A stretch of DNA of 64,000 nucleotides. Source: Candidatus Omnitrophota bacterium. Lineage in GTDB: Bacteria; Omnitrophota; Omnitrophia; Omnitrophales; Aquincolibacteriaceae. The stretch lies in NCBI GenBank assembly GCA_043732705.1, contig JAYTHE010000006.1, forward strand, positions 12,284-76,283. Reading direction: 5' to 3'. The translations under genes were made by a program, and so were the position numbers. The number at the start of each line of letters is the position of its first letter. Positions within the stretch are counted from its first letter, which is position 1. The notes below the pieces were generated by a model. It was not told the DNA's origin, made no database searches, and worked only from the letters and a program-made list of their open reading frames with translations. Shown one piece after another: positions 1 through 64,000 of this stretch.

Positions 1-2
1 TT

Positions 3-1127
3 ACGATTGGTGCGAATAGCGCGATTGTAGTGGATCAATTTATTTATGACCCGGCGACCGACGCGGGAAAAGTCAGCGTGCGTGTTGTAGAGGGAACCTT
101 TCGTTTTATCACAGGGAAAATCGCACATAAAAATCCGGAAAATATGCAAGTCGATTTACCCAACGGCACAATTGGTATTCGTGGCACCATGGTCATGGGG
201 CGTGTTCACGGAACAAATTCACGGGTGATTTTGACGGGCCCTGGCGATAAAAATAATACGGGGAATAGGCATGGCGAAATTACTGTGGGTGGCAAAGGCG
301 GTGACTCATCAAAGTCAGTACGCATTGCAAAGACCGGTTTTGGCACCGAAATTGAAGGCGAAGGCGCGCCTAAAGGACCCTTTAAAGTTCCGCAATCACA
401 GCTGGATGAAATGACTAGTGAATTGAGTCCCCAAAGCGGTGAGGAAGCCGCCGGCGAGGAAAAATCAGAGCCATCGGGAACAGACCAATCAAGTTCTTCA
501 TCAGGAGAGAGCGCGACTGAACAGGCCGGGCAGGCGAATGTCGATGTTGGCGATAACTTAGAAACGGCAGGAACTTTTACTGAGCTAAGTACAGAGCTTG
601 GAGATCAAACAACCAAGTCAGTGCAAGATACAGTGGACGAAGAGGGGCAGACGCTCGATGGGATTGCGACGGTTCGAGATCTTGGAAAAATTACAACCGG
701 GCAGGCTCATTTTGAAGCGGTAAATTTTCCTCTTTTTAATACTTCGAGTGGTGGTTCATCCACTGGGCGCTTTGATATAAAGTATGACATTGATTTTGCC
801 GCAAGGACTGTCGGGGGTGGGAATTCCAATATTTATGCGCAAGATAGTTCAATTAATAGCCCAACTCCAAAAACGTTTGTTTTGCCAAAACAAAGTTTTG
901 ACAATGCCAGCTCGGCAGGTTTGGCAATCTTCAGTTATTCAAATTTACCGGATAATGGTACTGGCTCCTGTATCTCTTGTACTGCCAACGCGGTTATTAG
1001 CATTGGTAATAGTGGTGGCAATGTTGCAACGGGTGCAATTGCTTTTGTGACCATTACAAACACAGTGCCATCGACTACTACGGTTATAGGTGTTGCAGAG
1101 GCCCCCCGGCAACCCAATCTTTCCTAG
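3..1127 (+). CDS. FecR-domain protein, probably 5'-partial (reading frame open from nt 3 to the first in-window Met at 30); C-terminal half is Ser/Thr/Gly-rich low complexity
   Basis: Motif ...GKVSVRVVEGTFRFITGK...TIGIRGTMVMGRV resembles the FecR/anti-sigma periplasmic domain; no stop codon between window edge and nt 30. Confidence 0.5.
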   Translation, partial: TIGANSAIVVDQFIYDPATDAGKVSVRVVEGTFRFITGKIAHKNPENMQVDLPNGTIGIRGTMVMGRVHGTNSRVILTGPGDKNNTGNRHGEITVGGKGGDSSKSVRIAKTGFGTEIEGEGAPKGPFKVPQSQLDEMTSELSPQSGEEAAGEEKSEPSGTDQSSSSSGESATEQAGQANVDVGDNLETAGTFTELSTELGDQTTKSVQDTVDEEGQTLDGIATVRDLGKITTGQAHFEAVNFPLFNTSSGGSSTGRFDIKYDIDFAARTVGGGNSNIYAQDSSINSPTPKTFVLPKQSFDNASSAGLAIFSYSNLPDNGTGSCISCTANAVISIGNSGGNVATGAIAFVTITNTVPSTTTVIGVAEAPRQPNLS

Positions 1128-1154
1128 ATTGGCCACAAAAATATAGAAACATTT

Positions 1155-1874
1155 ATGTTCCTTTTTCTTAAATTAGTTCTCGCGCATTTGATCGCTGATT
1201 TTATCCTTCAATTTGAAGAGCTTTATCAGCTGAAGGTGCGCAGTCATCTCGGGCATTTTTTTCACGCCCTTATTCACTTAATTGTTTCATTGCTGCTCGC
1301 GATTCCCTTCATTTTGGTCTATCCCTGGGTTGCGGTTTATATTTTTGTGCTGGCTGTGATTCATCATTTTCAAGATATCGTTAAATATAACCTTCAATCA
1401 AAATACCCAAAGCAAATTTTTTGGTGTTTTACGATTGATCAAATGGGGCACTTTCTTTTTTTGACGACGGCATTCTTTTTACCAATTGCTAATGAAGTTT
1501 ACGGCTTTCCGAGCTGGCCGACGCTTAATCGAATTTATCTTGATCCATGGATGACGCTGTTTTTAATCGCTTTTATCACGAGCACTTTTAAAGCGACTTA
1601 TTTTTTGCATGCTTTACGGCTCAGCTTTATTTCCGGATCGCGCCCCTTGCATTTCATCACCAGCTTTGAGGTTGCGCATGCGCTGATCGAACGTTCGTGG
1701 ATTACGGCTTGGATTTTATTTGCGCCGCTCGCGGTCGCGCTGCCTGCCGCCCTGGGCATTGGCGTTTTACGCCTGGGTTCGCCCTTGCTGAGAAACCGCA
1801 CTGATTTTATTTTAAGTTTCGTGTATGCGGCTCTGGTCGGCTTTGCCTTTCGTCCCTTACTCGGACGCGTCTGA
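1155..1874 (+). CDS. DUF3307-family polytopic membrane protein
   Basis: N-terminus LVLAHLIADFILQ matches the HLxADFxLQ signature of DUF3307; several hydrophobic helices; stop overlaps next start (TGATG). Confidence 0.5.
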   Translation: MFLFLKLVLAHLIADFILQFEELYQLKVRSHLGHFFHALIHLIVSLLLAIPFILVYPWVAVYIFVLAVIHHFQDIVKYNLQSKYPKQIFWCFTIDQMGHFLFLTTAFFLPIANEVYGFPSWPTLNRIYLDPWMTLFLIAFITSTFKATYFLHALRLSFISGSRPLHFITSFEVAHALIERSWITAWILFAPLAVALPAALGIGVLRLGSPLLRNRTDFILSFVYAALVGFAFRPLLGRV

Positions 1875-3142
1875 TGAGTCATCCGTCAGACCTGACGATT
1901 CAGAATCTTAAAAAAGTTCTCGCCATTAATGCGCAGCTTAATTCCACGCTCGAGATCGGTGCTTTGCTTGAAATTATTATGAAAACCGCCGCGGAGGTGA
2001 TGGACGCGGAAGTGGCTTCGCTTCTGCGCATGGATACCGAAGCGGGTGAGCTTGTGTTTCAAGTCGCTTTAGGGGAAAAGGGCGGAGAGCTCAAAGATAA
2101 ATTCCGCGTCAAGATCGGCGAAGGGATTGCGGGCACAGTCGCAAAAACCGGCGAATCTTTGATTGTGAATGACGTGAGCCGGGATGAGCGGTTTGCCAAA
2201 CGTTTTGACGTCTCAACCGGATTCGTGACGAAGGCCATTCTTTGTGTGCCGTTGCGCGCGGGAAATAAAATCATCGGCGTTTTGCAGGCGATTAATCCTA
2301 TCAATAGCCTGCCCTTTTCAGTTGACGATCAATTCTTGTTTGAAACCTTTGCGGATCTTGCGGCAATCGCGCTTGAAAACGCTCGTATGCACGGTGAGAT
2401 TGTGAAGCAGGAGCGCGCAAAACGGGATCTTAAGATCGCGCATGAAATTCAACAAAATTTTTTGCCGGACCTTTCCCGCAACCGGTTTTGCGTGGAAATC
2501 GCCGCTAAAAATATTCCCGCGCTTGATGTGGGCGGTGATTTTTATGATGTCGTCCAGCTGGACAAGGATAGGGTTGGTGTCGTGATCGGGGATGTTTCCG
2601 GTAAGGGTGTGCCAGCCGCGCTTTATATGGTGCGCGCGATATCCGAGTTTCGTTTTCTTTCGCATCAGCTGGCAAGTCCCGCGCAACTCTTGTTTGAACT
2701 GAATCGTGTGCTTTCTGAAAACAGCCCTTTTGGAATGTTTGTGACGCTCGTTTACATGGTGATTGATACGCGGTCTCAAGTTATGAGTTATGCTTCGGCC
2801 GGACATCACGCGATTTTGAAACGCGCCGCTAAATCCGGAAAAGTAGAAGCGCTTGAGAATATTGGGGGGCCGCCAATAGGGCTCGCGGAGGAATCGACCT
2901 ATAATCAAAATGAAATCACGATCGGATCCGGCGATGGATTTTTTGCCTATACTGACGGTGTTGTTGAGGCCCGCAATAAAAGCAAAGAAGAATATGGCAT
3001 GCAAAGGTTAGAGAGCTGCCTGCGAGAAACGCGCCGGAACGTGGCTGATTACGCGGATTTAATTCTATCTGATTTAAAAATTTTTACAGGCAATGTGGAT
3101 CCACATGACGATATCACTGTAATTGGCATGATCATTCCGTAG
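1874..3142 (+). CDS. GAF-domain PP2C-type Ser/Thr phosphatase (RsbU/SpoIIE-like)
   Basis: N-terminal GAF-like region followed by PP2C/SpoIIE motifs (GGDFYD, VVIGDVSGKG, HDDITVIGM). Confidence 0.8.
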   Translation: MSHPSDLTIQNLKKVLAINAQLNSTLEIGALLEIIMKTAAEVMDAEVASLLRMDTEAGELVFQVALGEKGGELKDKFRVKIGEGIAGTVAKTGESLIVNDVSRDERFAKRFDVSTGFVTKAILCVPLRAGNKIIGVLQAINPINSLPFSVDDQFLFETFADLAAIALENARMHGEIVKQERAKRDLKIAHEIQQNFLPDLSRNRFCVEIAAKNIPALDVGGDFYDVVQLDKDRVGVVIGDVSGKGVPAALYMVRAISEFRFLSHQLASPAQLLFELNRVLSENSPFGMFVTLVYMVIDTRSQVMSYASAGHHAILKRAAKSGKVEALENIGGPPIGLAEESTYNQNEITIGSGDGFFAYTDGVVEARNKSKEEYGMQRLESCLRETRRNVADYADLILSDLKIFTGNVDPHDDITVIGMIIP

Positions 3143-3235
3143 CACGCAAGAAACCAGCCACGAGGCTGCGTTACACGCAACCTCGGGATTCATAGATTAT
3201 TTAGCCGCAGTCGAAATTAATAAAGGAAATTTAGA

Positions 3236-5455
3236 ATGAGCAAAAAGAAAGCTTCTAAATTTTTAATCCCGCTTGTTTTGCTGGGCGCGGTGGTTGGTCT
3301 GCGGATTCTTTTTTCTGAAAAAGCAGATGATTTTTCCATGCGGGTTTTTGATCAATATCAAAAAATAAGGCCGCGCATTTATAAAGATACCCCCGTGCGT
3401 TTTATTGACATTGACGATGAGAGCCTTGCCAAGATAGGTCAATGGCCGTGGCCGCGTACGGTGTTGGCACAACTTATCTCCCATTTATCTGAAAAAGGCG
3501 CCTCTGTTATCGTGATGGATATTCTTTTTTCAGAAGCGGACCGTACTTCGCCTGCCCGGGCGCTTCCGTTATGGAACTCCGATTTACCGGAACTTCAAAC
3601 TTTAAAAACCAAAGTAAATTTGTTGCCAGATCATGATCAGGTTTTTGCCAAGGCTATTTCTGAAGCGCGTGTTGTTACGGGCTTTAATTTGACGACTGAT
3701 AAAACCGTGGGCTCTCCGTTGGTTAAAGCCGGTTTTGCGCATAGCGGTGAAGATCCGCTTGGATATTTACCCGCTTTTCATGGTGCTATTTCGAATCTTT
3801 CGATTTTTGAAAAAGAAGCGTTGGGTAATGGGAGCTTCAATTTTATCGCGGATTCCGATGCCGTTTTAAGGCGAGTGCCGCTTGTTTTCCGGTATGAGAA
3901 TCAGCTTGTGCCGTCGCTTGTGGCGGAAGCTGTGCGCGTGGCTCAGGGCGCTTCAAGTTTCGTGATTAAGTCTTCAACGGGCAGCGGTAAAACAAGTTTT
4001 GGAGAAAATACGGGGATAACTAATTTTAAAATTGGACAATTTGTTATCCCAACGGATGGTGAGGGCCGAATCTGGCTTTACGATACCGGAAGAATAAAAA
4101 AACGTTATCTCTCCGCCTCCAAGGTTCTCAGCAGCGATTTTGATCCCAAGCTCGTGGAAGGAAATGTTATTTTTGTAGGATCGAGCGCCGCGGGGCTTAA
4201 AGATTTGCGCGCCACGCCGCTGAGCTCGGTGTCGGCCGGGACGGAAGTTCACGCGCAACTGGTAGAGCAAATTTTAAATCAGGAGTTTTTAAGCCGTCCT
4301 GATTGGGCGCCGGGCGCCGAAATCTGTTTCGTGCTTGTGTTGGGTATCCTCCTGGTTTTTTTGTTGCCATGGCTGGGGGTTGTGGCGTCCGCGGTTTTTA
4401 GCGTGCTTTTGACTATGTTTGCCTTTGGATTTTCATGGTATGAATTCAGCACAAAGCATCAGCTTTTTGATCCGGTGACGCCATCACTCGTGGTGTTGAT
4501 TCTTTACTTGGCGATATCGTTGATGCATTACCTTCGGACGGAAGCCGAAAAAAATCAAATTCGCGGGGCTTTCGGGCAATATGTTTCACCCGCGCTTTTA
4601 GAGAAAATATCAAAAAATCCCGAGCAGTTGAAGTTGGGCGGGGAAACGCGCACGATGACTATTTTATTTTCCGATATCCGCAATTTTACAGCACTTTCCG
4701 AAAAATTGAGCGCTGAGGATTTAACGCTATTCATGAATCGCTATTTGACCCCCATGACAAATATTATTCTTAAAACGAATGGGACCATTGATAAATATAT
4801 CGGCGATTGCATTATGGCTTTTTGGAATGCGCCGGTATCGGATGCTGAGCATGTGCGGCATGCTTGCCAAGCTGCGCTTGAAATGCAAAGCCATCTCAAA
4901 GATTGGAATGTGTCGATGCGGGAAGAATTTAAAAAGAATGGAAAATTTTTTGAGCCCATCAAGGTTGGAATTGGTTTAAACACGGGGGAGTGTTGCGTGG
5001 GAAATGTGGGGTCGGAGCAACGCTTTGATTATTCTGTGTTGGGCGATGATGTGAATCTTGCTTCGCGCTTAGAGAGCCAATCTAAATTTTATGGAGTGGA
5101 TATTATCTTAGGCCCGTCAATGCAAACGCAAGCTCAAGACTATGCAATGCTTGAAATGGACTTAATTCGTGTTAAAGGCAAAACAAAGCCCGTTCAGATT
5201 TATGCTTTGCTGGGTAACGAAAGTGTAAAAAAAAGCAGTGTCTTTCAAGGTTTGGAAGCATTGCATCAAAAAATGATTTCATCGTATCGAACCCAACAGT
5301 GGGGGGAAGCCGAGAAAATAATGGATAGTCTTCTTGAGCAAAAAGGGTTTTTGCAGCTAGAAGATTTGTATAGGCTATATCAAAAAAGCATTCAAATCTA
5401 CAAACTTCGTCCTTTTGACCCCAACTGGGATGGTGTGAATAGTCTGAATCACTAG
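3236..5455 (+). CDS. CHASE2 sensor domain-containing class III adenylate/guanylate cyclase
   Basis: N-terminal TM, CHASE2-like extracytoplasmic region, TM block, then cyclase homology domain (ILFSDIRNFTALSE, GDCIMAFWNAP, GLNTGECCVGNVGS); RBS AAAGGAAA upstream. Confidence 0.85.
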   Translation: MSKKKASKFLIPLVLLGAVVGLRILFSEKADDFSMRVFDQYQKIRPRIYKDTPVRFIDIDDESLAKIGQWPWPRTVLAQLISHLSEKGASVIVMDILFSEADRTSPARALPLWNSDLPELQTLKTKVNLLPDHDQVFAKAISEARVVTGFNLTTDKTVGSPLVKAGFAHSGEDPLGYLPAFHGAISNLSIFEKEALGNGSFNFIADSDAVLRRVPLVFRYENQLVPSLVAEAVRVAQGASSFVIKSSTGSGKTSFGENTGITNFKIGQFVIPTDGEGRIWLYDTGRIKKRYLSASKVLSSDFDPKLVEGNVIFVGSSAAGLKDLRATPLSSVSAGTEVHAQLVEQILNQEFLSRPDWAPGAEICFVLVLGILLVFLLPWLGVVASAVFSVLLTMFAFGFSWYEFSTKHQLFDPVTPSLVVLILYLAISLMHYLRTEAEKNQIRGAFGQYVSPALLEKISKNPEQLKLGGETRTMTILFSDIRNFTALSEKLSAEDLTLFMNRYLTPMTNIILKTNGTIDKYIGDCIMAFWNAPVSDAEHVRHACQAALEMQSHLKDWNVSMREEFKKNGKFFEPIKVGIGLNTGECCVGNVGSEQRFDYSVLGDDVNLASRLESQSKFYGVDIILGPSMQTQAQDYAMLEMDLIRVKGKTKPVQIYALLGNESVKKSSVFQGLEALHQKMISSYRTQQWGEAEKIMDSLLEQKGFLQLEDLYRLYQKSIQIYKLRPFDPNWDGVNSLNH

Positions 5456-5645
5456 TCAATACCTCTTCAAAGTCTTTCGAGACCAGCTTGATGAAATCAG
5501 ATATAATCCCGCTTCCGAGGACGGAAAAGTTAAAACTTAAAGTTTAAAGCTAAAAACCATAACTCAAAGCCCCTAAGCTGCCTGAAGAGTTTTGAGTTAT
5601 CAGTTATAGTTTTGATTTTTTAGTTATAAGTTTTGAGTTTTCTTG

Positions 5646-5718
5646 TGCCCGTAGCTCAACTGGATAGAGTACTGCCCTCCGAAGGCAGGGGTTGGTGGTT
5701 CAAATCCACCCGGGCACA
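5646..5718 (+). tRNA. tRNA-Arg (anticodon CCG)
   Basis: Hand-folded cloverleaf: acceptor GTGCCCG/CGGGCAC, D-arm GCTC..GAGT, anticodon stem CTGCC/GGCAG with loop CUCCGAA, T-arm GGTGG-TTCAAAT-CCACC, discriminator A; no encoded CCA. Confidence 0.85.
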
Positions 5719-5753
5719 TGCATCGCGAAGCGATGGCGTTTTGAATTATGATT

Positions 5754-5850
5754 CAAAACGAGCTCAACTATTCCGCCTTAGGCGGATAAATATTACGGGA
5801 GCGCTGCCCTCCGAAGGCAGAGGTTGCGCGTTCAATTCGCGCCGGGCACA
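5754..5850 (+). pseudogene. degenerate tRNA-Arg(CCG)-like copy: intact anticodon arm, T-arm and 3' acceptor strand, but no complementary 5' acceptor strand and a ~28-nt hairpin insertion (CCGCCTTAGGCGG) in the D-loop
   Basis: Aligned by eye against the upstream tRNA-Arg; shares CTGCCCTCCGAAGGCAG and CGGGCACA; T-arm differs (GCGCG-TTCAATT-CGCGC). Confidence 0.45.
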
Positions 5851-6033
5851 GTTATGTTTTTGGCTCTGTGCAAAGCACAACCGCCAGGAAAGAGTGTTCA
5901 ACAGTTTGTTTTTGAGTGTGAATTGAAGTCAGCTCGACGCGGCAACTATGTATTTTGGATTAAGTGGCTTGCGGTTGAGCGACCCGCTGCGCCAGAGCGT
6001 CAGCGCGGCGAGAGCCCAAGGAAAAAAGAATTC

Positions 6034-6711
6034 GTGAAGAAATTGTCTTTGCTGAAAAATTTAAAAAATCTTTTGATCATAGTCGTGGTGATCGCCGGAA
6101 TTGCCTGGGTAAAAGTTCTTTTCCACCGTGATCAGGTTTTGCGGCAGGTAATTGACCGGCTTTCCGCGGATACACGCGTTGCCGAAGTGGTGGTTACGAA
6201 AAGCGAGTTGGATGAAGTGAGCGGAAAAATTTTAACCACGATTAAATTTCTCGAGTACAACGCCAAAGGCGAACCGCTGGTTCCAAAGTATTTTACTTTT
6301 CGCGGCAATATTATTCAGTTTCAATCGCTTGTGATTCGCTTCAATGATAATTTGATCAAGAAAGGCGACAAGCTCAAAGGTAAAAGCGCCTATCTTTTTA
6401 TGAAAGCTTTTGTCCTGGATCCAAAAGATTTACAGGTTTTTGATATTACTCCGGCGCACACGGTTCCTGAAGGGTATCAAACCGATATTGAAGTGGCTGG
6501 CTTCGAACGTCAGCTTTGGGAAAAATTTTGGAATTACGCGCTCAATCCTCAGACCCGCGATCAGGTAGGAGTGAAGAACGCTCAAATTGAAGCGCCCGGC
6601 TCTTTGTTTCTTCCCGGAACTATTTACACTTTAAAAATCGAACATGACGGCGGTATCCGGATTGATACGCAGCCGATTCCACAAATTTTGAAAGGCGAAA
6701 AAATCGCATGA
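6034..6711 (+). CDS. hypothetical membrane-anchored protein (N-terminal TM LLIIVVVIAGIAW); the GTG at 6034 is preferred over the track's ATG at 5824, which lies inside the tRNA region
   Basis: ORF in track 5824..6711; in-frame GTG at 6034 preceded by AAGGAAAAAAG; stop overlaps queA start (ATGA). Confidence 0.45.
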   Translation: MKKLSLLKNLKNLLIIVVVIAGIAWVKVLFHRDQVLRQVIDRLSADTRVAEVVVTKSELDEVSGKILTTIKFLEYNAKGEPLVPKYFTFRGNIIQFQSLVIRFNDNLIKKGDKLKGKSAYLFMKAFVLDPKDLQVFDITPAHTVPEGYQTDIEVAGFERQLWEKFWNYALNPQTRDQVGVKNAQIEAPGSLFLPGTIYTLKIEHDGGIRIDTQPIPQILKGEKIA

Positions 6712-7787
6712 AAAAGTTTTCTTCGCCGCGTGACACATTAATGCTCGAGCAGTTTGATTATCCGCTGCCCAAAGAGAAAATCGCGCTTTACCCGCTGGCT
6801 GACCGCGCGGCTGCAAAAATGCTGGTGGCTGACCGTAAAGCAGATTCCTTTGAGCACAAAACTTTTCGTGATTTGCCAAGTTATCTCAAATCAGGCGATG
6901 TACTTGTGGTTAATAATACGCGCGTGATCCCTGCCCGCATATTTGGCCATCGTATGACCGGATCCAAGGTTGAAATTTTACTTTTAAAGAAAGTGCAATT
7001 CGGTCCCGATTTTTCGGCTTGGGAAGTTTTGTTGAAGCCTTCCGGAAAAATCAGAAAAGGCGAAGTTTTTGAAGCGGGCCAAAATGATTTTTGGATTCAG
7101 GTCAAGGTGTTGAATGATGCTCCGGAAAATGACGGCCGCCGCTTATTGCGCTTTGAAACTGATGACTTTGAAGGCTTCCTCAAAAAAGCCGGACATATGC
7201 CTTTGCCGCCTTATATTCACCGCGATGACGAAGTTTCCGATCGCGAACAGTATCAAACTGTGTATGCTGAAAAAGAAGGTTCGGTTGCGGCGCCGACTGC
7301 CGGTTTGCATTTTGATGCTGCGCTTTTGGAAGAAATTAAAAAGAAGGGCGTACAAGTTATCGAAGTGACTTTGGATGTTGGCTACGGAACTTTTCAGCTG
7401 ATGATGGCTAAGCATGTTGCGGATCATCATATGTCCATGGAATCTTATGAAATTTCCGAGGCTGCAGCGCAAACCATTAATCAGGCCAAGACTGACGGCC
7501 GCCGTGTGATTGCCTGCGGGACAACCAGCGTGCGCGCCCTGGAATCTTCCGCGTGGGAAGACGGAAAAGTACATGCCGGTCGTGTACAAACGGATCTTTT
7601 TATTTACCCGCCTTATCCATTTAAAATTGTGGATGCGCTGATTACCAACTTTCATTTTCCAAAAACATCGCTTTTAGTTTTGGTCAGTGCTTTTTTAGGT
7701 TACGAGAAAATGATGGCCGCTTACAAAACCGCGCTCGAGTCCAACTATCGTTTTGCGAGTTATGGTGACGGAATGTTTATTATTTAG
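6708..7787 (+). CDS. queA: S-adenosylmethionine:tRNA ribosyltransferase-isomerase
   Basis: Full-length similarity to QueA (LEQFDYPLPKEKIALYPL..., GLHFD...); conserved position upstream of tgt. Confidence 0.9.
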   Translation: MKKFSSPRDTLMLEQFDYPLPKEKIALYPLADRAAAKMLVADRKADSFEHKTFRDLPSYLKSGDVLVVNNTRVIPARIFGHRMTGSKVEILLLKKVQFGPDFSAWEVLLKPSGKIRKGEVFEAGQNDFWIQVKVLNDAPENDGRRLLRFETDDFEGFLKKAGHMPLPPYIHRDDEVSDREQYQTVYAEKEGSVAAPTAGLHFDAALLEEIKKKGVQVIEVTLDVGYGTFQLMMAKHVADHHMSMESYEISEAAAQTINQAKTDGRRVIACGTTSVRALESSAWEDGKVHAGRVQTDLFIYPPYPFKIVDALITNFHFPKTSLLVLVSAFLGYEKMMAAYKTALESNYRFASYGDGMFII

Positions 7788-7863
7788 GCTTGAGGCTTGA
7801 GGCTTGAGGCCGGCGGCCGGAGGGAACTTAGTTCTGAGTACCCTCGGGCCTCCGACCTCCGGG
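7788..7863 (+). repeat. tandem GGCTTGAG x3 followed by nested GC-rich hairpins (CCGGAGG…GAGGG…CCCTC…CCTCCGG) after the queA stop
   Basis: Read from sequence; likely terminator or attenuator-like structure. Confidence 0.4.
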
Positions 7864-7877
7864 CTACTTTTATTACT

Positions 7878-8993
7878 ATGAAGAACCTTAAATTTCAAAT
7901 TTTAGCTGAGGATGGTCACGCTCGCGCGGGTCAGTTCACAACTGCTCATGGAGTCGTGGAAACACCCGTATTTATGCCTGTCGGAACGCAGGGAACGGTC
8001 AAAGGGATTTTGCCGCGCGATTTGACCGAGATGGGCACTTCGATTCTGCTCGGAAATACTTACCATTTATATGTCCGTCCTGGAATGGAAATTCTCAAGA
8101 AATTCGGCGGGCTGCATAAGTTCATGGGTTGGAATGGGCCGATTCTGACCGATAGCGGCGGCTACCAGGTTTTTTCGCTCAACAAAATACGGAAATTAAC
8201 GGAAGACGGCGTGCGCTTTAATTCACATGTGGATGGCGCAGAAATATTTTTGACTCCCGAAAAAGTGATGGAAATTCAAAGTGATATTGGCAGCGATATC
8301 GCGATGGTTTTTGATGAATGTCCGGCTTCAACGAGCGACCGTAATTTGATTCAGGAAGCGGTGGAGCGCACCTTGCGCTGGTCTAAGCGCGCGAAAGATT
8401 GTCACAAACTCGGAACACAGTCCCTTTTCGGAATTGTGCAGGGCGGGGTTTTGGAAGATTTGCGCAAATACTCGCTCGAGAAAACCGTCGAAATCGGTTT
8501 TGACGGCTATGCTTTGGGCGGTTTATGCGTCGGCGAAAACCAGGAGGATACCTTTCGAATCTATCGCGAAATCATCCGCCTCATGCCGCGCGAGTATCCG
8601 CGTTATATGATGGGTATCGGAACTCCGATGGATTTTATTCAAGCGATTGAAAATGGCGCCGATATGTTTGATTGCGTTACGCCTACGCGCCATGGGCGGA
8701 ATGGTTCGGCTTTTACGCCCGAGGGCATGGTGGTGGTCAGAAACGGGCGTTACGCGGCTGATGAGCTGCCGATTCAGCCAGGCTGCGGTTGTTACGCCTG
8801 TAAGACTTTTTCGCGGGGATATATCCGGCATCTATTGAATACGGAAGAAATGCTGGGGCCGATTTTGGTCTCGATGCATAACACGCATTTTTTTATACGC
8901 TTTGTAACGGATATCCGCGCAAGTATTGTTGCGGGAAAATTTGCGGAGTTTAAGAAGAATTTTTTAGGAAGTTTTGATTCAGAACAGAGATAA
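7878..8993 (+). CDS. tgt: queuine tRNA-ribosyltransferase
   Basis: TPVFMPVGTQGTVKG, zinc motif CGCYACKTFSRGYIRHL; start moved to the MKNLKF ATG downstream of the repeat/hairpin region. Confidence 0.9.
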   Translation: MKNLKFQILAEDGHARAGQFTTAHGVVETPVFMPVGTQGTVKGILPRDLTEMGTSILLGNTYHLYVRPGMEILKKFGGLHKFMGWNGPILTDSGGYQVFSLNKIRKLTEDGVRFNSHVDGAEIFLTPEKVMEIQSDIGSDIAMVFDECPASTSDRNLIQEAVERTLRWSKRAKDCHKLGTQSLFGIVQGGVLEDLRKYSLEKTVEIGFDGYALGGLCVGENQEDTFRIYREIIRLMPREYPRYMMGIGTPMDFIQAIENGADMFDCVTPTRHGRNGSAFTPEGMVVVRNGRYAADELPIQPGCGCYACKTFSRGYIRHLLNTEEMLGPILVSMHNTHFFIRFVTDIRASIVAGKFAEFKKNFLGSFDSEQR

Positions 8994-9003
8994 AGAAGGA
9001 CAT

Positions 9004-9096
9004 GAGACCGGAGACACGAGACTAGAGACCTTGGACTTGAAGTCGTTGTGTCGATAGTTTATAGTCTCCAGTCTTAGGTCCCTTGTCTCAGGTCTA
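9004..9096. repeat. inverted pair of 7-nt-periodic arrays: GAGACnn x4 (9004-9030) and GTCTCnn-like x4-5 (9063-9096) between tgt and yajC
   Basis: gagaccg gagacac gagacta gagacc … agtctcc agtctta ggtccct tgtctca ggtct. Confidence 0.5.
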
Positions 9097-9113
9097 ATAT
9101 ATAAGGAGTTTTC

Positions 9114-9422
9114 ATGTTGAGTTCAATTTTTGTGCCGATGCAGGCGACGACCCAGGCGAACCCTTTGGTTCAACTTGCACCGATGGTTTTGATTTTCGGA
9201 ATTTTTTATTTTCTAATTCTCCGTCCGCAGCAAAAACGCCAGAAGGACCTTGCCAAGTTGGTTGAAGGCGTGAAAAAAGGCGATAAGGTTGTGACAGCCG
9301 GCGGAATCTTAGGCATCGTGACAAGTATTCAGCAGGATTATGTTGTCATTAAAACCGGAGATTCCGATACGACTAAAATGGAAGTTTTAAAAAGCGCGAT
9401 TACCGGCATTCGAAATGAATAA
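9114..9422 (+). CDS. yajC: preprotein translocase subunit YajC
   Basis: ~100 aa with single TM and a YajC-like core (RPQQKRQKDLAKLVEGVKKGDKVVTAGGILG); RBS AAGGAG. Confidence 0.85.
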   Translation: MLSSIFVPMQATTQANPLVQLAPMVLIFGIFYFLILRPQQKRQKDLAKLVEGVKKGDKVVTAGGILGIVTSIQQDYVVIKTGDSDTTKMEVLKSAITGIRNE

Positions 9423-9432
9423 TTAAGGAACT

Positions 9433-9527
9433 CGCCCCGTTAGAGTTTTAACTAACTCAGCAGAGCAGTTTATTAATAGAAATTGGTTTTCTCAAGATGG
9501 TTTGATTTGTTCGAAACTCTAACGGGG
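9433..9527 (+). repeat. family-A palindromic element, divergent copy (TIR CCCGTTAGAGTTT / AAACTCTAACGGG), 5' of secDF
   Basis: Terminal inverted repeats read from sequence; related to copies at 14521 and 21761. Confidence 0.5.
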
Positions 9528-9537
9528 TAAATATTTT

Positions 9538-11751
9538 ATGGACAAGAATTATAAGTGGAAAGTTTTGTTTGTTCTTGCGTTGACCGGGCTTGCTGTTTGG
9601 AAAGCCTATCCGCTCGATAAGAAAATCAAGCTCGGTCTTGATTTGCGCGGCGGTATGCAGCTGATGCTGCAAGTGGATATGTCGAAGGTTCCCGAAAAAC
9701 AGCGCGGGGATGTGACTGAGCGTGTTGCCAGTGTGATCCGTAATCGTATCGATGAATTCGGCGTGGTTGAGCCTGAAATTTCCACACAAGGCCAAGATCA
9801 AGTTGTTGTAAAACTTCCCGGCATCACAGACCGCGAACGCGCGATCCAAATTGCCGGCCGAACTGCGCATTTGGAATTCAGAATTGTTTCCGATGAAGCG
9901 CCTGCCCCCGATAAAGACGGAAAAGCAGCCGCGGTTCCCGCGGGTTTTGAATATAAAAAAGTAAAAGACTCCGCAGCGGAAGAACAGCTTTTGCTTGCTA
10001 AAGACGCGGTTTTAACCGGTGAACGCTTGACCACTGCGGCTGTGGGCTTCGATCAATACGGCAAGCCGATGGTTGAATTGAGCTTTGATAAAGAAGGCGC
10101 GAAAATTTTTGACCGGGTTACATTTCAAAATATTGGAAAACGTCTTGCGATTGTGCTTGATGGTGTGATTCATTCTGCGCCCGTGATTCGTGACCGCATT
10201 TCCGGCGGAAACGCTCAAATCTCGGGCGGATTTTCAAACGAAGAAGCCAAGGATTTGGCGCTTGTTTTACGCGCCGGTGCTTTGCCTGCGCCTGTGAAAA
10301 TTGTAGAAGAACGCACGATCGGACCCAGTTTGGGACAGGACTCCGTCCGCAAATCAGTCAAGGCCGCGATTGTCGGCCTCGGAATCGTCGTGGTCTTTAT
10401 GTGTATTTATTATCAGCTCTGCGGTTTGATCGCGAGCGTGGGTCTTTTTGTTTATGCCGTGCTTGTGCTTGGCGCCATGGCGGCCTTCGGCCAAACTTTG
10501 ACTTTGCCTGGTATCGCGGGTTTTATTCTCTCGATCGGTATGGCCGTTGACGCGAACGTTCTTATTTTTGAACGTATGCGCGAAGAATTGGCTTTAGGTA
10601 AAAGTTTACGGGCCGCGATCTCCGTCGGCTATCACAAAGCGTTTAGCGCGATTCTCGATACGCATGTTACAACATTAATCACTTCAGCAATCCTGCTGAT
10701 TTTCGGAACAGGCCCGGTGCGCGGTTTTTCCGTAACTTTGATTATCGGTATTTTGGCGGATTTTATTTCCGCTTTGCTTGTGACGCGCATTATTTTCGAT
10801 TTCATTGCGGCGCGTAACCCCGATTTGAAACTGCATATGATGAATCTTTTCAAGAAACCGAATATTCGCTTTTTGAAAGGCCGGTTTTTTGCTTATGGTT
10901 TTTCTGTCGTCGTGCTTGTGATGGGTATCGCTTCGTATGCGATGCGCGGACAGCAAAGCTACGGCGTCGAATTTACAGGCGGAACTTTTACGCAAATAAA
11001 ATTTGAACAGCCGGTGGATATCGCGCAATTCCGCGCGGAACTCGGCAAAGAAAATCTCGGCAGTTTCACTTTGCAGCAAATCGGCGAAACAGCGGAAAAC
11101 ATGTTTACCGTAAAATTCCCTGGACATGACGTGAAGCCGTTGGAAGCTGCGGCGAAGCGCTTGGCAAAACCCTATAAAGTTTTGCGCGTCGATTTGGTTG
11201 GGCCGAGCGTTAGCAAAGATTTAAAAGAAAAAGCTTTGTGGGCAATTTTTTGGTCATGTGTGGGAATTTTGGTTTATTTGGGATTCCGTTTCCAATTCCA
11301 ACTTTCTTTTGCTGCGGTTGTCGCGCTCATTCACGATACGATTTTCGCGTTCGGGATTTTTATTTTAACCGGACATGAAATCAATCTCCCGATTGTTGCT
11401 GCGGTCTTAACGATTATCGGTTTTTCGGTTAACGATACTGTTGTGACGTTTGACCGTTTACGCGACAATCTTAAGATTATGCGCAAAGAAACATTTGCGG
11501 AAATCGTGGATGCGAGCGTAAATCAAACCTTGGGACGAACGGTTTTGACCACGGGTACGACCATGCTTTCAACGGCCGCGATTTATTTGTTCGGCGGTGC
11601 GGAAATTAAAGATTTCGCGTTCATTCTTTTGATCGGATTCGCGGTCGGTATTTATTCGACCGTATTCGTTGCATCCGCGCTTGTGGTGGATCTTCGCCGC
11701 AGCAAGGCTGCTCCGGCTAAGATTAAACTCGCTTCTAAAAAAGCACTGTAA
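9538..11751 (+). CDS. secDF: fused protein-export membrane protein SecDF
   Basis: 737 aa with SecD and SecF halves in one ORF; conserved queA-tgt-yajC-secD-secF order. Confidence 0.9.
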   Translation: MDKNYKWKVLFVLALTGLAVWKAYPLDKKIKLGLDLRGGMQLMLQVDMSKVPEKQRGDVTERVASVIRNRIDEFGVVEPEISTQGQDQVVVKLPGITDRERAIQIAGRTAHLEFRIVSDEAPAPDKDGKAAAVPAGFEYKKVKDSAAEEQLLLAKDAVLTGERLTTAAVGFDQYGKPMVELSFDKEGAKIFDRVTFQNIGKRLAIVLDGVIHSAPVIRDRISGGNAQISGGFSNEEAKDLALVLRAGALPAPVKIVEERTIGPSLGQDSVRKSVKAAIVGLGIVVVFMCIYYQLCGLIASVGLFVYAVLVLGAMAAFGQTLTLPGIAGFILSIGMAVDANVLIFERMREELALGKSLRAAISVGYHKAFSAILDTHVTTLITSAILLIFGTGPVRGFSVTLIIGILADFISALLVTRIIFDFIAARNPDLKLHMMNLFKKPNIRFLKGRFFAYGFSVVVLVMGIASYAMRGQQSYGVEFTGGTFTQIKFEQPVDIAQFRAELGKENLGSFTLQQIGETAENMFTVKFPGHDVKPLEAAAKRLAKPYKVLRVDLVGPSVSKDLKEKALWAIFWSCVGILVYLGFRFQFQLSFAAVVALIHDTIFAFGIFILTGHEINLPIVAAVLTIIGFSVNDTVVTFDRLRDNLKIMRKETFAEIVDASVNQTLGRTVLTTGTTMLSTAAIYLFGGAEIKDFAFILLIGFAVGIYSTVFVASALVVDLRRSKAAPAKIKLASKKAL

Positions 11752-11752
11752 A

Positions 11753-11783
11753 TTTTTGCTCTGCGCCTTCGGCGCAACCGCAA
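11753..11783 (+). repeat. family-C ~30-nt REP-like hairpin element (TTTTTGCTCTGCGCC-TTCG-GCGCAACCGCAA)
   Basis: Ten or more copies in both orientations: 13507-13532(+), 13563-13593(-), 20591-20658(+, two tandem), 24395-24431(-), 47771-47859(+, two or more), 50037-50065(+, inside uvrA), 58434-58465(-), 60244-60274(+), 60999-61026(+). Confidence 0.55.
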
Positions 11784-11800
11784 CTTTCGCAGTAAAAAGT

Positions 11801-11835
11801 AAAGGAGTCAGACACATGGGTGTCTGACTCCTTTG
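11801..11835 (+). terminator. rho-independent terminator after secDF (perfect 15-bp stem AAAGGAGTCAGACAC/GTGTCTGACTCCTTT followed by a T-run)
   Basis: Inverted repeat read directly from the sequence. Confidence 0.7.
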
Positions 11836-11858
11836 TTATTTATGGTAAACTACGCGGC

Positions 11859-13505
11859 ATGACGAATTCAATTTCCACATTCACTCCTTCTGCGCTGCTT
11901 CTTAAAATTCTGGAAAAAAAGGGACTGACTGATCCAGATTCAATTCGTGAGTATTTATCGCCGCAATTGTCTTCTTTATTCGATCCTTTGCGCATGAAAG
12001 GTATGGCCGAAGCCGTTGAACGGATCCGCCGCGCGGTTTTAAGCCGGGACCCCATTCTGGTGCACGGAGACTACGATGTAGACGGTATTACGGGCACGGC
12101 GGTCGTGGCGCGTTTACTGGAGAAGCTTGGCGCACAATTTACTACTTTTCTTCCCGAACGCGAACGTGATGGCTATGGGGTTAGTTCACGGGCTATTCGC
12201 GAAGGCGCGGCGGCGGGAACCAAGATTTTAATTACGGTTGATTGCGGAGTTGCAGCAACGGAACAGGTGAAACTAGCGCGGGAATTGGGACTTGATGTGA
12301 TCGTGATTGACCATCATCGTATTCCCGCTTCGGGTGTTCCGAATGCCAATATCATTTTGAATCCTTTACAGGAAGATTGCCCTTATCCGTTTAAAGAGCT
12401 GTCCGCGGCCGGACTTGCGTTTAAATTGGCGCAGGCTTTTTTAGGCGACGACGCGTTTGAGTTTTTGGATTTGGCCGCGTTGTCCACAATCAGCGATGTC
12501 GCGCCGCTGTGCTCGGAAAACCGTGTGATCGTTAAAAAAGGCTTGGAAGTGATCGCGGCTCAAAAAAAAGCCGGCATCGCGGCTTTGATCGCGGTATCAA
12601 AAATCCGAGGTTCTAAAATCGGCGTAACCCAAGTGGCTTTTCAGCTTGCACCGAGAATTAATGCCGCGGGGCGCATGGGTTCGCCCGATTCCGCTTTGCG
12701 TTTGCTTTTAACTGAATCATTGAAAGAGGCTTCAAGTCTCGCCAATATTTTGGAAAGTGAAAATGAAGAACGCAAATTAATTGAACGCCGCTGTACCAAA
12801 GAAGCGATTGAATGGGTCGAAAGGAATGCTAATTTTAACCGCGATAAAGTGCTGGTCGCGGCGTCAGAAAGTTGGCATGTCGGCGTCATCGGAATTGTAG
12901 CGGCGCGTCTCGTTGATAAGTTTCACCGTCCGTCGATTGTAATCGGGTTTCAAAACGGAGTGGGTAAGGGGTCGGGAAGATCGATTCCCGGTTTTAACTT
13001 GTTTCATGCTTTGCAGTATTCCAAGGAGACATTGAAAGAATCCGGTGGACACGCGCAAGCCGCCGGCCTTTCGATTGAGCCGAAACAGGTGGATGCGTTT
13101 CGCGCTAAAATTAATGCTTACGCCGTTGAAAATCTGGACGCGAAACATCTTTCTAAACGAATTGAAGCTGATTTAGAAATAGAGTTGAGTGATTTGAGTG
13201 ATCAGCTGCTATCCGAACTTGAATGGCTGGAGCCGCATGGCGCGGGCAATCCCGCCCCGCGATTTTTAACGCGCGGACTAAAAATTATTTCTAATCCCAG
13301 AAAGTCACCGATCGGAATTTATGAAGCCGTTGTTAGCGATGGCAAAGAAAAAGGGATGATGCATTTCAAAGAAGATGACTATTTAAAGTTGATTGGATTA
13401 CCCAAGGACGGAACGTTTGAAGCGGTATATGAAGTCCGGAAAAAGTCCTGGAACGGAATCGACAGCATTGTTTTTTCTGCAAAACAAATAGACCTTACGC
13501 TGTAA
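11859..13505 (+). CDS. recJ: single-stranded-DNA-specific exonuclease RecJ (DHH/DHHA1)
   Basis: LVHGDYDVDGITGTAVV DHH motif and RecJ-like length; the track start at 11820 lies inside the terminator hairpin, so the in-frame ATG at 11859 is preferred. Confidence 0.8.
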   Translation: MTNSISTFTPSALLLKILEKKGLTDPDSIREYLSPQLSSLFDPLRMKGMAEAVERIRRAVLSRDPILVHGDYDVDGITGTAVVARLLEKLGAQFTTFLPERERDGYGVSSRAIREGAAAGTKILITVDCGVAATEQVKLARELGLDVIVIDHHRIPASGVPNANIILNPLQEDCPYPFKELSAAGLAFKLAQAFLGDDAFEFLDLAALSTISDVAPLCSENRVIVKKGLEVIAAQKKAGIAALIAVSKIRGSKIGVTQVAFQLAPRINAAGRMGSPDSALRLLLTESLKEASSLANILESENEERKLIERRCTKEAIEWVERNANFNRDKVLVAASESWHVGVIGIVAARLVDKFHRPSIVIGFQNGVGKGSGRSIPGFNLFHALQYSKETLKESGGHAQAAGLSIEPKQVDAFRAKINAYAVENLDAKHLSKRIEADLEIELSDLSDQLLSELEWLEPHGAGNPAPRFLTRGLKIISNPRKSPIGIYEAVVSDGKEKGMMHFKEDDYLKLIGLPKDGTFEAVYEVRKKSWNGIDSIVFSAKQIDLTL

Positions 13506-13604
13506 TATTTTTCTCTGCGCCAGCGGCATCAATTTTTTTCTGGGCTTTGCCCAACCCCATCCGCGATTGAGCAAGCTCAGAGCTAATATAAAACTGTAAA
13601 AAGA

Positions 13605-13636
13605 AAAGCCCCCATTTTTCAATGGGGGCTTTTTTG
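13605..13636. terminator. bidirectional rho-independent terminator between convergent recJ and rpmB (GCCCCCATT-TTTC-AATGGGGGC flanked by A/T runs)
   Basis: Perfect 9-bp stem with A-run upstream and T-run downstream. Confidence 0.7.
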
Positions 13637-13675
13637 TGTCGATTGCGTCCTCAGACGCAGGCCAAATATGGATCG

Positions 13676-13942
13676 TTATGCTGCAGCGGCTTCTTTAGTA
13701 TAGAGGCGGCGGGGCGGCGCTTTTCTGACTTTGCCCGCTTGAATGCAACTCGTGCAAACCTTAATGGCTTTCACTGAACCGGAAGCGAGAATGGCGCGTA
13801 CTTTCTGCAAATTCGGCAGAAAGCGGCGGCGGGTAATACCGGTCGTTTTCTTACCGATACCGCCTGATTTCTTTGAAAGACCGCGGCGCGCGATCGAATT
13901 TCCAACAATGGGTTTTTTTCCGCAAATTGCACATGTCTTCAC
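13676..13942 (-). CDS. rpmB: 50S ribosomal protein L28
   Basis: MKTCAICGKKP...RRRFLPNLQKVR matches the L28 N-terminal signature; C-terminal basic extension. Confidence 0.75.
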   Translation of the reverse strand: MKTCAICGKKPIVGNSIARRGLSKKSGGIGKKTTGITRRRFLPNLQKVRAILASGSVKAIKVCTSCIQAGKVRKAPPRRLYTKEAAAA

Positions 13943-14128
13943 TGTAATACTCCACTTAATTTAAGCCCCGCTGCTCAAACAGTCCTCGCTTCGCTGCGGA
14001 ACTCGCATCGACGCTTAAACAATGTTCCGTAGGGGCATTGCCCTTTACCTGCGGCAAAGGGCGATTCGAAGTTTGCTGGTCGCAAACTCGCTTACAAAGG
14101 AAGCGTCATTATAGGAATCCATTCACGC

Positions 14129-14157
14129 TTGGCAAGTGCTTTTTTCTGGGCTATACT
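14129..14157 (+). promoter_or_regulatory. sigma70-type promoter TTGGCA-N17-TATACT upstream of the CBM48 gene/glgA
   Basis: Near-consensus -35 and -10 hexamers with 17-nt spacer, read from sequence. Confidence 0.5.
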
Positions 14158-14191
14158 CCGACTCCATTTTAAAAAAATCCGGAGGCATTTT

Positions 14192-14506
14192 ATGGCAACT
14201 CGAACCGCGTCGAAAAAAGCTCCTGTCAAGGCGCCCAAGCTTAAGATTCAGAAGACAATTTTTAAGTATTTTGCGCCTGAAGCCAAAGAAGTTTGCCTGG
14301 CTGGGACATTTAATCAATGGCTTGATAAAGACCTTTTCCTTAAAAAGGACAAAGAAGGCTATTGGAAGACTTCCATGCCCCTTGGCGAAGGACGTTATGA
14401 GTACCGCTATATTGTCGATGGAAACTGGACCAATGCCCAGGAGCAGCTCGAGGCTGTTCCGAATTCCTTTGGAACGTGGAATACGGTTCTCCAAATTCAG
14501 AACTAA
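14192..14506 (+). CDS. CBM48/AMPK-beta-like glycogen-binding domain protein
   Basis: Start ATG at 14192 with GGAGG 6 nt upstream; ...GEGRYEYRYIVDGNW... resembles glycogen-binding E-set/CBM48 domains; lies next to glgA. Confidence 0.55.
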   Translation: MATRTASKKAPVKAPKLKIQKTIFKYFAPEAKEVCLAGTFNQWLDKDLFLKKDKEGYWKTSMPLGEGRYEYRYIVDGNWTNAQEQLEAVPNSFGTWNTVLQIQN

Positions 14507-14520
14507 GATTACTTATATGA

Positions 14521-14631
14521 ATGAATGCCGTTAGACTCTTAACCTACACTGTTATGAATATATATAAACTAAAGCTTGAAAAATTGCGCAACTATGCTTG
14601 TTGCTATTTGAAGAGAGTCTAACAGGATGAA
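14521..14631 (+). repeat. family-A ~110-nt MITE-like element flush with the glgA start codon (ATGAAT...CCGTTAGACTCTTAAC...GAAGAGAGTCTAACAGG ATGAA)
   Basis: High similarity to 21761..21871 over the whole length; TIRs; flanking ATGAA(T/A) on both sides. Confidence 0.6.
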
Positions 14632-16093
14632 AATTGTTCATGTCGCTTCCGAATTCGGGAAATTTGCGAAAACAGGCGGTTTGGCCGATGTTACTTCCTC
14701 TTTAACGGATGCCTTGGCCGGGCTGGGGCATGAGGTTTCTGTTTTTTTGCCGCGTTATCGTTTTTCCGATAAAGTGACAACGGGTTTTAAGAAAGTCATT
14801 GATGCGCTCGATGTCACCATCGGCCATCAAAAAGAAAAGGGCGCGGTTTATTCCGGCAAGCTTGAATCGGGAGTCACCGTTTACCTGATTGACCACCCCG
14901 AGTTTTTTACCCGCGAATTTATCTACGGAACCTACACCGGCGATTATGCCGACAATGACCGCCGCTTTACTTTTTTTCAGCGCGCAGTTTTGACAGCGAT
15001 TGATAAACTCGCACTGGATCCCGAGATTATTCATTGCCACGATTGGCAAACAGGCTTGATTCCGGTTTATTTGAAGAACCGTGATTTTCGCGGCGGGCGA
15101 TTTAAAAAAATCAGAACTGTTTTCACGGTGCATAACCTTGCCTATCAAGGTAATTTTCCGCCTGATTCGTTGCCCGTAACGGGGCTGGGTTGGGAGCATT
15201 TCCGGTTTGATTTATTGGAATTTTACGGCAAGGTCAGTTTTATTAAAGGCGGACTTGTTTTTGCCGATGCGGTGACAACTGTGAGTGAACGCTACGCGCG
15301 CGAAATTCAAACCAAAGAATTTGGCTGCGGGCTGGATGCTGTTTTACGCGAGCGCGCGCTTGATTTGCATGGCATTGTAAACGGTATTAATCCGGAAGAG
15401 TGGAATCCGGCGGGCGAAACCGGCTTAGCGGCCAATTTTTCAGCCTCAAGCCTTGCGGGTAAGGCCACATGCAAGCAAGCGCTTCAGCGCGACAATGAAT
15501 TTGTGCCAGATGAAAAAATTCCGGTGTTTGCTTTTGTGTCCCGTTTGGTTTCGCAAAAGGGCCTAGATATTTTGATTCCGGCTTTTGAAGCGCTCGCGGG
15601 GATGGAAATTCAGCTTTTGGTTTTAGGAACAGGTGAAGAGCGTTATCACCAGGCTTTGCGCGACCTTGCGAAAAAGAACCGCGAATGGCTCAAAGTACAT
15701 ATTGTTTTTGATCCCGCGACGGCAAAGCAAATGTATTCCGGTAGTGATTTCTTTTTGCTGCCCTCGCTGTATGAACCTTGCGGCTTAGGGCAAATGATCG
15801 CTTTGCGATACGGAACCATTCCCGTGGTGCGCGAAATCGGCGGCCTGGCGGATACGGTGACCGAATTTAACCCTGTTTCATGCACCGGGAACGGCTTTGT
15901 TTTTCAGGAATATAAGGCCGAGGCGCTGATTGACGCCGTGCGCCGTGCGGTTAAAGTTTTTAAAAAGAAAAAAGAGTGGCAGCAGCTGCAGCAAAACGCT
16001 TTTGCCTGTGATTTTTCGTGGGAAGCTTCCGCCAAAAAGTACGTTGAGCTTTATAAAAACGTTAAGCCGATCAAGGTAAAACTTGAGAAGTAA
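14627..16093 (+). CDS. glgA: glycogen synthase (ADP-glucose type, GT5)
   Basis: MKIVHVASEFGKFAKTGGLADV N-terminal signature; full length ~488 aa. Confidence 0.9.
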   Translation: MKIVHVASEFGKFAKTGGLADVTSSLTDALAGLGHEVSVFLPRYRFSDKVTTGFKKVIDALDVTIGHQKEKGAVYSGKLESGVTVYLIDHPEFFTREFIYGTYTGDYADNDRRFTFFQRAVLTAIDKLALDPEIIHCHDWQTGLIPVYLKNRDFRGGRFKKIRTVFTVHNLAYQGNFPPDSLPVTGLGWEHFRFDLLEFYGKVSFIKGGLVFADAVTTVSERYAREIQTKEFGCGLDAVLRERALDLHGIVNGINPEEWNPAGETGLAANFSASSLAGKATCKQALQRDNEFVPDEKIPVFAFVSRLVSQKGLDILIPAFEALAGMEIQLLVLGTGEERYHQALRDLAKKNREWLKVHIVFDPATAKQMYSGSDFFLLPSLYEPCGLGQMIALRYGTIPVVREIGGLADTVTEFNPVSCTGNGFVFQEYKAEALIDAVRRAVKVFKKKKEWQQLQQNAFACDFSWEASAKKYVELYKNVKPIKVKLEK

Positions 16094-16245
16094 GCTCTAA
16101 GCACGAAACCCTAAATCATAAATAAATTCCAATGATTGAAATCCAAAAGCGTGTCTTTGAGTCATTGAAATTTGTTGCTTTGTGTTTATTTAGAATTTAG
16201 ATATTAGGATTTGGGATTTAAATATGTCTAACGATATTTTAAAAA
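16094..16245. repeat. family-D ~130-150-nt palindromic AT-rich element (ends CTCTAAGCAC…CTAAATCATAAATAAA / TTTATTTAGAATTTAGA)
   Basis: Reverse complement of 33644..33768 aligns with it (CTCTAAGCAC, CTAAATC(A/C)TAAATAAAT, CCAA...). Confidence 0.45.
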
Positions 16246-16311
16246 TCGGCTGGTTATATTTGCGCCTCTCGACAAGGCTCGAGGCGCGGCTGCAATTATT
16301 TGAGAGCAAGC

Positions 16312-17085
16312 ATGAGTGATATGCTAAAAATCGGAAAATTTGAGATTCGTTCCCGGCTTTTGATCGGTACGGGGAAGTATCCGTCTTTCGAAGTGATGCG
16401 CGAAGCGCATATCGCCGCCGGCGTGGATATGGTGACGCTTGCGACCGCACGTTTTGATTTATCAAACAGGAAAGAAAAAAACATTCTTGATTTTATTGAT
16501 CAAAAGAAAATTAAAATTCTTCCGAATACAGCCGGCGCTTATACCGTAAAAGACGCGGTGCGCATTGCCTGCCTGGCGCGTGAAGCTGGAATGGGCGAGT
16601 TGGTAAAACTCGAAGTGATCGGCGATCCAAAAACTTTGATGCCGGATGTTGTCGGCTTGATTGAAGCAACCCGTGAATTGGTGAAAGACGGTTTCACGGT
16701 CATGCCTTATACAAGTGATGATTTGGTCGTGGCAAAAAAACTAGTCGATGCGGGCGCGGCCTGCGTCATGCCGCTTGCGGCGCCGATTGGCTCGGGGCGC
16801 GGCATTCAAAATAAATTAGCCTTAAAACTTTTAATCGAGGCGGTGGATTGCCCCGTGATTATTGACGCAGGCGTCGGTACGGCATCCGATGCGGCGATTG
16901 CCATGGAGCTCGGCGCCGATGGCGTTCTTCTCAATACGGCGATTGCCGAAGCAAAAGATCCGGTTTTAATGGCGCAAGCGATGAAGGAAGCGGTGAGCGC
17001 CGGCCGTAAAGCATTTCAAGCGGGACGAATGGCTATTAGGGATTACGCTTCAGCTTCATCACCCCAACAAGGCTTAAAAGTCTGA
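16312..17085 (+). CDS. thiG: thiazole synthase
   Basis: MSDMLKIGKFEIRSRLLIGTGKY...; ThiG-like length; first in-frame ATG at 16312 (the track uses TTG at 16300). Confidence 0.85.
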   Translation: MSDMLKIGKFEIRSRLLIGTGKYPSFEVMREAHIAAGVDMVTLATARFDLSNRKEKNILDFIDQKKIKILPNTAGAYTVKDAVRIACLAREAGMGELVKLEVIGDPKTLMPDVVGLIEATRELVKDGFTVMPYTSDDLVVAKKLVDAGAACVMPLAAPIGSGRGIQNKLALKLLIEAVDCPVIIDAGVGTASDAAIAMELGADGVLLNTAIAEAKDPVLMAQAMKEAVSAGRKAFQAGRMAIRDYASASSPQQGLKV

Positions 17086-17212
17086 TGAAAAATTCCATCT
17101 ACTGCGTTACAAGCTTCACAGCGGTTCGCTTGCGAATCGCCAAACGATTCATAGGCTTGTGCGGCGTATTTCTGCATACGCCTCCGCGGGCACTCGCTTG
17201 CGCCTTGTATTT
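17086..17212 (+). repeat. family-B ~100-127-nt repeat immediately after the thiG stop (…TCCATCT(A/G)CTGCGTT…TGTGCGGCGTATTTCTGCATACGCCTCCGCGG…CTTGCGCCTTG…)
   Basis: Three near-identical copies (17086, 27694, 59718), all + orientation, all starting at a TGA/TAA-AAAA stop context. Confidence 0.6.
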
Positions 17213-17243
17213 GATCAAACTATAAGAAACAGGAAGGTTTGTT

Positions 17244-18317
17244 GTGTATAAAATCGCATTATTGCCGGGCGACGGCATTGGTCTCGAAGTTACGGAACAA
17301 GTTGTAAAAATTTTAAAAAAACTGCAATCCGAATTTCATATTGTTTTTGAAACCGAAAAATATTTGATTGGCGGGTGCTCGATTGATGCGCATGGCGAAC
17401 CTTTGACGGATGAAACGCTCGCTAAAATTAAAAAAGCGGATGCAGTTTTTCTTGGCGCGGTCGGCGGACCCAAATGGGATAATCTTGAATCGGCGAAACG
17501 CCCGGAAAAAGGATTGTTGAAGCTGCGCAAAGGTTTGAATGCTTACGCCAACGTTCGTCCGGTCAAAATGTTTGACGCGCTGGTTCAACGATCTTCCTTA
17601 AAACCTGAAATTGTGAAGGGGCTCGACTTCGTCATTTTACGCGAATTGGTGAGCGGAATTTATTTCGGCGAACCGCGCGGGTTCAAAAAAAACGCAGCGG
17701 GTGAAGAACAGGGTTTCAATACCATGATTTACTCCGAATCCGAAGTCGAACGCATTGCGAAAAAAGCATTTGAAATCGCGCGTAAGCGAAAAAAAATCGT
17801 CACTTCGGTAGATAAAGCAAATGTGCTCGAAGTTTCCCAGCTTTGGCGCAAAGTTGTTGAGCGTGTTCACAAACAATATCCGGACGTTCAGTTGAATCAC
17901 CGTTATGTGGATGATTGCGCGATGCAGTTTATCCGCGATCCAAAGCAATTTGACGTTGTTGTTACCGGAAATTTATTCGGAGATATTTTAAGTGATGAAG
18001 CTGCGATGCTCACGGGTTCGATTGGCATGCTGCCGTCAGCTTCGCTTGGCGACACGATCGGCCTTTATGAGCCGGTGCATGGTTCCGCACCTGATATCGC
18101 GGGCCAGGACAAAGCTAATCCCTTGGCATCGATTTTGACTCTGGCCATGATGCTGGAGTCGAGCTTTAATTTGTTTGATTTATCGGATAAATTAGTTAAA
18201 GCCGTTGAGTCTGTTTTGACCGAAGGCTACCGTACCGGTGATATTTTTACTGAAGGTTCGAAACTTGTCAGCTGTTCCAAAATGGGCGATTTGATCGCGG
18301 AACGGATTAAAAAATGA
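17244..18317 (+). CDS. leuB: 3-isopropylmalate dehydrogenase (isocitrate/isopropylmalate DH family)
   Basis: NLFGDILSDEAAMLTGSIGMLPSASLG signature; 357 aa. Confidence 0.7.
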   Translation: MYKIALLPGDGIGLEVTEQVVKILKKLQSEFHIVFETEKYLIGGCSIDAHGEPLTDETLAKIKKADAVFLGAVGGPKWDNLESAKRPEKGLLKLRKGLNAYANVRPVKMFDALVQRSSLKPEIVKGLDFVILRELVSGIYFGEPRGFKKNAAGEEQGFNTMIYSESEVERIAKKAFEIARKRKKIVTSVDKANVLEVSQLWRKVVERVHKQYPDVQLNHRYVDDCAMQFIRDPKQFDVVVTGNLFGDILSDEAAMLTGSIGMLPSASLGDTIGLYEPVHGSAPDIAGQDKANPLASILTLAMMLESSFNLFDLSDKLVKAVESVLTEGYRTGDIFTEGSKLVSCSKMGDLIAERIKK

Positions 18318-18414
18318 CATGCAAAGCATGTCATCCCGTAAAACGAACGAAGTGAGTTTATACGGGATCTAGATTCCCATTTTCGCGGGATTTTTTTGAT
18401 TTTAAAAGGATTTT

Positions 18415-19506
18415 ATGAAGAAGAAAGACAAATATAATATTGCGGTCGTGGGCGCAAAGGGCGCCGTCGGCTATGAAATGATCAAGCTGCTTGCTGATTC
18501 TAAAATCGCAGTTGGGGAATTCAAGCCTTTCGGATCGGCGCGCACAAAAGGCGCCGAGATTTTATTTCGCGGCAAGACTTACAAAAATAACGAACTCAAA
18601 TCGACACGTGAAGAGTTCAAAGGTATCGACATTGTTTTGTCGAGTCCGGGCGCTTCGGTCAGCAAGCAATTTGCGCCAGCTGCAATTGCTGAAGGGGCGA
18701 TTATTATCGATAACACCAGCGCATTTCGCATGGATCCAAAGGTCCCGCTTGTGATTCCTGAAATTAACGCGAGTGATATTAAAGAAGACAGCAAAATCAT
18801 CGCCAATCCGAATTGTTCGGCGATTATGATGTTGATGGCTGTTGCGCCTTTACATAAGGTTAATCGAATCCGCCGCATTCATTGCGCCACCTATCAGGCT
18901 GTCAGCGGTGCCGGTGCGACGGCCATGGTCGAACTTTATTCCCAGGCCAAAGAATTTGTTGAGCGTGTTGAGAAGAACCCAAAGAGTAAAAGCGATTTGC
19001 TGGCTGCGGTCCAGGATGAAACCGACCGTTTAAGTAAATCTCCGCTTGCTAAGAGCGTTTTTCCGCATCAAATTGCATTCAATTTGTTTTCGCATAACGC
19101 TGCGATTGAAGATAAAGGTTATAACGGTGAAGAGTTAAAAATGATCCAGGAATCGAAAAAGATTCTGCATGATAACTCGATTCAAATCGCGACCACCTGT
19201 ATCCGCGTGCCGGTATTACGTGCGCACACCGAAGTGCTCTACATAGAGTTTGAGAAGAAAATGACACCGGATGAAGCTCTTGGAATTTTGATCAAGTCTC
19301 CGGGTATCGAAATCCAAAACAATCCGAAAGATAATCATTTTCCGATGCCGATCGAGGCTACCGGTAAAAAGAAAGTGCTCGTGGGCCGTATCCGCGAAGA
19401 TTTGTCCTGCGAAAACGGGTTAGCTCTCATGGTTTCCGGCGATCAATTGTGGAAAGGTGCAGCCCTCAATGCCGTTCAAATCGCCGAGTATCTTGTCAGC
19501 CATTGA
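18415..19506 (+). CDS. asd: aspartate-semialdehyde dehydrogenase
   Basis: NIAVVGAKGAVG Rossmann N-terminus and active-site NCSAI motif. Confidence 0.85.
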   Translation: MKKKDKYNIAVVGAKGAVGYEMIKLLADSKIAVGEFKPFGSARTKGAEILFRGKTYKNNELKSTREEFKGIDIVLSSPGASVSKQFAPAAIAEGAIIIDNTSAFRMDPKVPLVIPEINASDIKEDSKIIANPNCSAIMMLMAVAPLHKVNRIRRIHCATYQAVSGAGATAMVELYSQAKEFVERVEKNPKSKSDLLAAVQDETDRLSKSPLAKSVFPHQIAFNLFSHNAAIEDKGYNGEELKMIQESKKILHDNSIQIATTCIRVPVLRAHTEVLYIEFEKKMTPDEALGILIKSPGIEIQNNPKDNHFPMPIEATGKKKVLVGRIREDLSCENGLALMVSGDQLWKGAALNAVQIAEYLVSH

Positions 19507-19636
19507 AAGTGGCTCGTCTGCGGCGTTACAAATTCGCAATTTTCAGTCAACGTGCGTTTTCAGCGCGCCTTCTTCGATTGCTCATTTGTGCCTTGCATCC
19601 TAACCATTTTGAATGGCTTCTCTTTCGTCAACTTTT

Positions 19637-20455
19637 ATGAAGAGCGCAAAACTGCGAAACATTAAACCGACGCTTGGCAGTATTCGACACATCAAGCTCA
19701 CACTTGAGTATGACGGCACCGATTTTTTCGGATTTCAGCGCCAGCCTAATCAACCGACAGTCCAGCAAGCAATCGAAGAAGCGCTCGAAAAATTACTCCA
19801 GCAAAAAACACGGCTGATTTCAGCCAGCAGCCGCACGGACGCGGGTGTGCATGCCGAAGAACAAATTATTCATTTCAAAACAGAAAGTATTTTGGCGCTG
19901 CACCGGATTGAACGCGGACTGAATCATTTTTTGCCGAAATCTATTGCGGTTACAAAAGCAGAAGAAGTTTCCGCGGACTTTCACGCGCGCTTTCAGCCTG
20001 TTGCTAAAATTTACGAATATCGCATTTGGAATCATTTTTCGCATCCTGCGATTTGGCGCAACCGAGCCTGCCACATCGTTGGTGAATTAGATTTGACGGC
20101 AATCAAACATGCCGCCAAATTTTTAACGGGTAAGCATGACTTTCGCGCTTTCACTTCGGTTGAAGTGATTGTCAAAAGTCGGACTATTGCCCGCAAAAAA
20201 ATTTCTTTTGTCCGTACTATTAAGAAATTAAATATTAAAAAACAGGGCAAAATGTTGATTTTTACCGTGGTGGCCGATGGTTTTCTTTATCATATGGTGC
20301 GTAATCTCGTCGGTACTTTGACGGCGGTTGGGAAGGGGAAAATGAAGGCCGGAGATATGCCCGCAATCTTAAAATCCCATGACCGTAAGCGTTCGGGACC
20401 TACTTTGCCTGCTTGCGGGCTAACGCTAAAACGGGTGATTTACCCGTCAGCCTAA
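19637..20455 (+). CDS. truA: tRNA pseudouridine(38-40) synthase
   Basis: LEYDGTDFFGFQRQ...RTDAGVHA motifs; start placed at MKSAKL ATG. Confidence 0.85.
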   Translation: MKSAKLRNIKPTLGSIRHIKLTLEYDGTDFFGFQRQPNQPTVQQAIEEALEKLLQQKTRLISASSRTDAGVHAEEQIIHFKTESILALHRIERGLNHFLPKSIAVTKAEEVSADFHARFQPVAKIYEYRIWNHFSHPAIWRNRACHIVGELDLTAIKHAAKFLTGKHDFRAFTSVEVIVKSRTIARKKISFVRTIKKLNIKKQGKMLIFTVVADGFLYHMVRNLVGTLTAVGKGKMKAGDMPAILKSHDRKRSGPTLPACGLTLKRVIYPSA

Positions 20456-20529
20456 AAGGCTAAAAAGCCGCGCTCTATTCGAGGGTAAGCCTAGGGGAAA
20501 ATACCTTAGTAGAGCGTAAGAAAATAATT

Positions 20530-20558
20530 TTGACACCCCCCAAGTCCTTTGCTATACT
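20530..20558 (+). promoter_or_regulatory. strong sigma70 promoter TTGACA-N17-TGCTATACT (extended -10) for rplM-rpsI
   Basis: Consensus -35, 17-nt spacer, TGn-extended -10, read from sequence. Confidence 0.55.
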
Positions 20559-20590
20559 CCGCTCTCTTTTGCCGCCCTGTTTTGTATTCG

Positions 20591-20658
20591 CCTCTGTGCG
20601 CTAAGGCGCACAACCGAGCGGTAATAATTGTTTGGCTCTGCGCTTCGCGCAACCGCAA
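20591..20658 (+). repeat. two tandem family-C REP-like hairpins in the rplM leader
   Basis: CTCTGTGCGC-TAAG-GCGCACAACCG then GCTCTGCGC-TTC-GCGCAACCGCAA. Confidence 0.5.
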
Positions 20659-20688
20659 AGCGGTTTACAGCATGAAATTAAGGGAACT

Positions 20689-21117
20689 ATGAAGACATTT
20701 CGTATTGCAGATAAAGATATCGAGCACAAAGTATGGCTCGTCAACGCCGACGGAAAAACGTTGGGACGTCTTGCTACTAAAGTAGCGCAGCTTTTAATCG
20801 GTAAGGGTAAGCCTTATTTCGCTAAAGACCAAGTTGTGGGCGATTATGTTGTTGTGATTAATGCCGCTAAAATTAAAGTTACCGGCCGTAAGCATGAACA
20901 AAAAACCTATACACGCTATTCCGGCTATCCAGGTGGGTTGAAGTCAGTCGTTTATGAGGACTTTCAAGCTAAGAAGCCCACGGAAATTATTACACGTGCC
21001 GTTTCACGCATGCTTCCTAAAAATAATATCGGCGAAGAAATGCGCCGCCGCATCCGCGTTTTTGAAGGCGCGGAGCATAATCAACAGGCGCAAAAGCCCG
21101 TTGCAATTGAGGTATAA
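20689..21117 (+). CDS. rplM: 50S ribosomal protein L13
   Basis: MKTFRIADKDIEHKVWLVNADGKTLGRLAT... matches L13; RBS AAGGGA. Confidence 0.9.
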   Translation: MKTFRIADKDIEHKVWLVNADGKTLGRLATKVAQLLIGKGKPYFAKDQVVGDYVVVINAAKIKVTGRKHEQKTYTRYSGYPGGLKSVVYEDFQAKKPTEIITRAVSRMLPKNNIGEEMRRRIRVFEGAEHNQQAQKPVAIEV

Positions 21118-21122
21118 ATAAA

Positions 21123-21512
21123 ATGGCAGAAGTTATTTACGCAACCGGACGCCGCAAATCAGCTATCGCGCGCGTTTGGATTTTTCCCGGTCAAAAAGGT
21201 TTTACGATCAATGGTAAAGATTCCGCTAAATATTTAAAGCGCGCGAATTTGCAGATGGTTGTGGATCAGCCGATTCAAGCCGTTAGCCCTAAAGAAGTCG
21301 TTCGTATCCGCGCCCGCGTTATCGGCGGCGGCATTGCCGGTCAAGCCGGAGCGGTTCGCCTCGGAATTTCCCGTGCGCTTGTGAAACTTAATGAAAAATT
21401 TCAGCCTGCTTTGCGTAAGGGCGGCTTTTTAACGCGTGATCCGCGTCAGAAAGAAAGAAAGAAATACGGTAAAAAAGGCGCACGCCGCGGTTTTCAGTTT
21501 ACAAAACGCTGA
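21123..21512 (+). CDS. rpsI: 30S ribosomal protein S9
   Basis: C-terminal ...KKYGKKGARRGFQFTKR typical of S9. Confidence 0.9.
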   Translation: MAEVIYATGRRKSAIARVWIFPGQKGFTINGKDSAKYLKRANLQMVVDQPIQAVSPKEVVRIRARVIGGGIAGQAGAVRLGISRALVKLNEKFQPALRKGGFLTRDPRQKERKKYGKKGARRGFQFTKR

Positions 21513-21514
21513 TT

Positions 21515-21706
21515 ATGTTTTTGCCTCTGCGGCCAGCTTTTTTAGCTCTGTCGCGTTGGCACAACTGCAGCAACCGGCGGCTCAAATCAGCAGTGGTTGT
21601 TTTTATTTTGTTGCTGGCATTCGGAGTTCTCTCCGGATGCCAGTCTTTTTTTGAGGATTACCAGTACGCGCCGGTAGCATCGTCGTCGTCCGGTTCTTCT
21701 TACTAA
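21515..21706 (+). CDS. candidate small lipoprotein (63 aa; signal peptide with lipobox LSGC, Ser-rich tail)
   Basis: RRLKSAVVVFILLLAFGVLSGCQ is a textbook lipoprotein signal; no obvious RBS, start uncertain. Confidence 0.3.
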   Translation: MFLPLRPAFLALSRWHNCSNRRLKSAVVVFILLLAFGVLSGCQSFFEDYQYAPVASSSSGSSY

Positions 21707-21760
21707 TTTTGGCGCGATCGGATCAGACCCGATCGTAATTGGCTGTGATATACTGACCCC

Positions 21761-21871
21761 ATGAATCCCGTTAGACTCTTAACCAACGTTGTTATAAATA
21801 ATTATAAATTTATGTGTAGGAAAATTTTGCATTCATACAGATTTTATTTGAAGAGAGTCTAACGGGATGAA
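21761..21871 (+). repeat. family-A ~110-nt MITE-like element flush with the AsmA-like gene start codon
   Basis: See 14521..14631. Confidence 0.6.
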
Positions 21872-24317
21872 TTTCAAGAAATATTTTTTTACCGTCGTTT
21901 CCATTCTCATCTTCTTTCTGGTTGTTTTTTTATCCGCGGTTTTTTTACGCTATCATTCTTGGAGCACCGATCCTCGCCCCGCGGAAAAGCTGGCGGCTTA
22001 TTTTTCGCGCATTACGAAGAGTGATTTTCAATATAAGTCTTTGGAATGGCGGCTTTTGCCTTTTCCTGCGGCTCGTTTTTCTGAGCCCGTTTTTAAATTT
22101 AAAAGTGATTTGCATCATGAGCTCAAAGCGCGTTCATTAGTTTTAAATCTTGATCTAGTGAAGCTCCTCTTTGGAGATTTTGGGTTTTCTGAGCTTCATC
22201 TCAGCGAGGGAGAGTGGCATGGCCAGATTGACGCGCCTAAGGGGGTGCATAATTTTGTGGTCGAGCATATTGACCTGAAAACTTCTGCGCTTTTGTCGGA
22301 TCGGCCCGTAAAAATTTATATGAGCGGAGATACCGGCGGCCGGAGGAAAGCGGTTGTCATTCACGGCGATTTAAAATTACCGCCGCTTGAAGAGCCGCGT
22401 CTAGATAGTTTGGGTTTCGAAGTTCAGGTTTTAACGCGTAATTTTAAGTTTGAAGACAGTCCGGAATGGGAATTTTTAGGCTGGATTCCAAGCTCGGGGC
22501 TTTCTGACTTTTTAATTGAATTAAAACATGAGCCCATGAGTGATCGTGTTGATTTTTCGGGTGATGCGGGACTGCATGAACTTTCTTTCCGCTCCGCAGA
22601 TCAGGCCAAAGCAGTGCCGTATAAAGTCGGAAATTTGCAGGTTAAATTTGCGGGGTATTTCAGTCCGAAGACGGATGAATTAAAATTTACGCATTGTTCC
22701 GCCGCGTTGCCTTTCTCACAATTTAATCTTCAAGGCGCTTATCTCCCGCATCGCCGTGAATTCCGTTCGATGACGTTTAGTTTTTCAAATGTCAAATTGG
22801 ATGACTTGCCGTCTTATTTCCCGGATATGAAAAACCGAATTCCTTACTTTATCGGATTTTCAGGACAAACGGACTTGAGTTTTTCACTTAATGGATTTCC
22901 GAATCATTTAAAAATTTACGGTGATTTCGATTTGACGCATACCTTGTTTACTTACGGGCGCTTCTTTCAAAAAGCCAAGGAAAAACCATTTCGCATCAAG
23001 ACCGACTTTGATTGGGCGGCGCAGCTGTTGTCCGGAGAGTTTTCGGGCAGTCTTGATAACCTGACATTTAAAGGCAATCTTCCGGAGTGGCGGCCATCGG
23101 GGGCCATGAAAATTAATTTTATTACGAATGCTTTTGCCGCCGATCAACTGCCCGGGTTTGTGCCCTTTTTGTCGAGTTATGAGTTAGGCGGAACCATGAA
23201 ACTTTTTGCGAACTTTGACGGTAATTTACAAAGCACCGCTCCTTTTCAAAAAATGTTTCATTTAAATATGCAAGAGGGCCGTATTTTAAGAAAAGGCACT
23301 GGTTCGGGCTTTAAAGATTTGGACTTGGATTTGGACTTTGGCCCGTTATTGATGGAAGTCAAGGCGCCGCGGTTTTCGGTGGGGGGATCATTTTTTGAAG
23401 GTGCGCTGAAAGGAATTCATCCTGAAAAGGATCCGAAGTGGGAAGGGCATTTGACCTCCCAAAAATTGATTGCCGCTAGTGTTTGGAAGGAATGGAAAGA
23501 ATTTTGGGGCGGTGAAAATGCGGCCTGGCTTGAGCGCCTGCATCCGTGGCTTCAAAAAATGATTTTGAGCGAGGATCCTTATGAGTCAGTAAAAGCAGAT
23601 TTTTCATCGGAAAATAATGCTTCTCAGATTCATTCGCTTGAGGCCAAGGCTTTTGACGGGCAGTTGTCCGGATCCGTCTCTGTTCAGACGGTCGATCAAG
23701 GCCAAAAAACTGAACTAAAAATGAATGGCGCGGGGATGGATGCGGCCCGCTTGTTTAAGCTTTTGGGCGCTACGCAGCCCGCCTTAGAAGGCCGGGTGGA
23801 TTGGAAGGCTGAATTGGAAGGCTCGCCGGCTTCAGGTCATACGGATTGGTCGGGGCCGATTTCGCTTTCGATAAAAAATGGTTTCTTAAATCACTTTGGT
23901 TATGTTCAGGCTTTTGAACAGATGGAAACTTTAAAGAAGGCGTCTTCAGAAGGCAGCGACCGGTTGGCTTTTAAATTTTTGAACGTCGAGGGTCATGTTG
24001 AAAATGAACGATTTAAAGCCAGTCAGGTTAATTTTGAAAATGAACAAATTCAAGTTGAGGGTGAAGGCGAGGTAACCGGCGACGGCATCTTGAATTTCCG
24101 GTTAAAAACTCATCTTGAGGCGGGATACTTCCGGCAGCTTTTTCCAAAACGCGCGGATGATTTTATTTCCGGGCAGGATAAATTTTTTGGCCCTATCACT
24201 TTGCTTGCGTCCGGTCCGTTGGATGGTTTGAATGTTAAGCCGGATCCGCAGTCGGTTGCCGAATTAGCAAGCTGGTATGCGCATAAAAAGACCGAGTCCC
24301 TCTCGAAGTATCTGTAA
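21867..24317 (+). CDS. AsmA/TamB-like membrane-anchored envelope protein (N-terminal TM, large periplasmic region)
   Basis: 816 aa with N-terminal TM helix and beta-rich remainder; family call from architecture only, no strong motif. Confidence 0.4.
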   Translation: MNFKKYFFTVVSILIFFLVVFLSAVFLRYHSWSTDPRPAEKLAAYFSRITKSDFQYKSLEWRLLPFPAARFSEPVFKFKSDLHHELKARSLVLNLDLVKLLFGDFGFSELHLSEGEWHGQIDAPKGVHNFVVEHIDLKTSALLSDRPVKIYMSGDTGGRRKAVVIHGDLKLPPLEEPRLDSLGFEVQVLTRNFKFEDSPEWEFLGWIPSSGLSDFLIELKHEPMSDRVDFSGDAGLHELSFRSADQAKAVPYKVGNLQVKFAGYFSPKTDELKFTHCSAALPFSQFNLQGAYLPHRREFRSMTFSFSNVKLDDLPSYFPDMKNRIPYFIGFSGQTDLSFSLNGFPNHLKIYGDFDLTHTLFTYGRFFQKAKEKPFRIKTDFDWAAQLLSGEFSGSLDNLTFKGNLPEWRPSGAMKINFITNAFAADQLPGFVPFLSSYELGGTMKLFANFDGNLQSTAPFQKMFHLNMQEGRILRKGTGSGFKDLDLDLDFGPLLMEVKAPRFSVGGSFFEGALKGIHPEKDPKWEGHLTSQKLIAASVWKEWKEFWGGENAAWLERLHPWLQKMILSEDPYESVKADFSSENNASQIHSLEAKAFDGQLSGSVSVQTVDQGQKTELKMNGAGMDAARLFKLLGATQPALEGRVDWKAELEGSPASGHTDWSGPISLSIKNGFLNHFGYVQAFEQMETLKKASSEGSDRLAFKFLNVEGHVENERFKASQVNFENEQIQVEGEGEVTGDGILNFRLKTHLEAGYFRQLFPKRADDFISGQDKFFGPITLLASGPLDGLNVKPDPQSVAELASWYAHKKTESLSKYL

Positions 24318-24508
24318 CATTTAGGTTCTGGGCGGAACGCCCAACCACCGGTCCTCAACTCTAATATTTAATCAAGCTTCCCTGATAGAGCCATTTGCTG
24401 CTTTGCGTTTGAGCGAAGCTCAGAGCAAAAATTATAGCCGGAATTTTTTCCGCAGTTTGATGACGAGATTCCTAGCAGCTTTTAAATGAAGCCGCAAGTT
24501 AAGGAGTA

Positions 24509-24555
24509 GAGCGACATAACTTGCATGGCGGAATTTATACCGAGCGGCGGTAGCC
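24509..24555 (+). repeat. family-E element GAGCGACATAACTTGCATGGCGGAATTTATACCGAGCGGCGGTAGCC
   Basis: Shares GAGCG(C/A)CATAAC(A/T)TGC…G(C/G)GAATTTATACCG(G/A)GCG(G/C)CG(G)TAGC with 38451..38516. Confidence 0.4.
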
Positions 24556-24589
24556 AAAATGCTCGGCATGTACCCAGACTAGCAATTCT

Positions 24590-25300
24590 TTATAATTTGA
24601 ATCGCTTTCTCAATTTAAGTACTAGCATTCTCGCTGCTTTTTCTTCCGCTTCTTTTCTGGATCTTGCCACTGCTTTGGCGCGTTTCTGTCCATCGATCCA
24701 GGCGACAACCTGAATTCCCTTGGCGACCTGTGAGCTGTCATATTGAGGCAGTTTTTTCCAGTGTTTCTGGCTGATTTCTTGAAGCGTGCTTTTTGGATTG
24801 GGATCAAGCCGGAAAAGTTTTTTAATGTCAAAGTATTCGTCAAAGTGCGTGAGAATAAAATTTTCCGCGGCTTTTTTTCCGCGGTCAAAATAAATGGCGG
24901 CGATTAAAGATTCAAAAACATCCGCCAGCACCTTTGCTTTCAGAAAAGACGGGGAGGACTTTTTAAATCCGCGCCCAAGCCGCATAAATTTATTCAGTTT
25001 CAGGTCTCGCGCGATTTTAATTAGGATTCTGCGTGAAACGAGCGTGGACCGGAGACGGCTCAAAAGTCCTTCGTCGGCATCCTTAAATGTTTGATAAATT
25101 TTTCTGCAAACCACTTCGTTGAGAATGGCATCACCGAGAAACTCCATGCGGTCAAAATGATCCAATCCCGGAATCGGGTTTTCATAACGAAATGACGGGT
25201 GAGTTAAAGCGGACTCGTAACCGTACGGTTTTTTAATTTTGAGCCCCAAGGTTTTTTCAAGCGCCTTGAAATCAATGGGGCGAATCGTGCGTGTTGCCAT
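24590..25300 (-). CDS. rnc: ribonuclease III
   Basis: RNase III signature HPSF...ERMEFLGDAILN and C-terminal dsRBD. Confidence 0.9.
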   Translation of the reverse strand: MATRTIRPIDFKALEKTLGLKIKKPYGYESALTHPSFRYENPIPGLDHFDRMEFLGDAILNEVVCRKIYQTFKDADEGLLSRLRSTLVSRRILIKIARDLKLNKFMRLGRGFKKSSPSFLKAKVLADVFESLIAAIYFDRGKKAAENFILTHFDEYFDIKKLFRLDPNPKSTLQEISQKHWKKLPQYDSSQVAKGIQVVAWIDGQKRAKAVARSRKEAEEKAARMLVLKLRKRFKL

Positions 25301-25439
25301 GGGGCGGTAAACTAAAGGCTTTTGGGCATTGTGTCAATGTGTCAAATTGCGTCAGTTTTTGGCTTCTTGTCTCTTGTTCGAAGCCGTTCGTCCCCTTATA
25401 ATACCTCTTCATTTTTAAGGGGCTAAAAGGCTTGGTTTT

Positions 25440-26468
25440 ATGAGTACAAAGAAAGCATCAGTTATTGGGGCAACGGGTTACGTCGGCGTTGAGCTGACGC
25501 GGTTTTTATTAAGGCACCCGCATGTCCAAATTTCAAGGCTGACGACCAGCCAGCCGCAAGGTGTTCCGATGCAGACCCTTTTACCTGAAATTCATGCCGC
25601 TGCCGCACATCAGGTTGTTCCTTATAACAAAGAAGATGTGATTAAAAACTCGGATGTGGTTTTTCTTTGCCTTCCGCATACCGAGGCGATGCAGCATGCC
25701 GCGGCTTTTCTGGAAGCGGGGAAGACGGTCATTGATTTATCCGCTGACTTCCGGCTTAAGAATCCGGCGGAATATCCCGTTTGGTATGGCGTTGAGCATT
25801 TATCACCAGACCTGTTGAAGAAATCCGTTTACGGTTTGTGCGAATTTTACCGCGATGCCGTTAAAAAAGCAGATTTGATCGCGAACCCGGGATGCTACCC
25901 GACAGGTTCATTACTTGCGTTGCTGCCGCTCGTGAAGAAAAAATTGATTCATTTGAACTCAATCGGAATCACCGCCGCATCAGGCGTGAGCGGTGCGGGC
26001 AAGAAACCTTCAGCTACAACACATTTTTGCGAAACGCATGAAAATTATTTTGCTTATAAAGTCGGCAAGCATCAGCACACGCCCGAAATTGAACAAATTC
26101 TTGCTGAAGGTGCGGGAGCTTCGCTCAAGATTGATTTTACAACGCATCTTTTACCGGTGAACCGCGGTATCCTTTCCACCATTTACGCTAAAAAAGCTGC
26201 GGGCGTGCACGAAGGGCAAATCCGCGCGGCTTACGAAGAGTTTTATGGCAAGAGCTTGTTTGTCCGGTTTAAAAAGAGCGGAGAATACCCCGCGTTGAAA
26301 GACGTGCAGCATTCTAATTTTTGCGATATCGGCGTGCTTGTGAATCCGCGTACGGATACGGTCACGGTCATTTCAGCGATTGATAATTTAGTAAAAGGTG
26401 CCGCGGGCCAGGCGGTTCAAAATTTTAATATTCGGTTTGGCTTCGAAGAAGGAACTGCGCTTTTATGA
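25440..26468 (+). CDS. argC: N-acetyl-gamma-glutamyl-phosphate reductase
   Basis: ASVIGATGYVG, NPGCYPT active-site region. Confidence 0.9.
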   Translation: MSTKKASVIGATGYVGVELTRFLLRHPHVQISRLTTSQPQGVPMQTLLPEIHAAAAHQVVPYNKEDVIKNSDVVFLCLPHTEAMQHAAAFLEAGKTVIDLSADFRLKNPAEYPVWYGVEHLSPDLLKKSVYGLCEFYRDAVKKADLIANPGCYPTGSLLALLPLVKKKLIHLNSIGITAASGVSGAGKKPSATTHFCETHENYFAYKVGKHQHTPEIEQILAEGAGASLKIDFTTHLLPVNRGILSTIYAKKAAGVHEGQIRAAYEEFYGKSLFVRFKKSGEYPALKDVQHSNFCDIGVLVNPRTDTVTVISAIDNLVKGAAGQAVQNFNIRFGFEEGTALL

Positions 26469-27688
26469 ACAAGATGACGGGTATAAAACTTTTAAAAAAT
26501 GGTTCTTTGACTTCCGCGAAGGGGTTTCTCGCTTCCGGCATGTTTTGCGGCATCAAGCGCGTATCTAAAAAATATGATATCTCCCTCGTTGTTTCAGAAA
26601 AAGCCGCGACAGCCGCAGGCGTTTTTACGGTGAATCGCGCGAAAGCATGGCCGGTTTATCTTGCGATCAAAAATTTGAAAAATGCGAAGCATATGGCGAT
26701 TCTTGGAACAAGCGGCAATGCGAATTGTTTGAACGGCCTTACGGGTCAAGCAGCCGCATGGACATGCTTGAAAGCGGCGGCGGATGAATTGGGTGTTAAG
26801 ACGGAAGAAGTTTTAATCGCGCAAACCGGGATTATTGGGATGCGTTATCCGGTGCATTGTGTGGAGCGGGCCATGCCGGAGCTTGTCAAAAGTTTATCGA
26901 CCGAGGGTGGGCATGCCGCAGCGCGGGGAATTCTTACAACCGATAAACGCACAAAAGAAATCGGTGTTTCATTTACATTGGGCAGTAAGAAAGTAACCAT
27001 CGGCGCGGCCGCGAAAGGCGCGGGCATGGTGCATCCGTACATGGCGACCATGCTTTGTTTTATTACAACTGACGCGGCGATTTCAAAACCACTTTTGCAT
27101 AAATCTCTTAAAACTGCCGTTCAAACCACATTTAATGCGATTGCGATTGATAACGACATGAGTACGAATGACTGTGCATTTGTTTTGGCAAACGGTTTAG
27201 CGGGCAACCGTGAAATAAAAAAGGAAAACGCGGATTACAAAAAGTTTTCCGCAGCGCTTGAGTTTTTACTTAAAGAGGTCGCAGTAGGTCTTGTTGAAGA
27301 CGGTGAAGGCGTAAAACATGTTTGCCACATTACAGTGAAAAACGCTAAGTCCGATGCGGAAGCCGCAAAAGCCGCGCGGCAAGTTGGAAATTCGATGCTT
27401 TTTAAAACTATGGTTACCGGCGAAGATCCGAATTGGGGACGTATTATCGCGGCAGTCGGTGCCAGTCAGATTCAATTTAATCCGCAGAAATTTTCTGTAG
27501 CTATCGGCGGCGTGCCGATTGTACGGGAAGGTGTCGTGCGTTTTTCAAATCGTCCCAAAGCAAAAAAGGTTATGGCCAATTCCCATTTTGATGTCACCGT
27601 GGATTTGCATTATGGAAAAGGCAGCTCAACATTTGTGACTTCGGATTTAACGCACGAATATGTCTCTATCAACGGAGCTTATTCATAA
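26465..27688 (+). CDS. argJ: bifunctional glutamate N-acetyltransferase/amino-acid acetyltransferase
   Basis: ArgJ family (ATMLCFITTDAAIS autoprocessing region); start overlaps argC stop. Confidence 0.9.
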   Translation: MNKMTGIKLLKNGSLTSAKGFLASGMFCGIKRVSKKYDISLVVSEKAATAAGVFTVNRAKAWPVYLAIKNLKNAKHMAILGTSGNANCLNGLTGQAAAWTCLKAAADELGVKTEEVLIAQTGIIGMRYPVHCVERAMPELVKSLSTEGGHAAARGILTTDKRTKEIGVSFTLGSKKVTIGAAAKGAGMVHPYMATMLCFITTDAAISKPLLHKSLKTAVQTTFNAIAIDNDMSTNDCAFVLANGLAGNREIKKENADYKKFSAALEFLLKEVAVGLVEDGEGVKHVCHITVKNAKSDAEAAKAARQVGNSMLFKTMVTGEDPNWGRIIAAVGASQIQFNPQKFSVAIGGVPIVREGVVRFSNRPKAKKVMANSHFDVTVDLHYGKGSSTFVTSDLTHEYVSINGAYS

Positions 27689-27693
27689 AACCG

Positions 27694-27793
27694 ATGAAAA
27701 AGTCCATCTGCTGCGTTGCGTCCCTCGCTTCCTTGTGCGGCGTATTAGCTTATACGCCTCCGCGGTCGCTCGAACGCGCCTTGCATCTGAATC
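27694..27793 (+). repeat. family-B repeat copy after the argJ stop
   Basis: Aligned by eye with 17086 and 59718 copies. Confidence 0.6.
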
Positions 27794-27849
27794 TTTTTGA
27801 CCGGTTTTAATTTTAGTTATTTTAAGTATTGAGGATATAGATAAAGTTT

Positions 27850-28704
27850 ATGGAAGAATTGATTGCAAAAGCCAGCACGCTGATTGAAGCGCTGCCGTAT
27901 ATCAAAAGTTTCCGGGGCAAGGAAATTCTTGTTAAGTACGGCGGGGCTGCGCTTCGTCACGGTGAAGTGCGGAAACATATTCTGCAGGATCTTGTGTTTA
28001 TGCAGTTCGTCGGAATTAAACCGATTCTTGTGCATGGCGGCGGAAAACATATTACCGAAAATATGGAAAAGAAAGGTTTGGTTTCCAAATTTTTAAATGG
28101 CTTGCGCGTAACGGATGAACCGGCGGTGCAGGTGGTTGTTGAAACACTTGCCGCGATTAACCGCGAGCTGGTGAATGATTTGAATCACTTAGGCGGCAGC
28201 GCCGTAGGGCTTTCGGGACATGACAACGATATTTTGCATGTCGAGCGGCACACGAAGAACGGTGACTTGGGTTTTGTCGGCGATGTAACCAAAGTAAATA
28301 TTTTTCATATCCGCCAGATGACGGATGCAGGAATTATTCCCGTAATTTATCCGGTCGGAATCGATAAAGACGGTCAAACTTATAACGTGAACGCAGACGA
28401 AGCCGCCTGCAATATTGCGATGGCGCTTAAAGTTCCTAAGTTGATGATGCTGACTGACGTGAGAGGCGTCATGCTTAATCACAAGGATGAGAGTACATTA
28501 GTGCCGACTTTGACTTTGGAAGAAACTGAAAGCTTGATCAAAAATGGCACGATTAGCGGTGGGATGATTCCCAAAGTGGAATGCTGCCTGGAAGTCATCC
28601 GCAAAGGCGTTAAAAAAGCCCACATCGTGGACGGCCGCATGAAACATCCACTGCTTTTGGAAGTCTTCACTGATAAGGGTGTCGGAACCGAATTCGTCCG
28701 TTAA
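27850..28704 (+). CDS. argB: acetylglutamate kinase
   Basis: ILVKYGGAAL...ILVHGGG amino-acid kinase motifs. Confidence 0.9.
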   Translation: MEELIAKASTLIEALPYIKSFRGKEILVKYGGAALRHGEVRKHILQDLVFMQFVGIKPILVHGGGKHITENMEKKGLVSKFLNGLRVTDEPAVQVVVETLAAINRELVNDLNHLGGSAVGLSGHDNDILHVERHTKNGDLGFVGDVTKVNIFHIRQMTDAGIIPVIYPVGIDKDGQTYNVNADEAACNIAMALKVPKLMMLTDVRGVMLNHKDESTLVPTLTLEETESLIKNGTISGGMIPKVECCLEVIRKGVKKAHIVDGRMKHPLLLEVFTDKGVGTEFVR

Positions 28705-28780
28705 AAGCTTCGGTTGTGGGGCTTTGATTTTTAATAAAAATAACTCTGTCGCAGAGAAGCTTTTAACTTAAATAAAACAA

Positions 28781-29992
28781 ATGAAGATAACAGAAATCGA
28801 AAAATTATACGGGGAATACGTTTTGCCGACTTACCGGCGTGTGCCGGTTTGCATGGTCAAAGGCAAGGGTTCCCGGGTTTGGGATTCCGAGAACAAAGAA
28901 TATCTCGACTTTTTTCCCGGCTGGGGCGTTTCCGGAATCGGTCATTCGCATCCGGACGTTGTGCATGCGATCAAAAACCAGGCTCAGAAAATAATTCATG
29001 TTCCGAATAATTTTTATATTCTGCAGCAGGCGAAGCTGGCGCAAGCGATTGTTAAAAATGGTTTTTCCGGGCGTGTGTTTTTTGGCAATAGCGGCGCGGA
29101 AGCAAATGAAGCGGCGATTAAATTTTGCCGGATTTATGGTTCAACCGGTAATGTTTCTGAGGGGACACGCAATGAAATGATTACTTTTACGAAATCATTT
29201 CACGGCCGGACGATGGGTGCAATGTCCGCGACGGGACAGGACAAAATTCACCAGGGGTTTTACCCACTTGTGGAAAAATTCACTTACGCGGAATTCAATG
29301 ATTTGGAATCCGTAAAGAAATTGATTACGCCGAAAACGGTCGGGATTATGCTTGAGCCAGTTCAGGGTGAGGGCGGAATCCGGGTTGCGACGCAGGATTT
29401 CATGAAAGGCCTGCGCAAGCTTTGTGATGAGAAAGATTTGCTTTTAGTTTTGGACGAAGTTCAGACTTGTATGGGGCGTACGGGAAAAATGTACGCCTAT
29501 CAGCATTATGGTATTGAGCCCGACATTATGACGCTTGCGAAGTCGCTTGGTTCAGGTGTGCCGATCGGCGCGATGGTTTTAAACAATCGCGTAAAGAAAG
29601 AATTATTTGTTCCGGGTACGCATGGCTCGACTTATGGTGGTAATCCGCTTGTTTCGGCGGCGGCGCTGGCGGTATTCGGAGCGATTAAAAAAGAAAAGCT
29701 TTTGGCGCGTGCGGTAAAAATGGGCGAAGTTCTTGGTGTGAAATTGGAAGAACTGAAAAAGAAATATTCTGTGATTGAAGAAGTGCGCGGGATAGCACTG
29801 ATGCGCGCGCTGAAGCTTTCAGTGCCGTCCGACGCTTATGCCGCGGAAGCGCTTAAAAAAGGTTTGATTATTAACTCAACACAAGGTGATGTGCTGCGTA
29901 TTATGCCGGCACTCACGGTAAAGACAAAAGAAATTGAAAAGGCAATCAGCGTTTTGGATGAGGTTTTCCAGACGCTTGCTCAAAAAGGATAG
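28781..29992 (+). CDS. argD: acetylornithine aminotransferase
   Basis: Class III aminotransferase with PLP lysine region (LAKSLGSGVPIGA). Confidence 0.85.
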   Translation: MKITEIEKLYGEYVLPTYRRVPVCMVKGKGSRVWDSENKEYLDFFPGWGVSGIGHSHPDVVHAIKNQAQKIIHVPNNFYILQQAKLAQAIVKNGFSGRVFFGNSGAEANEAAIKFCRIYGSTGNVSEGTRNEMITFTKSFHGRTMGAMSATGQDKIHQGFYPLVEKFTYAEFNDLESVKKLITPKTVGIMLEPVQGEGGIRVATQDFMKGLRKLCDEKDLLLVLDEVQTCMGRTGKMYAYQHYGIEPDIMTLAKSLGSGVPIGAMVLNNRVKKELFVPGTHGSTYGGNPLVSAAALAVFGAIKKEKLLARAVKMGEVLGVKLEELKKKYSVIEEVRGIALMRALKLSVPSDAYAAEALKKGLIINSTQGDVLRIMPALTVKTKEIEKAISVLDEVFQTLAQKG

Positions 29993-29995
29993 GTT

Positions 29996-30925
29996 ATGGT
30001 TCGTTCGCTAGTCTCAATCAATGAACTGAAACCGGAAACAATTCGCCGCTTGATTCATCAGGCGCGTGTGATTAAAGAACATCCGCGGGATTACCGTAAG
30101 GCGATGGAAGGGCATGTTCTCGGCTGTATTTTTGAAAAGCCTTCAACCCGCACACGTGTTTCTTTTGAAACCGCAATGGTGACCATGGGCGGCAGCGCGG
30201 CTTATATTAATCAGCAGGACGAAAAGCTGGGACAGCGCGAAGAAGTACGCGATGTGGCTCGGACTTTGTCGCGCTATTTCTCAGCGGCGGTGCTCAGAAC
30301 TTTTTCACATTGGACCATCACGGAATTTAAACGGCATTTTAAGAAGCCGGTGATTAATGGTTTGTCCGATTTAGAGCATCCTTGCCAGGCACTTGCAGAT
30401 TTTATGACGATTGAGGAAAAATTTGGTGATGTTAAAAACGCAACTGTCGCTTTTGTCGGCGACGGCAACAATGTTTTAAATTCACTGATGTTGACCGCGG
30501 CAAAACTCGGGACACATTTAAAATTTGCAACACCGCGCAATAACCGGCCGTATAAAAAAATGCTGGATCTCGCGAAAAAAATCGCTAAAAAATCAGGCGG
30601 AAAAATTGAGGAAAGCCGCGATCCCAAAGCCGCTGTACGGGGCGCGCAGGTCATTTATACCGATGTATGGGTCAGTATGGGCGAAGAAGAAATCCGCGAA
30701 ATGAAAATGCGTGAGTTCGATGGTTTCGAGGTTAACCGGAAATTATTGAAGTATGCTGCGAAAGACGCGGTTGTCATGCATTGTCTGCCCGCGCACCGCG
30801 GCGAAGAAATCACGGATGACGTGATGGAAAGTAAGCGCTCGATCGTATTCGATCAGGCTGAAAACCGCTTGCATATTCAAAAAGCCATTATTCTTTATTT
30901 GTTAGGACAAGGGGAAATGTCATGA
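29996..30925 (+). CDS. argF: ornithine carbamoyltransferase
   Basis: STRTR carbamoyl-phosphate motif and HCLP motif. Confidence 0.9.
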   Translation: MVRSLVSINELKPETIRRLIHQARVIKEHPRDYRKAMEGHVLGCIFEKPSTRTRVSFETAMVTMGGSAAYINQQDEKLGQREEVRDVARTLSRYFSAAVLRTFSHWTITEFKRHFKKPVINGLSDLEHPCQALADFMTIEEKFGDVKNATVAFVGDGNNVLNSLMLTAAKLGTHLKFATPRNNRPYKKMLDLAKKIAKKSGGKIEESRDPKAAVRGAQVIYTDVWVSMGEEEIREMKMREFDGFEVNRKLLKYAAKDAVVMHCLPAHRGEEITDDVMESKRSIVFDQAENRLHIQKAIILYLLGQGEMS

Positions 30926-32142
30926 AGAAAATTACCAAGAAAAAAATTGTGCTGGCCTATTCCGGCGGACTGGATACGTCGTGCATCGCAAAATGGTTGA
31001 AAGACAAATATGATGCCGAAGTCATCTGCTTCTCTGCATTTTTGGGCGAAGTCAGCGACCCGAAGATTTTGAAAAAGCGCGCGAATGCGGCCGGTTCGAA
31101 GAAAGTTTATATTGAAGATTTGAAACAGGAATTTGCGGATGACTTTATTTTGCCGGCGCTGTGGGCGCATGCGCGCTATGAAGGCAAATATCCGCTTGCG
31201 ACGGCTCTCGGACGCCCTTTGATTGCAAAACGGCTCGCGGAAGTCGCTGAAAAAGAAGGTGCCACCGCGGTCGCGCATGGCTGTACGGGCAAAGGCAATG
31301 ATCAGGTTCGTATTGAAGTCGGTGTACGCACGCTCAGCCCGCATCTTGAAATTTTAGCCCCTTTGCGTGAATGGGAATTTAAAACTCGTGAAGAAGAAAT
31401 TGATTATGCAATCAAACATAAAATTCCGATTGGCGCGACGAAAAAAAGCCCGTATTCAATCGATAAGAATATTTGGGGTATCGCAATTGAAGCCGGCATT
31501 CTCGAAGATCTTTGGCAGGAACCGCCTGAAGACGCTTATGTGATGACGCGCCATGTTTCCAAAACTCCGAAACATGAATATGTCACGATTGATTTTGATA
31601 AGGGCGTGCCCGTTAAATTGAACGGCAAAAAAATGAATTTCGCGGCGCTAATCGAAAAATTAAACGTGATCGCGGGCCGTAACGGTGTTGGACGTTTTGA
31701 TATGGTTGAAAACCGGCTGGTAGGAATCAAGAGCCGTGAAATTTACGAAGCCCCTGCTGCGGAAGTTTTATTAAAAGCGCATGAAGAGCTGGAAGGCCTT
31801 GTGATGGACCGCGAATTTTTGCATTACAAGCGCGTCATGTCAGAGAAATATTCCGAGCTGGTTTATTTTGGGCTTTGGTTTTCGCCGCTGAAACAAGCAA
31901 TGGATGCTTTCTTCGCATCGAATCAAAAACGCGTGACTGGTAAAATCCGTTTCAAGCTTGAAAAGGGGCATGTATTGCCCGCGGGCCGCGAGTCCAAGTA
32001 TTCGCTTTATTCGCATAAGCTCGCGACTTATTCCAAGGGTGATGTGTTTGACCGTACGGCGGCGGCAGGATTCATGAAATTGTGGGGGCTCCCATACGAG
32101 GGTATGGGAGCAAAAACTAATAGCTCAAAGCGTAAAGGTTAA
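30922..32142 (+). CDS. argG: argininosuccinate synthase
   Basis: VLAYSGGLDTS PP-loop; start overlaps argF stop (ATGTCATGA). Confidence 0.9.
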   Translation: MKKITKKKIVLAYSGGLDTSCIAKWLKDKYDAEVICFSAFLGEVSDPKILKKRANAAGSKKVYIEDLKQEFADDFILPALWAHARYEGKYPLATALGRPLIAKRLAEVAEKEGATAVAHGCTGKGNDQVRIEVGVRTLSPHLEILAPLREWEFKTREEEIDYAIKHKIPIGATKKSPYSIDKNIWGIAIEAGILEDLWQEPPEDAYVMTRHVSKTPKHEYVTIDFDKGVPVKLNGKKMNFAALIEKLNVIAGRNGVGRFDMVENRLVGIKSREIYEAPAAEVLLKAHEELEGLVMDREFLHYKRVMSEKYSELVYFGLWFSPLKQAMDAFFASNQKRVTGKIRFKLEKGHVLPAGRESKYSLYSHKLATYSKGDVFDRTAAAGFMKLWGLPYEGMGAKTNSSKRKG

Positions 32143-32236
32143 AGCCATAACCAAAAGCTTTTTAACCGATCGAAAGCCTTTGGGCTTTAAGCTATAGTCT
32201 TGAGTTTTAACCTTTAACCTTTGGGCTAAAATTTTT

Positions 32237-33643
32237 ATGAAAAAAAGTATGAGTGAAAAAAAGCAGTTATGGGGCGGAAGATTTGAGCAGGGCATGCATC
32301 CTGCGCTGCAGGAATTTAGTTATTCCTTGGCGACGGACAGCGCGCTTTTTCATTCGGAAATTCGTGTCAACCGCGCTTGGGTCAAAATGCTTGCCAAAGC
32401 GAAAGTGGTTTCTGCTTCCGAGCTGAAAAAACTTTTAAAGGGTCTCGATAAAGTCGCCAAAGAATGGAATGAATGTCAGGCTTGCTGTGAATACTCTGAT
32501 GTCGAAGATGTTCATTCATTGATTCAAATTCTTCTCGAAAAAGTCTGTGGATCAGTTGCGAAGAAATTACATACTGGCCGGAGCCGCAACGATTTGGTTG
32601 TGACCTCAACCAGAATTTATCTCAAAGATCAGGTTGCTGATCTGAAAGCTTTTATCACAAAGCTTCAGAAATCTTTAGTGGGGCAGGCGGATCAAAATTC
32701 GAATCTTATTATTCCAGGCCTGACACATTTGAGAAAAGCACAGCCTATTTTATTGGCGCATCATCTACTTGCTTATGTTGAAATGCTCGAAGAAGATACG
32801 GAACGATTGAATGACGTTTTAAAACGGTTGGATGTACTGCCGCTGGGTTCGGCCGCGCTTGGCGGTTCGGCATTGCCATTTGACCGCAAGTTTCTCGCAA
32901 AAGAATTAGGTTTTTCAAAAATTGCCGCGAATAGTATGGCCGCCACAAGCGACCGTGCTTTTTTAGTAGAGCTTATGTCTGGAATTTCCACAGTTTGGAT
33001 GCATCTTTCACGTCTCGCGGAAGACTTTGTACTATGGAATTCAGAATTCTTTGGCTACGTTGAATTGGATGACCGGTTCTCGACAGGCTCAAGCCTCATG
33101 CCGCAAAAGAAAAATCCGGATGTGTTTGAACTCGTGCGTGGGAAAACAGGTTCCATTTTTGGGATTTTGCAGGCTTTGCTCGTGGTGCAAAAAGGTTTGC
33201 CGCTCGCGTATAACCGCGATTTGCAGGAAGACAAACCCGGAGTTTTCTTCGCGTTGAATGAAACCATGCTTGCGCTCGAAGTTTTAAGTTTAACGATTCA
33301 AACTGTACGTTTTCAAAAGCAAGCCGCGGAAAAGCAATTGGCGGATGACGGGCTGTATGCCACCGACCTGTTGGAGTATTTGGTGCGTAAAGGTGTGCTT
33401 TTTACCGATGCTCATCATGCTGTCGGAAAGATCGTAGCGTATTCGGTTAAGGCCGGAAAAAAAATCCGTGACTTTTCTTTATCGGAATTACAGGTTTTTG
33501 CACCGAAGGCGGATGAAGATGCCTTTTCCTTGTTCCATGCCGAAAAATCAGTTTCGGGAAAGAAAACTTTGGGCAGCACTAACCCGAAATTAGTTGGTCA
33601 ACAGATTCTATATTGGAAGAAAAAGTTAAATTCTAATTTCTGA
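32237..33643 (+). CDS. argH: argininosuccinate lyase
   Basis: LWGGRF N-terminus and fumarate-lyase signature GSSLMPQKKNPD. Confidence 0.9.
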   Translation: MKKSMSEKKQLWGGRFEQGMHPALQEFSYSLATDSALFHSEIRVNRAWVKMLAKAKVVSASELKKLLKGLDKVAKEWNECQACCEYSDVEDVHSLIQILLEKVCGSVAKKLHTGRSRNDLVVTSTRIYLKDQVADLKAFITKLQKSLVGQADQNSNLIIPGLTHLRKAQPILLAHHLLAYVEMLEEDTERLNDVLKRLDVLPLGSAALGGSALPFDRKFLAKELGFSKIAANSMAATSDRAFLVELMSGISTVWMHLSRLAEDFVLWNSEFFGYVELDDRFSTGSSLMPQKKNPDVFELVRGKTGSIFGILQALLVVQKGLPLAYNRDLQEDKPGVFFALNETMLALEVLSLTIQTVRFQKQAAEKQLADDGLYATDLLEYLVRKGVLFTDAHHAVGKIVAYSVKAGKKIRDFSLSELQVFAPKADEDAFSLFHAEKSVSGKKTLGSTNPKLVGQQILYWKKKLNSNF

Positions 33644-33768
33644 ATTCCAAATAAATACAAAATTTCAATTTTCAAACCATCGCCTTTGCATTTTTGAATT
33701 TGACTACTTGGATTTATTTAGGATTTAGAGCTTAGTGCTTAGAGTTTTTTAGAACGAAGAGGATTATT
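33644..33768. repeat. family-D palindromic element, second copy (argH-lysA spacer)
   Basis: See 16094..16245. Confidence 0.45.
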
Positions 33769-35028
33769 GTGGATCAAAATTTTTATTACAAAAATAGTGA
33801 GCTTTACTGTGAAGGTGTCCGCGTTTCGGAAATCGTCAAGCAAACCGGAACACCGGCGTATATTTACAGCCACGCTGCTTTTACGGGCCGCCTGAAAGAA
33901 CTGCAGCAGGCTTTTAAAGCCGTGAAACCGCTGATTTGCTATTCGATGAAAGCGAATTCGAATATTGCCGTATTGCGTGCGCTTGTGAAGCAGGGCAGCG
34001 GTCTTGATATTGTTTCCGGTGGTGAGTTGGAACGCGCGAAGCGTGCGGGTTGTCCGGGAGAAAAAATTGTTTTCGCAGGGGTCGGTAAAACAGACGAAGA
34101 AATCGCCGCGGCCATTCGCTACGGAATTTTATTTTTTAACGTTGAGTCACTGCCTGAAATTGACGCGATCAATGCCGTTGCGGCAAAACTGAAAAAGAAA
34201 GCGACGATTTCGCTGCGCATTAATCCGGATGTGGATCCGCGCACGCACCGCCATATTTCCACGGGTAAAAAAGAAAGCAAATTTGGAATTGATTTATTGC
34301 GCGCGGAAAAAGCCTTTCTTCGCAGAAGCCATTATCCATGGGTGCGCCTCGCTGGGCTGCATGTCCATATCGGATCGCAAATTGAAAGCGGCACGCCCTT
34401 CGTGCACGCTTTTAAAAAAGTAACCAAGTTTATTGCTGGTTTGAAAAAAGACGGCGTTGACTTGGAATTTTTGAATATCGGCGGCGGGCTGGGTGTGACC
34501 TATAATCATGAGAAGCCGCAAAAAGCCGCTGACTATGCAAAAAAAGTCGCGTCGATTCTCAAGAAAACCGGCCTCAAAATTATTATGGAGCCGGGACGTT
34601 TCATTTCCGCTAACAGCGGAATTTTAGCGGCACAAGTAATTTATGTAAAAGAAACGGACGTAAAAAATTTCGCAATCATTGATGCTGCGATGAACGATTT
34701 AATCCGACCCTCTTTTTATGACGCCTATCACCGGATTGAACCGCTTACCAGGAAAAAATCAAAATCAGTTGTTTATGATGTTGTCGGCCCGGTTTGTGAA
34801 AGCGGTGATTTTCTTGCGAAAGCACGCAAGCTTTCGCAGGTGAAGCGCGGTGATTTGCTTGCGATCTTTTCCGCGGGCGCCTATGGATATGTGATGTCTT
34901 CAAACTACAATACTCGCGGCCGCGCGGTTGAAGTCCTGGTTAAAGGCTCATCATTCAGTGTCGTAAAAAAACGCGAATCGGTTTCCGAGCTTCTTGCCGG
35001 CGAAACGATTCCGGCTTACTTACGCTAA
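33769..35028 (+). CDS. lysA: diaminopimelate decarboxylase
   Basis: YSMKANSN PLP-lysine motif, ESGD, fold-III decarboxylase; GTG start with GAGGA RBS. Confidence 0.85.
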   Translation: MDQNFYYKNSELYCEGVRVSEIVKQTGTPAYIYSHAAFTGRLKELQQAFKAVKPLICYSMKANSNIAVLRALVKQGSGLDIVSGGELERAKRAGCPGEKIVFAGVGKTDEEIAAAIRYGILFFNVESLPEIDAINAVAAKLKKKATISLRINPDVDPRTHRHISTGKKESKFGIDLLRAEKAFLRRSHYPWVRLAGLHVHIGSQIESGTPFVHAFKKVTKFIAGLKKDGVDLEFLNIGGGLGVTYNHEKPQKAADYAKKVASILKKTGLKIIMEPGRFISANSGILAAQVIYVKETDVKNFAIIDAAMNDLIRPSFYDAYHRIEPLTRKKSKSVVYDVVGPVCESGDFLAKARKLSQVKRGDLLAIFSAGAYGYVMSSNYNTRGRAVEVLVKGSSFSVVKKRESVSELLAGETIPAYLR

Positions 35029-35036
35029 GAATAAGA

Positions 35037-35390
35037 TTGATGCGCCAAATTTTTCTTATTACCGGCGGCGACCAGCCGGAAAATTTTGAAAACGAGGACG
35101 CACTTCCCATGAGCGCCAAGCTTTTGGCTGAATTGGAAGCTCACTTGAAACCCGCTCAAAATCAAAACAAATTTCATATTCCCGCAGGCGAAGCCCTAGT
35201 CTTTTTACGGGATTTTTACGCGCAGTATGAGCTTTCTCAGCCGCAACGGCGCGTGAGGCTTCGTTTTGAGAAAGTTTTGGAAGGAATTCCTTCCGGCCAA
35301 ACCGTTCAATTTGCCGTCGCGGAAGTCTCCGAACACCGCAGCCGCAGAAATTTAAACAAAAACTTAAAAAAAACCGAACAGCTGTATTGA
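35037..35390 (+). CDS. hypothetical protein (117 aa)
   Basis: ORF only; a similarly long antisense ORF with Arg-rich composition looks like translation of non-coding sequence. Confidence 0.3.
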   Translation: MMRQIFLITGGDQPENFENEDALPMSAKLLAELEAHLKPAQNQNKFHIPAGEALVFLRDFYAQYELSQPQRRVRLRFEKVLEGIPSGQTVQFAVAEVSEHRSRRNLNKNLKKTEQLY

Positions 35391-35459
35391 CACTACCCAC
35401 AGTTGCTGTAATATTCCAATTCTGTTCTGTAAGCTGTTGAAAAATATCGAAAGATGTAA

Positions 35460-36935
35460 ATGAAAAAAAAGTTTAGTGGCAAAGTCTTGGTGATCGGCTG
35501 TGGCTCTGTCTCGCAGTGTACGGTTCCACTTTTATTGAAGATGATCGACATGCCCGCAGAAAAAATCACGATCATGGATTTTGTCGATAACCGTACGCGC
35601 GTTAAATCCGCTTTGAAGCAAGGCGTTAATTATGTGATTGACCGCATTGCTCCTGAAAATTATGCCAAGCTGCTTTCCAAATATGTCGGTAAAGGTGATT
35701 TGATTGTCGACCTTGCGTGGAATATTGACTGCGGCGCAATTTTGACCTGGTGTCGACAAAATGACGTACTCTATGTGAATACCTCAGTCGAGGAGTGGGA
35801 TCCGTACGGGGACGAAATTCGCGATGATCCGCGTGACTATACGTTATATAGCCGGCATATGCGCTTGCGCAAAATCACCGACCCTTGGGCGACTGATCCC
35901 GGAGCAACCGCGATCGTGGACCATGGCGCCAACCCCGGGCTTGTTTCGCATTTCACAAAACACGCGTTGATTCAAATTGCCGAAAAAATTCTAAAGACGA
36001 AACCGAAGGACCGCCGCAAAAAGCAGCTTGAGAAATTTTTGGAAGATAAAAATTTTTCAAAGCTCGCGCAGCTTACTGGCGTTAAAATAATCCATGTCAG
36101 CGAGCGTGATTCTCAAATTACGAATAAGCCGAAACAGGTCAATGAATTCGTAAATACCTGGAGCATCGAAGGTTTTTATGAAGAAGGCGTGGCTCCGGCT
36201 GAAATGGGCTGGGGAACACATGAACGCTTAGTTCCGAAGGGCGCCTTTTTTTATGATGAAGGCCCGAAGAATCAAATTTGTTTGAATACGCTCGGAATGA
36301 AAACCTGGGTGCGTTCATGGGTGCCGAGCGGCGAAATTACCGGGATGGTGATCCGCCACGGCGAAGCGTTCAGTATTTCCGACCGTCTCACGGTTTGGGA
36401 ACGCGGTGTTCCGGTTTACCGCCCCACCGTGCATTACGCTTATTGCCCGTCTGATTCCGCGATCAATTCCATGCATGAACTTGAAATGCGCCAGTTTAAA
36501 CTTCAAGAGAAACAACGCATTATGAACGACGAAATCATTGCCGGCCGCGACGAACTTGGCGTGCTTTTAATGGGGCATGATTTTAATTCCTGGTGGTGCG
36601 GCAGCTGTTTGACCATTGATGATGCGCGCAAAATTGTCGCAGGCCAGCAAGCAACTACATTACAGGTCGCGATTTCGATTACGGCGGCTGTGATTTGGAT
36701 GATTGATAATCCGCGCAAAGGGTTTCTGATGCCGGATGATGTGGATCACGAGCCGATCCTTAAGATCGTTAAGCCTTTTATCAAGCCGCTGATTTCAGAA
36801 GCAGTGGATTGGACGCCGCTTAAAAATGCCAATATCAAATATACGAAATTTAATATTCCGCAGGCACGGCAGGAAGATGTTTGGCAGTTTACGAGTTTTC
36901 TCATTCATCATCAGGAAAGACTAGCAGTTCAATGA
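35460..36935 (+). CDS. hss: homospermidine synthase (saccharopine-dehydrogenase-like)
   Basis: Recalled bacterial HSS blocks present: VLVIGCGS, NTWS(I/V)EGF, EMGWGTHER, YRPT(V/C)HYAY, DELGVLL, ATTLQV, DWTPL, WQF. Confidence 0.8.
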   Translation: MKKKFSGKVLVIGCGSVSQCTVPLLLKMIDMPAEKITIMDFVDNRTRVKSALKQGVNYVIDRIAPENYAKLLSKYVGKGDLIVDLAWNIDCGAILTWCRQNDVLYVNTSVEEWDPYGDEIRDDPRDYTLYSRHMRLRKITDPWATDPGATAIVDHGANPGLVSHFTKHALIQIAEKILKTKPKDRRKKQLEKFLEDKNFSKLAQLTGVKIIHVSERDSQITNKPKQVNEFVNTWSIEGFYEEGVAPAEMGWGTHERLVPKGAFFYDEGPKNQICLNTLGMKTWVRSWVPSGEITGMVIRHGEAFSISDRLTVWERGVPVYRPTVHYAYCPSDSAINSMHELEMRQFKLQEKQRIMNDEIIAGRDELGVLLMGHDFNSWWCGSCLTIDDARKIVAGQQATTLQVAISITAAVIWMIDNPRKGFLMPDDVDHEPILKIVKPFIKPLISEAVDWTPLKNANIKYTKFNIPQARQEDVWQFTSFLIHHQERLAVQ

Positions 36936-37066
36936 AATTTAAAATGATAATTTTAAAATCAATGCTCACTGCTGTGCTGAGTCTACTTAGAAAACAAGTT
37001 GTGACTCGGCTTAGCGACCCGCTAATCGGATGTTCATTTCACAATTGAAATAAACCATAGGCGAAT

Positions 37067-38248
37067 ATGAAAGAAGAATTAGCTCCGCAACAAGAACAGC
37101 CTCTGTCGCCCAATAAATCAAAAACATCGGCTTCCTTCGGTATTGATGATCTTGTCAGGGACATGCTGAAAAAGCATAAGACGCCTTTTATGCTGATTCG
37201 CCGCTCTGTGCTTCGCAAGCAGTATGAGCGTTTCCGCAAATGTCTTCCGGAAGTCACACCTTATTACGCCATTAAAGCCAATCCTTATCCCAAAATCATT
37301 AAAGAGTTTGTTGATTTGGGCGCAGGGTTTGACGTGGCGAGCGCGGAAGAAATGAAATTGGTATTGAAACTCGGCGCATCGACCAGCAAGGTCATTTTCG
37401 CGAACACGATTAAGTCCGAGGAAGATATTCAGGCCGCGAAACGCCGCCGCGTCAACCTCATGACGTTTGACAGCGAAACCGAACTTTATAAAATTGCTGA
37501 AAATTTTCCCGGGGCGCATGTTGTTGCGCGTATCAAAGTCGCGAATTTAGGCAGTGTTGTTCAGCTCTCGCTCAAATTCGGCTGCGATCCCGAACAGGCA
37601 TTCTTTCTTTTGAAAAAAGCGAAGGCGCTTGGCCTTGTTCCGAAAGGCATTAGCTTTCATGTCGGCTCGCAATCGCGCAACGTTGAAAATTACCTCCAGG
37701 CGCTTGAGATTACCGCCGCGATTTTCGAAGAAGCGGAATCAAACGGCATGCCGCTCAAGATCGTGGATATTGGCGGGGGATTTCCGATTCAGCATTTTGA
37801 CAATGAAATTGGTATTAATTTTGAACGCATGGCCGCGCAAATCCGTAAGCAGCTCAAAAAACTTTTCAGCAGCAATGTAAAATTTATTGCTGAGCCGGGT
37901 CGTTTTTTTGTCGGGCCTTCCGGAATTTTGGTGACCAAAGTTGTAGGCCGCAGTTTCAGAAATAACAAAAGTTATTACTATTTGAATGACGGTATTTACC
38001 AAGATTTTTCAGGAATGGTGTTCGATCATTGCAAATATGAATTCAAAACTTTGCGCCGCGGGCCCAAGTTCATGTGTACCCTCGCGGGGCCGACCTGCGA
38101 CTCATTTGACACCCTGGCGGAGAACGCCGAAATGCCCGAGCTCAATTTAGACGATATCGTCTATGTAAAGAATATCGGCGCTTATTCCTCAGCGAGTGCT
38201 GTACCTAACTTTAACGGGTTTCCGCCTGCCAAAATTGTCCTCATTTGA
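37067..38248 (+). CDS. ornithine/lysine decarboxylase, eukaryotic-type (fold III PLP decarboxylase)
   Basis: YAIKANP PLP-binding lysine motif, GGGFP, C-terminal CDSFD region; beside hss it is a likely putrescine-forming ODC. Confidence 0.75.
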   Translation: MKEELAPQQEQPLSPNKSKTSASFGIDDLVRDMLKKHKTPFMLIRRSVLRKQYERFRKCLPEVTPYYAIKANPYPKIIKEFVDLGAGFDVASAEEMKLVLKLGASTSKVIFANTIKSEEDIQAAKRRRVNLMTFDSETELYKIAENFPGAHVVARIKVANLGSVVQLSLKFGCDPEQAFFLLKKAKALGLVPKGISFHVGSQSRNVENYLQALEITAAIFEEAESNGMPLKIVDIGGGFPIQHFDNEIGINFERMAAQIRKQLKKLFSSNVKFIAEPGRFFVGPSGILVTKVVGRSFRNNKSYYYLNDGIYQDFSGMVFDHCKYEFKTLRRGPKFMCTLAGPTCDSFDTLAENAEMPELNLDDIVYVKNIGAYSSASAVPNFNGFPPAKIVLI

Positions 38249-38450
38249 TCTTGTTTGCGTCGCTCGATAAAGCTCGCGGTGCGGAGGCATTTCAAGCTTT
38301 GCGTTCCTCAACGTACCAGACCGTACGCCTCGGAAAACTTCACTTCATAAGCCTTGTATCCAAAGCCTTTTGAGTCAAAACTCCTCTAAAAACACCATAA
38401 ATTTTAGCTTAAATTGGCCTCTCAATTTGTTACAATACCCGTTCTTAAAT

Positions 38451-38516
38451 GAGCGCATAACATGCGGAACGAAGTGAACGTAAGTTATAGACGCGAATTT
38501 ATACCGGGCGCGTAGC
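38451..38516 (+). repeat. family-E element copy with a ~25-nt internal insertion
   Basis: See 24509..24555. Confidence 0.4.
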
Positions 38517-38569
38517 TAGAAAGACCGGTGCTTAGTAGTAAGCTGCAAAGCAGCTTTCCATAGGAAAAA

Positions 38570-39409
38570 ATGCCTAAGACAATTCGTTTTCACAAAATGC
38601 AGGCTTCGGGCAATGACTTTGTGGTAATCGATCTGCGCAAGCAGTCGCTTTCCAATCTCAAAGCATTTGCCGCCAAAGTATGTCCGATTCACACAGGTAT
38701 CGGTGCTGATGGCGTGCTTGTGATTGAAGCTTCCAGGAAGGCTGATTTCAAGGCACGTATTTTTAATTCAGACGGTAGTGAAGCGGAAGCCTGTGGAAAC
38801 GGGTTTCGCTGCGTCGGCCGTTTCGCACGCGATATTTTAAAGTTTCCCGCGAAGATGCAATTTGAATCCGTTTCCGGTTTGATTTCCGCGGAAGTTAAAA
38901 AAGACAAGGTCCGCGTCCAATTGGTTCAGCCCAAAGTCCTGCAAGAAAATGGTGCCCTTTCAATCGACAGTGAAAATTTCGCCTATGACTTTTTTAATAC
39001 CGGAGTTCCGCATGTCGTTATTTTTTCGGAACGTTTAGAAAAGGCGAATGTGTTTGAATGGGGACGCGCAATCCGTAACCACAAAAAGTTTGCGCCCAAA
39101 GGTACCAATGTTAATTTCGTCCAGTGTCTTTTTAAAGCCGGAAAGCCGGCGGGTCGCGGCGTTTCTAGAATTAAGGTGAGAACTTATGAACGCGGTGTCG
39201 AAGATGAGACGCTGGCTTGCGGGACGGGCTCTACGGCTTCCGCGCTCGCGGCGATTTTAAAATTTAACATGAAGTCGCCGGTTGAAGTTTTAACGCGCGG
39301 CGGCGAAGCTTTGAAGGTTTCTTTTGAATTTGATAATCAAGGGCTTCCGCTCAAGGCTTTTCTTGAAGGCGGCGCTCACGTGGTCTATGAAGGAAAAATA
39401 ACTTTATGA
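38570..39409 (+). CDS. dapF: diaminopimelate epimerase
   Basis: MQASGNDFVVID and second active-site Cys region (ACGTGS). Confidence 0.9.
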   Translation: MPKTIRFHKMQASGNDFVVIDLRKQSLSNLKAFAAKVCPIHTGIGADGVLVIEASRKADFKARIFNSDGSEAEACGNGFRCVGRFARDILKFPAKMQFESVSGLISAEVKKDKVRVQLVQPKVLQENGALSIDSENFAYDFFNTGVPHVVIFSERLEKANVFEWGRAIRNHKKFAPKGTNVNFVQCLFKAGKPAGRGVSRIKVRTYERGVEDETLACGTGSTASALAAILKFNMKSPVEVLTRGGEALKVSFEFDNQGLPLKAFLEGGAHVVYEGKITL

Positions 39410-40290
39410 GAAAAAAGACGAAACTGCAAGGTTCGATGGTCGCGCTTGTTACACCGCTCAAAAATAATCAGGTGGATGAAAAAGCGCTCAAAGGCTTGAT
39501 CGATTTTCAAATTAAAAACGGCACCGATGTGATCATTCCCTGCGGAACAACGGGTGAATCCTCAACCATGACGCATGAAGAGCATCGCAAGATGATGTCT
39601 TTTGTGGTGGATTATGTGAACGGCCGTGTGCCTGTAGTTTGCGGCGCAGGCTCGAACAATACAGCGGAATCACTTGGCTTAATGCAGCACGCCAAAAAAA
39701 TCGGCGCGGACGGTGTTCTGGTCGTGACACCTTATTATAACAAGCCCACCCAAGAGGGCATGTATAAGCATTATGAGCATTTAGCGCGTAAAGTGGATTT
39801 GCCGATCATTCTTTATAATGTTCCGGGCCGGACGGGGGTTTCGATCGCGCCGGATACAGTGGCAAGACTCGCAAAAATCGATACGGTTGTTGCAATCAAG
39901 GAAGCGAGCGGCAGTTTGGCGCAGGTGGACCAGATTCAGCAGCGCTGCGATTTACCGATCCTTTCCGGCGAAGACTCGCTGACTTTTCCGATGATTATGT
40001 TGGGCGCGGTCGGCGCGATTTCTGTTACGGCTAATATCGTACCCAAACTGCACAGTGATTTGGTGCATGCCTCACTGAAGGGTGATTTAAAAAAAGCAAA
40101 AGCATGCCATGAAAAGCATCTTGATTTAGCGCAGGTGCTTTTTATTGAAGCCAATCCGATTCCGGTCAAAACTGCGTTGGCTTTAATGCGAAAAATTGAA
40201 CTCGAATTTCGTTTACCGCTTTGCCCGATGGTACGCGCGAATGAAGAAAAATTAGCGGCTTCGCTTAAAAAAATGGGGTTAATCAAATGA
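39406..40290 (+). CDS. dapA: 4-hydroxy-tetrahydrodipicolinate synthase
   Basis: GTTGES motif, Schiff-base Lys region (AIKEAS). Confidence 0.9.
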   Translation: MRKKTKLQGSMVALVTPLKNNQVDEKALKGLIDFQIKNGTDVIIPCGTTGESSTMTHEEHRKMMSFVVDYVNGRVPVVCGAGSNNTAESLGLMQHAKKIGADGVLVVTPYYNKPTQEGMYKHYEHLARKVDLPIILYNVPGRTGVSIAPDTVARLAKIDTVVAIKEASGSLAQVDQIQQRCDLPILSGEDSLTFPMIMLGAVGAISVTANIVPKLHSDLVHASLKGDLKKAKACHEKHLDLAQVLFIEANPIPVKTALALMRKIELEFRLPLCPMVRANEEKLAASLKKMGLIK

Positions 40291-41090
40291 CACGGATTGT
40301 AATGGCCGGCGCTTGCGGAAGAATGGGGCAATCTATTTTGAGATTGGCGTCACAGGATAAAGCTTTTCAAATCGCGGGCGGAGTGGAACAAAAAGGTCAT
40401 CCGGATTTAGGCCGCGATATCGGAGATGTCCTCGGTTTTAAAAAAACCGGCGCGCAATTAACCTGCGACATGACGACTGCGTCCAAAGGCGCGGATGTGA
40501 TTATTGACTTTACGCACCCGTCGAGTTTGGATAAGCATCTTGAAGCCGCTTTTAAAAATAAAACCGGACTTGTTGTCGGAACCACCGGTTTGACGGATGT
40601 TCACCGCGCAAAATTGAAACTTGCTTCCAAGAAAATTGCGATTGTACAGTCTCCGAATATGAGCGTCGGCGTGAACCTGCTTTTTAAATTAACACAGCTT
40701 GCCGCGGAAGTTTTGGATGAAAGCTATGACATGGAAATTTCCGAGATTCATCATAAGCTGAAAAAAGACGCACCCAGCGGAACAGCGGTTAAGTTGCTTG
40801 AGATTTTAGCTGAAGCTAAAAAAAGAAATTTAAAGCGCGACGCGGTTTATGGGCGCGAAGGTGAAGTCGGTGCCCGTAAGCAGAATGAAATCGGCTGCTT
40901 TGCGCTGCGCGGAGGCGATGTGGTGGGCGAACATCATGTTTTCTTCTTCGGAGCGGGTGAGCGCGTGGAGCTTGTGCATCAAGCAACTTCCCGGGACGCT
41001 TTCGCCAAGGGCGCCCTGGTCGCGGCCGGGTTTTTAGCGAAGAAAAGACACGGGCTTTTCACTATGCAGGATGTGTTAGGGATGGCATAA
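40287..41090 (+). CDS. dapB: 4-hydroxy-tetrahydrodipicolinate reductase
   Basis: MAGACGRMG NAD(P)-binding N-terminus, EIHHKLKKDAPSGTA. Confidence 0.9.
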   Translation: MTRIVMAGACGRMGQSILRLASQDKAFQIAGGVEQKGHPDLGRDIGDVLGFKKTGAQLTCDMTTASKGADVIIDFTHPSSLDKHLEAAFKNKTGLVVGTTGLTDVHRAKLKLASKKIAIVQSPNMSVGVNLLFKLTQLAAEVLDESYDMEISEIHHKLKKDAPSGTAVKLLEILAEAKKRNLKRDAVYGREGEVGARKQNEIGCFALRGGDVVGEHHVFFFGAGERVELVHQATSRDAFAKGALVAAGFLAKKRHGLFTMQDVLGMA

Positions 41091-41130
41091 TACGCCGTTT
41101 AAATTTTTTTAATCGCCTTGCTTATATTGA

Positions 41131-42843
41131 ATGAAAAAAAATCCTTCTAGTTTGATTGCCCTAGTGGGCGTTTTTTGTGTTTTTGCCCTCACGCCGAATC
41201 TTCTTTCGGCGCAAACCTCTTTTTCCGACAATTCCGATATAAAGTCGTCCGATCTCAATTTAGATAAAGAGTTAGACAAGGCTATGGCCAAAGAAGGCAA
41301 ATCTTCTCCGACTCATGTCGCGGGAAAACCTGCACTTGAAACCTCAGCCCAATTGCACAAAGTTAAAGAAGCTCCCAAGCCGAATCTTTTCGCAAAAACA
41401 TTTTTTGCTTCACCCGCGAAAAAATCCGAATCCATCGCGACTGATGTTCAAGGGTTTACTGTGGTTCACACTCCTTCCCGGAAAATGGACTCGGAATATG
41501 CCGTGATCACCGACTTTGGCGGCGAGGTAGTAAAGACCCGATATCTGAAAGGTCTCAAAACAATTGATGACGTGAATGACTATGTTCAAAAGAATTTAGA
41601 AACAGCGGAAGAAGGAAATGTTGAAATTCGCAAAATGAAATTGCCGGGTGAGGGTGGTCAAACTCTTTTTTGGGTGGGCGATAAATCTTTCACCAGCTTG
41701 GATGAGGCTAAACAATGGATCGCGAAAGTTCGCCAGCAGGTTGTGGAGATCGGCGGTAACTTTGATGAAATGGTGAGCGAGGCTCAAACGCCCGTTGAGA
41801 TTGAAAATGAATATGTGACCCAATTTGACCAGCAAGATTACATTCCGAATCAGAAAAAAGAAGAAGATATGGTTTTGAAATGGGCCGATCAAATGGATCT
41901 TGGCGAAGAACTTTGGGGGCCTTTCCATGGCGATCCCGCGGGTGAGCCGATCCTGTGGCAGTCATTCGGTGAAACTACTTATCGTAAAACAAATCTTGAA
42001 GACAACAAATATAATAGTCAGGTCGCGTATTGGACTAACCGGGTTGTTTTACGAGGCATTCGGTTTCCGCTTAACACCTTGGACCCTTACCTTGAAACGA
42101 CCGCGGTTATGGAAGCCGTCTCGGAAGATTATAAAAGCTACGCTGACTTTTTTGCGGGTGTGGAATGGCGGCCGCTCGCGCGCAATCATTGGCTTGAAAA
42201 TTACCGTCCGATAGGCAATATCAGTATTTTAAAATGGATACGTAATTACCGGTTTTATGTTCAGTACGGTGACCGCAAAAACATCAAAGACGAAATTCAG
42301 GCTAAAGATTGGGATTATCAAGCCGGCGTGCAAATGTTTTATGAGTTTGGAGTTGAACTTCCGGATTTGAGTCAGCCGGCCCCCGAAAGTTTCCCCGAAT
42401 ATTTACAGGAATATGTTTGGGGTGAGTATTTCGCGAAATATCGTTACGAACGCACAAGCTTTTCCACAGACAAAGACTCTCGAGCGATCATTCTTGAAAA
42501 CTCGCTGATTTTGGGACTTAAGATGCCTGGCATTCCTTTACCGGAGAATCCCGTAAACAATGAAATTAAACTCATGCCGTATATTCACCTCAATCAAACT
42601 TGGAATGATAACCATTCTTTTTCTTATCAGAACTATTATTATGTCGGCGCGGGCGTGCGCTGGATGCCTTTTAATACATGGCGGCATAAAGAAAACGAAT
42701 GGCTTTCTAAGATTAAAGTATTTGGTGAATGGATTGCGATTGGCAAGACGCAATATGTGAAAGTCGACAGCTCAGAGAATGGCGACAATTTAGTCCGCAA
42801 TGATTTACGTTTCGGCGTCAGCTTCGCGAGCCGCAGATACTAA
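41131..42843 (+). CDS. secreted protein with signal peptide, probable outer-membrane beta-barrel (570 aa, C-terminal ...RFGVSFASRRY)
   Basis: Signal peptide MKKNPSSLIALVGVFCVFALTP...; alternating aromatic/hydrophilic pattern in C-terminal half; terminal aromatic residue. Confidence 0.45.
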   Translation: MKKNPSSLIALVGVFCVFALTPNLLSAQTSFSDNSDIKSSDLNLDKELDKAMAKEGKSSPTHVAGKPALETSAQLHKVKEAPKPNLFAKTFFASPAKKSESIATDVQGFTVVHTPSRKMDSEYAVITDFGGEVVKTRYLKGLKTIDDVNDYVQKNLETAEEGNVEIRKMKLPGEGGQTLFWVGDKSFTSLDEAKQWIAKVRQQVVEIGGNFDEMVSEAQTPVEIENEYVTQFDQQDYIPNQKKEEDMVLKWADQMDLGEELWGPFHGDPAGEPILWQSFGETTYRKTNLEDNKYNSQVAYWTNRVVLRGIRFPLNTLDPYLETTAVMEAVSEDYKSYADFFAGVEWRPLARNHWLENYRPIGNISILKWIRNYRFYVQYGDRKNIKDEIQAKDWDYQAGVQMFYEFGVELPDLSQPAPESFPEYLQEYVWGEYFAKYRYERTSFSTDKDSRAIILENSLILGLKMPGIPLPENPVNNEIKLMPYIHLNQTWNDNHSFSYQNYYYVGAGVRWMPFNTWRHKENEWLSKIKVFGEWIAIGKTQYVKVDSSENGDNLVRNDLRFGVSFASRRY

Positions 42844-42968
42844 ATTAAAGAAACCCCCGAGGTTGTTGAAAGCATCTTCGGGGTTGTGTTGGCTCTGTCA
42901 TCCCCGCGAAGGCGGGGACCCAGGTCAAAAATTTAAAACTAGATTCCCGACCAAGTCGGGAATGACAA

Positions 42969-45900
42969 ATGAAAAAAGAAATTAAAAAAGTAATTTCGGG
43001 ATTGATGATTGCCGCGCTCGTTTTGACGGGTTTGCAGCCGCATGCCTTTGCCCGCGCCATCATGGAGTCCTCGCCGGTTTCAACGGATCCTTTTTCAATT
43101 CACAATTCTTTGATTAATCCGGGCTTTGAAGGCGCTATCAGCAGCGGCTTTGGAAATTGGGATAGTACTAATGGAGTTACGCGTGTAACAACGCCCCCAG
43201 GACTTTTTACAGCCTTCCCTGAAGGAAGCGCGGCGCTTTCCGTTACGCCGGGAACTTTTACTTTTCAGGTTGTGGATCATGTTAAGCCCGGGGATGTTGT
43301 GTCATTTAGTGCTTTGGCATCGTCTAACTTTGCCATCGGCGTTAATGCGGCAGATTTGAAGATAGAATTTAAAAGAATTAATTCCGACGGTAGTGACACT
43401 TTAATTTCAACGGCGCCTCTTTCCTCCAATATAAACGATACAAGCGCTCCTGTTGGGAGTTATACACTTTTTACTGCTTCCGGAGTTGTGCCGGCGGGTG
43501 CGAATCGTGTTATTGCGGTCATTGAGACATCGGGTGGGGCGGCGGCGACTCGCGCTATTATTGATAAGACTGTGATTTCCATTAATCCGACGGCTTTCCG
43601 TGTCGAGCTCTCGAAGCGCAGTGCGAAGGCCGGTGATGTGGTTCCCGCGCGCGTTACTTTTACCAATCAATCTAATAGTACCTTTACCGGTGTCCAATTG
43701 CATACGGTGGTTCCCAAAGGCATGAATGTGAATCTCTCTGAGGTTCGTAATAATGGACAAGACGCGCATGCCACCGAAGGTTCGGTGATTATACCGATCG
43801 GGACCGTCGTTGCGGGCGCTAGCTTCAGCCTCGTGCTTCCGATCGCGATTACCGGTGGAGTGATGCCGGGGCATGTTTACGATCTTGATTTTACTTTGAT
43901 GGATTCTGCGAGCATGCATGAAACCGCGCGCGAACGGCTTTTGATCGAAGAAGACCCGATGTTTGACCAAAGCACTGTGATCGGAAAAGTTTTTCATGAC
44001 CGCAACCGCGACGGCAAACAGCAGGAAGGTGAAGAGGGCATGTCTTTCGTGAACCTTTACACCGAGCAAGGCATTATGGTTACAACCGATGAAAACGGAA
44101 TGTACCATATTCCTAATATGAATCCCGGCCGCCATGTGCTTAAGATTGACGCGCATACTCTTCCCGACAACACAGAATTTATTACCGAAGAATCTTATTT
44201 GTTTAAAAGTACTCCGGGCGTGATGAATAAAGTTAATTTTGCTGTGGCTCCGCGCGGCAAGGCAGATTGGGAAGGCGGCAATCCAAACATGCCTGAGGAC
44301 TTTAAAGGCGACCTCAATGTGCAGATTACGCAGGGTTTGGACACAGCTCCGCCGCAGCTTGACGTGAAGATGGAACCGGATGTTTTACGTTTGGGCGCCG
44401 GCATTTTAGAGCGTCAACCTCTTTTCAGTTTTGACATTAATTATCCGCATGTGGTGAAAAAGTGGATGCTTGAAATTCGCGATGAAATGGGCCGCAAGGT
44501 TTGGTCGGGTTATGGTATTGGAAAACCTCCCGCGGACGTGATGTGGGAAGGATTAACGGACGCGGGCGTTCTGATTCAACCCGGAATTTATTCTTATCAG
44601 TTTAAAGTAGAAGATGACAAAGGCCGGCAGGATTGGACTTTGCTCAAATTTTTCCGTGTCTTTTCAAAGGTCGGGAAAACCGCTGTCGGAGAGGATTGGG
44701 AAGGTTCGCGCAAAGAAGAAAAGGTTTATCAGGCCAGCCCCAAAGCGGATCCGAATTACCGCGAAGAAATTTCACCCGTCGGAAATTTCAATCTTTTTCA
44801 AGACGGGAAACGCAGCATTCCTTTGATTGCCAAACCAACCGTACGTGTACGCGGGCGAACACATCCGGGTTTTAAAGCGTATATCAATGACGCGCCGGTG
44901 GATGTGAATGATGAAACGGGCCGTTTCGATAAAGAATTTTACGTGAAGCCCGGTGAAAATGAATTTGTAATCAATGTCGTTTCACCGGAAGGGGAAAGCA
45001 CGCTTTATACCGAAAAAGTGAAAGTTAAAGACAGTATGTTTTTCATGGTCGGATTGGGCGAGCAGGAATTGGGTAAAAATTTTGGAAAAGGAGCTGTTGA
45101 GACGGCGGGCGGCGATAAGCAGTATCGGGATGGTTTTTATCAGAATGGACGTTTGGCTTATTTTCTGAAAGGTAAGTTGAAAGGAAAATTCCTGATTAAA
45201 TCGAAGTTTGATTCCGGCGATAAGCGTTCGGCGCTTTTTACCAATCTTGATCCCGATCAGTACTATCCGATTTATGGTGATAAATCGCAGATCAGTTATG
45301 AGGGGCTCAATACCGAATCCCGTTTTTACACGCTTGTAGAAATGGACCGCTCTTTTTTACGCTGGGGAAGTTTTCAAACGCAATTTGATGATACCGAATT
45401 AGCCAGCTATAACCGCACGCTTTCCGGTTTACAGGTTCACCACGAATCGCTACAAACCACGCCTTACGGCGACCCTAAACGCGGCTTTAAAGTTTTTTGG
45501 TCTGAAAGCAAAAATCGGTCAGCGCATGTGGAGCTCGAATCCACCGGCGGGACACTTTATTATCTGCGCGATCGCAATATTGTTCAGGGCAGCGAACAGC
45601 TGCATGTTGAGATCCGGGATAAACTGCAGGACATTTCCATCGGCCGCTATGATCTGAAAGAAGGTGCGGATTATGAAATTGATTATGAATCCGGCAGAAT
45701 TATGCTCACTCGTCCGCTTTCATCGCTTGCCGCGCCGAACACGCTTTTTTCAACCGACCTGGCTGACGGCAACAGAATTTTTTTAACGGCTGATTATGAA
45801 TATGTCGCTGGCTTTGATCCCGCGAAAGTCGGAGATCGCGGCGCGCGCGGCTATGTGCATTTGGGCGACCACATTCGTGTGGGCGGAACACTTGTTGAAG

Positions 45901-47738
45901 AAAAGCGTGACGCGGTGGATTACGATATGCGCGGAGTCGACATGACCATGAAATTCGGCCGCAATACGCGCATTATTTCGGAGTATGCTACGACCATCAA
46001 TCAGCAGGGAGACCAGACGGTTTCTTATGACGGAGGTTTGACATTCGCGAATCTGGGGCCGCTTTCGGACCGCAAAGATGAAGCTCGCAGCCGCGCTTAT
46101 TTAATTAAAGCTGAAAGTAAACCGGTTAAGAACTTAGAAGTGAGCGGATTTTTACAAGGCGTATCGCCGGGCTTTTCAAATGATACTTTGAAAAGCCAGG
46201 AAGGTTATAAAAAGTATGGTTTCGCGAGTCGTTATCGTTTGACGGACAATTTACACGCCAAATACCGCTATGATCATAATGAGATCACAGACAGCCTGCT
46301 GCCGTTGACTTCCAGTTCCGTTTTAGCACCGTATGAAAATATGAACGCGCATACGCTGGGCCTGACTTATGACGATGGCCTTTGGCTCGCAGAGACTGAA
46401 TATCTTCACCGAACCCTTGATGGTCCTGACAATGAAAGCCGTGTTTCGCCTTCGCTTGAATCCGAAATTCCTTTTAATGACGGTGTGGTCTCCAAATTAG
46501 GATACCGCGTGAATGACAAATTCATGCCTTATGCCAAGGCACAAACTTCCTTTCATACGAAGGGTGACACGCAGCTTGGCGGCGGCATGCGCTATGAAGT
46601 TGCGCAAAATCTTTACGCTTACCTTGAACAGATGTTCGGTAAAATCGGAGATTCCACTTTATTTGGAATTGAAAAGCATCACGGCAATGGATCAAGCACT
46701 TATGCCAATTTAAAATCACTCGACCGTGGTATTGGCTACAAAACATTGACGACCGCGGTCGGCAGTAATTATTTCATGGATAACGGTTCGCGGCTTTATT
46801 CGGAGCGCGAAATCACGACCTACAATGCCAAAGATGGCTTTGCCGACATTATGGGTTACGATGGCAAGGCCGGTGATCATTGGGATTACGGCGGACGTTT
46901 TGAGCGCCGCCGTCTGCAGGATTCAACCACCCAGCGTTTAGATATTTTAGCCAGCAGCGCCCTTGCGCGCGCGAATGCTTATAACACCGTGGGCGCACAT
47001 GTGGCCTACATTGGTACGGAACAAAGAGAAGGCGCGGGCGCGGCTCAGCATTATTCTCCTTTCGATAAACTGAAAGCACGCGTTTCGGGCGAAGTTCGTA
47101 AAGATCAAAATAACCCCAATCTTTGGCAGGTGGTAACGCGTGATTCCGTTGAATACAAAATAACCCGTGATTTAAATTTTATGACCTACTTGAATTCCGG
47201 CGTGACGCATTTAACAAAGCATGTTTTTAATGCTGATTTTATGGAGTGGAATACAGGCTTTGCCTACCGCCCGATCAATTTCGACCGTCTCAATTTACTG
47301 ACGCGTTATACTTATGTTGAAAACAATCTTGATTATTTACAGTTGAGCGGCAAGCTGGATAGCTCGGCGCACATTATTCAGCTTGATGCGTCCTATGACG
47401 TGAACCGTTATTTTGAGATTGTTGAGAAGGTTGGTTTCAAGCGCGCGGTCGCGTCTTATTTTTCTGATGATGCCATACTGAATTCGATGCTTTGGGCAAA
47501 CCGCATTAACTTTCACGTTACACGGAAATGGGATGTCGCGACAGAGTATCGCATCCTTTTTCAGGGGAATGCCGCGGACACGAAAAAACACGGAGCTCTT
47601 TTTGAAGTGGACCGCGAAATTTATGAATATGTGCGTGTCGGCGCCGGTTATGACTTTGCTAATTTTACCGATGACCTGAGAAAGGCCAACAACTACTCAA
47701 GTCACGGGCCTTTTGTCCGTATGACAGGGAAGTTCTAA
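42969..47738 (+). CDS. giant (1589 aa) outer-membrane protein: signal peptide, CBM4_9-like N-domain (LINPGFEG...W), DUF11-like repeat, Cna-B/SdrD-B-like domain, very large C-terminal beta-barrel-like region ending ...FVRMTGKF
   Basis: Domain motifs read from the translation; C-terminal Phe and ~1000 aa of beta-strand-like alternation. Confidence 0.5.
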   Translation: MKKEIKKVISGLMIAALVLTGLQPHAFARAIMESSPVSTDPFSIHNSLINPGFEGAISSGFGNWDSTNGVTRVTTPPGLFTAFPEGSAALSVTPGTFTFQVVDHVKPGDVVSFSALASSNFAIGVNAADLKIEFKRINSDGSDTLISTAPLSSNINDTSAPVGSYTLFTASGVVPAGANRVIAVIETSGGAAATRAIIDKTVISINPTAFRVELSKRSAKAGDVVPARVTFTNQSNSTFTGVQLHTVVPKGMNVNLSEVRNNGQDAHATEGSVIIPIGTVVAGASFSLVLPIAITGGVMPGHVYDLDFTLMDSASMHETARERLLIEEDPMFDQSTVIGKVFHDRNRDGKQQEGEEGMSFVNLYTEQGIMVTTDENGMYHIPNMNPGRHVLKIDAHTLPDNTEFITEESYLFKSTPGVMNKVNFAVAPRGKADWEGGNPNMPEDFKGDLNVQITQGLDTAPPQLDVKMEPDVLRLGAGILERQPLFSFDINYPHVVKKWMLEIRDEMGRKVWSGYGIGKPPADVMWEGLTDAGVLIQPGIYSYQFKVEDDKGRQDWTLLKFFRVFSKVGKTAVGEDWEGSRKEEKVYQASPKADPNYREEISPVGNFNLFQDGKRSIPLIAKPTVRVRGRTHPGFKAYINDAPVDVNDETGRFDKEFYVKPGENEFVINVVSPEGESTLYTEKVKVKDSMFFMVGLGEQELGKNFGKGAVETAGGDKQYRDGFYQNGRLAYFLKGKLKGKFLIKSKFDSGDKRSALFTNLDPDQYYPIYGDKSQISYEGLNTESRFYTLVEMDRSFLRWGSFQTQFDDTELASYNRTLSGLQVHHESLQTTPYGDPKRGFKVFWSESKNRSAHVELESTGGTLYYLRDRNIVQGSEQLHVEIRDKLQDISIGRYDLKEGADYEIDYESGRIMLTRPLSSLAAPNTLFSTDLADGNRIFLTADYEYVAGFDPAKVGDRGARGYVHLGDHIRVGGTLVEEKRDAVDYDMRGVDMTMKFGRNTRIISEYATTINQQGDQTVSYDGGLTFANLGPLSDRKDEARSRAYLIKAESKPVKNLEVSGFLQGVSPGFSNDTLKSQEGYKKYGFASRYRLTDNLHAKYRYDHNEITDSLLPLTSSSVLAPYENMNAHTLGLTYDDGLWLAETEYLHRTLDGPDNESRVSPSLESEIPFNDGVVSKLGYRVNDKFMPYAKAQTSFHTKGDTQLGGGMRYEVAQNLYAYLEQMFGKIGDSTLFGIEKHHGNGSSTYANLKSLDRGIGYKTLTTAVGSNYFMDNGSRLYSEREITTYNAKDGFADIMGYDGKAGDHWDYGGRFERRRLQDSTTQRLDILASSALARANAYNTVGAHVAYIGTEQREGAGAAQHYSPFDKLKARVSGEVRKDQNNPNLWQVVTRDSVEYKITRDLNFMTYLNSGVTHLTKHVFNADFMEWNTGFAYRPINFDRLNLLTRYTYVENNLDYLQLSGKLDSSAHIIQLDASYDVNRYFEIVEKVGFKRAVASYFSDDAILNSMLWANRINFHVTRKWDVATEYRILFQGNAADTKKHGALFEVDREIYEYVRVGAGYDFANFTDDLRKANNYSSHGPFVRMTGKF

Positions 47739-47770
47739 CTCGAGTTGTTTTCGTTCTGAGCTATTTCTTC

Positions 47771-47859
47771 TTGCTTCTGCGCATTGCACAACCAGCGAAG
47801 TAGCTCAACTGCGGTTTGCGTGGCACAGTTTTTTTGCTCTGTGCTTCACACAACTGCAA
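47771..47859 (+). repeat. cluster of two or more family-C REP-like elements between the giant OMP gene and the lipoprotein gene
   Basis: TTGCTTCTGCGCATTGCACAACCAGCGAA and TTTTTTTGCTCTGTGCTTCACACAACTGCAA. Confidence 0.45.
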
Positions 47860-47887
47860 TTTGCATTAATTTTTAAACGGAGGAACT

Positions 47888-48295
47888 ATGCGATCAAAAT
47901 ATTTGGCCGGGACGTATTTATGTTTTGCGCTTGGCTTGGCCGCCTGTGCGGGATCCCAAAAATATCTTCCGATTGAACAAATTCCCGCCGGAAACAACGA
48001 AGAAATTCACGTTGCGAAGGCTTATGACTTTGTTTATCTGAATGTTTTTGATACGGTGAATGCTCTTCCTGACTGGGCTCCGGATAAGACCTTGAAAGAT
48101 GAGGGGCTGATTCGTTTGAAGAACACGCAGTTTTCACGCTTTGATGACTCAAGCAATCGTGTTATTAATCTTCATATCCGCCGCGATAGCGCGCTGCAAA
48201 CAAGCGTTTACCTCGATCCTGACTCCCGTCGTGTCATCGGCGCGGATCAAGTTTTGGCTGCGATCCGCAAAAAGTTCAGCATCCCGGCAGCTTGA
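47888..48295 (+). CDS. small lipoprotein (lipobox LAAC)
   Basis: MRSKYLAGTYLCFALGLAACAGSQ signal/lipobox; stop overlaps uvrA TTG start. Confidence 0.5.
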   Translation: MRSKYLAGTYLCFALGLAACAGSQKYLPIEQIPAGNNEEIHVAKAYDFVYLNVFDTVNALPDWAPDKTLKDEGLIRLKNTQFSRFDDSSNRVINLHIRRDSALQTSVYLDPDSRRVIGADQVLAAIRKKFSIPAA

Positions 48296-51105
48296 GTTCG
48301 ATTGAGCTGCGTCGTGTTTCAACCCATAATTTAAAAGGGTTCGACCTCCGGCTTTCCCATCGCAAAATTCATGTTATGACCGGTGTCTCCGGCTCCGGAA
48401 AATCTTCTTTGGCATTTGATACGCTGTATGCCGAGGGCCAGCGCCGCTATATGGAATCGCTTTCTTCGTACGCTCGTCAGTTTCTTGAAAAAATGCCCAA
48501 GCCGGATATTGAATCTGCGACAGGGATCCCTCCTGCCGTTGCGATCCAAGCCAAAAACGTTGTTTCCAACGCAAGGTCGACAGTCGGCACTCAAACCGAA
48601 GTGAACGATTATTTACGGTCGCTTTTTGCGCGCGTAGGACATTTGCATTGCCCTGATTGCCAAGGCACGGAAGTGACCGCCTACCAAACAGACTCTGTTT
48701 TAAACCAGATTTGCGGCGAAAAAGCAGACCGTTTGACGGTATTTTTCCCTTTTATGCTAAAAAAGAATTCAAAGAGTGAAGCGGAGGCGCTGGCCTCGGA
48801 CTTTCTGAAACAGGGTTTTGAGCGCTTTTCCGAACCCGGCAAAGAATGGATTTCGATTCAAGCCGACAAGCTTACCGGGAAAAAAGTCCGCGAGATTGCC
48901 GTGCTTGTCGATGAGCTTGCAAATACCGCATCCAATCGAAACCGGATAAGAGAGGCTCTCGAATTGGCTTTTCAGGCGGGGCAGGGACGGGTAGGTGTGA
49001 TAAGCGGGAAAGCCACGCAATGGTTTTCAAAAGATCTGCAATGCTCTTCCTGCCGCCGTATTTTTAAAAAGCCGACTGAAAACTCTTTTTCATTCAATAG
49101 TCCGATCGGGGCCTGTCCGGTTTGCCAGGGTTTTGGACGGGTGATTGAAACCGATTGGAATTTAGTTATTCCGGATGAGTCCAAATCAATTCAAGAAGGC
49201 GTGATTGAGCCTTGGACCAAAGCCAGTACACGCTGGGAATTAGGGCAGCTGCTCGATTTTTGTAAACGTAAAAAAATCTCAGTTAAAGTTCCATGGAAAG
49301 AGCTTGAACCTAAACAGCGTAAATGGATTTTATATGGCTGCGAGGGAGATGAGTTCGCGTCCGTAACCGAGTTTTTTAAATATCTCGAAAAGAAAACTTA
49401 CAAAATGCATATCCGCATTTTTTTAAACCGCTACCGCGGCTATGCGGTTTGTCCCGCCTGCAAAGGTGTGCGGATTCAACCCGACGCTTTAAACGTATTT
49501 GTCGGCAGGAAAAATTTTGCGGATATTCAGGAAATTAAAATCAACGCGTTGGCGCTTTTTTTCAGAGATTTAAAGTTAACTTCTTATGAAACCGAAAGAG
49601 CGGAAGCGCTTTTGGATGAAATTCGCGCGCGCCTCGGCTTTTTAAGCGAAGTCGGTTTGGGATATTTGACGCTTTCGCGGATGTCGCGCACGCTTTCCGG
49701 CGGCGAAGTTGAAAGAATTCATTTGGCATCATCGCTCGGCGCTTCGTTGGTTGACACGCTGTATGTTTTGGATGAGCCGAGCATCGGATTGCATGAGCGT
49801 GATAATCAGATGTTGATTGGGCTTTTACGAAAGCTGAGAGATTTGGGAAATACCGTGGTTGTTGTGGAGCATGACCGTACGATGATCGAAGCTGCCGATG
49901 AGGTGGTTGATTTAGGGCCGCGCGGCGGCGAAGGCGGCGGAAAAATTCTTTACCAGGGCCCGGTAGCGGGGCTTTTACAATGTGAAGAATCGCTGACAGG
50001 GCGTTACCTGTCGGGACGCGAGACGCTATCACGTTTAAGCTCTGCGTTCGCGCAACCGCGACAACAGGCAAAGGCGATAAAAATTTTGGGTGCTTCCGCA
50101 CACAATTTAAAGAATTGCGATGTTGAAATTCCTTTGGGGAAACTTGTCGTGCTTTCGGGTGTTTCAGGTTCGGGGAAGAGCACCTTACTTTATGATGTGT
50201 TGTACAACCGTTATCAAAAATACCGCGGCCGCGCCATTTCACAGGAAGACTTGGGAGCGGTGAAGTCGATTCGCGGCTGGGATACGCTTGGAGATATGGT
50301 TTTGATCGATCAATCGCCGATTGGGCGTTCCCCGCGGTCAAATCCCGTGACTTATATGGGTATTTACGATGAAATCCGCAAAATATTTTCGCGGCTTCCC
50401 GCGTCCAAAGCGCAGGGGTTTGGTCCTGGACATTTTTCATTTAATGTGGACGGCGGACGCTGCAATGCCTGCAAAGGCGACGGCGAAGTCAAAGTTGAAA
50501 TGCATTTTCTTGCGGATGTTTATGTGCGCTGTGAAGCCTGCGGCGGAAAGCGTTTTCAACGGGACGTGCTTGCGATTACCTATCAGGGAAAAAATATCGA
50601 CAAAGTTTTGGGAATGACCGTAACCGAGGCGCTGAATTTTTTTTCAAAGTCGCCCGCAATCGTGAAATCTTTGACGATTCTAGAAAATACGGGGCTGGGT
50701 TATTTGCGTTTGGGTCAGCCGACATTGACTCTTTCGGGCGGGGAAGGACAAAGGCTTAAATTAGCGAGCGAGCTGGCCGCATCGCAATCTTCAAAGCAGC
50801 TTTATCTTTTTGATGAGCCGACAACGGGCTTGCATGAACATGATATCCGCTATCTGATCAAAGCTTTTGACGAATTGCTTGCGCGGGGACATTCCGTGCT
50901 GGTGATCGAGCATCACATGGAATTAATTCGACTTGCCGATTGGGTGATTGATCTAGGTCCCGAAGGCGGAGATGCCGGCGGCGAAGTGGTTTATCAAGGC
51001 GACGTAAAAGGCCTGCTCAAATGCGCACGGTCGCATACGGGGCGCTGTTTATCGCAATACCTCCAAAAAACAAGTTTGAAGATTCCCGCTCTTCAAACGT
51101 CTTAA
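48292..51105 (+). CDS. uvrA: excinuclease ABC subunit A
   Basis: THNLK...GVSGSGKSSLAFDTLYAEGQRRY, two ABC ATPase modules, zinc-finger Cys pairs; TTG start. Confidence 0.9.
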   Translation: MSSIELRRVSTHNLKGFDLRLSHRKIHVMTGVSGSGKSSLAFDTLYAEGQRRYMESLSSYARQFLEKMPKPDIESATGIPPAVAIQAKNVVSNARSTVGTQTEVNDYLRSLFARVGHLHCPDCQGTEVTAYQTDSVLNQICGEKADRLTVFFPFMLKKNSKSEAEALASDFLKQGFERFSEPGKEWISIQADKLTGKKVREIAVLVDELANTASNRNRIREALELAFQAGQGRVGVISGKATQWFSKDLQCSSCRRIFKKPTENSFSFNSPIGACPVCQGFGRVIETDWNLVIPDESKSIQEGVIEPWTKASTRWELGQLLDFCKRKKISVKVPWKELEPKQRKWILYGCEGDEFASVTEFFKYLEKKTYKMHIRIFLNRYRGYAVCPACKGVRIQPDALNVFVGRKNFADIQEIKINALALFFRDLKLTSYETERAEALLDEIRARLGFLSEVGLGYLTLSRMSRTLSGGEVERIHLASSLGASLVDTLYVLDEPSIGLHERDNQMLIGLLRKLRDLGNTVVVVEHDRTMIEAADEVVDLGPRGGEGGGKILYQGPVAGLLQCEESLTGRYLSGRETLSRLSSAFAQPRQQAKAIKILGASAHNLKNCDVEIPLGKLVVLSGVSGSGKSTLLYDVLYNRYQKYRGRAISQEDLGAVKSIRGWDTLGDMVLIDQSPIGRSPRSNPVTYMGIYDEIRKIFSRLPASKAQGFGPGHFSFNVDGGRCNACKGDGEVKVEMHFLADVYVRCEACGGKRFQRDVLAITYQGKNIDKVLGMTVTEALNFFSKSPAIVKSLTILENTGLGYLRLGQPTLTLSGGEGQRLKLASELAASQSSKQLYLFDEPTTGLHEHDIRYLIKAFDELLARGHSVLVIEHHMELIRLADWVIDLGPEGGDAGGEVVYQGDVKGLLKCARSHTGRCLSQYLQKTSLKIPALQTS

Positions 51106-51151
51106 TAGTACAGGGTTTGAAAAGCGGCTTTCCGCAAGGTACACTTAAAGG

Positions 51152-51736
51152 ATGAATCTTTTTACTTCCAAGAAACATTTTTACATGGCGGGATATCTGT
51201 TGTTGATAGGTTTTTTACATGTGAATGCCATTTTGAAAGCGGAGGATCCGATTGCGGACACGCAAACAGAAGCCATTTCTTATGATCAAAAAATGGAACA
51301 AGATAAAGATGGAGTCAAAGCTCCGGCAACTCCCAAAATGATTTATTACGGCGGACAGGGGTTTTTAACCCGGAGTTCCTTGTCGAAATACGAAAATGAA
51401 ATTGCTTCTGCTTCAAAGGGCAAGAAAAAAGAAAAATTCAACTGGTCCGATTGGTGGGAAGATAAGCCATCTGAAACTCAAACGGACACGGCAGAAATTA
51501 AGCCTGCGGAAACAGTTGAGCCGGAAATACTTCAAGGCACGGATTTGCCGGCGGCGAAAGACAGTAGTTTGGATTCACAGCAAACGGATATAAAAGAAAA
51601 AAAGACGGATGAAAAACCGGCCGGTTCGGCTCAAACCGTCTTGGAAGAAGAAAGTTTCCCAGGGGAAGAAAGTGCGGCTCCGGATCAATCTCAGCCTCCC
51701 GCAGGGGGGAATACGAAGGGTGACGATTGGTGGTAG
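51152..51736 (+). CDS. hypothetical secreted/membrane-anchored acidic low-complexity protein (ends ...GDDWW)
   Basis: N-terminal hydrophobic segment then E/D/K/T-rich disordered sequence. Confidence 0.4.
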   Translation: MNLFTSKKHFYMAGYLLLIGFLHVNAILKAEDPIADTQTEAISYDQKMEQDKDGVKAPATPKMIYYGGQGFLTRSSLSKYENEIASASKGKKKEKFNWSDWWEDKPSETQTDTAEIKPAETVEPEILQGTDLPAAKDSSLDSQQTDIKEKKTDEKPAGSAQTVLEEESFPGEESAAPDQSQPPAGGNTKGDDWW

Positions 51737-51851
51737 AAGCAGTTTTGAGGGATAAAATGAGGGCTTTTCACGTATTTTATTCCAATTCAGTTTCAGACTC
51801 CAAAGCCGTTAATTCTTCAGGTAATTAAGGTCTGCACGACCTGGTCCTTTT

Positions 51852-51860
51852 TGATATAAT
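51852..51860 (+). promoter_or_regulatory. extended -10 promoter element TGATATAAT upstream of the FtsH-like gene
   Basis: Consensus TGnTATAAT read from sequence; -35 weak. Confidence 0.35.
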
Positions 51861-51913
51861 CCTGTCTTTATTGCGCCTTCTTTTAGGTGCGTTTCTAAGG
51901 AGAACACGAATTT

Positions 51914-53593
51914 ATGGTCATGAAAAAACGCCGCTTACAGCTTTTCTTTATTGAGCATGGTGGAACCATGGGTGTGATTGCGGGCGCCTTGGTCTTGATC
52001 GCGTTATGTGCATGGGGATTGATGAGCCTCGAAAGTTATTATCGAAATATTACTCTTGCTCAGATTCCGCTTAATTTTCTTTCGGTGATCGTGAATGCGG
52101 TTGTATTCGCTTACATCTACATGAACATGATGGGCCGCGGCTTTTCAGGTATCGGAAAGAAAGGTATTAAGGCCAATCAGGTTAATATTAAGTTTGATGA
52201 CGTGGTGGGAATTGATGAAGCAAAAGATGAATGCCGTGAAGTTGTGGACTTAATCAAAGATCACACCCGTCTTAAAAATATCGGCGGAAAAATTCTGCGC
52301 GGCGTTCTCATGATCGGGCCTCCGGGCTGCGGGAAAACCTATATTGCGAAAGCAATCGCGACTGAAACCGGCTTACCGTTTCTTTCTATGGCGGCCAGCG
52401 AATTCAACGAAGTGTTTGTGGGTGTTGGTGCAAGCCGTGTCCGTCAGCTTTTCAAAAAAGCACGCCGTTTGGCTTATGGCTATGGCGGCTGCGTGATATT
52501 TATCGACGAACTTGATGCCATGGGGCAAAAGCGTACTTTCAGCCAATTTGGCAGCGGCGAAGGCAATACGACCCAAAACCAGTTGCTTGTGGAGTTGGAT
52601 GGATTGGGTGGCGGTGCGACTGAGAATATTGTCGTCATCGGCGCGACCAACGCTTCCGAAGATATTTTGGATCCCGCGCTTTTGCGTCCGGGCCGTCTTG
52701 ACCGCAAAGTTTATATCAACAAGCCTAATTTGGAAGGCCGCGAAGCCGTGTTTAATCTTTATCTTAAAAAAGTAAAACATGATTCGAGCGTCGACCCCAA
52801 ACGTTTGGCGCGTCGCGCAATCGGTTATTCTCCCGCAGAAATTGAAAACGCGGTAAAAGAATCCGCGCTTGTAGCAACACGCAACAAACGCGACGTGATT
52901 ACTTGGAGCGATATGACGGAAGCCTTGGACCGTATTGAGCTTGGTTTCAAAATTAAACTGACGATTAATTCAAGAGAACGTGAAATGACGGCTTATCACG
53001 AAACGGGTCATTTGATTATCACGTATTTGCTTCATCCACGCGACGATGTCTTTAAGGCGTCTATTTTGCCGCGTAAAAACACCTTGGGTGTGGTTTACCA
53101 TGTTCCTTTGGAAGAGTGGCACACGCAAGACAAGGAGTCCTTAACAGCTCAAATCAAGATTGCTTTGGGCGGATTTGCCGGAGAACGCGTCAAATATGGA
53201 ACATCCACATCGGGTGTTTCTTCGGATTTTAAATCTGCGATGGGAGTTGCGCATACCATGGTTTGGAAATTGGGTATGGGGCCGTCCAGCCTTGTCGGAG
53301 ATTTTACAGTTGTGCCCGAAGGGCAATTATCGCGCGAAGTGGTGACTCAGTTGAGTCAAGATACTCAAAAAATTCTTACGGATTGTTTGAAAGAAGTAGA
53401 AGATTTATTGCGCAAAGAAAAGCCGTTGTTTGAACGTTTTGCCCAAGAATTAATTTCTAAAGGCGAGTTGCAGTATGACGAAATTGAGGCGATTTTTGCT
53501 GAGTTTGGGAAGGTCAATCCCAGAAAATTCGGCGGATCGGTTGCTTCTGCTGCTTCTGCGGACTCGAAGTATTTGCCGCCGTCTGCGCGTTAA
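51914..53593 (+). CDS. FtsH-family ATP-dependent zinc metalloprotease paralog with minimal periplasmic loop
   Basis: Two N-terminal TM helices ~14 aa apart, Walker A GPPGCGKT, second region of homology, HETGH zinc motif; 559 aa. Confidence 0.8.
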   Translation: MVMKKRRLQLFFIEHGGTMGVIAGALVLIALCAWGLMSLESYYRNITLAQIPLNFLSVIVNAVVFAYIYMNMMGRGFSGIGKKGIKANQVNIKFDDVVGIDEAKDECREVVDLIKDHTRLKNIGGKILRGVLMIGPPGCGKTYIAKAIATETGLPFLSMAASEFNEVFVGVGASRVRQLFKKARRLAYGYGGCVIFIDELDAMGQKRTFSQFGSGEGNTTQNQLLVELDGLGGGATENIVVIGATNASEDILDPALLRPGRLDRKVYINKPNLEGREAVFNLYLKKVKHDSSVDPKRLARRAIGYSPAEIENAVKESALVATRNKRDVITWSDMTEALDRIELGFKIKLTINSREREMTAYHETGHLIITYLLHPRDDVFKASILPRKNTLGVVYHVPLEEWHTQDKESLTAQIKIALGGFAGERVKYGTSTSGVSSDFKSAMGVAHTMVWKLGMGPSSLVGDFTVVPEGQLSREVVTQLSQDTQKILTDCLKEVEDLLRKEKPLFERFAQELISKGELQYDEIEAIFAEFGKVNPRKFGGSVASAASADSKYLPPSAR

Positions 53594-53615
53594 GAACGCT
53601 GTTCTAAGCCGCATT

Positions 53616-55196
53616 ATGGCGAATAAACAAAAATCAGTCCTTCGCAAAGTTGCGCAAGGACTGATTTTTGTTTTTATGCCGATTTTGCTACTTTCCGCGT
53701 GTTTGAAAAGTACTTATCCTGAAAACTACGTCAAAGAATCCATTCTTAAAATTCTTCGTACGGAATACAGCATTCCCATGGCCCAGGTTGAGATTACCGG
53801 GAAAACGATTCATCTCTACCTGCCTGTCGAACGTTTGTTTACGGCGGACCTTGATGATATTAAAGTCTCTTTTGTGAGAATTTTGGGCATTCCCGTAAAA
53901 AATGGTTTTGTCGTGTGGACTGCACGTATTCTCTCGGGTCCGCAGGACGGTTATTGGGAATTGCTGGCGAGAATGTATCACGCGGAGCTTCTCCGCTGGT
54001 TCAAAATGGATTGGGTTGAGACGAAAGCAGAAAAGAAAAAAATCGAAAAAATTCAAGACGCGATTGAACTTCACCCCGAAGTTCAGGATGAGATCGGTCA
54101 AATGTTGTTCGCGGTGGCGCGCGTCGCACGCAGTACGGATCTCAAGCTTGATTTTTATGCCGCGCAAATTACAGACGTGAGATCAGGGCATGAATTTATT
54201 CTGCAGGGCTATTTGCAGGATATGAATCGCTTGCAGCTCATGGATATTTCTCAGGCCGAGTATCACAAGCGTATGCTGAAAGACACGCATGTGAATAACC
54301 GCGCACAAGTTCATTTTCCGGTGCGGAACTTTTTTTTAGATTTGAATCAAAAAACACGGGAAGACGTGCAGCAAAAGTATTTTGAAAAACTCACTTCTTT
54401 GGATTGGATGGACCGGTTCTATTTTAGAGACAAGAAGAAAAAGCTGTTTCCGGTTTCACAGATGACTTGGGAGATTGAGGATATTCGCAGCTTTTTAAGC
54501 CCCGCCGGCGGGCGTGCGTTGGTCTATGTAAAAACGGAAATGCTTTCGCGCACCGATCAGAAGACCGTAAAACCCCTGGAAGAAGAGTTTTTATTTGAAA
54601 TTTTGATTCGGAGCAAGTCGGTTCAAATTTTACGGATCATTCCGTTCAGTCTTTTAAATGAGATGTTGGCGGGCATGCCGGAATTTAATATGAGCGAAAA
54701 GACATTGCAGGAAAATATCAAGACATGGCGTTCGGAATTTGAACCAAAAGAAATTTTTCTCGAAGATTTTTTAGCCAAACAAATGATGATGCGCCTTTAC
54801 GATGATATTTATCAGGATGAACGCATCGCGAATACCTTTACCGACCTGCACTTTGAAGTCCGTTTCCGGCGTGAGCCCAAACGTGAATTTGTTTTTGAGG
54901 TGCGTCCAGCGTTAAAAGACCCGAAGGCCATTACTTCGGGCAGGCCTTTGTCGGAGCATGAGGACATGGTTTATTTGGAGAATCAATTTGTAAGCCGTGC
55001 GGCAGCCACTTTCCATAGTTATGGGTATAAAGATTTTGAAAATATGACAATCGAGCTTCCCGCTGAGGGCGAGAGGCTCATCGTGTCACCGGACCATTTA
55101 GAGCTCTTTTACCGCAAGAAGAAGCGCTTGGGAGATGTTTTACTGCGTGACAGTAACCCTATTCCGTCTGAGGAAACAGTTCCCCAAGGCAATTGA
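53616..55196 (+). CDS. large lipoprotein of unknown function (526 aa, lipobox LLSAC)
   Basis: Start placed at MANKQK ATG (53616); the track start at 53475 would overlap the FtsH-like 3' end. Confidence 0.5.
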   Translation: MANKQKSVLRKVAQGLIFVFMPILLLSACLKSTYPENYVKESILKILRTEYSIPMAQVEITGKTIHLYLPVERLFTADLDDIKVSFVRILGIPVKNGFVVWTARILSGPQDGYWELLARMYHAELLRWFKMDWVETKAEKKKIEKIQDAIELHPEVQDEIGQMLFAVARVARSTDLKLDFYAAQITDVRSGHEFILQGYLQDMNRLQLMDISQAEYHKRMLKDTHVNNRAQVHFPVRNFFLDLNQKTREDVQQKYFEKLTSLDWMDRFYFRDKKKKLFPVSQMTWEIEDIRSFLSPAGGRALVYVKTEMLSRTDQKTVKPLEEEFLFEILIRSKSVQILRIIPFSLLNEMLAGMPEFNMSEKTLQENIKTWRSEFEPKEIFLEDFLAKQMMMRLYDDIYQDERIANTFTDLHFEVRFRREPKREFVFEVRPALKDPKAITSGRPLSEHEDMVYLENQFVSRAAATFHSYGYKDFENMTIELPAEGERLIVSPDHLELFYRKKKRLGDVLLRDSNPIPSEETVPQGN

Positions 55197-55227
55197 AAAA
55201 AGCCACGAATTTGCTATCATACGCGCC

Positions 55228-56009
55228 ATGCTAAGCCTTAGTTCTCGCCAATCATTTATTCTTAACCGGGTTGTGGATACATTTATTGAAACAGGGCATC
55301 CAGTGTCCTCACAAGCGGTGGCCTATGCCAGCCCTTCGCCGGTTTCTTCCGCTACAATTCGTAACGAAATGGGTACGCGGAGGATACGGGCTATCTTGTT
55401 CAGGCGCATCATTCCTCAGGCCGTATTCCCACCGACCGCGGTTACCGTCATTATTTGGATCATGGCATTGAGTCTTGTGAAATAAAAGGGGAGCTGTCAC
55501 GCCAATTGTCCGCAAGTTTTTTGAATCGTTTTAAAACTATGGAAGACACCCAGCCTTTTGCCGAAGAGATTACAGCCGTTCTTTCGGAGCTTTCGAGGCA
55601 GCTGGGTGTTTTGCTTGTGCCTGATACCGGTCCCGAAACTTGGAGCGAAGACCGGATGCAAATGAAGGCGCAAGGTTTGCGTTATTTATTGGAAAATCCG
55701 GAATGTCAGAACTCCGCGACGCTCCGTCCGCTTGTGCGTGCAGTCGAAGAAAAGGAAGCTTTGAAACGTTGGATCGGTGAGCATGCCTCTGAAGCAAATA
55801 CACAGGCTTTTGTCGGATCGGAGCATGAATTTGAAGAACTTGAAAATTATACGATTGTGACCGCCCGTTTTGAGTCGGGCGCGCATGGCCCGTCAGGGGC
55901 TGTCGCGATTATTGGATTGAAACGCATGGCTTACGCGAAAGTTTTGCCGATTGTTTCGGAAATGGCCCATTTAATGGGAACAACTTTTCGCGCGATGCGT
56001 CAAGGTTAA
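55228..56009 (+). pseudogene. hrcA: heat-inducible transcription repressor HrcA, interrupted by an apparent 1-nt frameshift at ~55371-55374 (GGG run): N-terminal part in one frame, remainder in the +2 frame
   Basis: Frame A: MLSLSSRQSFILNRVVDTFIETGHPVSSQ...SATIRNEMG; frame C continues YAEDTGYLVQAHHSSGRIPTDRGYRHYLDHGIE... to a typical HrcA C-terminus; joined reading restores the HrcA signature ATIRNEMxxLE(D)xGYL. Confidence 0.55.
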
Positions 56010-56021
56010 CGGGGGAAAAGC

Positions 56022-56597
56022 ATGAAAGACAAAGAAACGGAAGATAAACTGAAATCTGAAAAGCAGACGGATGAAACAGTTGAAATTTCACGTGCCGAGC
56101 TTGAAAAGTTGCAGGCGCAGTTAGCCGAGGCAGAAGGTATGCGTGAAAAACTTTTGCGTTCTGCCGCGGATTTTGAAAACGCTAAAAAACGTTTGACGCG
56201 CGAACGTGAAGATTTTATTAAGTTCTCACAGGAAAGCCTTTTGGGTGATTTGCTGCCGATTCTCGATAATTTTGACCGCGCCTTGGGACACCAGGCTAAT
56301 CTTGAGACCTTGGACGCTGAGGGACTTAAAAAACAGCTTAAATCGCTCATGACCGGTATGCAGATGGTGAAGAAGCAGTTTATGGATGTATTGCAAAGCC
56401 AGGGTGTTAAAGTGATTTCTGCATTGGGCGAAATTTATGACCCGCATAAGCATGAGGTGATTGAATACGTTCCGGGCGAGGGTAAGCCGGATGAAATTAT
56501 CACGGAAATTCAAACCGGTTATCTTTTGCAAGACCGCTTATTACGCGCAGCGAAAGTGCGCGTGCGTTCCGCGGCTCCCAAGCCCGAAGCTTCGTAG
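56022..56597 (+). CDS. grpE: nucleotide exchange factor GrpE
   Basis: Coiled-coil N-terminus, GrpE C-terminal motifs. Confidence 0.9.
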   Translation: MKDKETEDKLKSEKQTDETVEISRAELEKLQAQLAEAEGMREKLLRSAADFENAKKRLTREREDFIKFSQESLLGDLLPILDNFDRALGHQANLETLDAEGLKKQLKSLMTGMQMVKKQFMDVLQSQGVKVISALGEIYDPHKHEVIEYVPGEGKPDEIITEIQTGYLLQDRLLRAAKVRVRSAAPKPEAS

Positions 56598-56605
56598 ATT
56601 TGACT

Positions 56606-57691
56606 ATGGCGCAGAAAAGAGATTATTACTCGGTGCTTAGCGTTGAGCGCACCGCGACTGGCGAAGAAATTAAAAAATCCTACCGTAAAGTTGCGATGCA
56701 ATACCACCCCGACCGTAACCCCGGCGATCATGCCGCCGAAGAAATGTTCAAAGAAGCTGCAGAAGCTTACGCTATTTTAAGCGATTCAGCCAAGCGCGCT
56801 CAGTACGACCAATTCGGCCACTCGCTGGGCGGTGGGCGCGGAGGTTTTTCCGGTGATTACGGAGACGTCGGTGATATTTTTGAAGATGTATTTGAAGGTT
56901 TTTTTGGAGGAGGCGGAAGACGCAATCCCAACCGTGCACAAAAAGGCTCAGACCTCGAATATAAAATTGAAATGACTCTAGAAGAAGTTTTGAAGCCGAA
57001 AACTTTGGATCTTAAAATTCCGCGGCTGGAAAACTGCAGTGAATGTTCTGGAAGCGGTGCCGCGCCCGGATCTAAAAAAGTAACCTGTAATGATTGCCGC
57101 GGCAGCGGACAGATTCGTGTTTCCCAGGGTTTTTTTAATATGCAGACGACTTGTCCGCGCTGCCGCGGAGCAGGCGCATTTATTGACAAGCCCTGTAAGC
57201 CTTGCGGCGGTGCCGGACGTGTGAGAGATACACGCAAGCTGGAAGTGAAGATTCCGGCAGGCATGGACCATGGAACGCGTCTTAAAGTAACAGGGGAAGG
57301 CGAGGCGGGACAAAATGGCGGGCCGCGCGGAGACTTGTATGTTCAGGTGCTACTCAAAAAACACGATTTGTTTGAGCGGAATCATGAAGATATTCATTGC
57401 GAATGGAGTATTCCGTACACAGCGGCAGTTTTGGGCGGGACAGTTTCAGTTCCGACGCTTGAAAAAGAGGCAAGTTTAAAAATTCCTGCCGGCACAGTTC
57501 CGGGAAGAGCTTTAAAAGTTGAAGGCGCCGGTATTCCGTTTGTGCGTTCGCCTGACCGTCGGGGAGACCTTTACATCCATGTTCAGATTGAAGTGCCCGA
57601 AAAAGTTTCCAAGCGTGAAAAAGAGCTTTTGGAAGAGTTGGCCAAAGAGCGCGGCGAGAAAGTAAAAGCAAAAAAAGGGATGTTTAGTTAG
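56606..57691 (+). CDS. dnaJ: molecular chaperone DnaJ
   Basis: J-domain with HPD, G/F-rich region, four CxxCxGxG zinc-finger repeats. Confidence 0.9.
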   Translation: MAQKRDYYSVLSVERTATGEEIKKSYRKVAMQYHPDRNPGDHAAEEMFKEAAEAYAILSDSAKRAQYDQFGHSLGGGRGGFSGDYGDVGDIFEDVFEGFFGGGGRRNPNRAQKGSDLEYKIEMTLEEVLKPKTLDLKIPRLENCSECSGSGAAPGSKKVTCNDCRGSGQIRVSQGFFNMQTTCPRCRGAGAFIDKPCKPCGGAGRVRDTRKLEVKIPAGMDHGTRLKVTGEGEAGQNGGPRGDLYVQVLLKKHDLFERNHEDIHCEWSIPYTAAVLGGTVSVPTLEKEASLKIPAGTVPGRALKVEGAGIPFVRSPDRRGDLYIHVQIEVPEKVSKREKELLEELAKERGEKVKAKKGMFS

Positions 57692-57983
57692 GTTCTGTCG
57701 ACCTTTTTTATAAAATAGCGACAGGCCCGCATTGCAAGCAGTACAAGGAACGAGGGAGGAAGGCGCACCCGTGTGGTGCGTCGACGATGGAGTGACGAAG
57801 TAATGCTTCGCAATCCGTCCTGTCCCTCTGAAAATATCATTAACGGGTTATGGTGGCATGGTTGCCATTCCGGCGTTGTTTTCTCCTTGGCGTAGTGCAT
57901 CGACTACGCCGTCGTCGTCACGCCTTGGACTGACAACCATGGCACTCATAACGCTAATTTACAAAAAAGGTCGGCAGAACCTC

Positions 57984-58406
57984 ATGGAATATTTTGATTA
58001 TCACACCCGCGTGATTTACCGCGATACCGACAAAATGGGTATCAGTTATTACGCTAACTATTTTGTTTGGTTTGAGGCTGCACGCACCGAATATTTCCGG
58101 GCTTTGGGATTGCCCTATACAGAATGCGAAAAAAAGGGTATTTTCCTGCCTGTGATCGAAGCGAATGCCAAATATATCGCGCCCTCGACTTACGATGACA
58201 AATTAATCGTTAGAACAAGCGTCAGTAAATTTACACCGAGCACAATCCGTTTCGAATATTTGGTTGTCAACGCCGCGACTGAAAAAATTCTGACGCAAGG
58301 TTTTACGGTACATGTTTTTGTTGATCGAGAAATGAATCCCTGCCGCGTTCCCCACGAAGTCGAATCAATCGTAGAGATTTATTCGCTGTTTGATTCCAAA
58401 AAATAA
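57984..58406 (+). CDS. YbgC/4HBT-family acyl-CoA thioesterase
   Basis: YYANYFVWFEAARTEYF hot-dog fold signature; start placed at MEYFDY ATG. Confidence 0.7.
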   Translation: MEYFDYHTRVIYRDTDKMGISYYANYFVWFEAARTEYFRALGLPYTECEKKGIFLPVIEANAKYIAPSTYDDKLIVRTSVSKFTPSTIRFEYLVVNAATEKILTQGFTVHVFVDREMNPCRVPHEVESIVEIYSLFDSKK

Positions 58407-58699
58407 ATTCTGCGTTGCAATTTTTAGAATGATGTTGCGGTTGAGCGAAGCTCAGAGCAAAAAAATATCTCAGAGAAATCACAGAAAAATTTTGACTGTG
58501 TGCCCGCACGGTGTTAAAGTAGCCGCGCTTCGAAAGACCTTGTCCCACGGGCTTTTCCGCGGGATACTATTTATTCTGCTCCGAGCTTTGCTTAACCGCA
58601 AAGTAATGGCTTAGCATGGACGAAGCGAATTGAAATTCAAAAGCGGGACGATGTTTGTTGCGCTCTGAGCCGCGGCTCAATCGCAAAACAAAAGGAAAG

Positions 58700-59710
58700 A
58701 TGGCTGGAACCGAACGAGTGACTGTTTTGGGGGATGGAGGATGGGGGACAGCGCTTGCGCTTGTGAACGCGCGGCGCGGAAATGATGTCCTGCTATGGTC
58801 CGCTTTCCCCGAATATGCCGCGCAAATGAAAGAGCGCCGTGAAAATTTTAAATTTCTTCCCGATGTACCGCTTCCGAAAAATATTCATATTACTTCTGAC
58901 TTGAATGAAGCGCTGCTTTTCGCCGAAATCGTTATTTTAGCTATTCCGACGCAATTTATGCGTAGTGTTCTTCAAAAAGTGCGGCCGCTCGTGCGCGGAA
59001 AAAAGATTTTTGTCAGTGTTGCCAAGGGCATTGAAAAACAAACCTGTATGCGACCCTCGCAGATCGTTTCAGCCGAATTGGGCGATGTTCCGCTTGTCAT
59101 TTTAAGCGGTCCTTCGCATGCCGAAGAGGTTTCGCGCGGTATTCCGACTCTGGTTGTGGCGGCTTCCAAAAAAGTGGAATACGCGAATAAGATTCAAGAG
59201 ACGTTTAAAGACAAATTTTTCCGTATTTATGTTCAGCATGATTGGGCCGGTGTAGAGTTGGGTGGCGCTTTGAAAAATGTCGTTGCTGTCGCGGCGGGAG
59301 TTTGTGACGGCCTTGGCTTTGGAGATAACACGAAATCAGGCCTTTTAACCCGCGGCCTTTTTGAAATGAGCCGTATGGGCGTAAAAATGGGTGCGAATCC
59401 GACAACTTTTTTTGGACTTTCGGGCGCGGGCGATTTAATGACGACTTGCTTCTCAAATCATGGACGTAATTTAAAAGTCGGCCGCGAATTAGGTAAGGGC
59501 CGTAAGATCAAAGAAATTTTAGATGAAATGGAAATGGTCGCGGAAGGCGTTGCGTCCGCGGAGGCTGTGCATGAACTTTGCCAACGCGAAGGCATTTCTC
59601 TTCCGATCATGGAAGAGGTTTATAATATTCTTTGTAAGGATAAAGATCCCAAACAAGCGGTTTCCGACTTACTGAGCCGTGACGCATACGAAGAGTGGAA
59701 ACAGTACTAA
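58700..59710 (+). CDS. gpsA: NAD(P)H-dependent glycerol-3-phosphate dehydrogenase
   Basis: VTVLGDGGWGTALA Rossmann motif, GpsA C-terminal domain; RBS AAGGAAA. Confidence 0.85.
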   Translation: MAGTERVTVLGDGGWGTALALVNARRGNDVLLWSAFPEYAAQMKERRENFKFLPDVPLPKNIHITSDLNEALLFAEIVILAIPTQFMRSVLQKVRPLVRGKKIFVSVAKGIEKQTCMRPSQIVSAELGDVPLVILSGPSHAEEVSRGIPTLVVAASKKVEYANKIQETFKDKFFRIYVQHDWAGVELGGALKNVVAVAAGVCDGLGFGDNTKSGLLTRGLFEMSRMGVKMGANPTTFFGLSGAGDLMTTCFSNHGRNLKVGRELGKGRKIKEILDEMEMVAEGVASAEAVHELCQREGISLPIMEEVYNILCKDKDPKQAVSDLLSRDAYEEWKQY

Positions 59711-59717
59711 TGGTCCC

Positions 59718-59814
59718 TGAAAAACTCTCATCTGCTGCGTTGCAAGCAGCGCTTCTTTGTGCGGCGTATTTCCGTATACGCCTCCGCAGTCGCTCGCTTG
59801 CGCCTTGCATCTAA
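59718..59814 (+). repeat. family-B repeat copy after the gpsA stop
   Basis: Aligned by eye with 17086 and 27694 copies. Confidence 0.6.
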
Positions 59815-59913
59815 GAATTTTTGAGTGACCATTTAAAAGATTTTTTCGAACAACAACAAAGTCAGACGATGTTAATAAATAGCTTCGTTTGGTTTTTATA
59901 ACAGGAGCATCAA

Positions 59914-60186
59914 GTGAATAAAGCAGAACTTACGCAAGCAGTTGCGTTGAAGACAAAATTATCTAAAGCTAAGGCAGCAGAAGCGCTTAACGCCGCTTTT
60001 GATACCATTCAAGCTTCCCTCAAAAAGGGTAAGAATGTTGCTTTGATCGGTTTCGGAACTTTCAAAGTTCGCAGCCGCAAAGCACGCACAGGCCGCAATC
60101 CTCAGACCGGCGCTGCGCTTAAGATCAAAGCTTGCAAGGTTCCTGCTTTTTCCGCTGGTAAAGCGTTGAAGAAAGCTGTTAACTAA
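59914..60186 (+). CDS. hup: DNA-binding protein HU
   Basis: MNKAELT...GFGTFKVRSRKARTGRNPQTG HU/IHF signature; GTG start with AGGAG. Confidence 0.85.
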   Translation: MNKAELTQAVALKTKLSKAKAAEALNAAFDTIQASLKKGKNVALIGFGTFKVRSRKARTGRNPQTGAALKIKACKVPAFSAGKALKKAVN

Positions 60187-60202
60187 GCTTTTCTGATTTA
60201 AG

Positions 60203-60237
60203 AGCCGCGCGCGGGAAACCGTGCGCGGCTTTTCTTT
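60203..60237 (+). terminator. rho-independent terminator after the HU gene (AGCCGCGCGC...GTGCGCGGCT + T-run)
   Basis: 10-bp stem with one mismatch, 8-nt loop, TTTTCTTTT tail. Confidence 0.6.
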
Positions 60238-60284
60238 TGCTGTTTTTTTAGGTTCTGAGCTGTGCTCAACCGTATTAATTATTT

Positions 60285-60743
60285 ATGAAAATTATTTTTG
60301 GATTAGGCTGGGCAGAGGGCCGCGTTAAAAACCATCTCAGGGCTTTTAAAGATCAATCCGCCGCTGAATTATTCGAAAAATACCGCGAGCGAATCGCGCA
60401 TGATTTTGGCTGCGGAGCCATGCCGATGCCCTTTGAAGATTTAAAAAAGCAAAGTGGGCTCATTTGGATCTGTGAACGTTCAAAAAAAAGCAAAATGCTT
60501 GCGAGCGAAGAGTTGTCCGCCCGCTTTCAAAAAATTTGTGATTCCGGAACTAAGAGTTTAACTATTTGGATCGGCGGTCCCGACGGGCTTACTCCTGAAC
60601 AGATAAACACGGTTCAAACAGATTTAATCTGGTCTTTTGGCCCGATGACTTTACCGCATGAGCTGGCTTCGGTGGTTGCGGCTGAACAGCTTTATCGCGC
60701 TGTTTCCATTCTCAAAAACCACCCCTACCACACGGGACATTAG
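60285..60743 (+). CDS. rlmH: 23S rRNA (pseudouridine1915-N3)-methyltransferase RlmH (SPOUT)
   Basis: C-terminus IGGPDGL...LPHELA...YRA.SI..NHPYH matches RlmH. Confidence 0.75.
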   Translation: MKIIFGLGWAEGRVKNHLRAFKDQSAAELFEKYRERIAHDFGCGAMPMPFEDLKKQSGLIWICERSKKSKMLASEELSARFQKICDSGTKSLTIWIGGPDGLTPEQINTVQTDLIWSFGPMTLPHELASVVAAEQLYRAVSILKNHPYHTGH

Positions 60744-60789
60744 GTATTTTTAAAGCCTGAAGCGCGTTAAAGGGCTGCCTGTTTAAGTT

Positions 60790-60817
60790 TTGGAACAGGG
60801 TCTAATTATGATATACT
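60790..60817 (+). promoter_or_regulatory. promoter TTGGAA-N16-TGATATACT directly upstream of tRNA-Pro
   Basis: -35-like and extended -10 read from sequence, ~14 nt before the mature tRNA 5' end. Confidence 0.45.
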
Positions 60818-60830
60818 CTCGGCCTATCAT

Positions 60831-60905
60831 CGGGACGTAGCGCAGACTGGCTAGCGCACACGCTTGGGGTGCGTGAGGTCGCAGGTTCAAATCCTGTCGT
60901 CCCGA
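60831..60905 (+). tRNA. tRNA-Pro (anticodon GGG)
   Basis: Hand-folded: acceptor CGGGACG/CGTCCCG, D-arm GCGC..GCGC, anticodon stem CACGC/GCGTG loop UUGGGGU, T-arm GCAGG-TTCAAAT-CCTGT, discriminator A. Confidence 0.8.
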
Positions 60906-61179
60906 AATTACTTCGCTTAATCAAATCACTCCTCGCTTCTCTGCGAAACTCATTTTAAATGAGGAATGATTTGACAACGCTTCGTTAGGCTTTGCTCTGC
61001 GCCTTTGGCACATCGCATGTTGGAATTTTGCTAGGCGCAAAATGGGCCGAAAAATACTTTTTTGCAGGTTCGTTCAGTCTTAAAGCCACTTTAAAAAGCA
61101 CTCTTCCAGGCTTGTTTCACAGCTCTCAAAAAGGTATATTAAGTCGGTTTTCAATACATTAAAAGGGAGCCCCCACCTT

Positions 61180-61944
61180 ATGCGGAAATTAGCCATTATC
61201 AGCCTCATTTATGCGTCTTTGCTTGTGACGACGGCAGCCTCTGCCAAACTGAGCTGGTTTAAATCACAGCCCAGGGCCAAAGAAGAAACGGCTCAAGCCA
61301 AAAATATTCCCACCACGGCTCCGCAAGTACCGGCACCGCCTGTTAACCTTCTGCCTGGGCCTGTTCCGGTTCCACCTCTATCGGCGCCGCTTGCTGCTTC
61401 CGCACCCGTTTCAAAGTTAGCCGATGCAAGCGAACTTGTTATCGCTGATTTTGATACCGGAGATAAACCGAATAATCTCGGCGGTGATTTTGGTGCTTGG
61501 AATAAAGACCCGGATGATTCAACGCAGCGCTGCAATGTTTCCTTTGAACCGGATGATGCTTTGAAAGATCCCGCTGGTTATGCCCTTAAAATGGATTATG
61601 ATGTGGATTCTCCGAATCCGGCGTATAACGGCGTTTGGATGAAGCTGAACGGTCAAAATGCTTCCGATTACAAGGCAATCAGTTTTTATGCGCGCGGCGA
61701 AGGTCTGAATAACTATACAAAACGTATTAAATTGGAACTGAAAGATTCCGCAATGAATTCTTCACCGTATATTGTGAGCGGTATTACCGAGACCTGGCAA
61801 AAAATAGAAGTGCCGTTTGATCGTTTTAAAAAAGTTAAAGATTGGTCTTCACTTGGGGAATTTGTGATTGTATTTGATGACCGGAATTCAAACCCTAAGC
61901 AAGGAACCATTTTAATTGATCAAATTACTTTTGAAAAAAAGTAA
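61180..61944 (+). CDS. secreted protein with Pro-rich linker and putative CBM-like beta-sandwich domain
   Basis: Signal peptide MRKLAIISLIYASLLVTTAASA; P-rich segment; C-terminal domain of beta-sandwich character. Confidence 0.4.
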   Translation: MRKLAIISLIYASLLVTTAASAKLSWFKSQPRAKEETAQAKNIPTTAPQVPAPPVNLLPGPVPVPPLSAPLAASAPVSKLADASELVIADFDTGDKPNNLGGDFGAWNKDPDDSTQRCNVSFEPDDALKDPAGYALKMDYDVDSPNPAYNGVWMKLNGQNASDYKAISFYARGEGLNNYTKRIKLELKDSAMNSSPYIVSGITETWQKIEVPFDRFKKVKDWSSLGEFVIVFDDRNSNPKQGTILIDQITFEKK

Positions 61945-62004
61945 ATAACTGAAAAAATCCATAAAGCGGCGAGCAGGCTTCGGCTCGCCACTTTTTAATA
62001 ACCT

Positions 62005-62799
62005 ATGAATATTTTCATTTTTGCTTTTTTAGCGCTGGGGTTGATCCAAACGCTGGCCTTTTTGGTATGGCTCGCCGCGTATAAAATTCAAAAAACATCC
62101 ATTGTGGATATTTTTTGGAGTTTGTTTATTCTTTCCGCTGTGATTTTTTATTTTTATTTCTCAAGTCCACATGCCGCATTTCATGTTTTTTGCCTCGGAC
62201 TTGTTTCTTTTTGGGCGGTCCGTCTTTCGCTTCATATTTATTTTCGCGGCCGCGGCCAGGGTGAAGATCCGCGCTATCAAGCCCTTCGTGCTCAGTGGGG
62301 AAGCCGGGAAAAACAAAAAATGCTTATTTTCTTTTTTCAGCAAGGGTTTGCGGCCTGGGTTTTTTCAATTCCATTCTTGATTTTATTTCTAAGCCGTCGC
62401 TCCATTTTTGGGGTTTGGGAAGCCATCGGTGTATTGATTTGGATTGCCGCTTTTAACGGAGAAGCTATTTCAGACGCGCAATTACTGACATTTAAAAAGG
62501 ACCCTCAAAACAAGGGACATGTTTGTCGCGTGGGGTTTTGGAAATATTCCCGCCATCCTAATTACTTCTTTGAGTGGCTTAATTGGATTGCCTATGCTTG
62601 GATTGCCATGCCGCATCATTATGGCGAATTGGCTTTGGTTTGTCCTATGCTCATGTATTATTTTCTGAATAAAGTCAGCGGTGTTCCTCTCGCTGAAAAG
62701 CAGTCTTTAAAAAGCCGCTCTGGGGAGTATGCAGAGTATCAACGCATAACCCCGCCCTTTTTCCCCTGGCTGCCTAAGAAGTCAGATATGCTCCGATGA
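62005..62799 (+). CDS. DUF1295 / ICMT-PEMT-like integral membrane methyltransferase-family protein
   Basis: RHPNYFFEWLNWIAYAWI motif typical of DUF1295/steroid-reductase-like membrane proteins. Confidence 0.6.
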   Translation: MNIFIFAFLALGLIQTLAFLVWLAAYKIQKTSIVDIFWSLFILSAVIFYFYFSSPHAAFHVFCLGLVSFWAVRLSLHIYFRGRGQGEDPRYQALRAQWGSREKQKMLIFFFQQGFAAWVFSIPFLILFLSRRSIFGVWEAIGVLIWIAAFNGEAISDAQLLTFKKDPQNKGHVCRVGFWKYSRHPNYFFEWLNWIAYAWIAMPHHYGELALVCPMLMYYFLNKVSGVPLAEKQSLKSRSGEYAEYQRITPPFFPWLPKKSDMLR

Positions 62800-63872
62800 G
62801 CTGTTTAGACTGGGCGATCGCAAAAGGCTATTTGCCCGACTCTGTCCTCCGAGCGGGTATCCGCTGGCAGTTAAAAAACCGGCTTAATCAACTCGACCGC
62901 TCTGCCGAAAAAGGTTTTCAGAGAAAATGGATTGAACAGCTGAAGCAAAGTCCGATTGCGATCATGACCGCCGCCGCGAATGAGCAGCATTATGAAGTTC
63001 CGTCTGAGTTCTTTTGCCAGGTGCTTGGACGGCACATGAAATACAGTTCTGGAAATTGGGCTGTACATGACGCGGACTTGGATGCCTCGGAAGAAGCCAT
63101 GCTGCGCCTCACGATACAGCGTGCTGAAATTATGGACGGTCAGCATATTCTTGAGTTGGGCTGCGGCTGGGGTTCGCTTAGTTTAGAAATGGCGCGTAAA
63201 TTTTCACGATCGCAAATTACCGCGGTTTCAAACTCTCACACTCAGAAAACATGGATTGATCAAGCTGCGGCAAATGAAGGGCTGACCAATCTGCATGTTA
63301 TTACCGCCAATATTGAAAATTTTGATCCAGGGGCGCAATTTGATCGGATTGTATCGGTGGAAATGTTTGAGCATTTACGGAATTACGAATTACTTTTTGA
63401 AAGGATATTTAATTGGCTTAAGCCTGACGGAAAAATGTTCGCGCATATTTTTTGTCATCGTGAATATTCTTATCCGTTTGATCCGGACCCATCATCCTGG
63501 ATGGCAACTTACTTTTTCAGTGGAGGGATTATGCCTTCCGAAAATCTTTTTCGGCATTTTGATAAAGATTTACGTGTAACCAAAACTTGGAAGGTTTCCG
63601 GGTTTCATTATCACCGTACTTGCGAGGCTTGGCTGAAGCGCGCCGACGCGCGTAAAGAATCAATTTTAGAGCTATTTGGCCAAACTTACGGCGAGGCTCA
63701 GGCGCTTAAATGGTTTAACTACTGGCGTGTATTTTTCTTAGCTTGCTCGGAACTATTTCGTTTTAATCAGGGGAATGAATGGTACGTTTCTCATTATCTT
63801 TTTGAGCCACAAGCTCAAAAAGAAGTTAATTATGAGTTAACGACCGGCATGGAGGCGGGCACCGCCTCTTGA
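62796..63872 (+). CDS. cyclopropane-fatty-acyl-phospholipid synthase-family SAM-dependent methyltransferase
   Basis: ILELGCGWGSLSLEMA SAM motif and CFA-synthase family length; start overlaps DUF1295 stop (ATGA). Confidence 0.75.
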   Translation: MSCLDWAIAKGYLPDSVLRAGIRWQLKNRLNQLDRSAEKGFQRKWIEQLKQSPIAIMTAAANEQHYEVPSEFFCQVLGRHMKYSSGNWAVHDADLDASEEAMLRLTIQRAEIMDGQHILELGCGWGSLSLEMARKFSRSQITAVSNSHTQKTWIDQAAANEGLTNLHVITANIENFDPGAQFDRIVSVEMFEHLRNYELLFERIFNWLKPDGKMFAHIFCHREYSYPFDPDPSSWMATYFFSGGIMPSENLFRHFDKDLRVTKTWKVSGFHYHRTCEAWLKRADARKESILELFGQTYGEAQALKWFNYWRVFFLACSELFRFNQGNEWYVSHYLFEPQAQKEVNYELTTGMEAGTAS

Positions 63873-64000
63873 TTTGTCGCTGTATCTTCAGAAGACGGCA
63901 CCTTTTTCTTGCCCTGCTCGCGCGCCGCTTGATCTTTCATCGAAGTTTCTAAAACACCTTCGCCCATATTGGGAAAATCAACCGGAATTGGAAATGTCAC

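Follow-up and report, generated by a model that had tools for sequence, protein, structure and literature searches.

The question raised by this locus is what the second, tRNA-like stretch downstream of an intact tRNA-Arg(CCG) gene is, and how it came to lie there. The DNA analysed, hereafter the window, is 64 kb long and belongs to a MAG of an uncultured Candidatus Omnitrophota bacterium, and its own positions are given without a prefix; loci and contigs compared with it carry L numbers. The first-pass annotation described a tRNA-Arg(CCG) followed by a degenerate copy and offered three origins for the copy: a decaying tandem duplicate, a scar of integration or excision at the tRNA, or a tRNA-derived regulatory RNA. 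The description holds in outline. The intact gene (tRNA 1, 5645–5718, plus strand) is recognized by Rfam model RF00005 at 66.6 bits and by ARAGORN (call at 5644–5719), and a direct repeat of 52 nt and 81% identity (5667–5718 against 5799–5850) confirms that a copy follows. tRNA 1 is identical at 74 of 74 positions to the tRNA of relatives L003 and L212 and is proposed to be the functional or regenerated copy of the gene. The second element had been placed at 5754, 35 nt after the tRNA; its tRNA homology begins at 5761, 42 nt after the tRNA, and the stretch 5761–5850 is referred to here as element 2.

The spacer between the two (5719–5760) opens, directly after the tRNA, with the hairpin CATCGC-GAA-GCGATG (5721–5735, plus strand), which is followed by GCGTTTTG, overlaps a terminator-like site at 5726–5743 and itself looks like a terminator. 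The spacer is joined to the truncated copy by a 10-bp palindrome, CGTTTTGAAT-TATG-ATTCAAAACG, identified by repeat search and folding and assigned to neither strand; it is perfect, as had been reported, and spans 5737–5760 instead of about 5738–5759. Analogous ATG...CAT palindromes are found at the matching place 3' of the tRNA in L001, L003 and L081.

Element 2 itself begins with AGCTCAACT (5761–5769, plus strand), an exact 9-nt repeat of 5653–5661 that provides the 5' strand of the D-stem and the start of the D-loop. There follows an insert of about 27 nt (5770–5796, plus strand; alignment and blastn) composed of the hairpin TCCGCC-TTA-GGCGGA (5772–5786) and an A/T-rich tail. This is the D-loop hairpin noted at the outset, and its core, CCGCC-TTA-GGCGG at 5773–5785, occurs a single time in the window. 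The remainder of the copy (5797–5850, plus strand), resolved by repeat search, Infernal and simulation, comprises the 3' strand of the D-stem, the anticodon arm, the variable region, the T-arm (5826–5842) and the 3' acceptor strand with the discriminator base (5843–5850). The repeat spacings are 132 and 108 nt, a net difference of 24 nt that indicates an insertion in the D-loop. Exact blocks inside the 81% repeat amount to 17 nt (the anticodon arm) and 9 nt (CCGGGCACA), compared with 17–39 nt for the exact blocks of relatives. The anticodon arm CTGCCCTCCGAAGGCAG is identical in both copies (5672–5688 and 5804–5820) and the acceptor 3' strand CGGGCAC plus A at 5843–5850 is that of tRNA 1, both as first described.

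The T-arm of element 2 had been called different but well formed, and the comparison bears this out: it reads GCGCG-TTCAATT-CGCGC, against GGTGG-TTCAAAT-CCACC in tRNA 1, with three pairs altered on both strands and all five pairs still Watson-Crick. In simulations with 10 random substitutions, at least three such double changes with every stem pair kept arose with p of about 3e-5. The T-arm of element 2 therefore either derives from a separate structured RNA or evolved as one. Outside the T-arm, the D-stem 3' strand, anticodon stem and variable segment match the tRNA of the closest relative, L001 (GAGCGCTGCCC...CAGAGGTT), and not tRNA 1, which is the tRNA of the more distant L003/L212 group. 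Together with the T-stem changes, these allele matches indicate that element 2 did not arise by decay of tRNA 1.

These features bear directly on the first of the proposed origins, a local tandem duplication, beginning at tRNA position 9 and ending about 40 nt downstream, that is followed by neutral decay and involves no foreign DNA. Element 2 does resemble a tandem-duplication pseudogene as a non-functional partial copy beside its parent in the same orientation, the period of 132 nt is short, and a left boundary inside the tRNA would explain the absent 5' acceptor strand. A GTTTTG-like motif lies 3' of both the spacer hairpin and element 2, and L044 carries a 38-nt repeat consisting of the last 12 nt of the tRNA and 26 nt of flank. 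However, three compensatory changes in the T-stem are very unlikely to result from decay, the allele matches are to L001, the spacer has no homology to the flank at 5851–5890 detectable by blastn, and the D-loop hairpin module is common to L084, L019 and L088. Duplication in place is therefore disfavoured, and we regard it as quite unlikely.

Element 2 is not a tRNA. Upstream of 5761 there is no complement of CGGGCAC other than the one belonging to tRNA 1, and where a tRNA has a 7-bp acceptor stem the best fold of element 2 closes its junction with 4 bp, GCUC:GGGC, in agreement with the original report of a missing 5' acceptor strand. The canonical D-loop of 7–11 nt is replaced by about 27 nt with a hairpin of their own between AGCTCAACT and GGGAGCG. 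Neither tRNA finder accepted the element: ARAGORN made no call, and Infernal with RF00005 returned 21.8 bits, below the gathering score of 29 and over model positions 9–63 only. Rfam scans of the window region and 13 relatives recovered true tRNAs alone. The appropriate label for the stretch 5761–5850 in an annotation is tRNA-Arg pseudogene or att-like remnant, and not gene.

Two further readings of the structure were considered and rejected. A permuted or split tRNA is contradicted by the downstream CTGTGC, which pairs over merely 5–6 nt with the acceptor 3' strand. An intron (group I, bulge-helix-bulge or other) is contradicted by the missing 5' exon strand and by the lack of any match to intron models. 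Non-canonical D-loop introns occur in tRNA genes of Archaea and Cyanidioschyzon. Group I introns at tRNA position 35/36 have been described in Patescibacteria (PMC13011429). Element 2 shares with all of these genes the presence of extra structured sequence in a tRNA loop, but it differs in having no bulge-helix-bulge, no group I core and no Rfam intron match, and since it has no 5' acceptor strand, splicing could yield no tRNA.

The gene order around the tRNA is conserved. The series tRNA-Arg(CCG), 225-aa membrane protein, queA, tgt, yajC and secDF is widespread in the phylum Omnitrophota, the source of the homologues of the neighbouring proteins and of 80 of 80 related genome loci, and relatives carry a single tRNA-Arg at the locus with no bona fide tandem pair. 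The two checks set out in the first-pass annotation, tRNA finders on the second element and the number of tRNA-Arg genes in relatives, both left its description standing. The downstream ORF (6034–6711, plus strand) encodes a single-pass membrane protein of 225 aa and opens the syntenic block ORF-queA-tgt-yajC-secDF; it is context and not part of the element. It had been called an uncharacterised membrane protein, which is correct in that it belongs to no Pfam family, yet it is conserved across Omnitrophota with 2225 homologues. The deposited protein P0001 (5854–6711) is 285 aa long, so that its annotated start is the ATG at 5854, immediately 3' of element 2, and the reading frame crosses the conserved hairpin. 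As its homologues are nearly all about 210–250 aa long, mainly 224–225 aa, the true start is probably the GTG at 6034. Pfam identified CHASE2 cyclase, SpoIIE phosphatase, DUF3307, queA and tgt as neighbours of the locus and ten further ORFs as housekeeping genes, and among these 15 window ORFs no integrase or recombinase gene was found near the locus. No recombinase was seen in the relatives examined, and in L020 and L037, where the gap between tRNA and ORF is larger, the ORFs look like housekeeping genes when their translations are inspected by eye.

The sequence beyond element 2 also bears on its origin. The segment 5851–5885 (plus strand), GTTATGTTTTTGG CTCTGTGCAAAGCACAACCGCC, was recognized as the ancestral 3' flank of the tRNA from blastn, a four-way alignment and the sequence of L212. 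L003 and L004 match its last 28 nt (5858–5885) at 100% identity, and L212 does so at 96% (blastn). In L212, a tRNA identical to tRNA 1 is followed directly by GTTTTGTTTTGGCTCTGTGTAAAGCACAACCGCC, the motif that lies 3' of element 2 in the window, and judged by this junction L212 is an empty (attB-like) site. L004 is probably an empty site as well; it has an N-run (2544–2788) inside its tRNA, but the contig ends on either side share a 24-nt overlap, so that the gap seems to be an artefact of scaffolding at the repeat. The four-way alignment reveals an insertion polymorphism: the window, L003 and L001 hold different inserts, all of which end in ...CGGGCACA and then enter the shared flank, and L212 is empty.

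Some additional observations concern this flank. The 28-nt hairpin motif TTTTGGCTCTGTGCAAAGCACAACCGCC (5858–5885) is identical between genomes whose adjacent proteins are about 65% identical, and it is located at 2932–2958 in L003, at 2849–2876 and again at 2920–2947 in L004, where it is duplicated, and at 194–221 in L212. A weaker second copy occurs in the window around 5949–5990. The CTGTGC of the motif has an alternative pairing partner in GCACAG of the acceptor 3' strand, and the motif may be a trailer or leader element. An N-run at or next to the tRNA-Arg/ORF junction, as in L004, is also present in L042 (about 2805–2905).

Of the three origins first offered, the scar is the best supported, through the empty site in L212, the inserts of relatives and the phage and provirus precedents described below. 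Element 2 is thus probably a non-functional, displaced or attR-like fragment of tRNA-Arg(CCG) that was left behind when DNA was inserted at the tRNA 3' end. In the proposed course of events, 5719–5850 would be a 132-bp insertion at the 3' end of the gene, with element 2 marking its far end. The incoming DNA would have carried a partial, hairpin-interrupted tRNA-Arg copy resembling a phage attP, and would have recombined with the chromosomal tRNA gene through either a site-specific (tyrosine-integrase-type) or a homology-anchored exchange. The tRNA at 5645–5718 would have been regenerated or retained and element 2 displaced, still attached to the original 3' flank, and a subsequent deletion would have left the 42-bp spacer alone. 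What the comparison shows is the insertion polymorphism, the repeats of the tRNA end and that element 2 is no tRNA; a recombinase, the direction in which the event ran and the subsequent loss of DNA are inferred.

Relatives supply many further examples of disturbance at the same tRNA. Another insert of about 190–205 bp occurs at or near the tRNA junction in L001, L003, L081, L084 and L209. It lies directly 3' of the tRNA in L001 and L003 (about 190 bp), and is about 205 bp long in L084; in these three loci it is bounded by exact direct repeats of 17–18 nt that run from the T-loop to the discriminator base. The contigs of L081 and L209 start inside or after the tRNA, leaving the distal copy of the tRNA end alone visible, and in L084 and L209 the insert sits past a copy of the flank motif and not directly after the tRNA. 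L033 has a 39-nt repeat beginning in the anticodon loop, and L022 has a divergent copy, derived from a different tRNA allele, that begins there too. Integrase crossover classically falls at two sublocations of a tRNA gene, the T-loop and the anticodon loop, and it is there that these repeats start. Short copies of the tRNA 5' end are present 110–190 nt upstream in L003, L004, L009, L013, L019, L030, L034, L046 and L084. Four close relatives (L082, L207, L208 and L211) are without a tRNA at the locus, and in six (L012, L026, L028, L032, L040 and L052) the tRNA-Arg(CCG) lies in inverted orientation with respect to the conserved ORF downstream. Exact partial tRNA copies of at least 10 nt within 320 nt were found in 16 of 41 related loci, compared with 2 of 41 in a reversed-sequence null, and the tRNA-Pro of the window, used as a control, has none. 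Taken across these genomes, the tRNA-Arg(CCG) locus upstream of ORF-queA-tgt is a recombination hot spot throughout Omnitrophota. As a relic, element 2 is of a common and ordinary kind; it is the hot-spot activity of the tRNA locus in this group that is unusual, and element 2 serves as a marker of it in a phylum known almost solely from MAGs.

Individual loci show additional peculiarities. At L022 2827–2990, the resident tRNA-Arg has the unusual acceptor stem GCGCCTA/TAGGCGC and the displaced fragment keeps the usual CGGGCGC, which suggests that the whole gene may have been replaced by a foreign allele. L028 and L032 also hold 3' fragments of a different T-arm allele, together with CCGCCACA...GGCGG hairpins.

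The arrangement can be compared with known tRNA-targeting systems. Integration of an island or prophage into a tRNA gene regenerates the gene and leaves the displaced fragment at the far end (PMC4383910). The window agrees with such an Islander-type attR fragment (PMC4383910), which marks the end of a tyrosine-integrase island or prophage, in that an intact tRNA is followed by a partial 3' copy in the same orientation that is continuous with the original flank. A relative has the empty-site allele, and the repeat starts of relatives match the classical crossover sublocations. It differs in that the window has neither island nor integrase and merely 42 bp separate the tRNA from the fragment, and in that the repeat is not an exact block but 81% identical, reaches the D-stem and carries a hairpin insert. 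Among phages, the attP of phiRSA1 is a 45-base 3' portion of tRNA-Arg(CCG) (PMC5694545). A blastn search of phages with the window segment matched tRNA-Arg(CCG) att sites at 84% over 44 nt, which is no more than the conservation of tRNA-Arg gives. Burkholderia phage Paku carries a partial, 5'-truncated tRNA-Arg(CCG) about 100 nt from its tyrosine integrase gene, in which a D-loop remnant (TCAACGGATAGAGTAC) is followed by a 38-nt insert and then by the anticodon stem through CCA. The Paku attP and element 2 therefore share the tRNA species, the 5' truncation and an insert between the D-loop remnant and the anticodon stem, whereas phiRSA1 and Paku are phages of Betaproteobacteria with complete genomes and element 2 is chromosomal and without phage genes. 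In IMG/VR, at least 20 proviruses have tRNA-Arg(CCG) copies whose 5' boundary falls exactly at the anticodon stem, and in the contig L357 a distance of 8.9 kb separates the full gene from the truncated one. For temperate phages, a truncated tRNA-Arg(CCG) copy is a standard site of attachment.

Several points weigh against reading element 2 as an attR-like fragment. A recombinase gene was found neither near the locus nor in the relatives examined. The DNA between the repeats is 42 bp long in the window and at most about 205 bp in every relative, and no real island was observed in any of them; the 81% repeat reaches 5' to the D-stem, beyond the typical identity block. Remnants of integrative elements of the CIME type (cis-mobilisable), or 'grounded' ones, were reportedly described by Pavlovic et al. 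in 2004. CIMEs are similar to the Omnitrophota loci in that att-like repeats flank DNA without recombination genes of its own and in that accretion and deletion at one att site would explain the arrangement, but known CIMEs are kilobases long and the units here measure 40–205 bp.

The D-loop hairpin module likewise recurs in other genomes. The module of the window is 96% identical over 28 nt to 2444–2471 of the more distant relative L084 (blastn), where the copy is upstream of the real tRNA, has retained its 5' acceptor strand and breaks off at the T-stem. Under an insertion, that position calls for a crossover 5' of the hairpin or a later rearrangement. Related two-hairpin inserts occupy exactly the same D-loop position in L019 and L088, and a related module is present in L179. 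The arrangement in L088 is like that of the window, with a tRNA-Arg, 13 nt and a 5'-truncated copy; among L084, L019 and L088, the module-bearing copies differ in the side of the tRNA on which they lie and in the end that is truncated. The broken copies of the window, L084 and L088 each have the anticodon stem of their resident tRNA, as would be expected from crossover or gene conversion within the tRNA. The recurrence of the module at tRNA-Arg loci fits a sequence that may have been borne by an element. A scan of viral contigs for the hairpin gave one match, an unrelated terminator, and a metagenome scan for GCTCAACT plus the hairpin gave about 120 matches, nearly all by chance or in coding sequence, with L088 and L179 alone being relevant.

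That the hairpin module is nearly identical in distant genomes could, on the other hand, point to function, which corresponds to the third of the original proposals. Element 2 would then be a functional tRNA-like RNA, be it a leader or processing signal of ORF-queA-tgt, a decoy for tRNA-Arg-binding proteins or a degenerate member of a D-loop-hairpin family. It has an intact anticodon arm and an intact T-arm and can fold into a four-way junction, and the similarity of its module to that of L084 exceeds the 73% identity of the neighbouring protein. The same D-loop hairpin is also part of two tRNA-like genes, complete and in tandem, in L179, of the FCB group. Conservation does not support the proposal, however: the closest relatives are without the element, with L001 and L081 having the other insert and L082, L207, L208 and L211 having no tRNA, and homologous copies are truncated at different ends and placed on different sides of the tRNA. 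The fold z-score of element 2 is just −2.3 with the palindrome and −1.0 without it, and no Rfam family matches. A functional role for element 2 is, on this evidence, unlikely.

The same hairpins permit another explanation, in which small mobile or intron-like hairpins invade loops of tRNA-Arg (the D-loop, and the anticodon loop at 35/36) and break the copies they enter, while an intact copy is kept or restored. Inserts starting with (T/C)CCGCC follow CAACT in the window, L084, L019 and L088 and GTAGCT in L009, L013 and L034, with a degenerate CTGCC variant in L046; one such insert occupies position 35/36 of the partial copy in L033; and CCGCC...GGCGG hairpins cluster near the tRNA in many loci. 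Yet the module is found once in the 64-kb window, a complete interrupted gene was not found in Omnitrophota, and the matches of the metagenome scan are mostly due to chance. We know of no mechanism for such an invasion and consider it very unlikely, and an attR-like fragment left by an insertion continues to be the preferred reading of element 2.

Beside the module-bearing copies, conserved elements that start with the first 12–13 nt of the tRNA (GCGCCCGTAGCT) lie upstream of it in L009 (2695–2765), L034 (722–792), L046 (2720–2790), L013 (2550–2680), L003 (2528–2640), L004 (2396–2509) and L084 (2323–2433). Elements of the L009 type carry an inserted CCGCC hairpin within an inverted repeat (GCCCGTAGC...GCTACGGGC) made up of these nucleotides and the D-loop; those of the L003 type have an insert of about 55 nt followed by CAACTGG. 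L179, a metagenome contig with FCB-group genes nearby, carries its two tandem tRNA-like genes of about 100 nt at 2040–2275. They have a T-arm and all 7 bp of the acceptor stem, and are accompanied by a promoter-like sequence and a terminator. Their D-loop hairpin is 89% like that of the window, a hairpin of 7 bp with a 4-nt loop replaces the anticodon arm, and neither ARAGORN nor the Rfam tRNA model makes a call on them.

Repeats of this kind can break or mis-join assemblies, and a chimeric join at the repeated tRNA, introduced in assembly or binning, would also place a partial copy beside an intact gene. The same strain was assembled independently in Logan (SRR23617244), and there the sequence stops at 5689 (the end of L405) and resumes at 5989 (the start of L404); exact-protein searches for the strain yielded solely contigs ending to one or the other side of the region. 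The tRNA of L004 contains the N-run mentioned above. The Logan break falls after the anticodon arm of tRNA 1 and leaves a gap of 300 nt, which may reflect population heterogeneity or difficulty of assembly. An artefact is extremely unlikely all the same, with the sequence of element 2 being unique and not a collapsed repeat, and with analogous arrangements present in the independent assemblies of L022, L033, L088 and L084.

The larger insert of relatives contains a structured RNA candidate of about 166 nt, situated between the tRNA-Arg and the repeat of the tRNA 3' end (L001 2357–2522, L003 2760–2925, L081 78–240, L084 2657–2822 and L209 48–213). RNAalifold predicted 50 pairs from the five sequences, 24 of them with compensatory changes. 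The conserved loops are GAAG, GACUA and CAUGA, and the 3' end consists of the last 17–18 nt of the tRNA. In the predicted helix P1, the 5' end GTGGAWTTG pairs with the T-loop and the T-stem 3' strand of the repeated tRNA end, and this helix covaries with the T-loop of each genome. An excess of G-U pairs over A-C mismatches points to the tRNA strand as the one that would be transcribed. The candidate has no match in Rfam. In viral contigs, 14-mer and 20-mer matches were due to chance or absent and nhmmer was negative, as was blastn against phages. A covariance model of it (R1) matched neither the window nor other Omnitrophota loci, from which it follows that element 2 is not a diverged copy of this RNA. 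Separately, a guide-RNA reading of the 17–18-nt repeats (TnpB or CAST homing) was considered and rejected, as genes for a nuclease or transposase are absent and helix P1 engages half of the 'guide' in base pairs.

The size and structure of these inserts allow a more speculative proposal, namely that the 40–205-bp units found at this position in many Omnitrophota are not debris but complete miniature cassettes that home to tRNA-Arg(CCG) and carry structured RNAs. One such cassette would be the hairpin-interrupted tRNA-like module of the window (also in L084, L019 and L088, and as an intact tandem in L179), and another would be the ~166-nt RNA of L001, L003, L081, L084 and L209. We give this proposal a small chance of being correct; if true, the cassettes would amount to a new class of tRNA-targeting elements of very small size, or to functional RNAs that mimic tRNAs. 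The strongly covarying ~166-nt RNA and the recurrent D-loop hairpin module may each deserve a study of their own.

Two structures in the wider surroundings should also be recorded. Immediately 5' of tRNA 1, the window contains an A/T-rich imperfect hairpin of about 110 nt (5524–5642) with 53-nt arms that are 72% complementary and a folding energy of about −33 kcal/mol. It is composed of GTTTTGAGTTAT-like repeats, is limited to this genome among the loci compared, and gives weak matches to miRNA precursors in Rfam that are spurious. In L033, about 3.5 kb from the tRNA locus, the minus strand at 6253–6346 matches the Rfam DUF3800-V RNA at 43.6 bits, above the gathering score of 37.4.

Follow-up and report, generated by a model that had tools for sequence, protein, structure and literature searches.

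Short interspersed repeats that fold into hairpins recur about 20 times in the 64-kb stretch of Omnitrophota DNA analysed here (the window), and they make up a genuine REP-like family. A preliminary description of this DNA had read them as REP-like palindromes, and this is borne out by copies that are intergenic and lie on both strands, by compensatory changes in their stems, by presence and absence among relatives, by nesting and by an in-frame copy within uvrA. We put at roughly 0.6 the probability that the repeat is a family of the REP kind, namely non-coding, hairpin-forming interspersed elements of ~30-40 nt.

Copies were sought with a covariance model, a model of sequence plus structure, which was trained on 10 copies and run against the window with its filters off. 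It returned 10 matches with E values from 1.8e-9 to 5.5e-5 and five further matches at E 0.007-0.06; counting as strong those with E < 1e-4, the total of ~20 comprises 10 strong copies and about 10 weaker or decayed ones, where the preliminary description had counted ten or more in both orientations (Table 1). A simpler pattern, consisting of TCTG, a perfect stem of at least 3 bp, a loop of 2-8 nt and CAA, matches 13 times in the window as against 1.19 +/- 1.12 times (maximum 6) in 200 dinucleotide-preserving shuffles, and thus survives a shuffled background, while the bare 11-mer TTTTTGCTCTG is by itself only weakly enriched (8 versus 3.4). Every spacer named in the preliminary description does contain copies, on both strands in the case of recJ-rpmB (13497-13594), and those at 5852-5892, 5969-5998, 21517-21585 and 50028-50067 were missing from its list. 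Copies often begin 0-15 nt from a stop codon or right behind the T-tract of a terminator.

Table 1. Copies of the hairpin repeat in the window, with their setting and their state in relatives (L numbers). Bits and E values are from the covariance model.
Copy	Position	Strand	Sequence and score	Setting	Relatives
Strong	5852..5892	+	GGC-TCTG-TGC-AAA-GCA-CAACC-GCC; 43.9 bits, E 3.7e-8	Immediately 3' of tRNA-Arg 3' fragment (5799-5850)	
Degenerate	5969..5998	-	GCTCTG-GCGCAGCGGGTCGCT-CAACCGCAA; pattern match, not reported by covariance model	Convergent with 5852 copy	
Strong, secDF-recJ	11747..11789	+	40.3 bits, E 2.7e-7; 6-bp stem CGCC/GGCG	Begins at secDF stop codon, upstream of recJ	L001 spacer has a plain terminator instead
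Decayed, just 3' of recJ stop	13497..13530	+	TTTTTC-TCTG-CGCC-AGC-GGCA-TCAA; by eye, under covariance-model threshold		
Weak, recJ-rpmB	13530..13563	+	TTTTTTT-CTG-GGC-TTT-GCC-CAACC; 22.1 bits, E 0.008; perfect-stem pattern match		
Weak, recJ-rpmB	13555..13594	-	22.3 bits, E 0.007; pattern match	Convergent with 13530..13563; downstream of minus-strand rpmB and its terminator	
Long stem (TGCGC/GCGCA), rplM leader	20580..20622	+	13.8 bits; perfect-stem pattern match	Occupies the spot of a conserved leader-hairpin loop in relatives	Absent L122, L004, L005
Strong, rplM leader	20624..20664	+	46.1 bits, E 1.1e-8	Downstream of TTGACA-17-TATACT promoter, ~25 nt ahead of start codon	Present L001; absent L122, L004, L005
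Two nested copies, 3' of rpsI	21517..21585	+	Inner 21534-21576, 30.9 bits, E 5.5e-5	Outer copy TTTTTGCC-TCTG...CAACC-GGC surrounds inner	Orthologues in L001, L005; none in L004
AsmA/YhdP-like-rnc	24314..24356	+	GGT-TCTG-GGCG-GAA-CGCC-CAACC-ACC; 18.5 bits, E 0.058; perfect-stem match	Overlaps stop codon of 816-aa YhdP/AsmA-like gene	
Strong, downstream of minus-strand rnc	24397..24437	-	44 bits, E 3.4e-8		
Nested pair, 3' of 1589-aa gene	47742..47812	+	Inner 47763-47803, 18.9 bits, E 0.045	Outer copy TTTTCG-TTCTG-AGCTA...TAGCT-CAAC-TGCGG holds inner in its loop (sequence reading, fold); cluster spans 47742-47865	
Strong, upstream of 135-aa ORF	47825..47865	+	43.2 bits, E 5.5e-8		
Intragenic, uvrA (48292-51105)	50028..50067	+	18.7 bits, E 0.053	In frame; encodes ..SRLSSAFAQPRQ..	
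Top-scoring, ybgC-gpsA	58429..58469	-	49.3 bits, E 1.8e-9	3' of ybgC, upstream of gpsA promoter	L116 orthologue decayed, pairing lost
gpsA leader, CCG replacing CTG	58567..58607	+	41.7 bits, E 1.2e-7		
gpsA leader	58651..58692	+	39.1 bits, E 5.6e-7	Just 5' of ribosome-binding site	Absent L116
HU-rlmH	60241..60281	+	40.2 bits, E 2.9e-7	Abuts T-tract of HU terminator, ahead of rlmH	Absent L116/L118; degenerate L119/L120
Decayed, 3' of tRNA-Pro	60985..61026	+	TTTGC-TCTG-CGCC-TTT-GGCA-CATCGCA; sequence reading, not reported by covariance model		

The unit is built, in order, of a T-run, GC, TCTG, a variable stem of 3-6 bp whose loop is mostly TTC, CAACC and GC. Two stems are formed with a conserved asymmetric internal loop between them: an outer stem of 2-4 bp, in which GC/GC co-varies with CC/GG, around a conserved 2x3 internal loop (TC/ACC), and an inner stem of 3-6 bp whose sequence is free; the 5' edge of the unit is T-rich. 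The consensus given in the preliminary description needs revision, since the invariant parts are really CTCTG and CAACCG, both of which flank a variable stem; of the loops it proposed, the TTC triloop holds for most copies and the UUCG tetraloop does not. The same two-stem hairpin is predicted by folding either strand, and on the opposite strand the loop, taken with the pairs that close it, is GCGAAGC, a very stable DNA mini-hairpin. As the U-run precedes rather than follows it, the hairpin is not an intrinsic terminator.

Three other Omnitrophota genomes contributed 60 matches in 21 loci. When 60 independent copies taken from other loci of Omnitrophota are compared, pairing holds in 99.7% of the inner-stem cells; at one position of the inner stem the pair is C-G in 29 copies, A-U in 12, G-C in 12, U-A in 6 and G-U in 1, and the outer pair is G-C in 48 and C-G in 9. 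None of 500 shuffles attains the observed pairing values, and pairing collapses in slid registers. The near absence of G-U pairs from the inner stem fits what is expected of a palindrome that pairs on both DNA strands. A density confined to the window would have spoken against the reading, but in a congener, GFS_12873, exact-core copies are spread over at least 14 contigs, and a 4.7 kb ribosomal-protein cluster has up to 10.

Between syntenic relatives copies have been both gained and lost. The rplM leader holds two copies in the window, one in L001 and none in L122, L004 or L005, and its promoter and leader start are conserved despite these differences (the L13 protein of L122 is 96% identical). 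The YhdP-rnc spacer measures 270 nt with two copies in the window versus 16-70 nt and no copy in L001, L004 and L005, and L004 has no copy across 16 kb of synteny. Copies are found nested in one another and in the loops of other hairpins, and are tandemly reiterated in units of 48-167 nt. Some lie in reading frames: the nested copies after rpsI supply, in frame, the N-terminal end of an ORF for a small lipoprotein, and this ORF is open in L001, L005 and L004 alike; in uvrA of the congener L116 the orthologous copy is also in frame but differs in its stem, and a second copy there amounts to a 26-aa in-frame insertion. In-frame insertion in uvrA has already been reported for REPs, whose intragenic copies occur particularly in uvrA, uvrB and recB, and which adjoin the 3' ends of ORFs, have heterogeneous stems with complementary changes and form clusters reiterated with flanking DNA (PMC3733652). 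The suggestion that the element is actively spreading finds no support, since every copy in the window differs from the others, several of them have decayed, and an orthologous copy in the congener has lost its pairing.

The nearest comparison system is the GTAG REP/BIME family (RAYT/TnpA-REP Y1; E. coli, Pseudomonas and Stenotrophomonas, also Planctomycetes and Verrucomicrobia), with which the repeat shares 20-40 nt palindromes bearing a conserved unpaired foot tag and stems varying by complementary changes, hundreds of intergenic copies near ORF 3' ends in numbers that vary from strain to strain, an arrangement as single copies, inverted pairs and clusters in which the flanking DNA is reiterated too, and in-frame copies in uvrA and other repair genes; some GTAG REPs also have the GCGAAGC apex (P. 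stutzeri; supplement of PMC6006769). It differs in its foot, which on the GCGAAGC-apex strand is GGTTG...CAGA rather than GT[AG]G, in the conservation of both sides of the hairpin, in an extra 2-bp outer stem around the asymmetric internal loop, in the T-run at its 5' edge and in that no RAYT was found. Its 22-base core is moreover common to several phyla, REPs being as a rule confined to a species or genus. The CGTC REPs (Alphaproteobacteria, Rickettsia RPE-4/RPE-6, Neisseria dRS3; Di Nocera 2013) likewise lack a known dedicated transposase, are frequent in Alphaproteobacteria and occur in several phyla, and resemble the repeat in their short unpaired tails at the stem's far side and in having in-frame copies within genes; however, their CGTC tag, their 8-9 bp stems starting with A-T pairs, and their 4-5 nt loops and CCA tails are all lacking in the Omnitrophota repeat. 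Neither published REP superfamily (GTAG, CGTC) has the tags of this repeat, which carries no GT[AG]G, no CGTC and no 5' CnGA.

Hairpins flanking class 3 TnpA(Y1) genes, CnGA-GCCGCGACC-GTNA-GGGAGCGG (Legionella, Planctomyces, Solibacter; Quentin 2018), are similarly short, with conserved internal mismatches, near-identity across phyla and high copy number (~600 in S. usitatus), but differ in sequence and architecture, and no class 3 gene was seen; the CAGAGC common to both lies, in the Omnitrophota repeat, 3' of the hairpin on the opposite strand. The exact 20-base core occurs more than 200 times elsewhere, in Alphaproteobacteria including a Bradyrhizobium isolate, Chloroflexota, Myxococcota and others. 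Outside Omnitrophota it mostly sits at the apex of longer lineage-specific palindromes, namely Bradyrhizobium GTAG-type REPs, alphaproteobacterial GCGACT...GACTGCG hairpins and tRNA-arm inverted duplications. The composite of Bradyrhizobium sp. Gha reads GTAG-GTGGGGTTAGCCCT-GCGGTTGCGCGAAGCGCAGAGC-CGCGGGGCGTAACCCACC, and its inner self-complementary loop is exactly the Omnitrophota core; in the Bradyrhizobium GTAG-14 REPs, with their apical 'GCGG/CCGC-type loops' (Di Nocera 2013), the core had been reported solely as a variant loop of a different REP in a single genus, in contrast to the free-standing, abundant element of another phylum described here. Rickettsia palindromic elements such as RPE-1 are also palindromic and insert in frame into protein genes that stay open, but RPE-1 is 100-150 bp long, AT-rich and unrelated in sequence, and the Omnitrophota copies are mostly intergenic.

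The hairpin could instead be an RNA signal for mRNA processing, stability or translation, read by a conserved RNA-binding protein or RNase, in which case its abundance and cross-phylum conservation would reflect selection on transcripts, duplication being merely the mode of origin. Copies between co-directional genes are sense in 39 of 50 cases and antisense in 11, although in these genomes the direction of transcription cannot be separated at all from that of replication, and both minus-strand copies beside the sole minus-strand genes (rpmB, rnc) are sense relative to those genes. Copies also lie in leaders just 5' of ribosome-binding sites and immediately 3' of stop codons, the congener's tuf-secE-nusG-rplKAJ cluster has one in each spacer, the exceptional density in highly expressed ribosomal-protein operons could mean function rather than tolerance, and RNAs bound by proteins typically have such a conserved internal loop between stems whose sequence is free. 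We nevertheless consider such a signal rather unlikely, given that five of the 10 copies in the congener's ribosomal-protein cluster are antisense to the operon, that the inner stem almost lacks G-U pairs, that orthologous copies decay and close relatives have none at the same spacers, that some copies lie in frame within coding sequence, and that Rfam contains no family matching the hairpin.

It is improbable that another mobile element, such as a hairpin-recognising IS200/IS605-, IS110/IS1111- or integrase-type element, left the copies as footprints or prefers them as targets, with the conserved foot as recombination site. REPs are known targets of the IS1397, IS621 and ISPpu families, and copies do associate with tRNA ends and with 3' or 5' fragments of tRNAs, as with the tRNA-Arg fragment before the 5852 copy; of 212 exact cores, 26 have a tRNA gene no more than 300 nt away, and in one lineage the core is flanked by duplicated tRNA 3' ends. 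However, in the loci examined every copy is free of any IS, integrase or larger element, whether within it or beside it; the 'islands' that separate tRNA repeats span only 50-110 nt; the exact core had no match in 2.9 million viral contigs; and BLAST with one alphaproteobacterial and one Bradyrhizobium composite version found none in 72,556 plasmids. Very improbable indeed is a replication-oriented, double-stranded binding site for a chromosomal protein (nucleoid organisation, gyrase or segregation). The strand bias of copies in a window of uniformly positive GC skew and the binding of gyrase, IHF and Pol I by E. coli REP/BIME elements speak for such a site, yet a protein reading duplex DNA needs no intra-strand complementarity, which is selected here with free stem sequence, and the distribution among close relatives is patchy.

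If the repeat is a family of the REP kind, these DNA palindromes would multiply within the chromosome and accumulate where insertion is tolerated. The RAYT gene anticipated elsewhere in the genome was not encountered: ~1.2 Mb of loci contained no RAYT, nor a transposase of any kind near copies, and the GT[AG]G tag of RAYT-associated REPs is also missing. No RAYT or IS200-like gene was seen beside any copy, phmmer searches with E. coli RayT, IS608 TnpA (an approximate sequence) and one RAYT-like ORF returned nothing adjoining a copy, and the neighbouring ORFs are housekeeping genes. That a hairpin shared across phyla can be linked to a Y1 enzyme is known from the class 3 TnpA(Y1) hairpins (PMC6006769). 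By analogy, a trans-acting, hairpin-specific enzyme, possibly an HUH/Y1 transposase of the RAYT / IS200-IS605 kind, may recognise the folded single strand by its invariant foot (TCTG/CAACC) and insert copies beside T-runs and into exposed loops of other hairpins. Insertion is inferred to leave no target duplication, and its boundaries and target are likewise inferred. Secondary events would then multiply copies in tandem along with the DNA beside them, and would lengthen the palindrome arms outwards as adjacent sequence is duplicated in inverted orientation. Once inserted, copies would be transcribed in mRNAs and leaders, where, as a secondary effect, they may alter mRNA stability or processing.

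The short hairpin repeat, recovered initially by repeat finding and a loose pattern, is present in about 20 copies in the 64 kb window, all intergenic except at two sites; the copies stand at irregular intervals along 55 kb, some on each strand. An alignment of ten copies gives the order T-run, GC, TCTG, N-GC, TTC, GC-N', CAACC, GC and an A-rich end. An unfiltered covariance-model run over the window returned ten matches with E-values from 1.8e-9 to 5.5e-5 and five extra matches at 0.007-0.06, each of the five falling in a spacer or at a site that inspection by eye confirmed. A structural pattern defined as TCTG, a perfectly paired stem of 3 bp or more, a loop of 2-8 nt and CAA occurs 13 times in the window, whereas 200 shuffles that preserve dinucleotide content yield 1.19 +/- 1.12 occurrences. 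As both the covariance-model matches and this excess over shuffles attest, the family is real, being a genuine, abundant and REP-like set of hairpins. Every site named in the preliminary description was borne out by the covariance model, the structural pattern or inspection by eye, and the excess survives the shuffled background against which it had asked for the matches to be scored; three sites can be added to its list, one following a tRNA-Arg fragment, one following rpsI and one within uvrA. A further 60 copies were collected from 21 loci in three other Omnitrophota genomes.

On either DNA strand the element folds into an outer stem, TTGC/GCAA or a variant of it, and an inner stem of 5-6 bp capped by a 3-nt loop, with a 2x3 internal loop (TC/ACC) between the two. 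Across the 60 copies the two feet, CTCTG on the 5' side and CAACCG on the 3' side, are close to invariant, and 99.7% of inner-stem cells are paired, in an alignment fitted to a covariance model, which favours structure; the types of pair are an independent sign. The third inner-stem pair, for example, is C-G in 29 copies, A-U in 12, G-C in 12, U-A in six and G-U in one, with none unpaired, the outer pair alternates between G-C (48) and C-G (9), and entire stems are swapped for other complementary ones (CGAC/GTCG, TGGC/GCCA, TACC/GGTA and AGTC/GACT). None of 500 column shuffles matched the observed covariation, and pairing drops to 26-46% in slid registers. G-U pairs are scarce in the inner stem and the apex on the complementary strand reads GCGAAGC, an unusually stable DNA mini-hairpin; taken together, these observations tilt the balance towards a palindrome whose role lies in the DNA, or in both strands, over one that acts as a single RNA.

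Most copies begin 0-15 nt from a stop codon (those of secDF, recJ, rpsI, the YhdP-like gene and a 1589-aa gene) or after a T-tract, with the HU copy lying directly 3' of a terminator T-tract, and the copies in the rplM and gpsA leaders lie downstream of recognisable promoters of the TTGACA-17-TATACT type. Ten copies, at least one per spacer and five on each strand, occur on a 4.7 kb contig of the congener GFS_12873 that carries tuf-rpmG-tRNA-secE-nusG-rplK-rplA-rplJ. Copies between co-directional genes number 39 in the sense and 11 in the antisense orientation. The window has a G+C content of 46%, a GC skew that is positive throughout and nearly all of its genes on the plus strand; gene direction equals GC skew in every locus, so that transcription- and replication-linked orientation coincide. 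A role for the element at the RNA level is possible, and would be compatible with a REP nature rather than exclusive of it.

The two exceptions to intergenic placement are both in frame with a gene. In uvrA, an element-like stretch encodes SRLSSAFAQPRQ; at this position the congener also has a copy, its stem different yet again complementary (FASESSTQPA), and 45 nt further downstream a second one that adds 26 residues as a clean insertion when its protein is compared with that of the window. The other site is a conserved small lipoprotein ORF (..LLLAFGVLSGCQSFFEDY..) directly 3' of rpsI, the first ~20 codons of which are two nested hairpin copies; the frame is open in the window and in the relatives' loci L001 and L005, and a short version without hairpin copies is found in L004. 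Elsewhere the element is translated as a spurious N-terminal extension, as in MALRFAQPQ (rplM ORF) and MFALRFAQPH (trigger factor of GFS_12873).

Positions of hairpin copies, neighbouring features and other repeats (window coordinates unless a comparison locus is named)
Feature	Position	Remark
tRNA-Arg(CCG)	5644-5719	
tRNA-Arg 3'-half copy	5799-5850	52 nt, 80 nt on from the gene, 81% identical
Hairpin copy	5852	directly after the tRNA-Arg 3' fragment
rplM-rpsI upstream region	20530-20575	conserved TTGACA-17-TATACT promoter, also in the L001, L004, L005 and L122 leaders
Small lipoprotein ORF	21515-21706	
Hairpin copy, nested	21517-21585	encloses an inner copy
Hairpin copy, nested	47742-47812	holds copy 47763-47803 within its loop
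uvrA	48292-51105	
Element-like stretch in uvrA	50028-50067	
Canonical terminator	60203-60240	separate from the element
Match to Logan contig, run SRR23617244	50461-60905	100% identity
~100-nt second family, window	17085-17215, 27695-27805, 59718-59830	spacers before leuB, argB and HU
~100-nt second family, relatives	L116 9803-9923, L120 233-353, L001 8858-8988, L001 18757-18882	last one inverted
~48-nt repeat	14521-14568, 21761-21808	each upstream of a gene
~48-nt repeat, inverted partner	21854-21888	overlaps the YhdP-like gene start
A+T-rich imperfect inverted repeats	5525-5634, 32113-32236, 16092-16148 with 33691-33747	in spacers

How such copies come and go can be read from syntenic relatives. 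The L13 of the window shares 96-85% identity with proteins from Candidatus Omnitrophota/Omnitrophica MAGs. The loci compared were L001 and L002 (GCA_003535755.1), L004, L005 and L118-L121, L122, which is closest to the window for rplM (L13 96% identical), and L116 from GFS_12873 (GCA_043718225.1; ~80% nucleotide identity to the window). All relatives keep the rplM promoter and the initial 30 nt of the leader; copies here number two in the window, one in L001 and none in L122, L004 and L005, and the first window copy takes the place of a leader-hairpin loop that the relatives retain. The secDF-recJ spacer has a copy in the window and a plain terminator in L001; the YhdP-rnc spacer measures 270 nt and holds two convergent copies in the window, as opposed to 16-70 nt without copies in relatives; and the HU-rlmH copy is absent from L116 and L118 and degenerate in L119 and L120. 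L116 retains an orthologous minus-strand copy between ybgC and gpsA that has lost its pairing, one of the two leader copies there being missing, and L004 has no copies across 16 kb of synteny. Two copies in the window are nested within the loops of others, and no two window copies are identical. Such a pattern is typical of repeats that insert, remain for some time and then decay; it is neither that of conserved regulatory sites nor that of a very recent burst. The preliminary description had proposed an actively spreading element: the insertion and deletion dynamics among relatives fit the mobility in that proposal, but the window copies, no two of them identical and several decayed, give no sign of spread at present.

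Other repeats and structured sequences also occur in the window. At the start of the rplM leader, the window and its relatives have a CCGCTCTCTTTTGCC-GCCCC..GGGGC hairpin, which may be a regulatory hairpin of the L13 leader type and has no Rfam match. A second, unrelated repeat family of ~100 nt (AAAAA..CATCTGCTGCGTTGC..TTGTGCGGCGTATT..ATACGCCTCCGC..GCTTGCGCCTTGCATC..TTTTTGA) is predicted by RNAalifold to form a long imperfect hairpin of 33 pairs, 11 with compensatory changes and several being invariant G-U pairs; it likewise has no Rfam match, and could represent either a structured RNA or a further palindromic repeat. Also present are a ~48-nt repeat, ATGAATSCCGTTAGACTCTTAACC..., with a similar CCCATTAGAAGCTTAA..CTTCTAACGGGATG pair upstream of rlmH in L120, and A+T-rich inverted repeats built from AAAGC, TAAAG and CATAAC-like words, one of them just upstream of tRNA-Arg.

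In its habits the hairpin agrees with REPs in the broad sense, as it is a short (20-40 nt) imperfect palindrome in many dispersed, mostly extragenic copies, its stem is preserved by complementary changes between copies, and its sites and copy number vary among related genomes. REPs have been sorted into a GTAG superfamily of 24 families and a CGTC superfamily of four, over eight phyla; their stems show complementary variants, copies lie next to ORF 3' ends, clusters are reiterated together with flanking DNA, and copies within genes gather in those for repair, uvrA carrying a double insertion in both Opitutus terrae and Thioalkalivibrio (Di Nocera et al. 2013, PMC3733652). The GT[AG]G REPs are tied to class 2 TnpA(Y1), and a cross-phylum hairpin, CnGA-GCCGCGACC-GTNA-GGGAGCGG, to class 3 TnpA(Y1) (Quentin et al. 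2018, PMC6006769). While it shares these habits, the element has none of the three tags. It lacks the 5' GT[AG]G that stands 0-2 nt from the hairpin foot in the GTAG superfamily, its own feet reading GGTTG and CAGAG on the other strand; a 70-copy alignment set against the description in PMC3733652 departs from the CGTC tag, the 8-9 bp stem starting A-T, the 4-5 nt loop and the CCA tail of the CGTC superfamily; and it differs from the class 3 hairpin, with its 5' CnGA foot followed by GCCGCGACC-GTNA-GGGAGCGG, as given in the supplement to PMC6006769. Neither paper contains its sequence strings, nor does the literature searched, in which nothing on Omnitrophota together with REPs was found.

Most other classes of element fit less well. 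An intrinsic (Rho-independent) terminator is at odds with a T-run that precedes the hairpin and an A-run that follows it on the other strand, and canonical terminators occur separately from the element. Some copies do have genuine TTGACA/TATACT promoters upstream, but the element itself is without the conserved -10/-12 element of a sigma-54 or sigma-70 promoter. Its UGCUCU...AAC resembles E. coli boxA, the NusB/NusE site; however, in L065, where the element lies within the rRNA spacer, the rRNA leader and spacer share a different box, TTATTGAACATCGT. The dispersal of copies on both strands at irregular intervals argues against a CRISPR array or type III antitoxin repeats, which would be identical direct repeats, evenly spaced within one locus. 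A MITE, defined by the terminal inverted repeats of a parent IS and by a target-site duplication, is still a candidate: the copies show no repeats other than the hairpin and no conserved direct repeat beside them, while the relatives compared, at most ~90% identical in the relevant spacers, are too diverged to pair an empty site cleanly with a filled one. Rfam, searched at the gathering threshold with the whole window and 18 loci and in E-value mode with two sub-regions, gave nothing relevant to the element, the matches being to tRNA and rRNA only, plus far sub-threshold chance ones. Nothing points to a phage or plasmid origin: the exact core is absent from 2.9 million viral contigs, and BLAST with an alphaproteobacterial and a Bradyrhizobium composite version gave no meaningful match in 72,556 plasmids.

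The single unexpected property of the element is that its core is common to several phyla. An exact scan of 596 Gb with GCTCTG-N-GCTTCGC-N-CAAMCGC (20 fixed bases), for which a few chance matches are expected, perhaps ten allowing for G+C-rich genomes, gave more than 108 stretches among the matches listed, and 72 more came from metagenomes. Carriers include several Omnitrophota genomes, many alphaproteobacterial MAGs, the isolate Bradyrhizobium sp. Gha, Caldilineaceae, unclassified bins and one MAG each labelled Haliangium and Bdellovibrionales. Single matches in Acidoferrum, Isosphaeraceae, Anaerolineaceae, Actinomycetes and Archangium are probably chance occurrences in G+C-rich DNA, since their N and N' are non-complementary, and matches of this kind were left out of the carrier count. 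Around the core the flanks differ: a T-run in Omnitrophota; TTATTTTGG-CGCGACT-[core]-GACTGCG-CC, with co-varying outermost pairs, in many Alphaproteobacteria; a tandem unit of 167 nt in a single alphaproteobacterial bin; and, in one of the metagenomes, GTTGATG-[core]-CATCAT. The core of Bradyrhizobium sits at the apex of a GTAG-tagged REP, and in the composite at L113 the "loop" of a GTAG-14 REP, a class described there as having large self-complementary GCGG/CCGC-type loops (PMC3733652), is the present core. Variants in other lineages keep the feet and change the stem, as in GCTCTG-TTCGTTC...GACGAA-CAACCGC of the Haliangium-labelled MAG.

A lineage of ~53% G+C has the core just downstream of tRNA genes, between an inverted T-stem copy and a duplicated tRNA 3' end, with whole units reiterated, and class II tRNAs show the same arrangement with 5' fragments; altogether 26 of 212 exact cores lie within 300 nt of a tRNA gene. 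Such tRNA-arm/core units, tandem and adjoining an intact tRNA gene, are seen in metagenome loci L129, L135, L157, L161, L176 and L178 and in L011, L140, L160 and L189. The tRNA-Arg 3'-half fragment of the window, which the hairpin copy adjoins, has compensatory changes in its T-stem and hence derives from a different tRNA-Arg; it looks like an att-type scar or the remnant of a lost gene. The core may be read as a constant module from which the palindrome arms would extend outward by inverted duplication of adjoining DNA.

Insertion and deletion, nesting, tandem reiteration and in-frame coding insertion are all observed. When 3,033 ORFs taken from 108 loci were clustered all against all, the outcome was limited to generic SDR, ABC and response-regulator families, and the ORFs bracketed by copies are housekeeping genes (tuf, rplB, rplK, rplA, rplJ, nusG, rpsM, ddl, fabG and tig). 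In phmmer searches with three single-sequence queries, the sensitivity of which is limited, E. coli RayT gave no match, what we take to be the IS608 TnpA sequence matched only an IS200/RAYT-like ORF in L044, an Acidobacteria MAG, 5 kb from a mismatched and probably chance core match, and that ORF as the third query completed a set in which nothing adjoined any copy in the window or the ~1.2 Mb of loci; a transposase search in the 72 metagenome loci was likewise empty. Because RAYTs are single-copy, this result for the loci leaves room for one elsewhere in the carrier genomes. By analogy, mobilisation would proceed through a hairpin-specific enzyme that acts on single-stranded DNA and targets T-runs or loops. 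We give a probability of roughly 0.3 to the reading in which the module GC-TCTG-(free stem, TTC loop)-CAACC-GC would be the recognition element of a third REP-type superfamily with a putative enzyme of its own, one specific for the hairpin and common to, or transferred between, at least Omnitrophota, Alphaproteobacteria, Chloroflexota and Myxococcota; the module would insert into single-stranded loops and T-runs and seed long palindromes that grow outward, tRNA-arm inverted duplications included. Were it true, several lineage-specific repeats, including the large-loop Bradyrhizobium REPs, would be composites around this module.

For these genomes, the repeats account for odd ORF starts (N-termini of the ALRFAQPQ type), for the stretches inserted in frame into uvrA and into the gene of a small lipoprotein, and for the enlarged rplM and gpsA leaders, and they offer a marker for strain typing and for checks of assembly or binning. 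Few non-coding features of bacterial chromosomes are commoner than REP-type repeats, which have a known mobilising enzyme in the GTAG class only and are generally regarded as lineage-specific. With the present family their range comes to include Omnitrophota, a phylum known from metagenomes alone, and the identity of its 22-base core in distant phyla, where the surroundings differ, points to a shared recognition machinery that is now searchable by phyletic co-occurrence.

Follow-up and report, generated by a model that had tools for sequence, protein, structure and literature searches.

A small inverted-repeat element of Candidatus Omnitrophota that inserts into start codons with a 4-bp target-site duplication

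Three copies of a palindromic element and its general form

The window analyzed here, a 64-kb stretch of an Omnitrophota genome, carries three copies of a short palindromic element, located 5' of glgA, an AsmA/YhdP-like gene, and secDF. The relevant features, including the copies of the target-site duplication (TSD), are as follows:

9435-9527, + strand: third element copy, located between yajC and secDF, 10 nt 5' of the secDF ATG at 9538; 93 nt with C..G termini
14521-14622, + strand: 33-codon ORF across the glgA copy (MNAVRLLT...YLKRV, then stop), starting at the orphaned ATG
14522-14525, + strand: left TSD copy at glgA, TGAA, preceded by the A at 14521, which completes the orphaned original start, ATGAA
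14526-14627, + strand: element copy at glgA, 102 nt, left arm TGCCGTTAGACTCTTAAC, right arm GAAGAGAGTCTAACAGGA
14627-16093, + strand: glgA, glycogen synthase, 488 aa (Pfam Glyco_transf_5 in orthologues); the start codon spans the element boundary
14628-14631, + strand: right TSD copy at glgA, TGAA, bases 2-5 of the glgA coding sequence
21746-21754, + strand: extended -10-like box TGaTATACT, 6 nt before the orphaned ATG of the AsmA-like gene
21761-21862, + strand: 33-codon ORF across the AsmA-like copy (MNPVRLLT...YLKRV, then stop); the TAA ends 4 nt 5' of the ATG of the gene
21762-21765, + strand: left TGAA duplication at the AsmA-like gene, preceded by the A at 21761, which completes the orphaned start codon
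21766-21867, + strand: element copy at the AsmA-like gene, 102 nt, arms TCCCGTTAGACTCTTAAC and GAAGAGAGTCTAACGGGA; its last base is the A of the gene's ATG
21867-24317, + strand: AsmA-like gene, 816-aa membrane protein, weak YhdP/AsmA-like match; the start codon spans the element boundary
21868-21871, + strand: right TGAA duplication at the AsmA-like gene

The copies at glgA and the AsmA-like gene are both 102 nt long and 75% identical, aligning over their full length as the initial annotation had stated. Its description of a duplicated ATGAA that includes the downstream start codon was also borne out: the pentamer occurs twice at each locus (14521-14525 and 14627-14631; 21761-21765 and 21867-21871), and the A of the glgA ATG at 14627 is the last base of the element. 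Both ATGs are credible starts, given that glgA begins MKIVHVASEFGKFAKTGGLADV and the AsmA-like protein has a hydrophobic N-terminus. The sole basis for the label 'AsmA-like' is a sub-threshold Pfam YhdP match (E = 3e-6, 25.8 bits vs. a cut-off of 46).

A more diverged third copy with the same termini had also been proposed 5' of secDF, and we recovered it (61% identical to each of the other two). No duplication is recognisable around it (CTCG to the left, TAAA to the right), no ORF runs across it, and it does not lie in a start codon; the combination of start codon and duplication that had been proposed for the glgA and AsmA-like copies holds for those two and does not extend to this one. Across the 64 kb the left-arm motif occurs three times, compared to 0.09 expected, with no shuffle yielding three occurrences, and each of the 13-nt arms is matched by its inverted partner.

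We assembled 120 unique copies from genomes and metagenomes, using a search pattern that fixed 13 left-arm and 7.5 right-arm bases and consequently under-sampled diverged copies and other length classes. The element is dispersed and multi-copy (more than 130 loci among the matches listed), and its hosts are mainly Candidatus Omnitrophota. Its general form across the 120 copies is N-CCCGTTAGA-nnn-TTAAC…TCTAACGGG-N', with terminal inverted repeats of ~14 bp, (T/C)CCCGTTAGAnnn … nnnTCTAACGGG(A/G), of which 13-14 bp are near-perfectly complementary. Arm positions 1 and 11-13, which the pattern left unconstrained, form Watson-Crick pairs in 101-112 of the 120 copies even though the bases vary, indicating co-variation. 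The arms are also partly palindromic in themselves (GTTA…TAAC). In total length the copies span ~80-110 bp, most often 99-101 nt when measured between the outer ends of the core motifs. Their AT-rich interior evolves freely, and the sole ORF is a non-conserved frame of 30-40 codons. Some copies form tandem arrays in which neighbours have the duplicated bases in common, and others lie between convergent genes.

Empty sites in relatives and the target-site duplication

Orthologous loci in related genomes, where the initial annotation had suggested looking for empty sites, lack the element at all three positions. The glgA site is empty in syntenic L134, L135, and L136 (GlgA identities of 83%, 89%, and 91% among the three), the AsmA-like site in L133 and L134 (80% and 83% relatives), and the yajC-secDF junction in L134 and L136 (83% and 89% relatives). 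The empty sequences correspond to the expected pre-insertion state, with the insertion point directly before ATGAAAAT at glgA and, at the AsmA-like gene, between …TATACTgccct and ATGAATTT. Related contigs also differ in the presence or absence of a copy at the start codons of rplX, rpmC, and rpsH. Empty sites in syntenic relatives show that the element was inserted and rule out a conserved leader.

The same observations bear on the proposal that the repeat is a vertically inherited cis-regulatory leader or structured RNA, with a stem bound by a protein or cut by RNase III. Its termini are conserved across genomes in which SecDF identity is only 62%, the stem co-varies, the window contains an rnc gene, and L007, like the window, has a copy before secDF. 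The initial annotation had reasoned that a shared leader in orthologues would speak against mobility, and the L007 copy seems at first to be such a case; however, relatives much closer than L007 have an empty yajC-secDF junction, so the copies in the window and in L007 represent independent insertions. A leader would also have to accommodate flanking duplications, copies in both orientations relative to the gene, tandem arrays, positions between convergent genes, and an Rfam search in which only tRNAs passed (the best hit on the element was a plant miRNA model, at 28.9 bits vs. a gathering score of 139.7). We consider this explanation extremely unlikely.

A perfect 4-bp direct repeat flanks 62 of the 120 copies, directly outside N-CCCG…CGGG-N', compared to 0.5 expected. 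The repeat exists in one register only: symmetric shifts of the boundary left almost none at 4 bp, and matches in other registers merely extended or shifted the same repeat. Most duplications are TGAA/TTCA, from an original ATGAA site, although their sequences vary (TGAA, TGGA, TTTA, TCAA, CTCA, and others, of TNNA type). An A precedes 19 of 20 TGAA duplications and a T follows eight of nine TTCA duplications. This fifth base has two origins: the A of the original start codon on the left and, on the right, the A with which the element itself ends. Copies with C..G termini rebuild GTG rather than ATG. The register of the repeat and the origin of the fifth base together establish that the duplication is 4 bp and not 5. 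These results, together with the empty sites at the same start codons, sustain the earlier view of a small non-autonomous element that targets ATGAA and duplicates its target; its length for that duplication, 5 bp, gives way to the 4 bp of TGAA.

Insertion thus duplicates 4 bp at a preferred site, TGAA within ATGAA or TGGA within ATGGA, in which the start codon is followed by the opening two bases of a second codon for Lys, Asn, Glu, or Asp. The terminal A or G of the element rebuilds ATG or GTG at the right junction, in frame with the gene, and the original ATG and the gene's own upstream signals are stranded ~105 nt upstream.

Start codons and the open frame across the element

In 47 of the 120 copies, the downstream start codon consists of the last base of the element (A or G) plus the TG of the duplication. 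Gene starts were called by ORF length alone: an ORF from the terminal base + TG had to reach at least 70 aa, or at least 40 aa if it ran off the contig end. Both orientations relative to the gene are used (30 vs. 17). Copies at ATGnn sites lie at a gene start in 32 of 40 cases vs. ~50% predicted from the window's ATGAA sites, of which 16 are at gene starts and 17 intergenic (binomial p = 9e-5). The wider copy set accordingly displays both the duplication and the start-codon preference for which the initial annotation had proposed tabulating flanks. The excess at gene starts could reflect selection after insertion instead of targeting.

The initial annotation had also placed the start codon at the base of a stem, and RNA folding agrees: the A and U of the AsmA-like AUG lie within a 16-bp terminal stem, and a 146-nt segment that contains the element has a folding energy of -31.9 kcal/mol (z = -3.4).

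Of the 47 start-codon copies, 26 keep the frame from the orphaned start open through the entire element, compared to 38 of 193 controls (Fisher p = 4e-6), the latter comprising the opposite orientation (7/47 open) and other copies (31/146 open). Where the orphan is still a start codon, the frame is open in 24 of 35 copies (Fisher p = 2e-8), and among unrelated interiors in 25 of 41. The element ORF stops at -7 relative to the ATG in 12 cases, and in 13 others at +1, overlapping it as ATGA; at glgA the stop is a TAA within the right arm that ends 4 nt 5' of the ATG. Element lengths at which the ORF would continue in frame into the gene are depleted (10/47 vs. 34/73, p = 0.006), and none of these 10 is open.

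Open frames and stop positions fit translational coupling, and, judging from these sequence patterns, the element probably keeps its host gene translated via the short ORF that crosses it. Ribosomes would initiate at the orphaned ATG and read an ORF of 33-38 codons through the element, opening up the terminal stem in which the real start codon is otherwise paired. Termination would follow at the right-arm TAA 4 nt before the ATG, or at the TGA that overlaps it (ATGA), and the ribosomes would re-initiate on the gene. If this coupling is true, insertion would be nearly neutral for the host.

Alternatively, the element could be a mobile cassette that supplies a promoter and a ribosome-binding site, like Correia elements or Neisseria REP2, the open frame being incidental. 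Some right arms do have Shine-Dalgarno-like GAGGAG or AAGGA 9-11 nt before the ATG (L008, L009, L060, L022, and L133), the AT-rich interiors contain many -10-like hexamers by eye, and 21 of the 47 start-codon copies have a closed ORF and yet lie before apparently intact genes. Most right arms (TTTAATTTTCTAACGGG), however, have no Shine-Dalgarno motif, and a consensus scan found no sigma-70-like promoter in the glgA or AsmA-like copy of the window. A cassette also leaves the frame- and orientation-specific scarcity of stops and the depletion of in-frame lengths unexplained, and we judge it unlikely. Shine-Dalgarno-like content did not separate open from closed start-codon copies, and many copies, among them the two start-codon copies in the window, have a weak motif or none 5' of the orphaned ATG.

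The repeated ATGAA also invites a reading at the RNA level, in which the insert is removed by a splicing-like excision between the two copies or skipped by ribosomes that bypass from the first to the second. Identical take-off and landing sequences flank a stable hairpin in T4 gene 60 and in the byp elements of yeast mitochondria, and ATGAA…ATGAA around the element has the same arrangement. Neither excision nor bypassing requires an open frame, yet the frame stays open; bypassing requires a nascent-peptide signal, which is impossible at codon 2; and no ribozyme or intron family in Rfam matched the element. We give this reading almost no credence.

At the AsmA-like gene, L133 and L134, whose sites are empty, retain the -10-like box 5' of the ATG. 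Its position 6 nt before the orphaned ATG, and its conservation there, suggest that the mRNA of this gene is probably leaderless. A terminator-like hairpin (21613-21644) follows the upstream operon.

Mobilization and comparison with known repeats

Consistent with the earlier statement that the window has no cognate transposase, a Pfam scan of 46 of its 51 called ORFs found no transposase domain; four of the other five ORFs are housekeeping genes in L133/L134 by synteny. No full-length parent element was found in the window or in ~0.9 Mb of related loci; in the latter, no transposase-like ORF lay between arms spaced 0.3-4 kb and bearing a matching duplication. Assuming the usual transposition chemistry, the mover is presumably a DDE transposase supplied in trans.

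A different mover would be implied if the element belonged to the REPIN or PATE type, carried as single-stranded DNA by an HUH (Y1) transposase such as those of RAYT or IS200/IS605. In its favour, conserved sequences of ~17 nt lie in inverted orientation ~70 nt apart and form a hairpin, the arms are partly palindromic, and the element has persisted for long and is widespread within a lineage. HUH elements, in contrast, insert beside their target without duplicating it, whereas varied 4-bp duplications are found here; this origin is very unlikely. A REP doublet mobilized by RAYT was rejected on the same duplications, on arms that begin CCCGTTAG without a GTAG or CGTC tag, and on the lack of a Y1 transposase domain among the scanned window ORFs.

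The element is small, does not encode a transposase, and has terminal inverted repeats, a TSD of fixed length, and dispersed copies that vary in presence and absence. We regard it as likely that the copies constitute a non-autonomous MITE, found mainly in Omnitrophota, which generates a 4-bp TSD, inserts into and rebuilds start codons, and couples translation through the ORF that crosses it. Correia/NEMIS elements of Neisseria have 26-bp inverted termini, a TA duplication, and an IHF site; we rejected identity with them on termini of 14 bp and unrelated sequence and on a 4-bp duplication of TNNA type. ERIC and RUP elements likewise duplicate TA. The bacterial MITEs Correia/NEMIS, ERIC, RUP, Nezha, and Chunjie are short non-coding sequences present in many copies, bounded by terminal inverted repeats and a TSD; they exhibit presence/absence polymorphism and form hairpins when co-transcribed (PMC10969869, PMC3184786). 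All five share these traits with the element, and their targets and duplications differ (9 bp for Chunjie; reviews PMC10969869 / PMC3184786). A 2024 review of MITEs does not contain the phrase 'start codon', and insertion there with a coupled ORF is not among the functions that it lists.

MIRUs of Mycobacterium are 40-100-bp direct-repeat units, often in tandem (VNTR). They are not known to have terminal inverted repeats, a defined target-site duplication, or an insertion mechanism. The Omnitrophota element, by contrast, has 14-bp co-varying inverted termini and a 4-bp duplication, supplies from its own end the base that rebuilds the start, functions in either orientation, and occurs in another phylum. 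As to likeness, Supply et al. 1997, as summarised in a review, reported short repeats that insert at start codons and contain an ORF whose translation is coupled to that of the next gene by a -4 (ATGA) overlap (PMC12548453). The review takes this coupling to keep disturbance of host gene expression to a minimum (J Bacteriol 2025, PMC12548453). Our element is similarly found at start codons with a coupled-type ORF, and 13 of its copies have exactly this ATGA overlap; a functional precedent for start-codon insertion with a coupled ORF is thus already published in mycobacterial MIRUs.

Translation of integron cassettes offers a further parallel, which differs in that these are cassettes of a site-specific tyrosine recombinase: ORF-11 at attI1, a short ORF across the recombination site, brings ribosomes to a gene that lacks its own initiation region and enhances cassette translation. 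The attC core sites, 5'-RYYYAAC … GTTRRRY-3', occur in cassette arrays next to intI. The GTTAGA/TCTAAC motifs of the element resemble them, but their order is reversed (GTTAGA … TCTAAC whichever strand is read), 4-bp duplications of variable sequence lie on both sides, and the copies are dispersed at gene starts; we rejected attC on these grounds.

Neisseria REP2 and Borrelia IR repeats are likewise dispersed, lie immediately 5' of genes, and supply an ATG initiation codon. They carry their own promoter and ribosome-binding site and have no terminal inverted repeats or documented duplication, whereas the Omnitrophota element leaves the upstream signals outside, with the orphaned ATG. Finally, Rickettsia palindromic elements are also mobile palindromic repeats that genes tolerate by means of an open frame. 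They are translated in frame within the host protein; the Omnitrophota element, in contrast, avoids the in-frame phase, and its ORF ends before or on the real start codon.

Structure and distribution of the element

The sequences that the initial annotation had placed at three positions in the window are indeed present there, and the existence of three copies was confirmed. Their boundaries, set here from the wider family, are as follows.

Element copies in the window
9435-9527, copy of 93 nt between yajC and secDF
14526-14627, copy of 102 nt at glgA
21766-21867, copy of 102 nt at the AsmA-like gene, whose product is an 816-aa membrane protein with a weak Pfam match to YhdP/AsmA

There are three occurrences of the left-arm motif in the 64 kb (0.09 expected), and every element arm in the window has its inverted partner. 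Over their full length, the glgA and AsmA-like copies share 75% identity; the identity of the secDF copy with either one is 61%. At the two flush copies (glgA and AsmA-like), ATGAA stands 5' of the element and recurs as the first bases of the gene; the secDF copy lies outside the start codon, and no ORF crosses it. Rfam searches at gathering and relaxed thresholds gave no match to the element, returning only tRNAs and noise. The annotation's statement that no cognate transposase lies in the window agrees with our Pfam results, in which none of the 46 ORFs scanned (of 51 called) carried a transposase domain.

A scan of species-representative genomes with both arms as query yielded 12 loci. Four genomes bearing a Candidatus Omnitrophota or Omnitrophica name contributed five of these, two more are labelled Saccharibacteria, and the remainder are MAGs. 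A metagenome scan yielded at least 120 loci. All counts that follow refer to 120 unique copies, the window's included, among the matches listed. The window belongs to Omnitrophota: its GlgA has relatives 80-91% identical to it, and the named relatives (~58%) are all Candidatus Omnitrophota; an exact-protein lookup returned no record. Two copies (L005 and L012, the latter with a perfect TTTA duplication) come from TPA bins whose contigs bear the label 'uncultured Candidatus Saccharibacteria'; either the family reaches beyond Omnitrophota or these bins are mislabelled.

The termini read (T/C)CCCGTTAGA-nnn-TTAAC … nnn-TCTAACGGG(A/G), and the interiors are unrelated across copies. Arm positions 1, 2 and 11-13, which are those left free by the search pattern, are Watson-Crick paired in 101-112 of the 120 listed copies, with varying bases; pairing fades past position 14. 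An arms-only hairpin of 29 nt, CCCCGTTAGAAATAAAATTTCTAACGGGG, with TTCA on either side, was also seen on three related contigs (L021 2222-2246, L091 5526-5550 and L114 1344-1368), and may be an internal-deletion derivative or a minimal mobile unit.

Target-site duplication and empty sites

Sixty-two of the 120 listed copies are flanked by a perfect 4-bp repeat immediately outside the terminal base pair, compared to 0.5 expected, while other symmetric registers gave almost no 4-bp match. The duplicated sequences are TGAA (22), TTCA (15), TGGA (5) and TCCA, TTTA, TAAA and TCAA (3 each), plus others. Because most are TGAA or TTCA, the preferred double-stranded site is TGAA/TTCA, used in either orientation. 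In copies of the T..A type, A precedes the TGAA duplication in 19 of 20 cases and T follows the TTCA duplication in 8 of 9, indicating that the original target read ATGAA. The target duplication proposed in the initial annotation is therefore real, and its length is 4 bp rather than the 5 bp of the pentamer described there: the extra base is, on the left, the A of the old start codon and, on the right, the element's own last base.

We compared the window with four syntenic contigs retrieved via GlgA homologues (L133-L136). In L134, L135 and L136, whose GlgA proteins are 83%, 91% and 89% identical to that of the window, the CBM48 gene is followed by ~30 nt and then ATGAAAAT, with no element at glgA; the corresponding site in the window reads …tatatgaA[TGAA]-element-[TGAA]AATTG. 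Likewise, L133 and L134 carry the AsmA-like site without the element, as gaTATACTgccct joined directly to ATGAATTT, compared to …gaTATACTgacccc-A[TGAA]-element-[TGAA]TTTC in the window. The yajC-secDF junction in L134 and L136 spans 3-5 nt and lacks the element. A copy also precedes secDF in a more distant contig (L007, SecDF 62% identical to the window's), an arrangement that could suggest an ancient conserved leader; the empty junctions in closer relatives rule this out, and the two secDF copies are therefore independent insertions into one short spacer. Related contigs also differ in the presence or absence of the element at the starts of rplX, rpmC and rpsH.

Several contigs carry tandem arrays of 2-4 copies, with nothing between adjacent copies but the duplicated bases that they share (CGTAA or TGAA). 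Such arrays are expected if every insertion leaves a fresh target on either side of itself.

Tandem arrays in related contigs
L006, 5528-5745
L028, ~5380-5715
L096
L123, ~9270-9500

Together, the empty orthologous sites and flanking duplications uphold the annotation's choice of a mobile insertion over a shared leader, and its interpretation is supported once the duplication is corrected to 4 bp. We assume that the mobilizing enzyme is a putative DDE transposase, because the family has inverted termini and a duplication of fixed length. A search for a parent element in ~0.9 Mb of related loci (solo arms, and long-range arm pairs with matching duplications) returned only chance pairs or neighboring separate copies, among them the copies at the rplD and rplW starts of L016 and a case inside a large gene of L084.

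Regenerated start codons and a frame open across the element

In 47 of the 120 listed copies, an ORF (at least 70 aa, or at least 40 aa if it reached the contig end) starts at the element's terminal base (A/G) plus the TG of the flank; 30 of these ORFs start from the right end of the element and the other 17, on the opposite strand, from its left end. Copies with C..G termini yield GTG starts. A perfect duplication at an ATGnn site is present in 40 copies. Gene starts account for 32 of these, and several of the others lie within tandem arrays. The window contains 16 ATGAA sites at called starts and 17 in intergenic sequence, so about half would be expected at starts (binomial p = 9e-5); this excess may reflect targeting or survival after insertion. 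The start codons occupied across this uncultivated phylum include those of such housekeeping genes as glgA, hemL and the genes for ribosomal proteins.

Consecutive ribosomal-protein genes (rplD, rplW, rplX, rpmC and rpsH) in S10/spc operons, where translational coupling is already the rule, carry copies at their starts in five contigs (L016 296-1159, L034, L035, L045 and L061). In two others (L003, ~1627-1729, and L055, ~4449-4550), the host ORF apparently starts at an ATG inside the element and exits through the arm (…MVKTLTGW…), and the element there would contribute N-terminal residues of the protein in place of a coupled upstream ORF. In the syntenic contig L133, a different repeat (tagtgct…aaaatcatgag…cagcactg) lies ~130 nt 5' of both glgA (3517) and the AsmA-like gene (13366); at glgA it adjoins a right-arm-like …AAGGAGTTTCTAACGGA directly before ATG, with no clear left arm. 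The starts of these two genes seem to attract several small elements. A gene on L009, considered as an orthologue of the window's AsmA-like gene, proved not to be one.

Insertion leaves the original start codon (the orphaned ATG) ~105 nt upstream of the rebuilt one. The frame from this codon, ATG-AAT-CCC-GTT-AGA…, misses the TAG and TAA that the arms hold in their two remaining frames. At glgA and the AsmA-like gene it forms 33-codon ORFs (MNAVRLLT…YLKRV* and MNPVRLLT…YLKRV*), both ending at the right-arm TAA, 4 nt 5' of the gene's ATG. Of the 47 start-codon copies, 26 keep this frame open from one end of the element to the other, as do 24 of the 35 whose orphan remains ATG, GTG or TTG. Since the arms themselves close the other two frames, only this one is a fair control; when copies are read the other way round it is open in 7 of 47, and among 146 readings of copies that lack a junction gene it is open in 31 (Fisher p 4e-6, and 2e-8 for the 24/35 subset). 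Open copies represent 25 of 41 unrelated interior clusters and both element orientations, and so do not descend from one master copy. The ORF stops 7 nt before the ATG in 12 cases and at a TGA overlapping it (ATGA) in 13. Element lengths at which frame and gene would be fused are underrepresented (10/47 vs 34/73, p = 0.006), and none of those copies is open. In the remaining 21 of 47 the frame is closed; open and closed copies cannot be told apart by their Shine-Dalgarno-like content, which does not account for the closed ones either, and a few right arms carry GAGGAG or AAGGA.

The element thus inserts at start codons with a 4-bp duplication, regenerates the start codon, and carries a frame without internal stops that leads from the old start codon to a stop at the rebuilt one. 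Transposons are normally expected to persist only outside genes, or else to destroy them; the arrangement seen here suggests a simple mechanism that keeps host genes working. Directed by the signals that the gene had originally, ribosomes would initiate at the old ATG, unwind the terminal stem as they translate, and re-initiate at the rebuilt ATG. RNA folding bears out the annotation's placement of the start codon at the base of a stem: the A and U of AUG are paired in the predicted structure, and the folding energy computed for 146 nt of RNA spanning the AsmA-like copy is -31.9 kcal/mol (z = -3.4). The signal that originally served the AsmA-like gene is probably that of a leaderless mRNA; the sequence TGaTATACT, 6 nt 5' of the orphaned ATG, is conserved in the empty sites, and a terminator-like hairpin follows the upstream rpsI. 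A sigma-70 promoter scan found none within the glgA or AsmA-like copies of the window.

We advance tentatively, as a nearly even proposition, that the family evolved to use start codons as safe landing sites, with a transposase recognizing ATG(A/G)A, a terminal A/G selected for codon rebuilding, and arms built with one frame open and the other two stopping at the gene start. If so, each insertion would automatically create a coupled upstream ORF; the transposon would then encode its own way of inserting neutrally where a compact genome is most densely packed, and would offer a ready, phylum-wide source of translational regulation by hairpin and upstream ORF. The hairpin and short ORF may modulate expression of many genes, and the family could make testable how mobile elements target translation starts and stay harmless. 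Gene callers will misplace starts at element sites or call spurious 33-codon ORFs.

Known repeat systems and other features of the window

By structure the element is a bacterial MITE, and tests for the defining features other than a parent IS were all positive. The closest functional precedent is the mycobacterial MIRU. No insertion mechanism is known for MIRUs, whereas the present family has clear ends, a duplication and empty sites. A 2025 review describes MIRUs as apparently mobile repeats that insert at start codons and have an internal ORF coupled to the gene at -4 spacing (PMC12548453, citing Supply et al. 1997). MIRUs were the only published parallel to start-codon insertion that we found, and the phrase 'start codon' is absent from a 2024 review of prokaryotic MITEs (PMC10969869). 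Neisseria REP2 and Borrelia IR repeats provide the downstream gene with an ATG, with their own promoter and ribosome-binding site and without inverted termini (PMC3184786), and Rickettsia palindromic elements are open in frame within proteins (PMC10969869). Literature searches returned only unrelated primers for the arm sequences, and nothing relevant for MITE with start codon or Omnitrophota with MITE. The element lacks at least one defining feature of each of MIRU, Correia, REPIN and attC and so belongs to none of these families; attC-like sites, an invertible promoter, an operator pair, RNase III processing sites and ribosome bypassing likewise do not fit the duplications, empty sites or open frame. 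The design of element plus ORF resembles the bicistronic expression cassettes of biotechnology. In a phylum that has received little study, our finding is a MITE that has both inverted termini and a target duplication, and its occupancy of start codons is documented in sequence detail.

The RNase III gene (rnc, 24590-25300, - strand) lies just downstream of the AsmA-like gene. In Neisseria, RNase III acts on the long stems of MITEs that are transcribed along with genes; the stems of the present element, at 14-17 bp, are short for this enzyme.

A second, unrelated repeat family in the window is GC-rich and intergenic, with copies of up to 96 nt that are 80-89% identical and contain the hairpin GGCGTAT…ATACGCC.

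GC-rich repeat copies in the window
17157-17210, after thiG
27705-27800, after argJ
59729-59824, after gpsA

A terminator-like hairpin of 29 nt, TTGCGnTTGAGCGAAGCTCAGAGCAAAAA, is present in near-identical form at 24403-24431 and 58435-58463, downstream of different genes, and a related sequence lies at 13573-13595. Lastly, a tRNA-Arg(CCG) gene (5644-5719) is followed 80 nt on by a 52-nt copy of its 3' half (5799-5850, 81% identical), which drew no tRNA call from ARAGORN or Rfam and could represent either a scar left by integration or a duplicate that has decayed.
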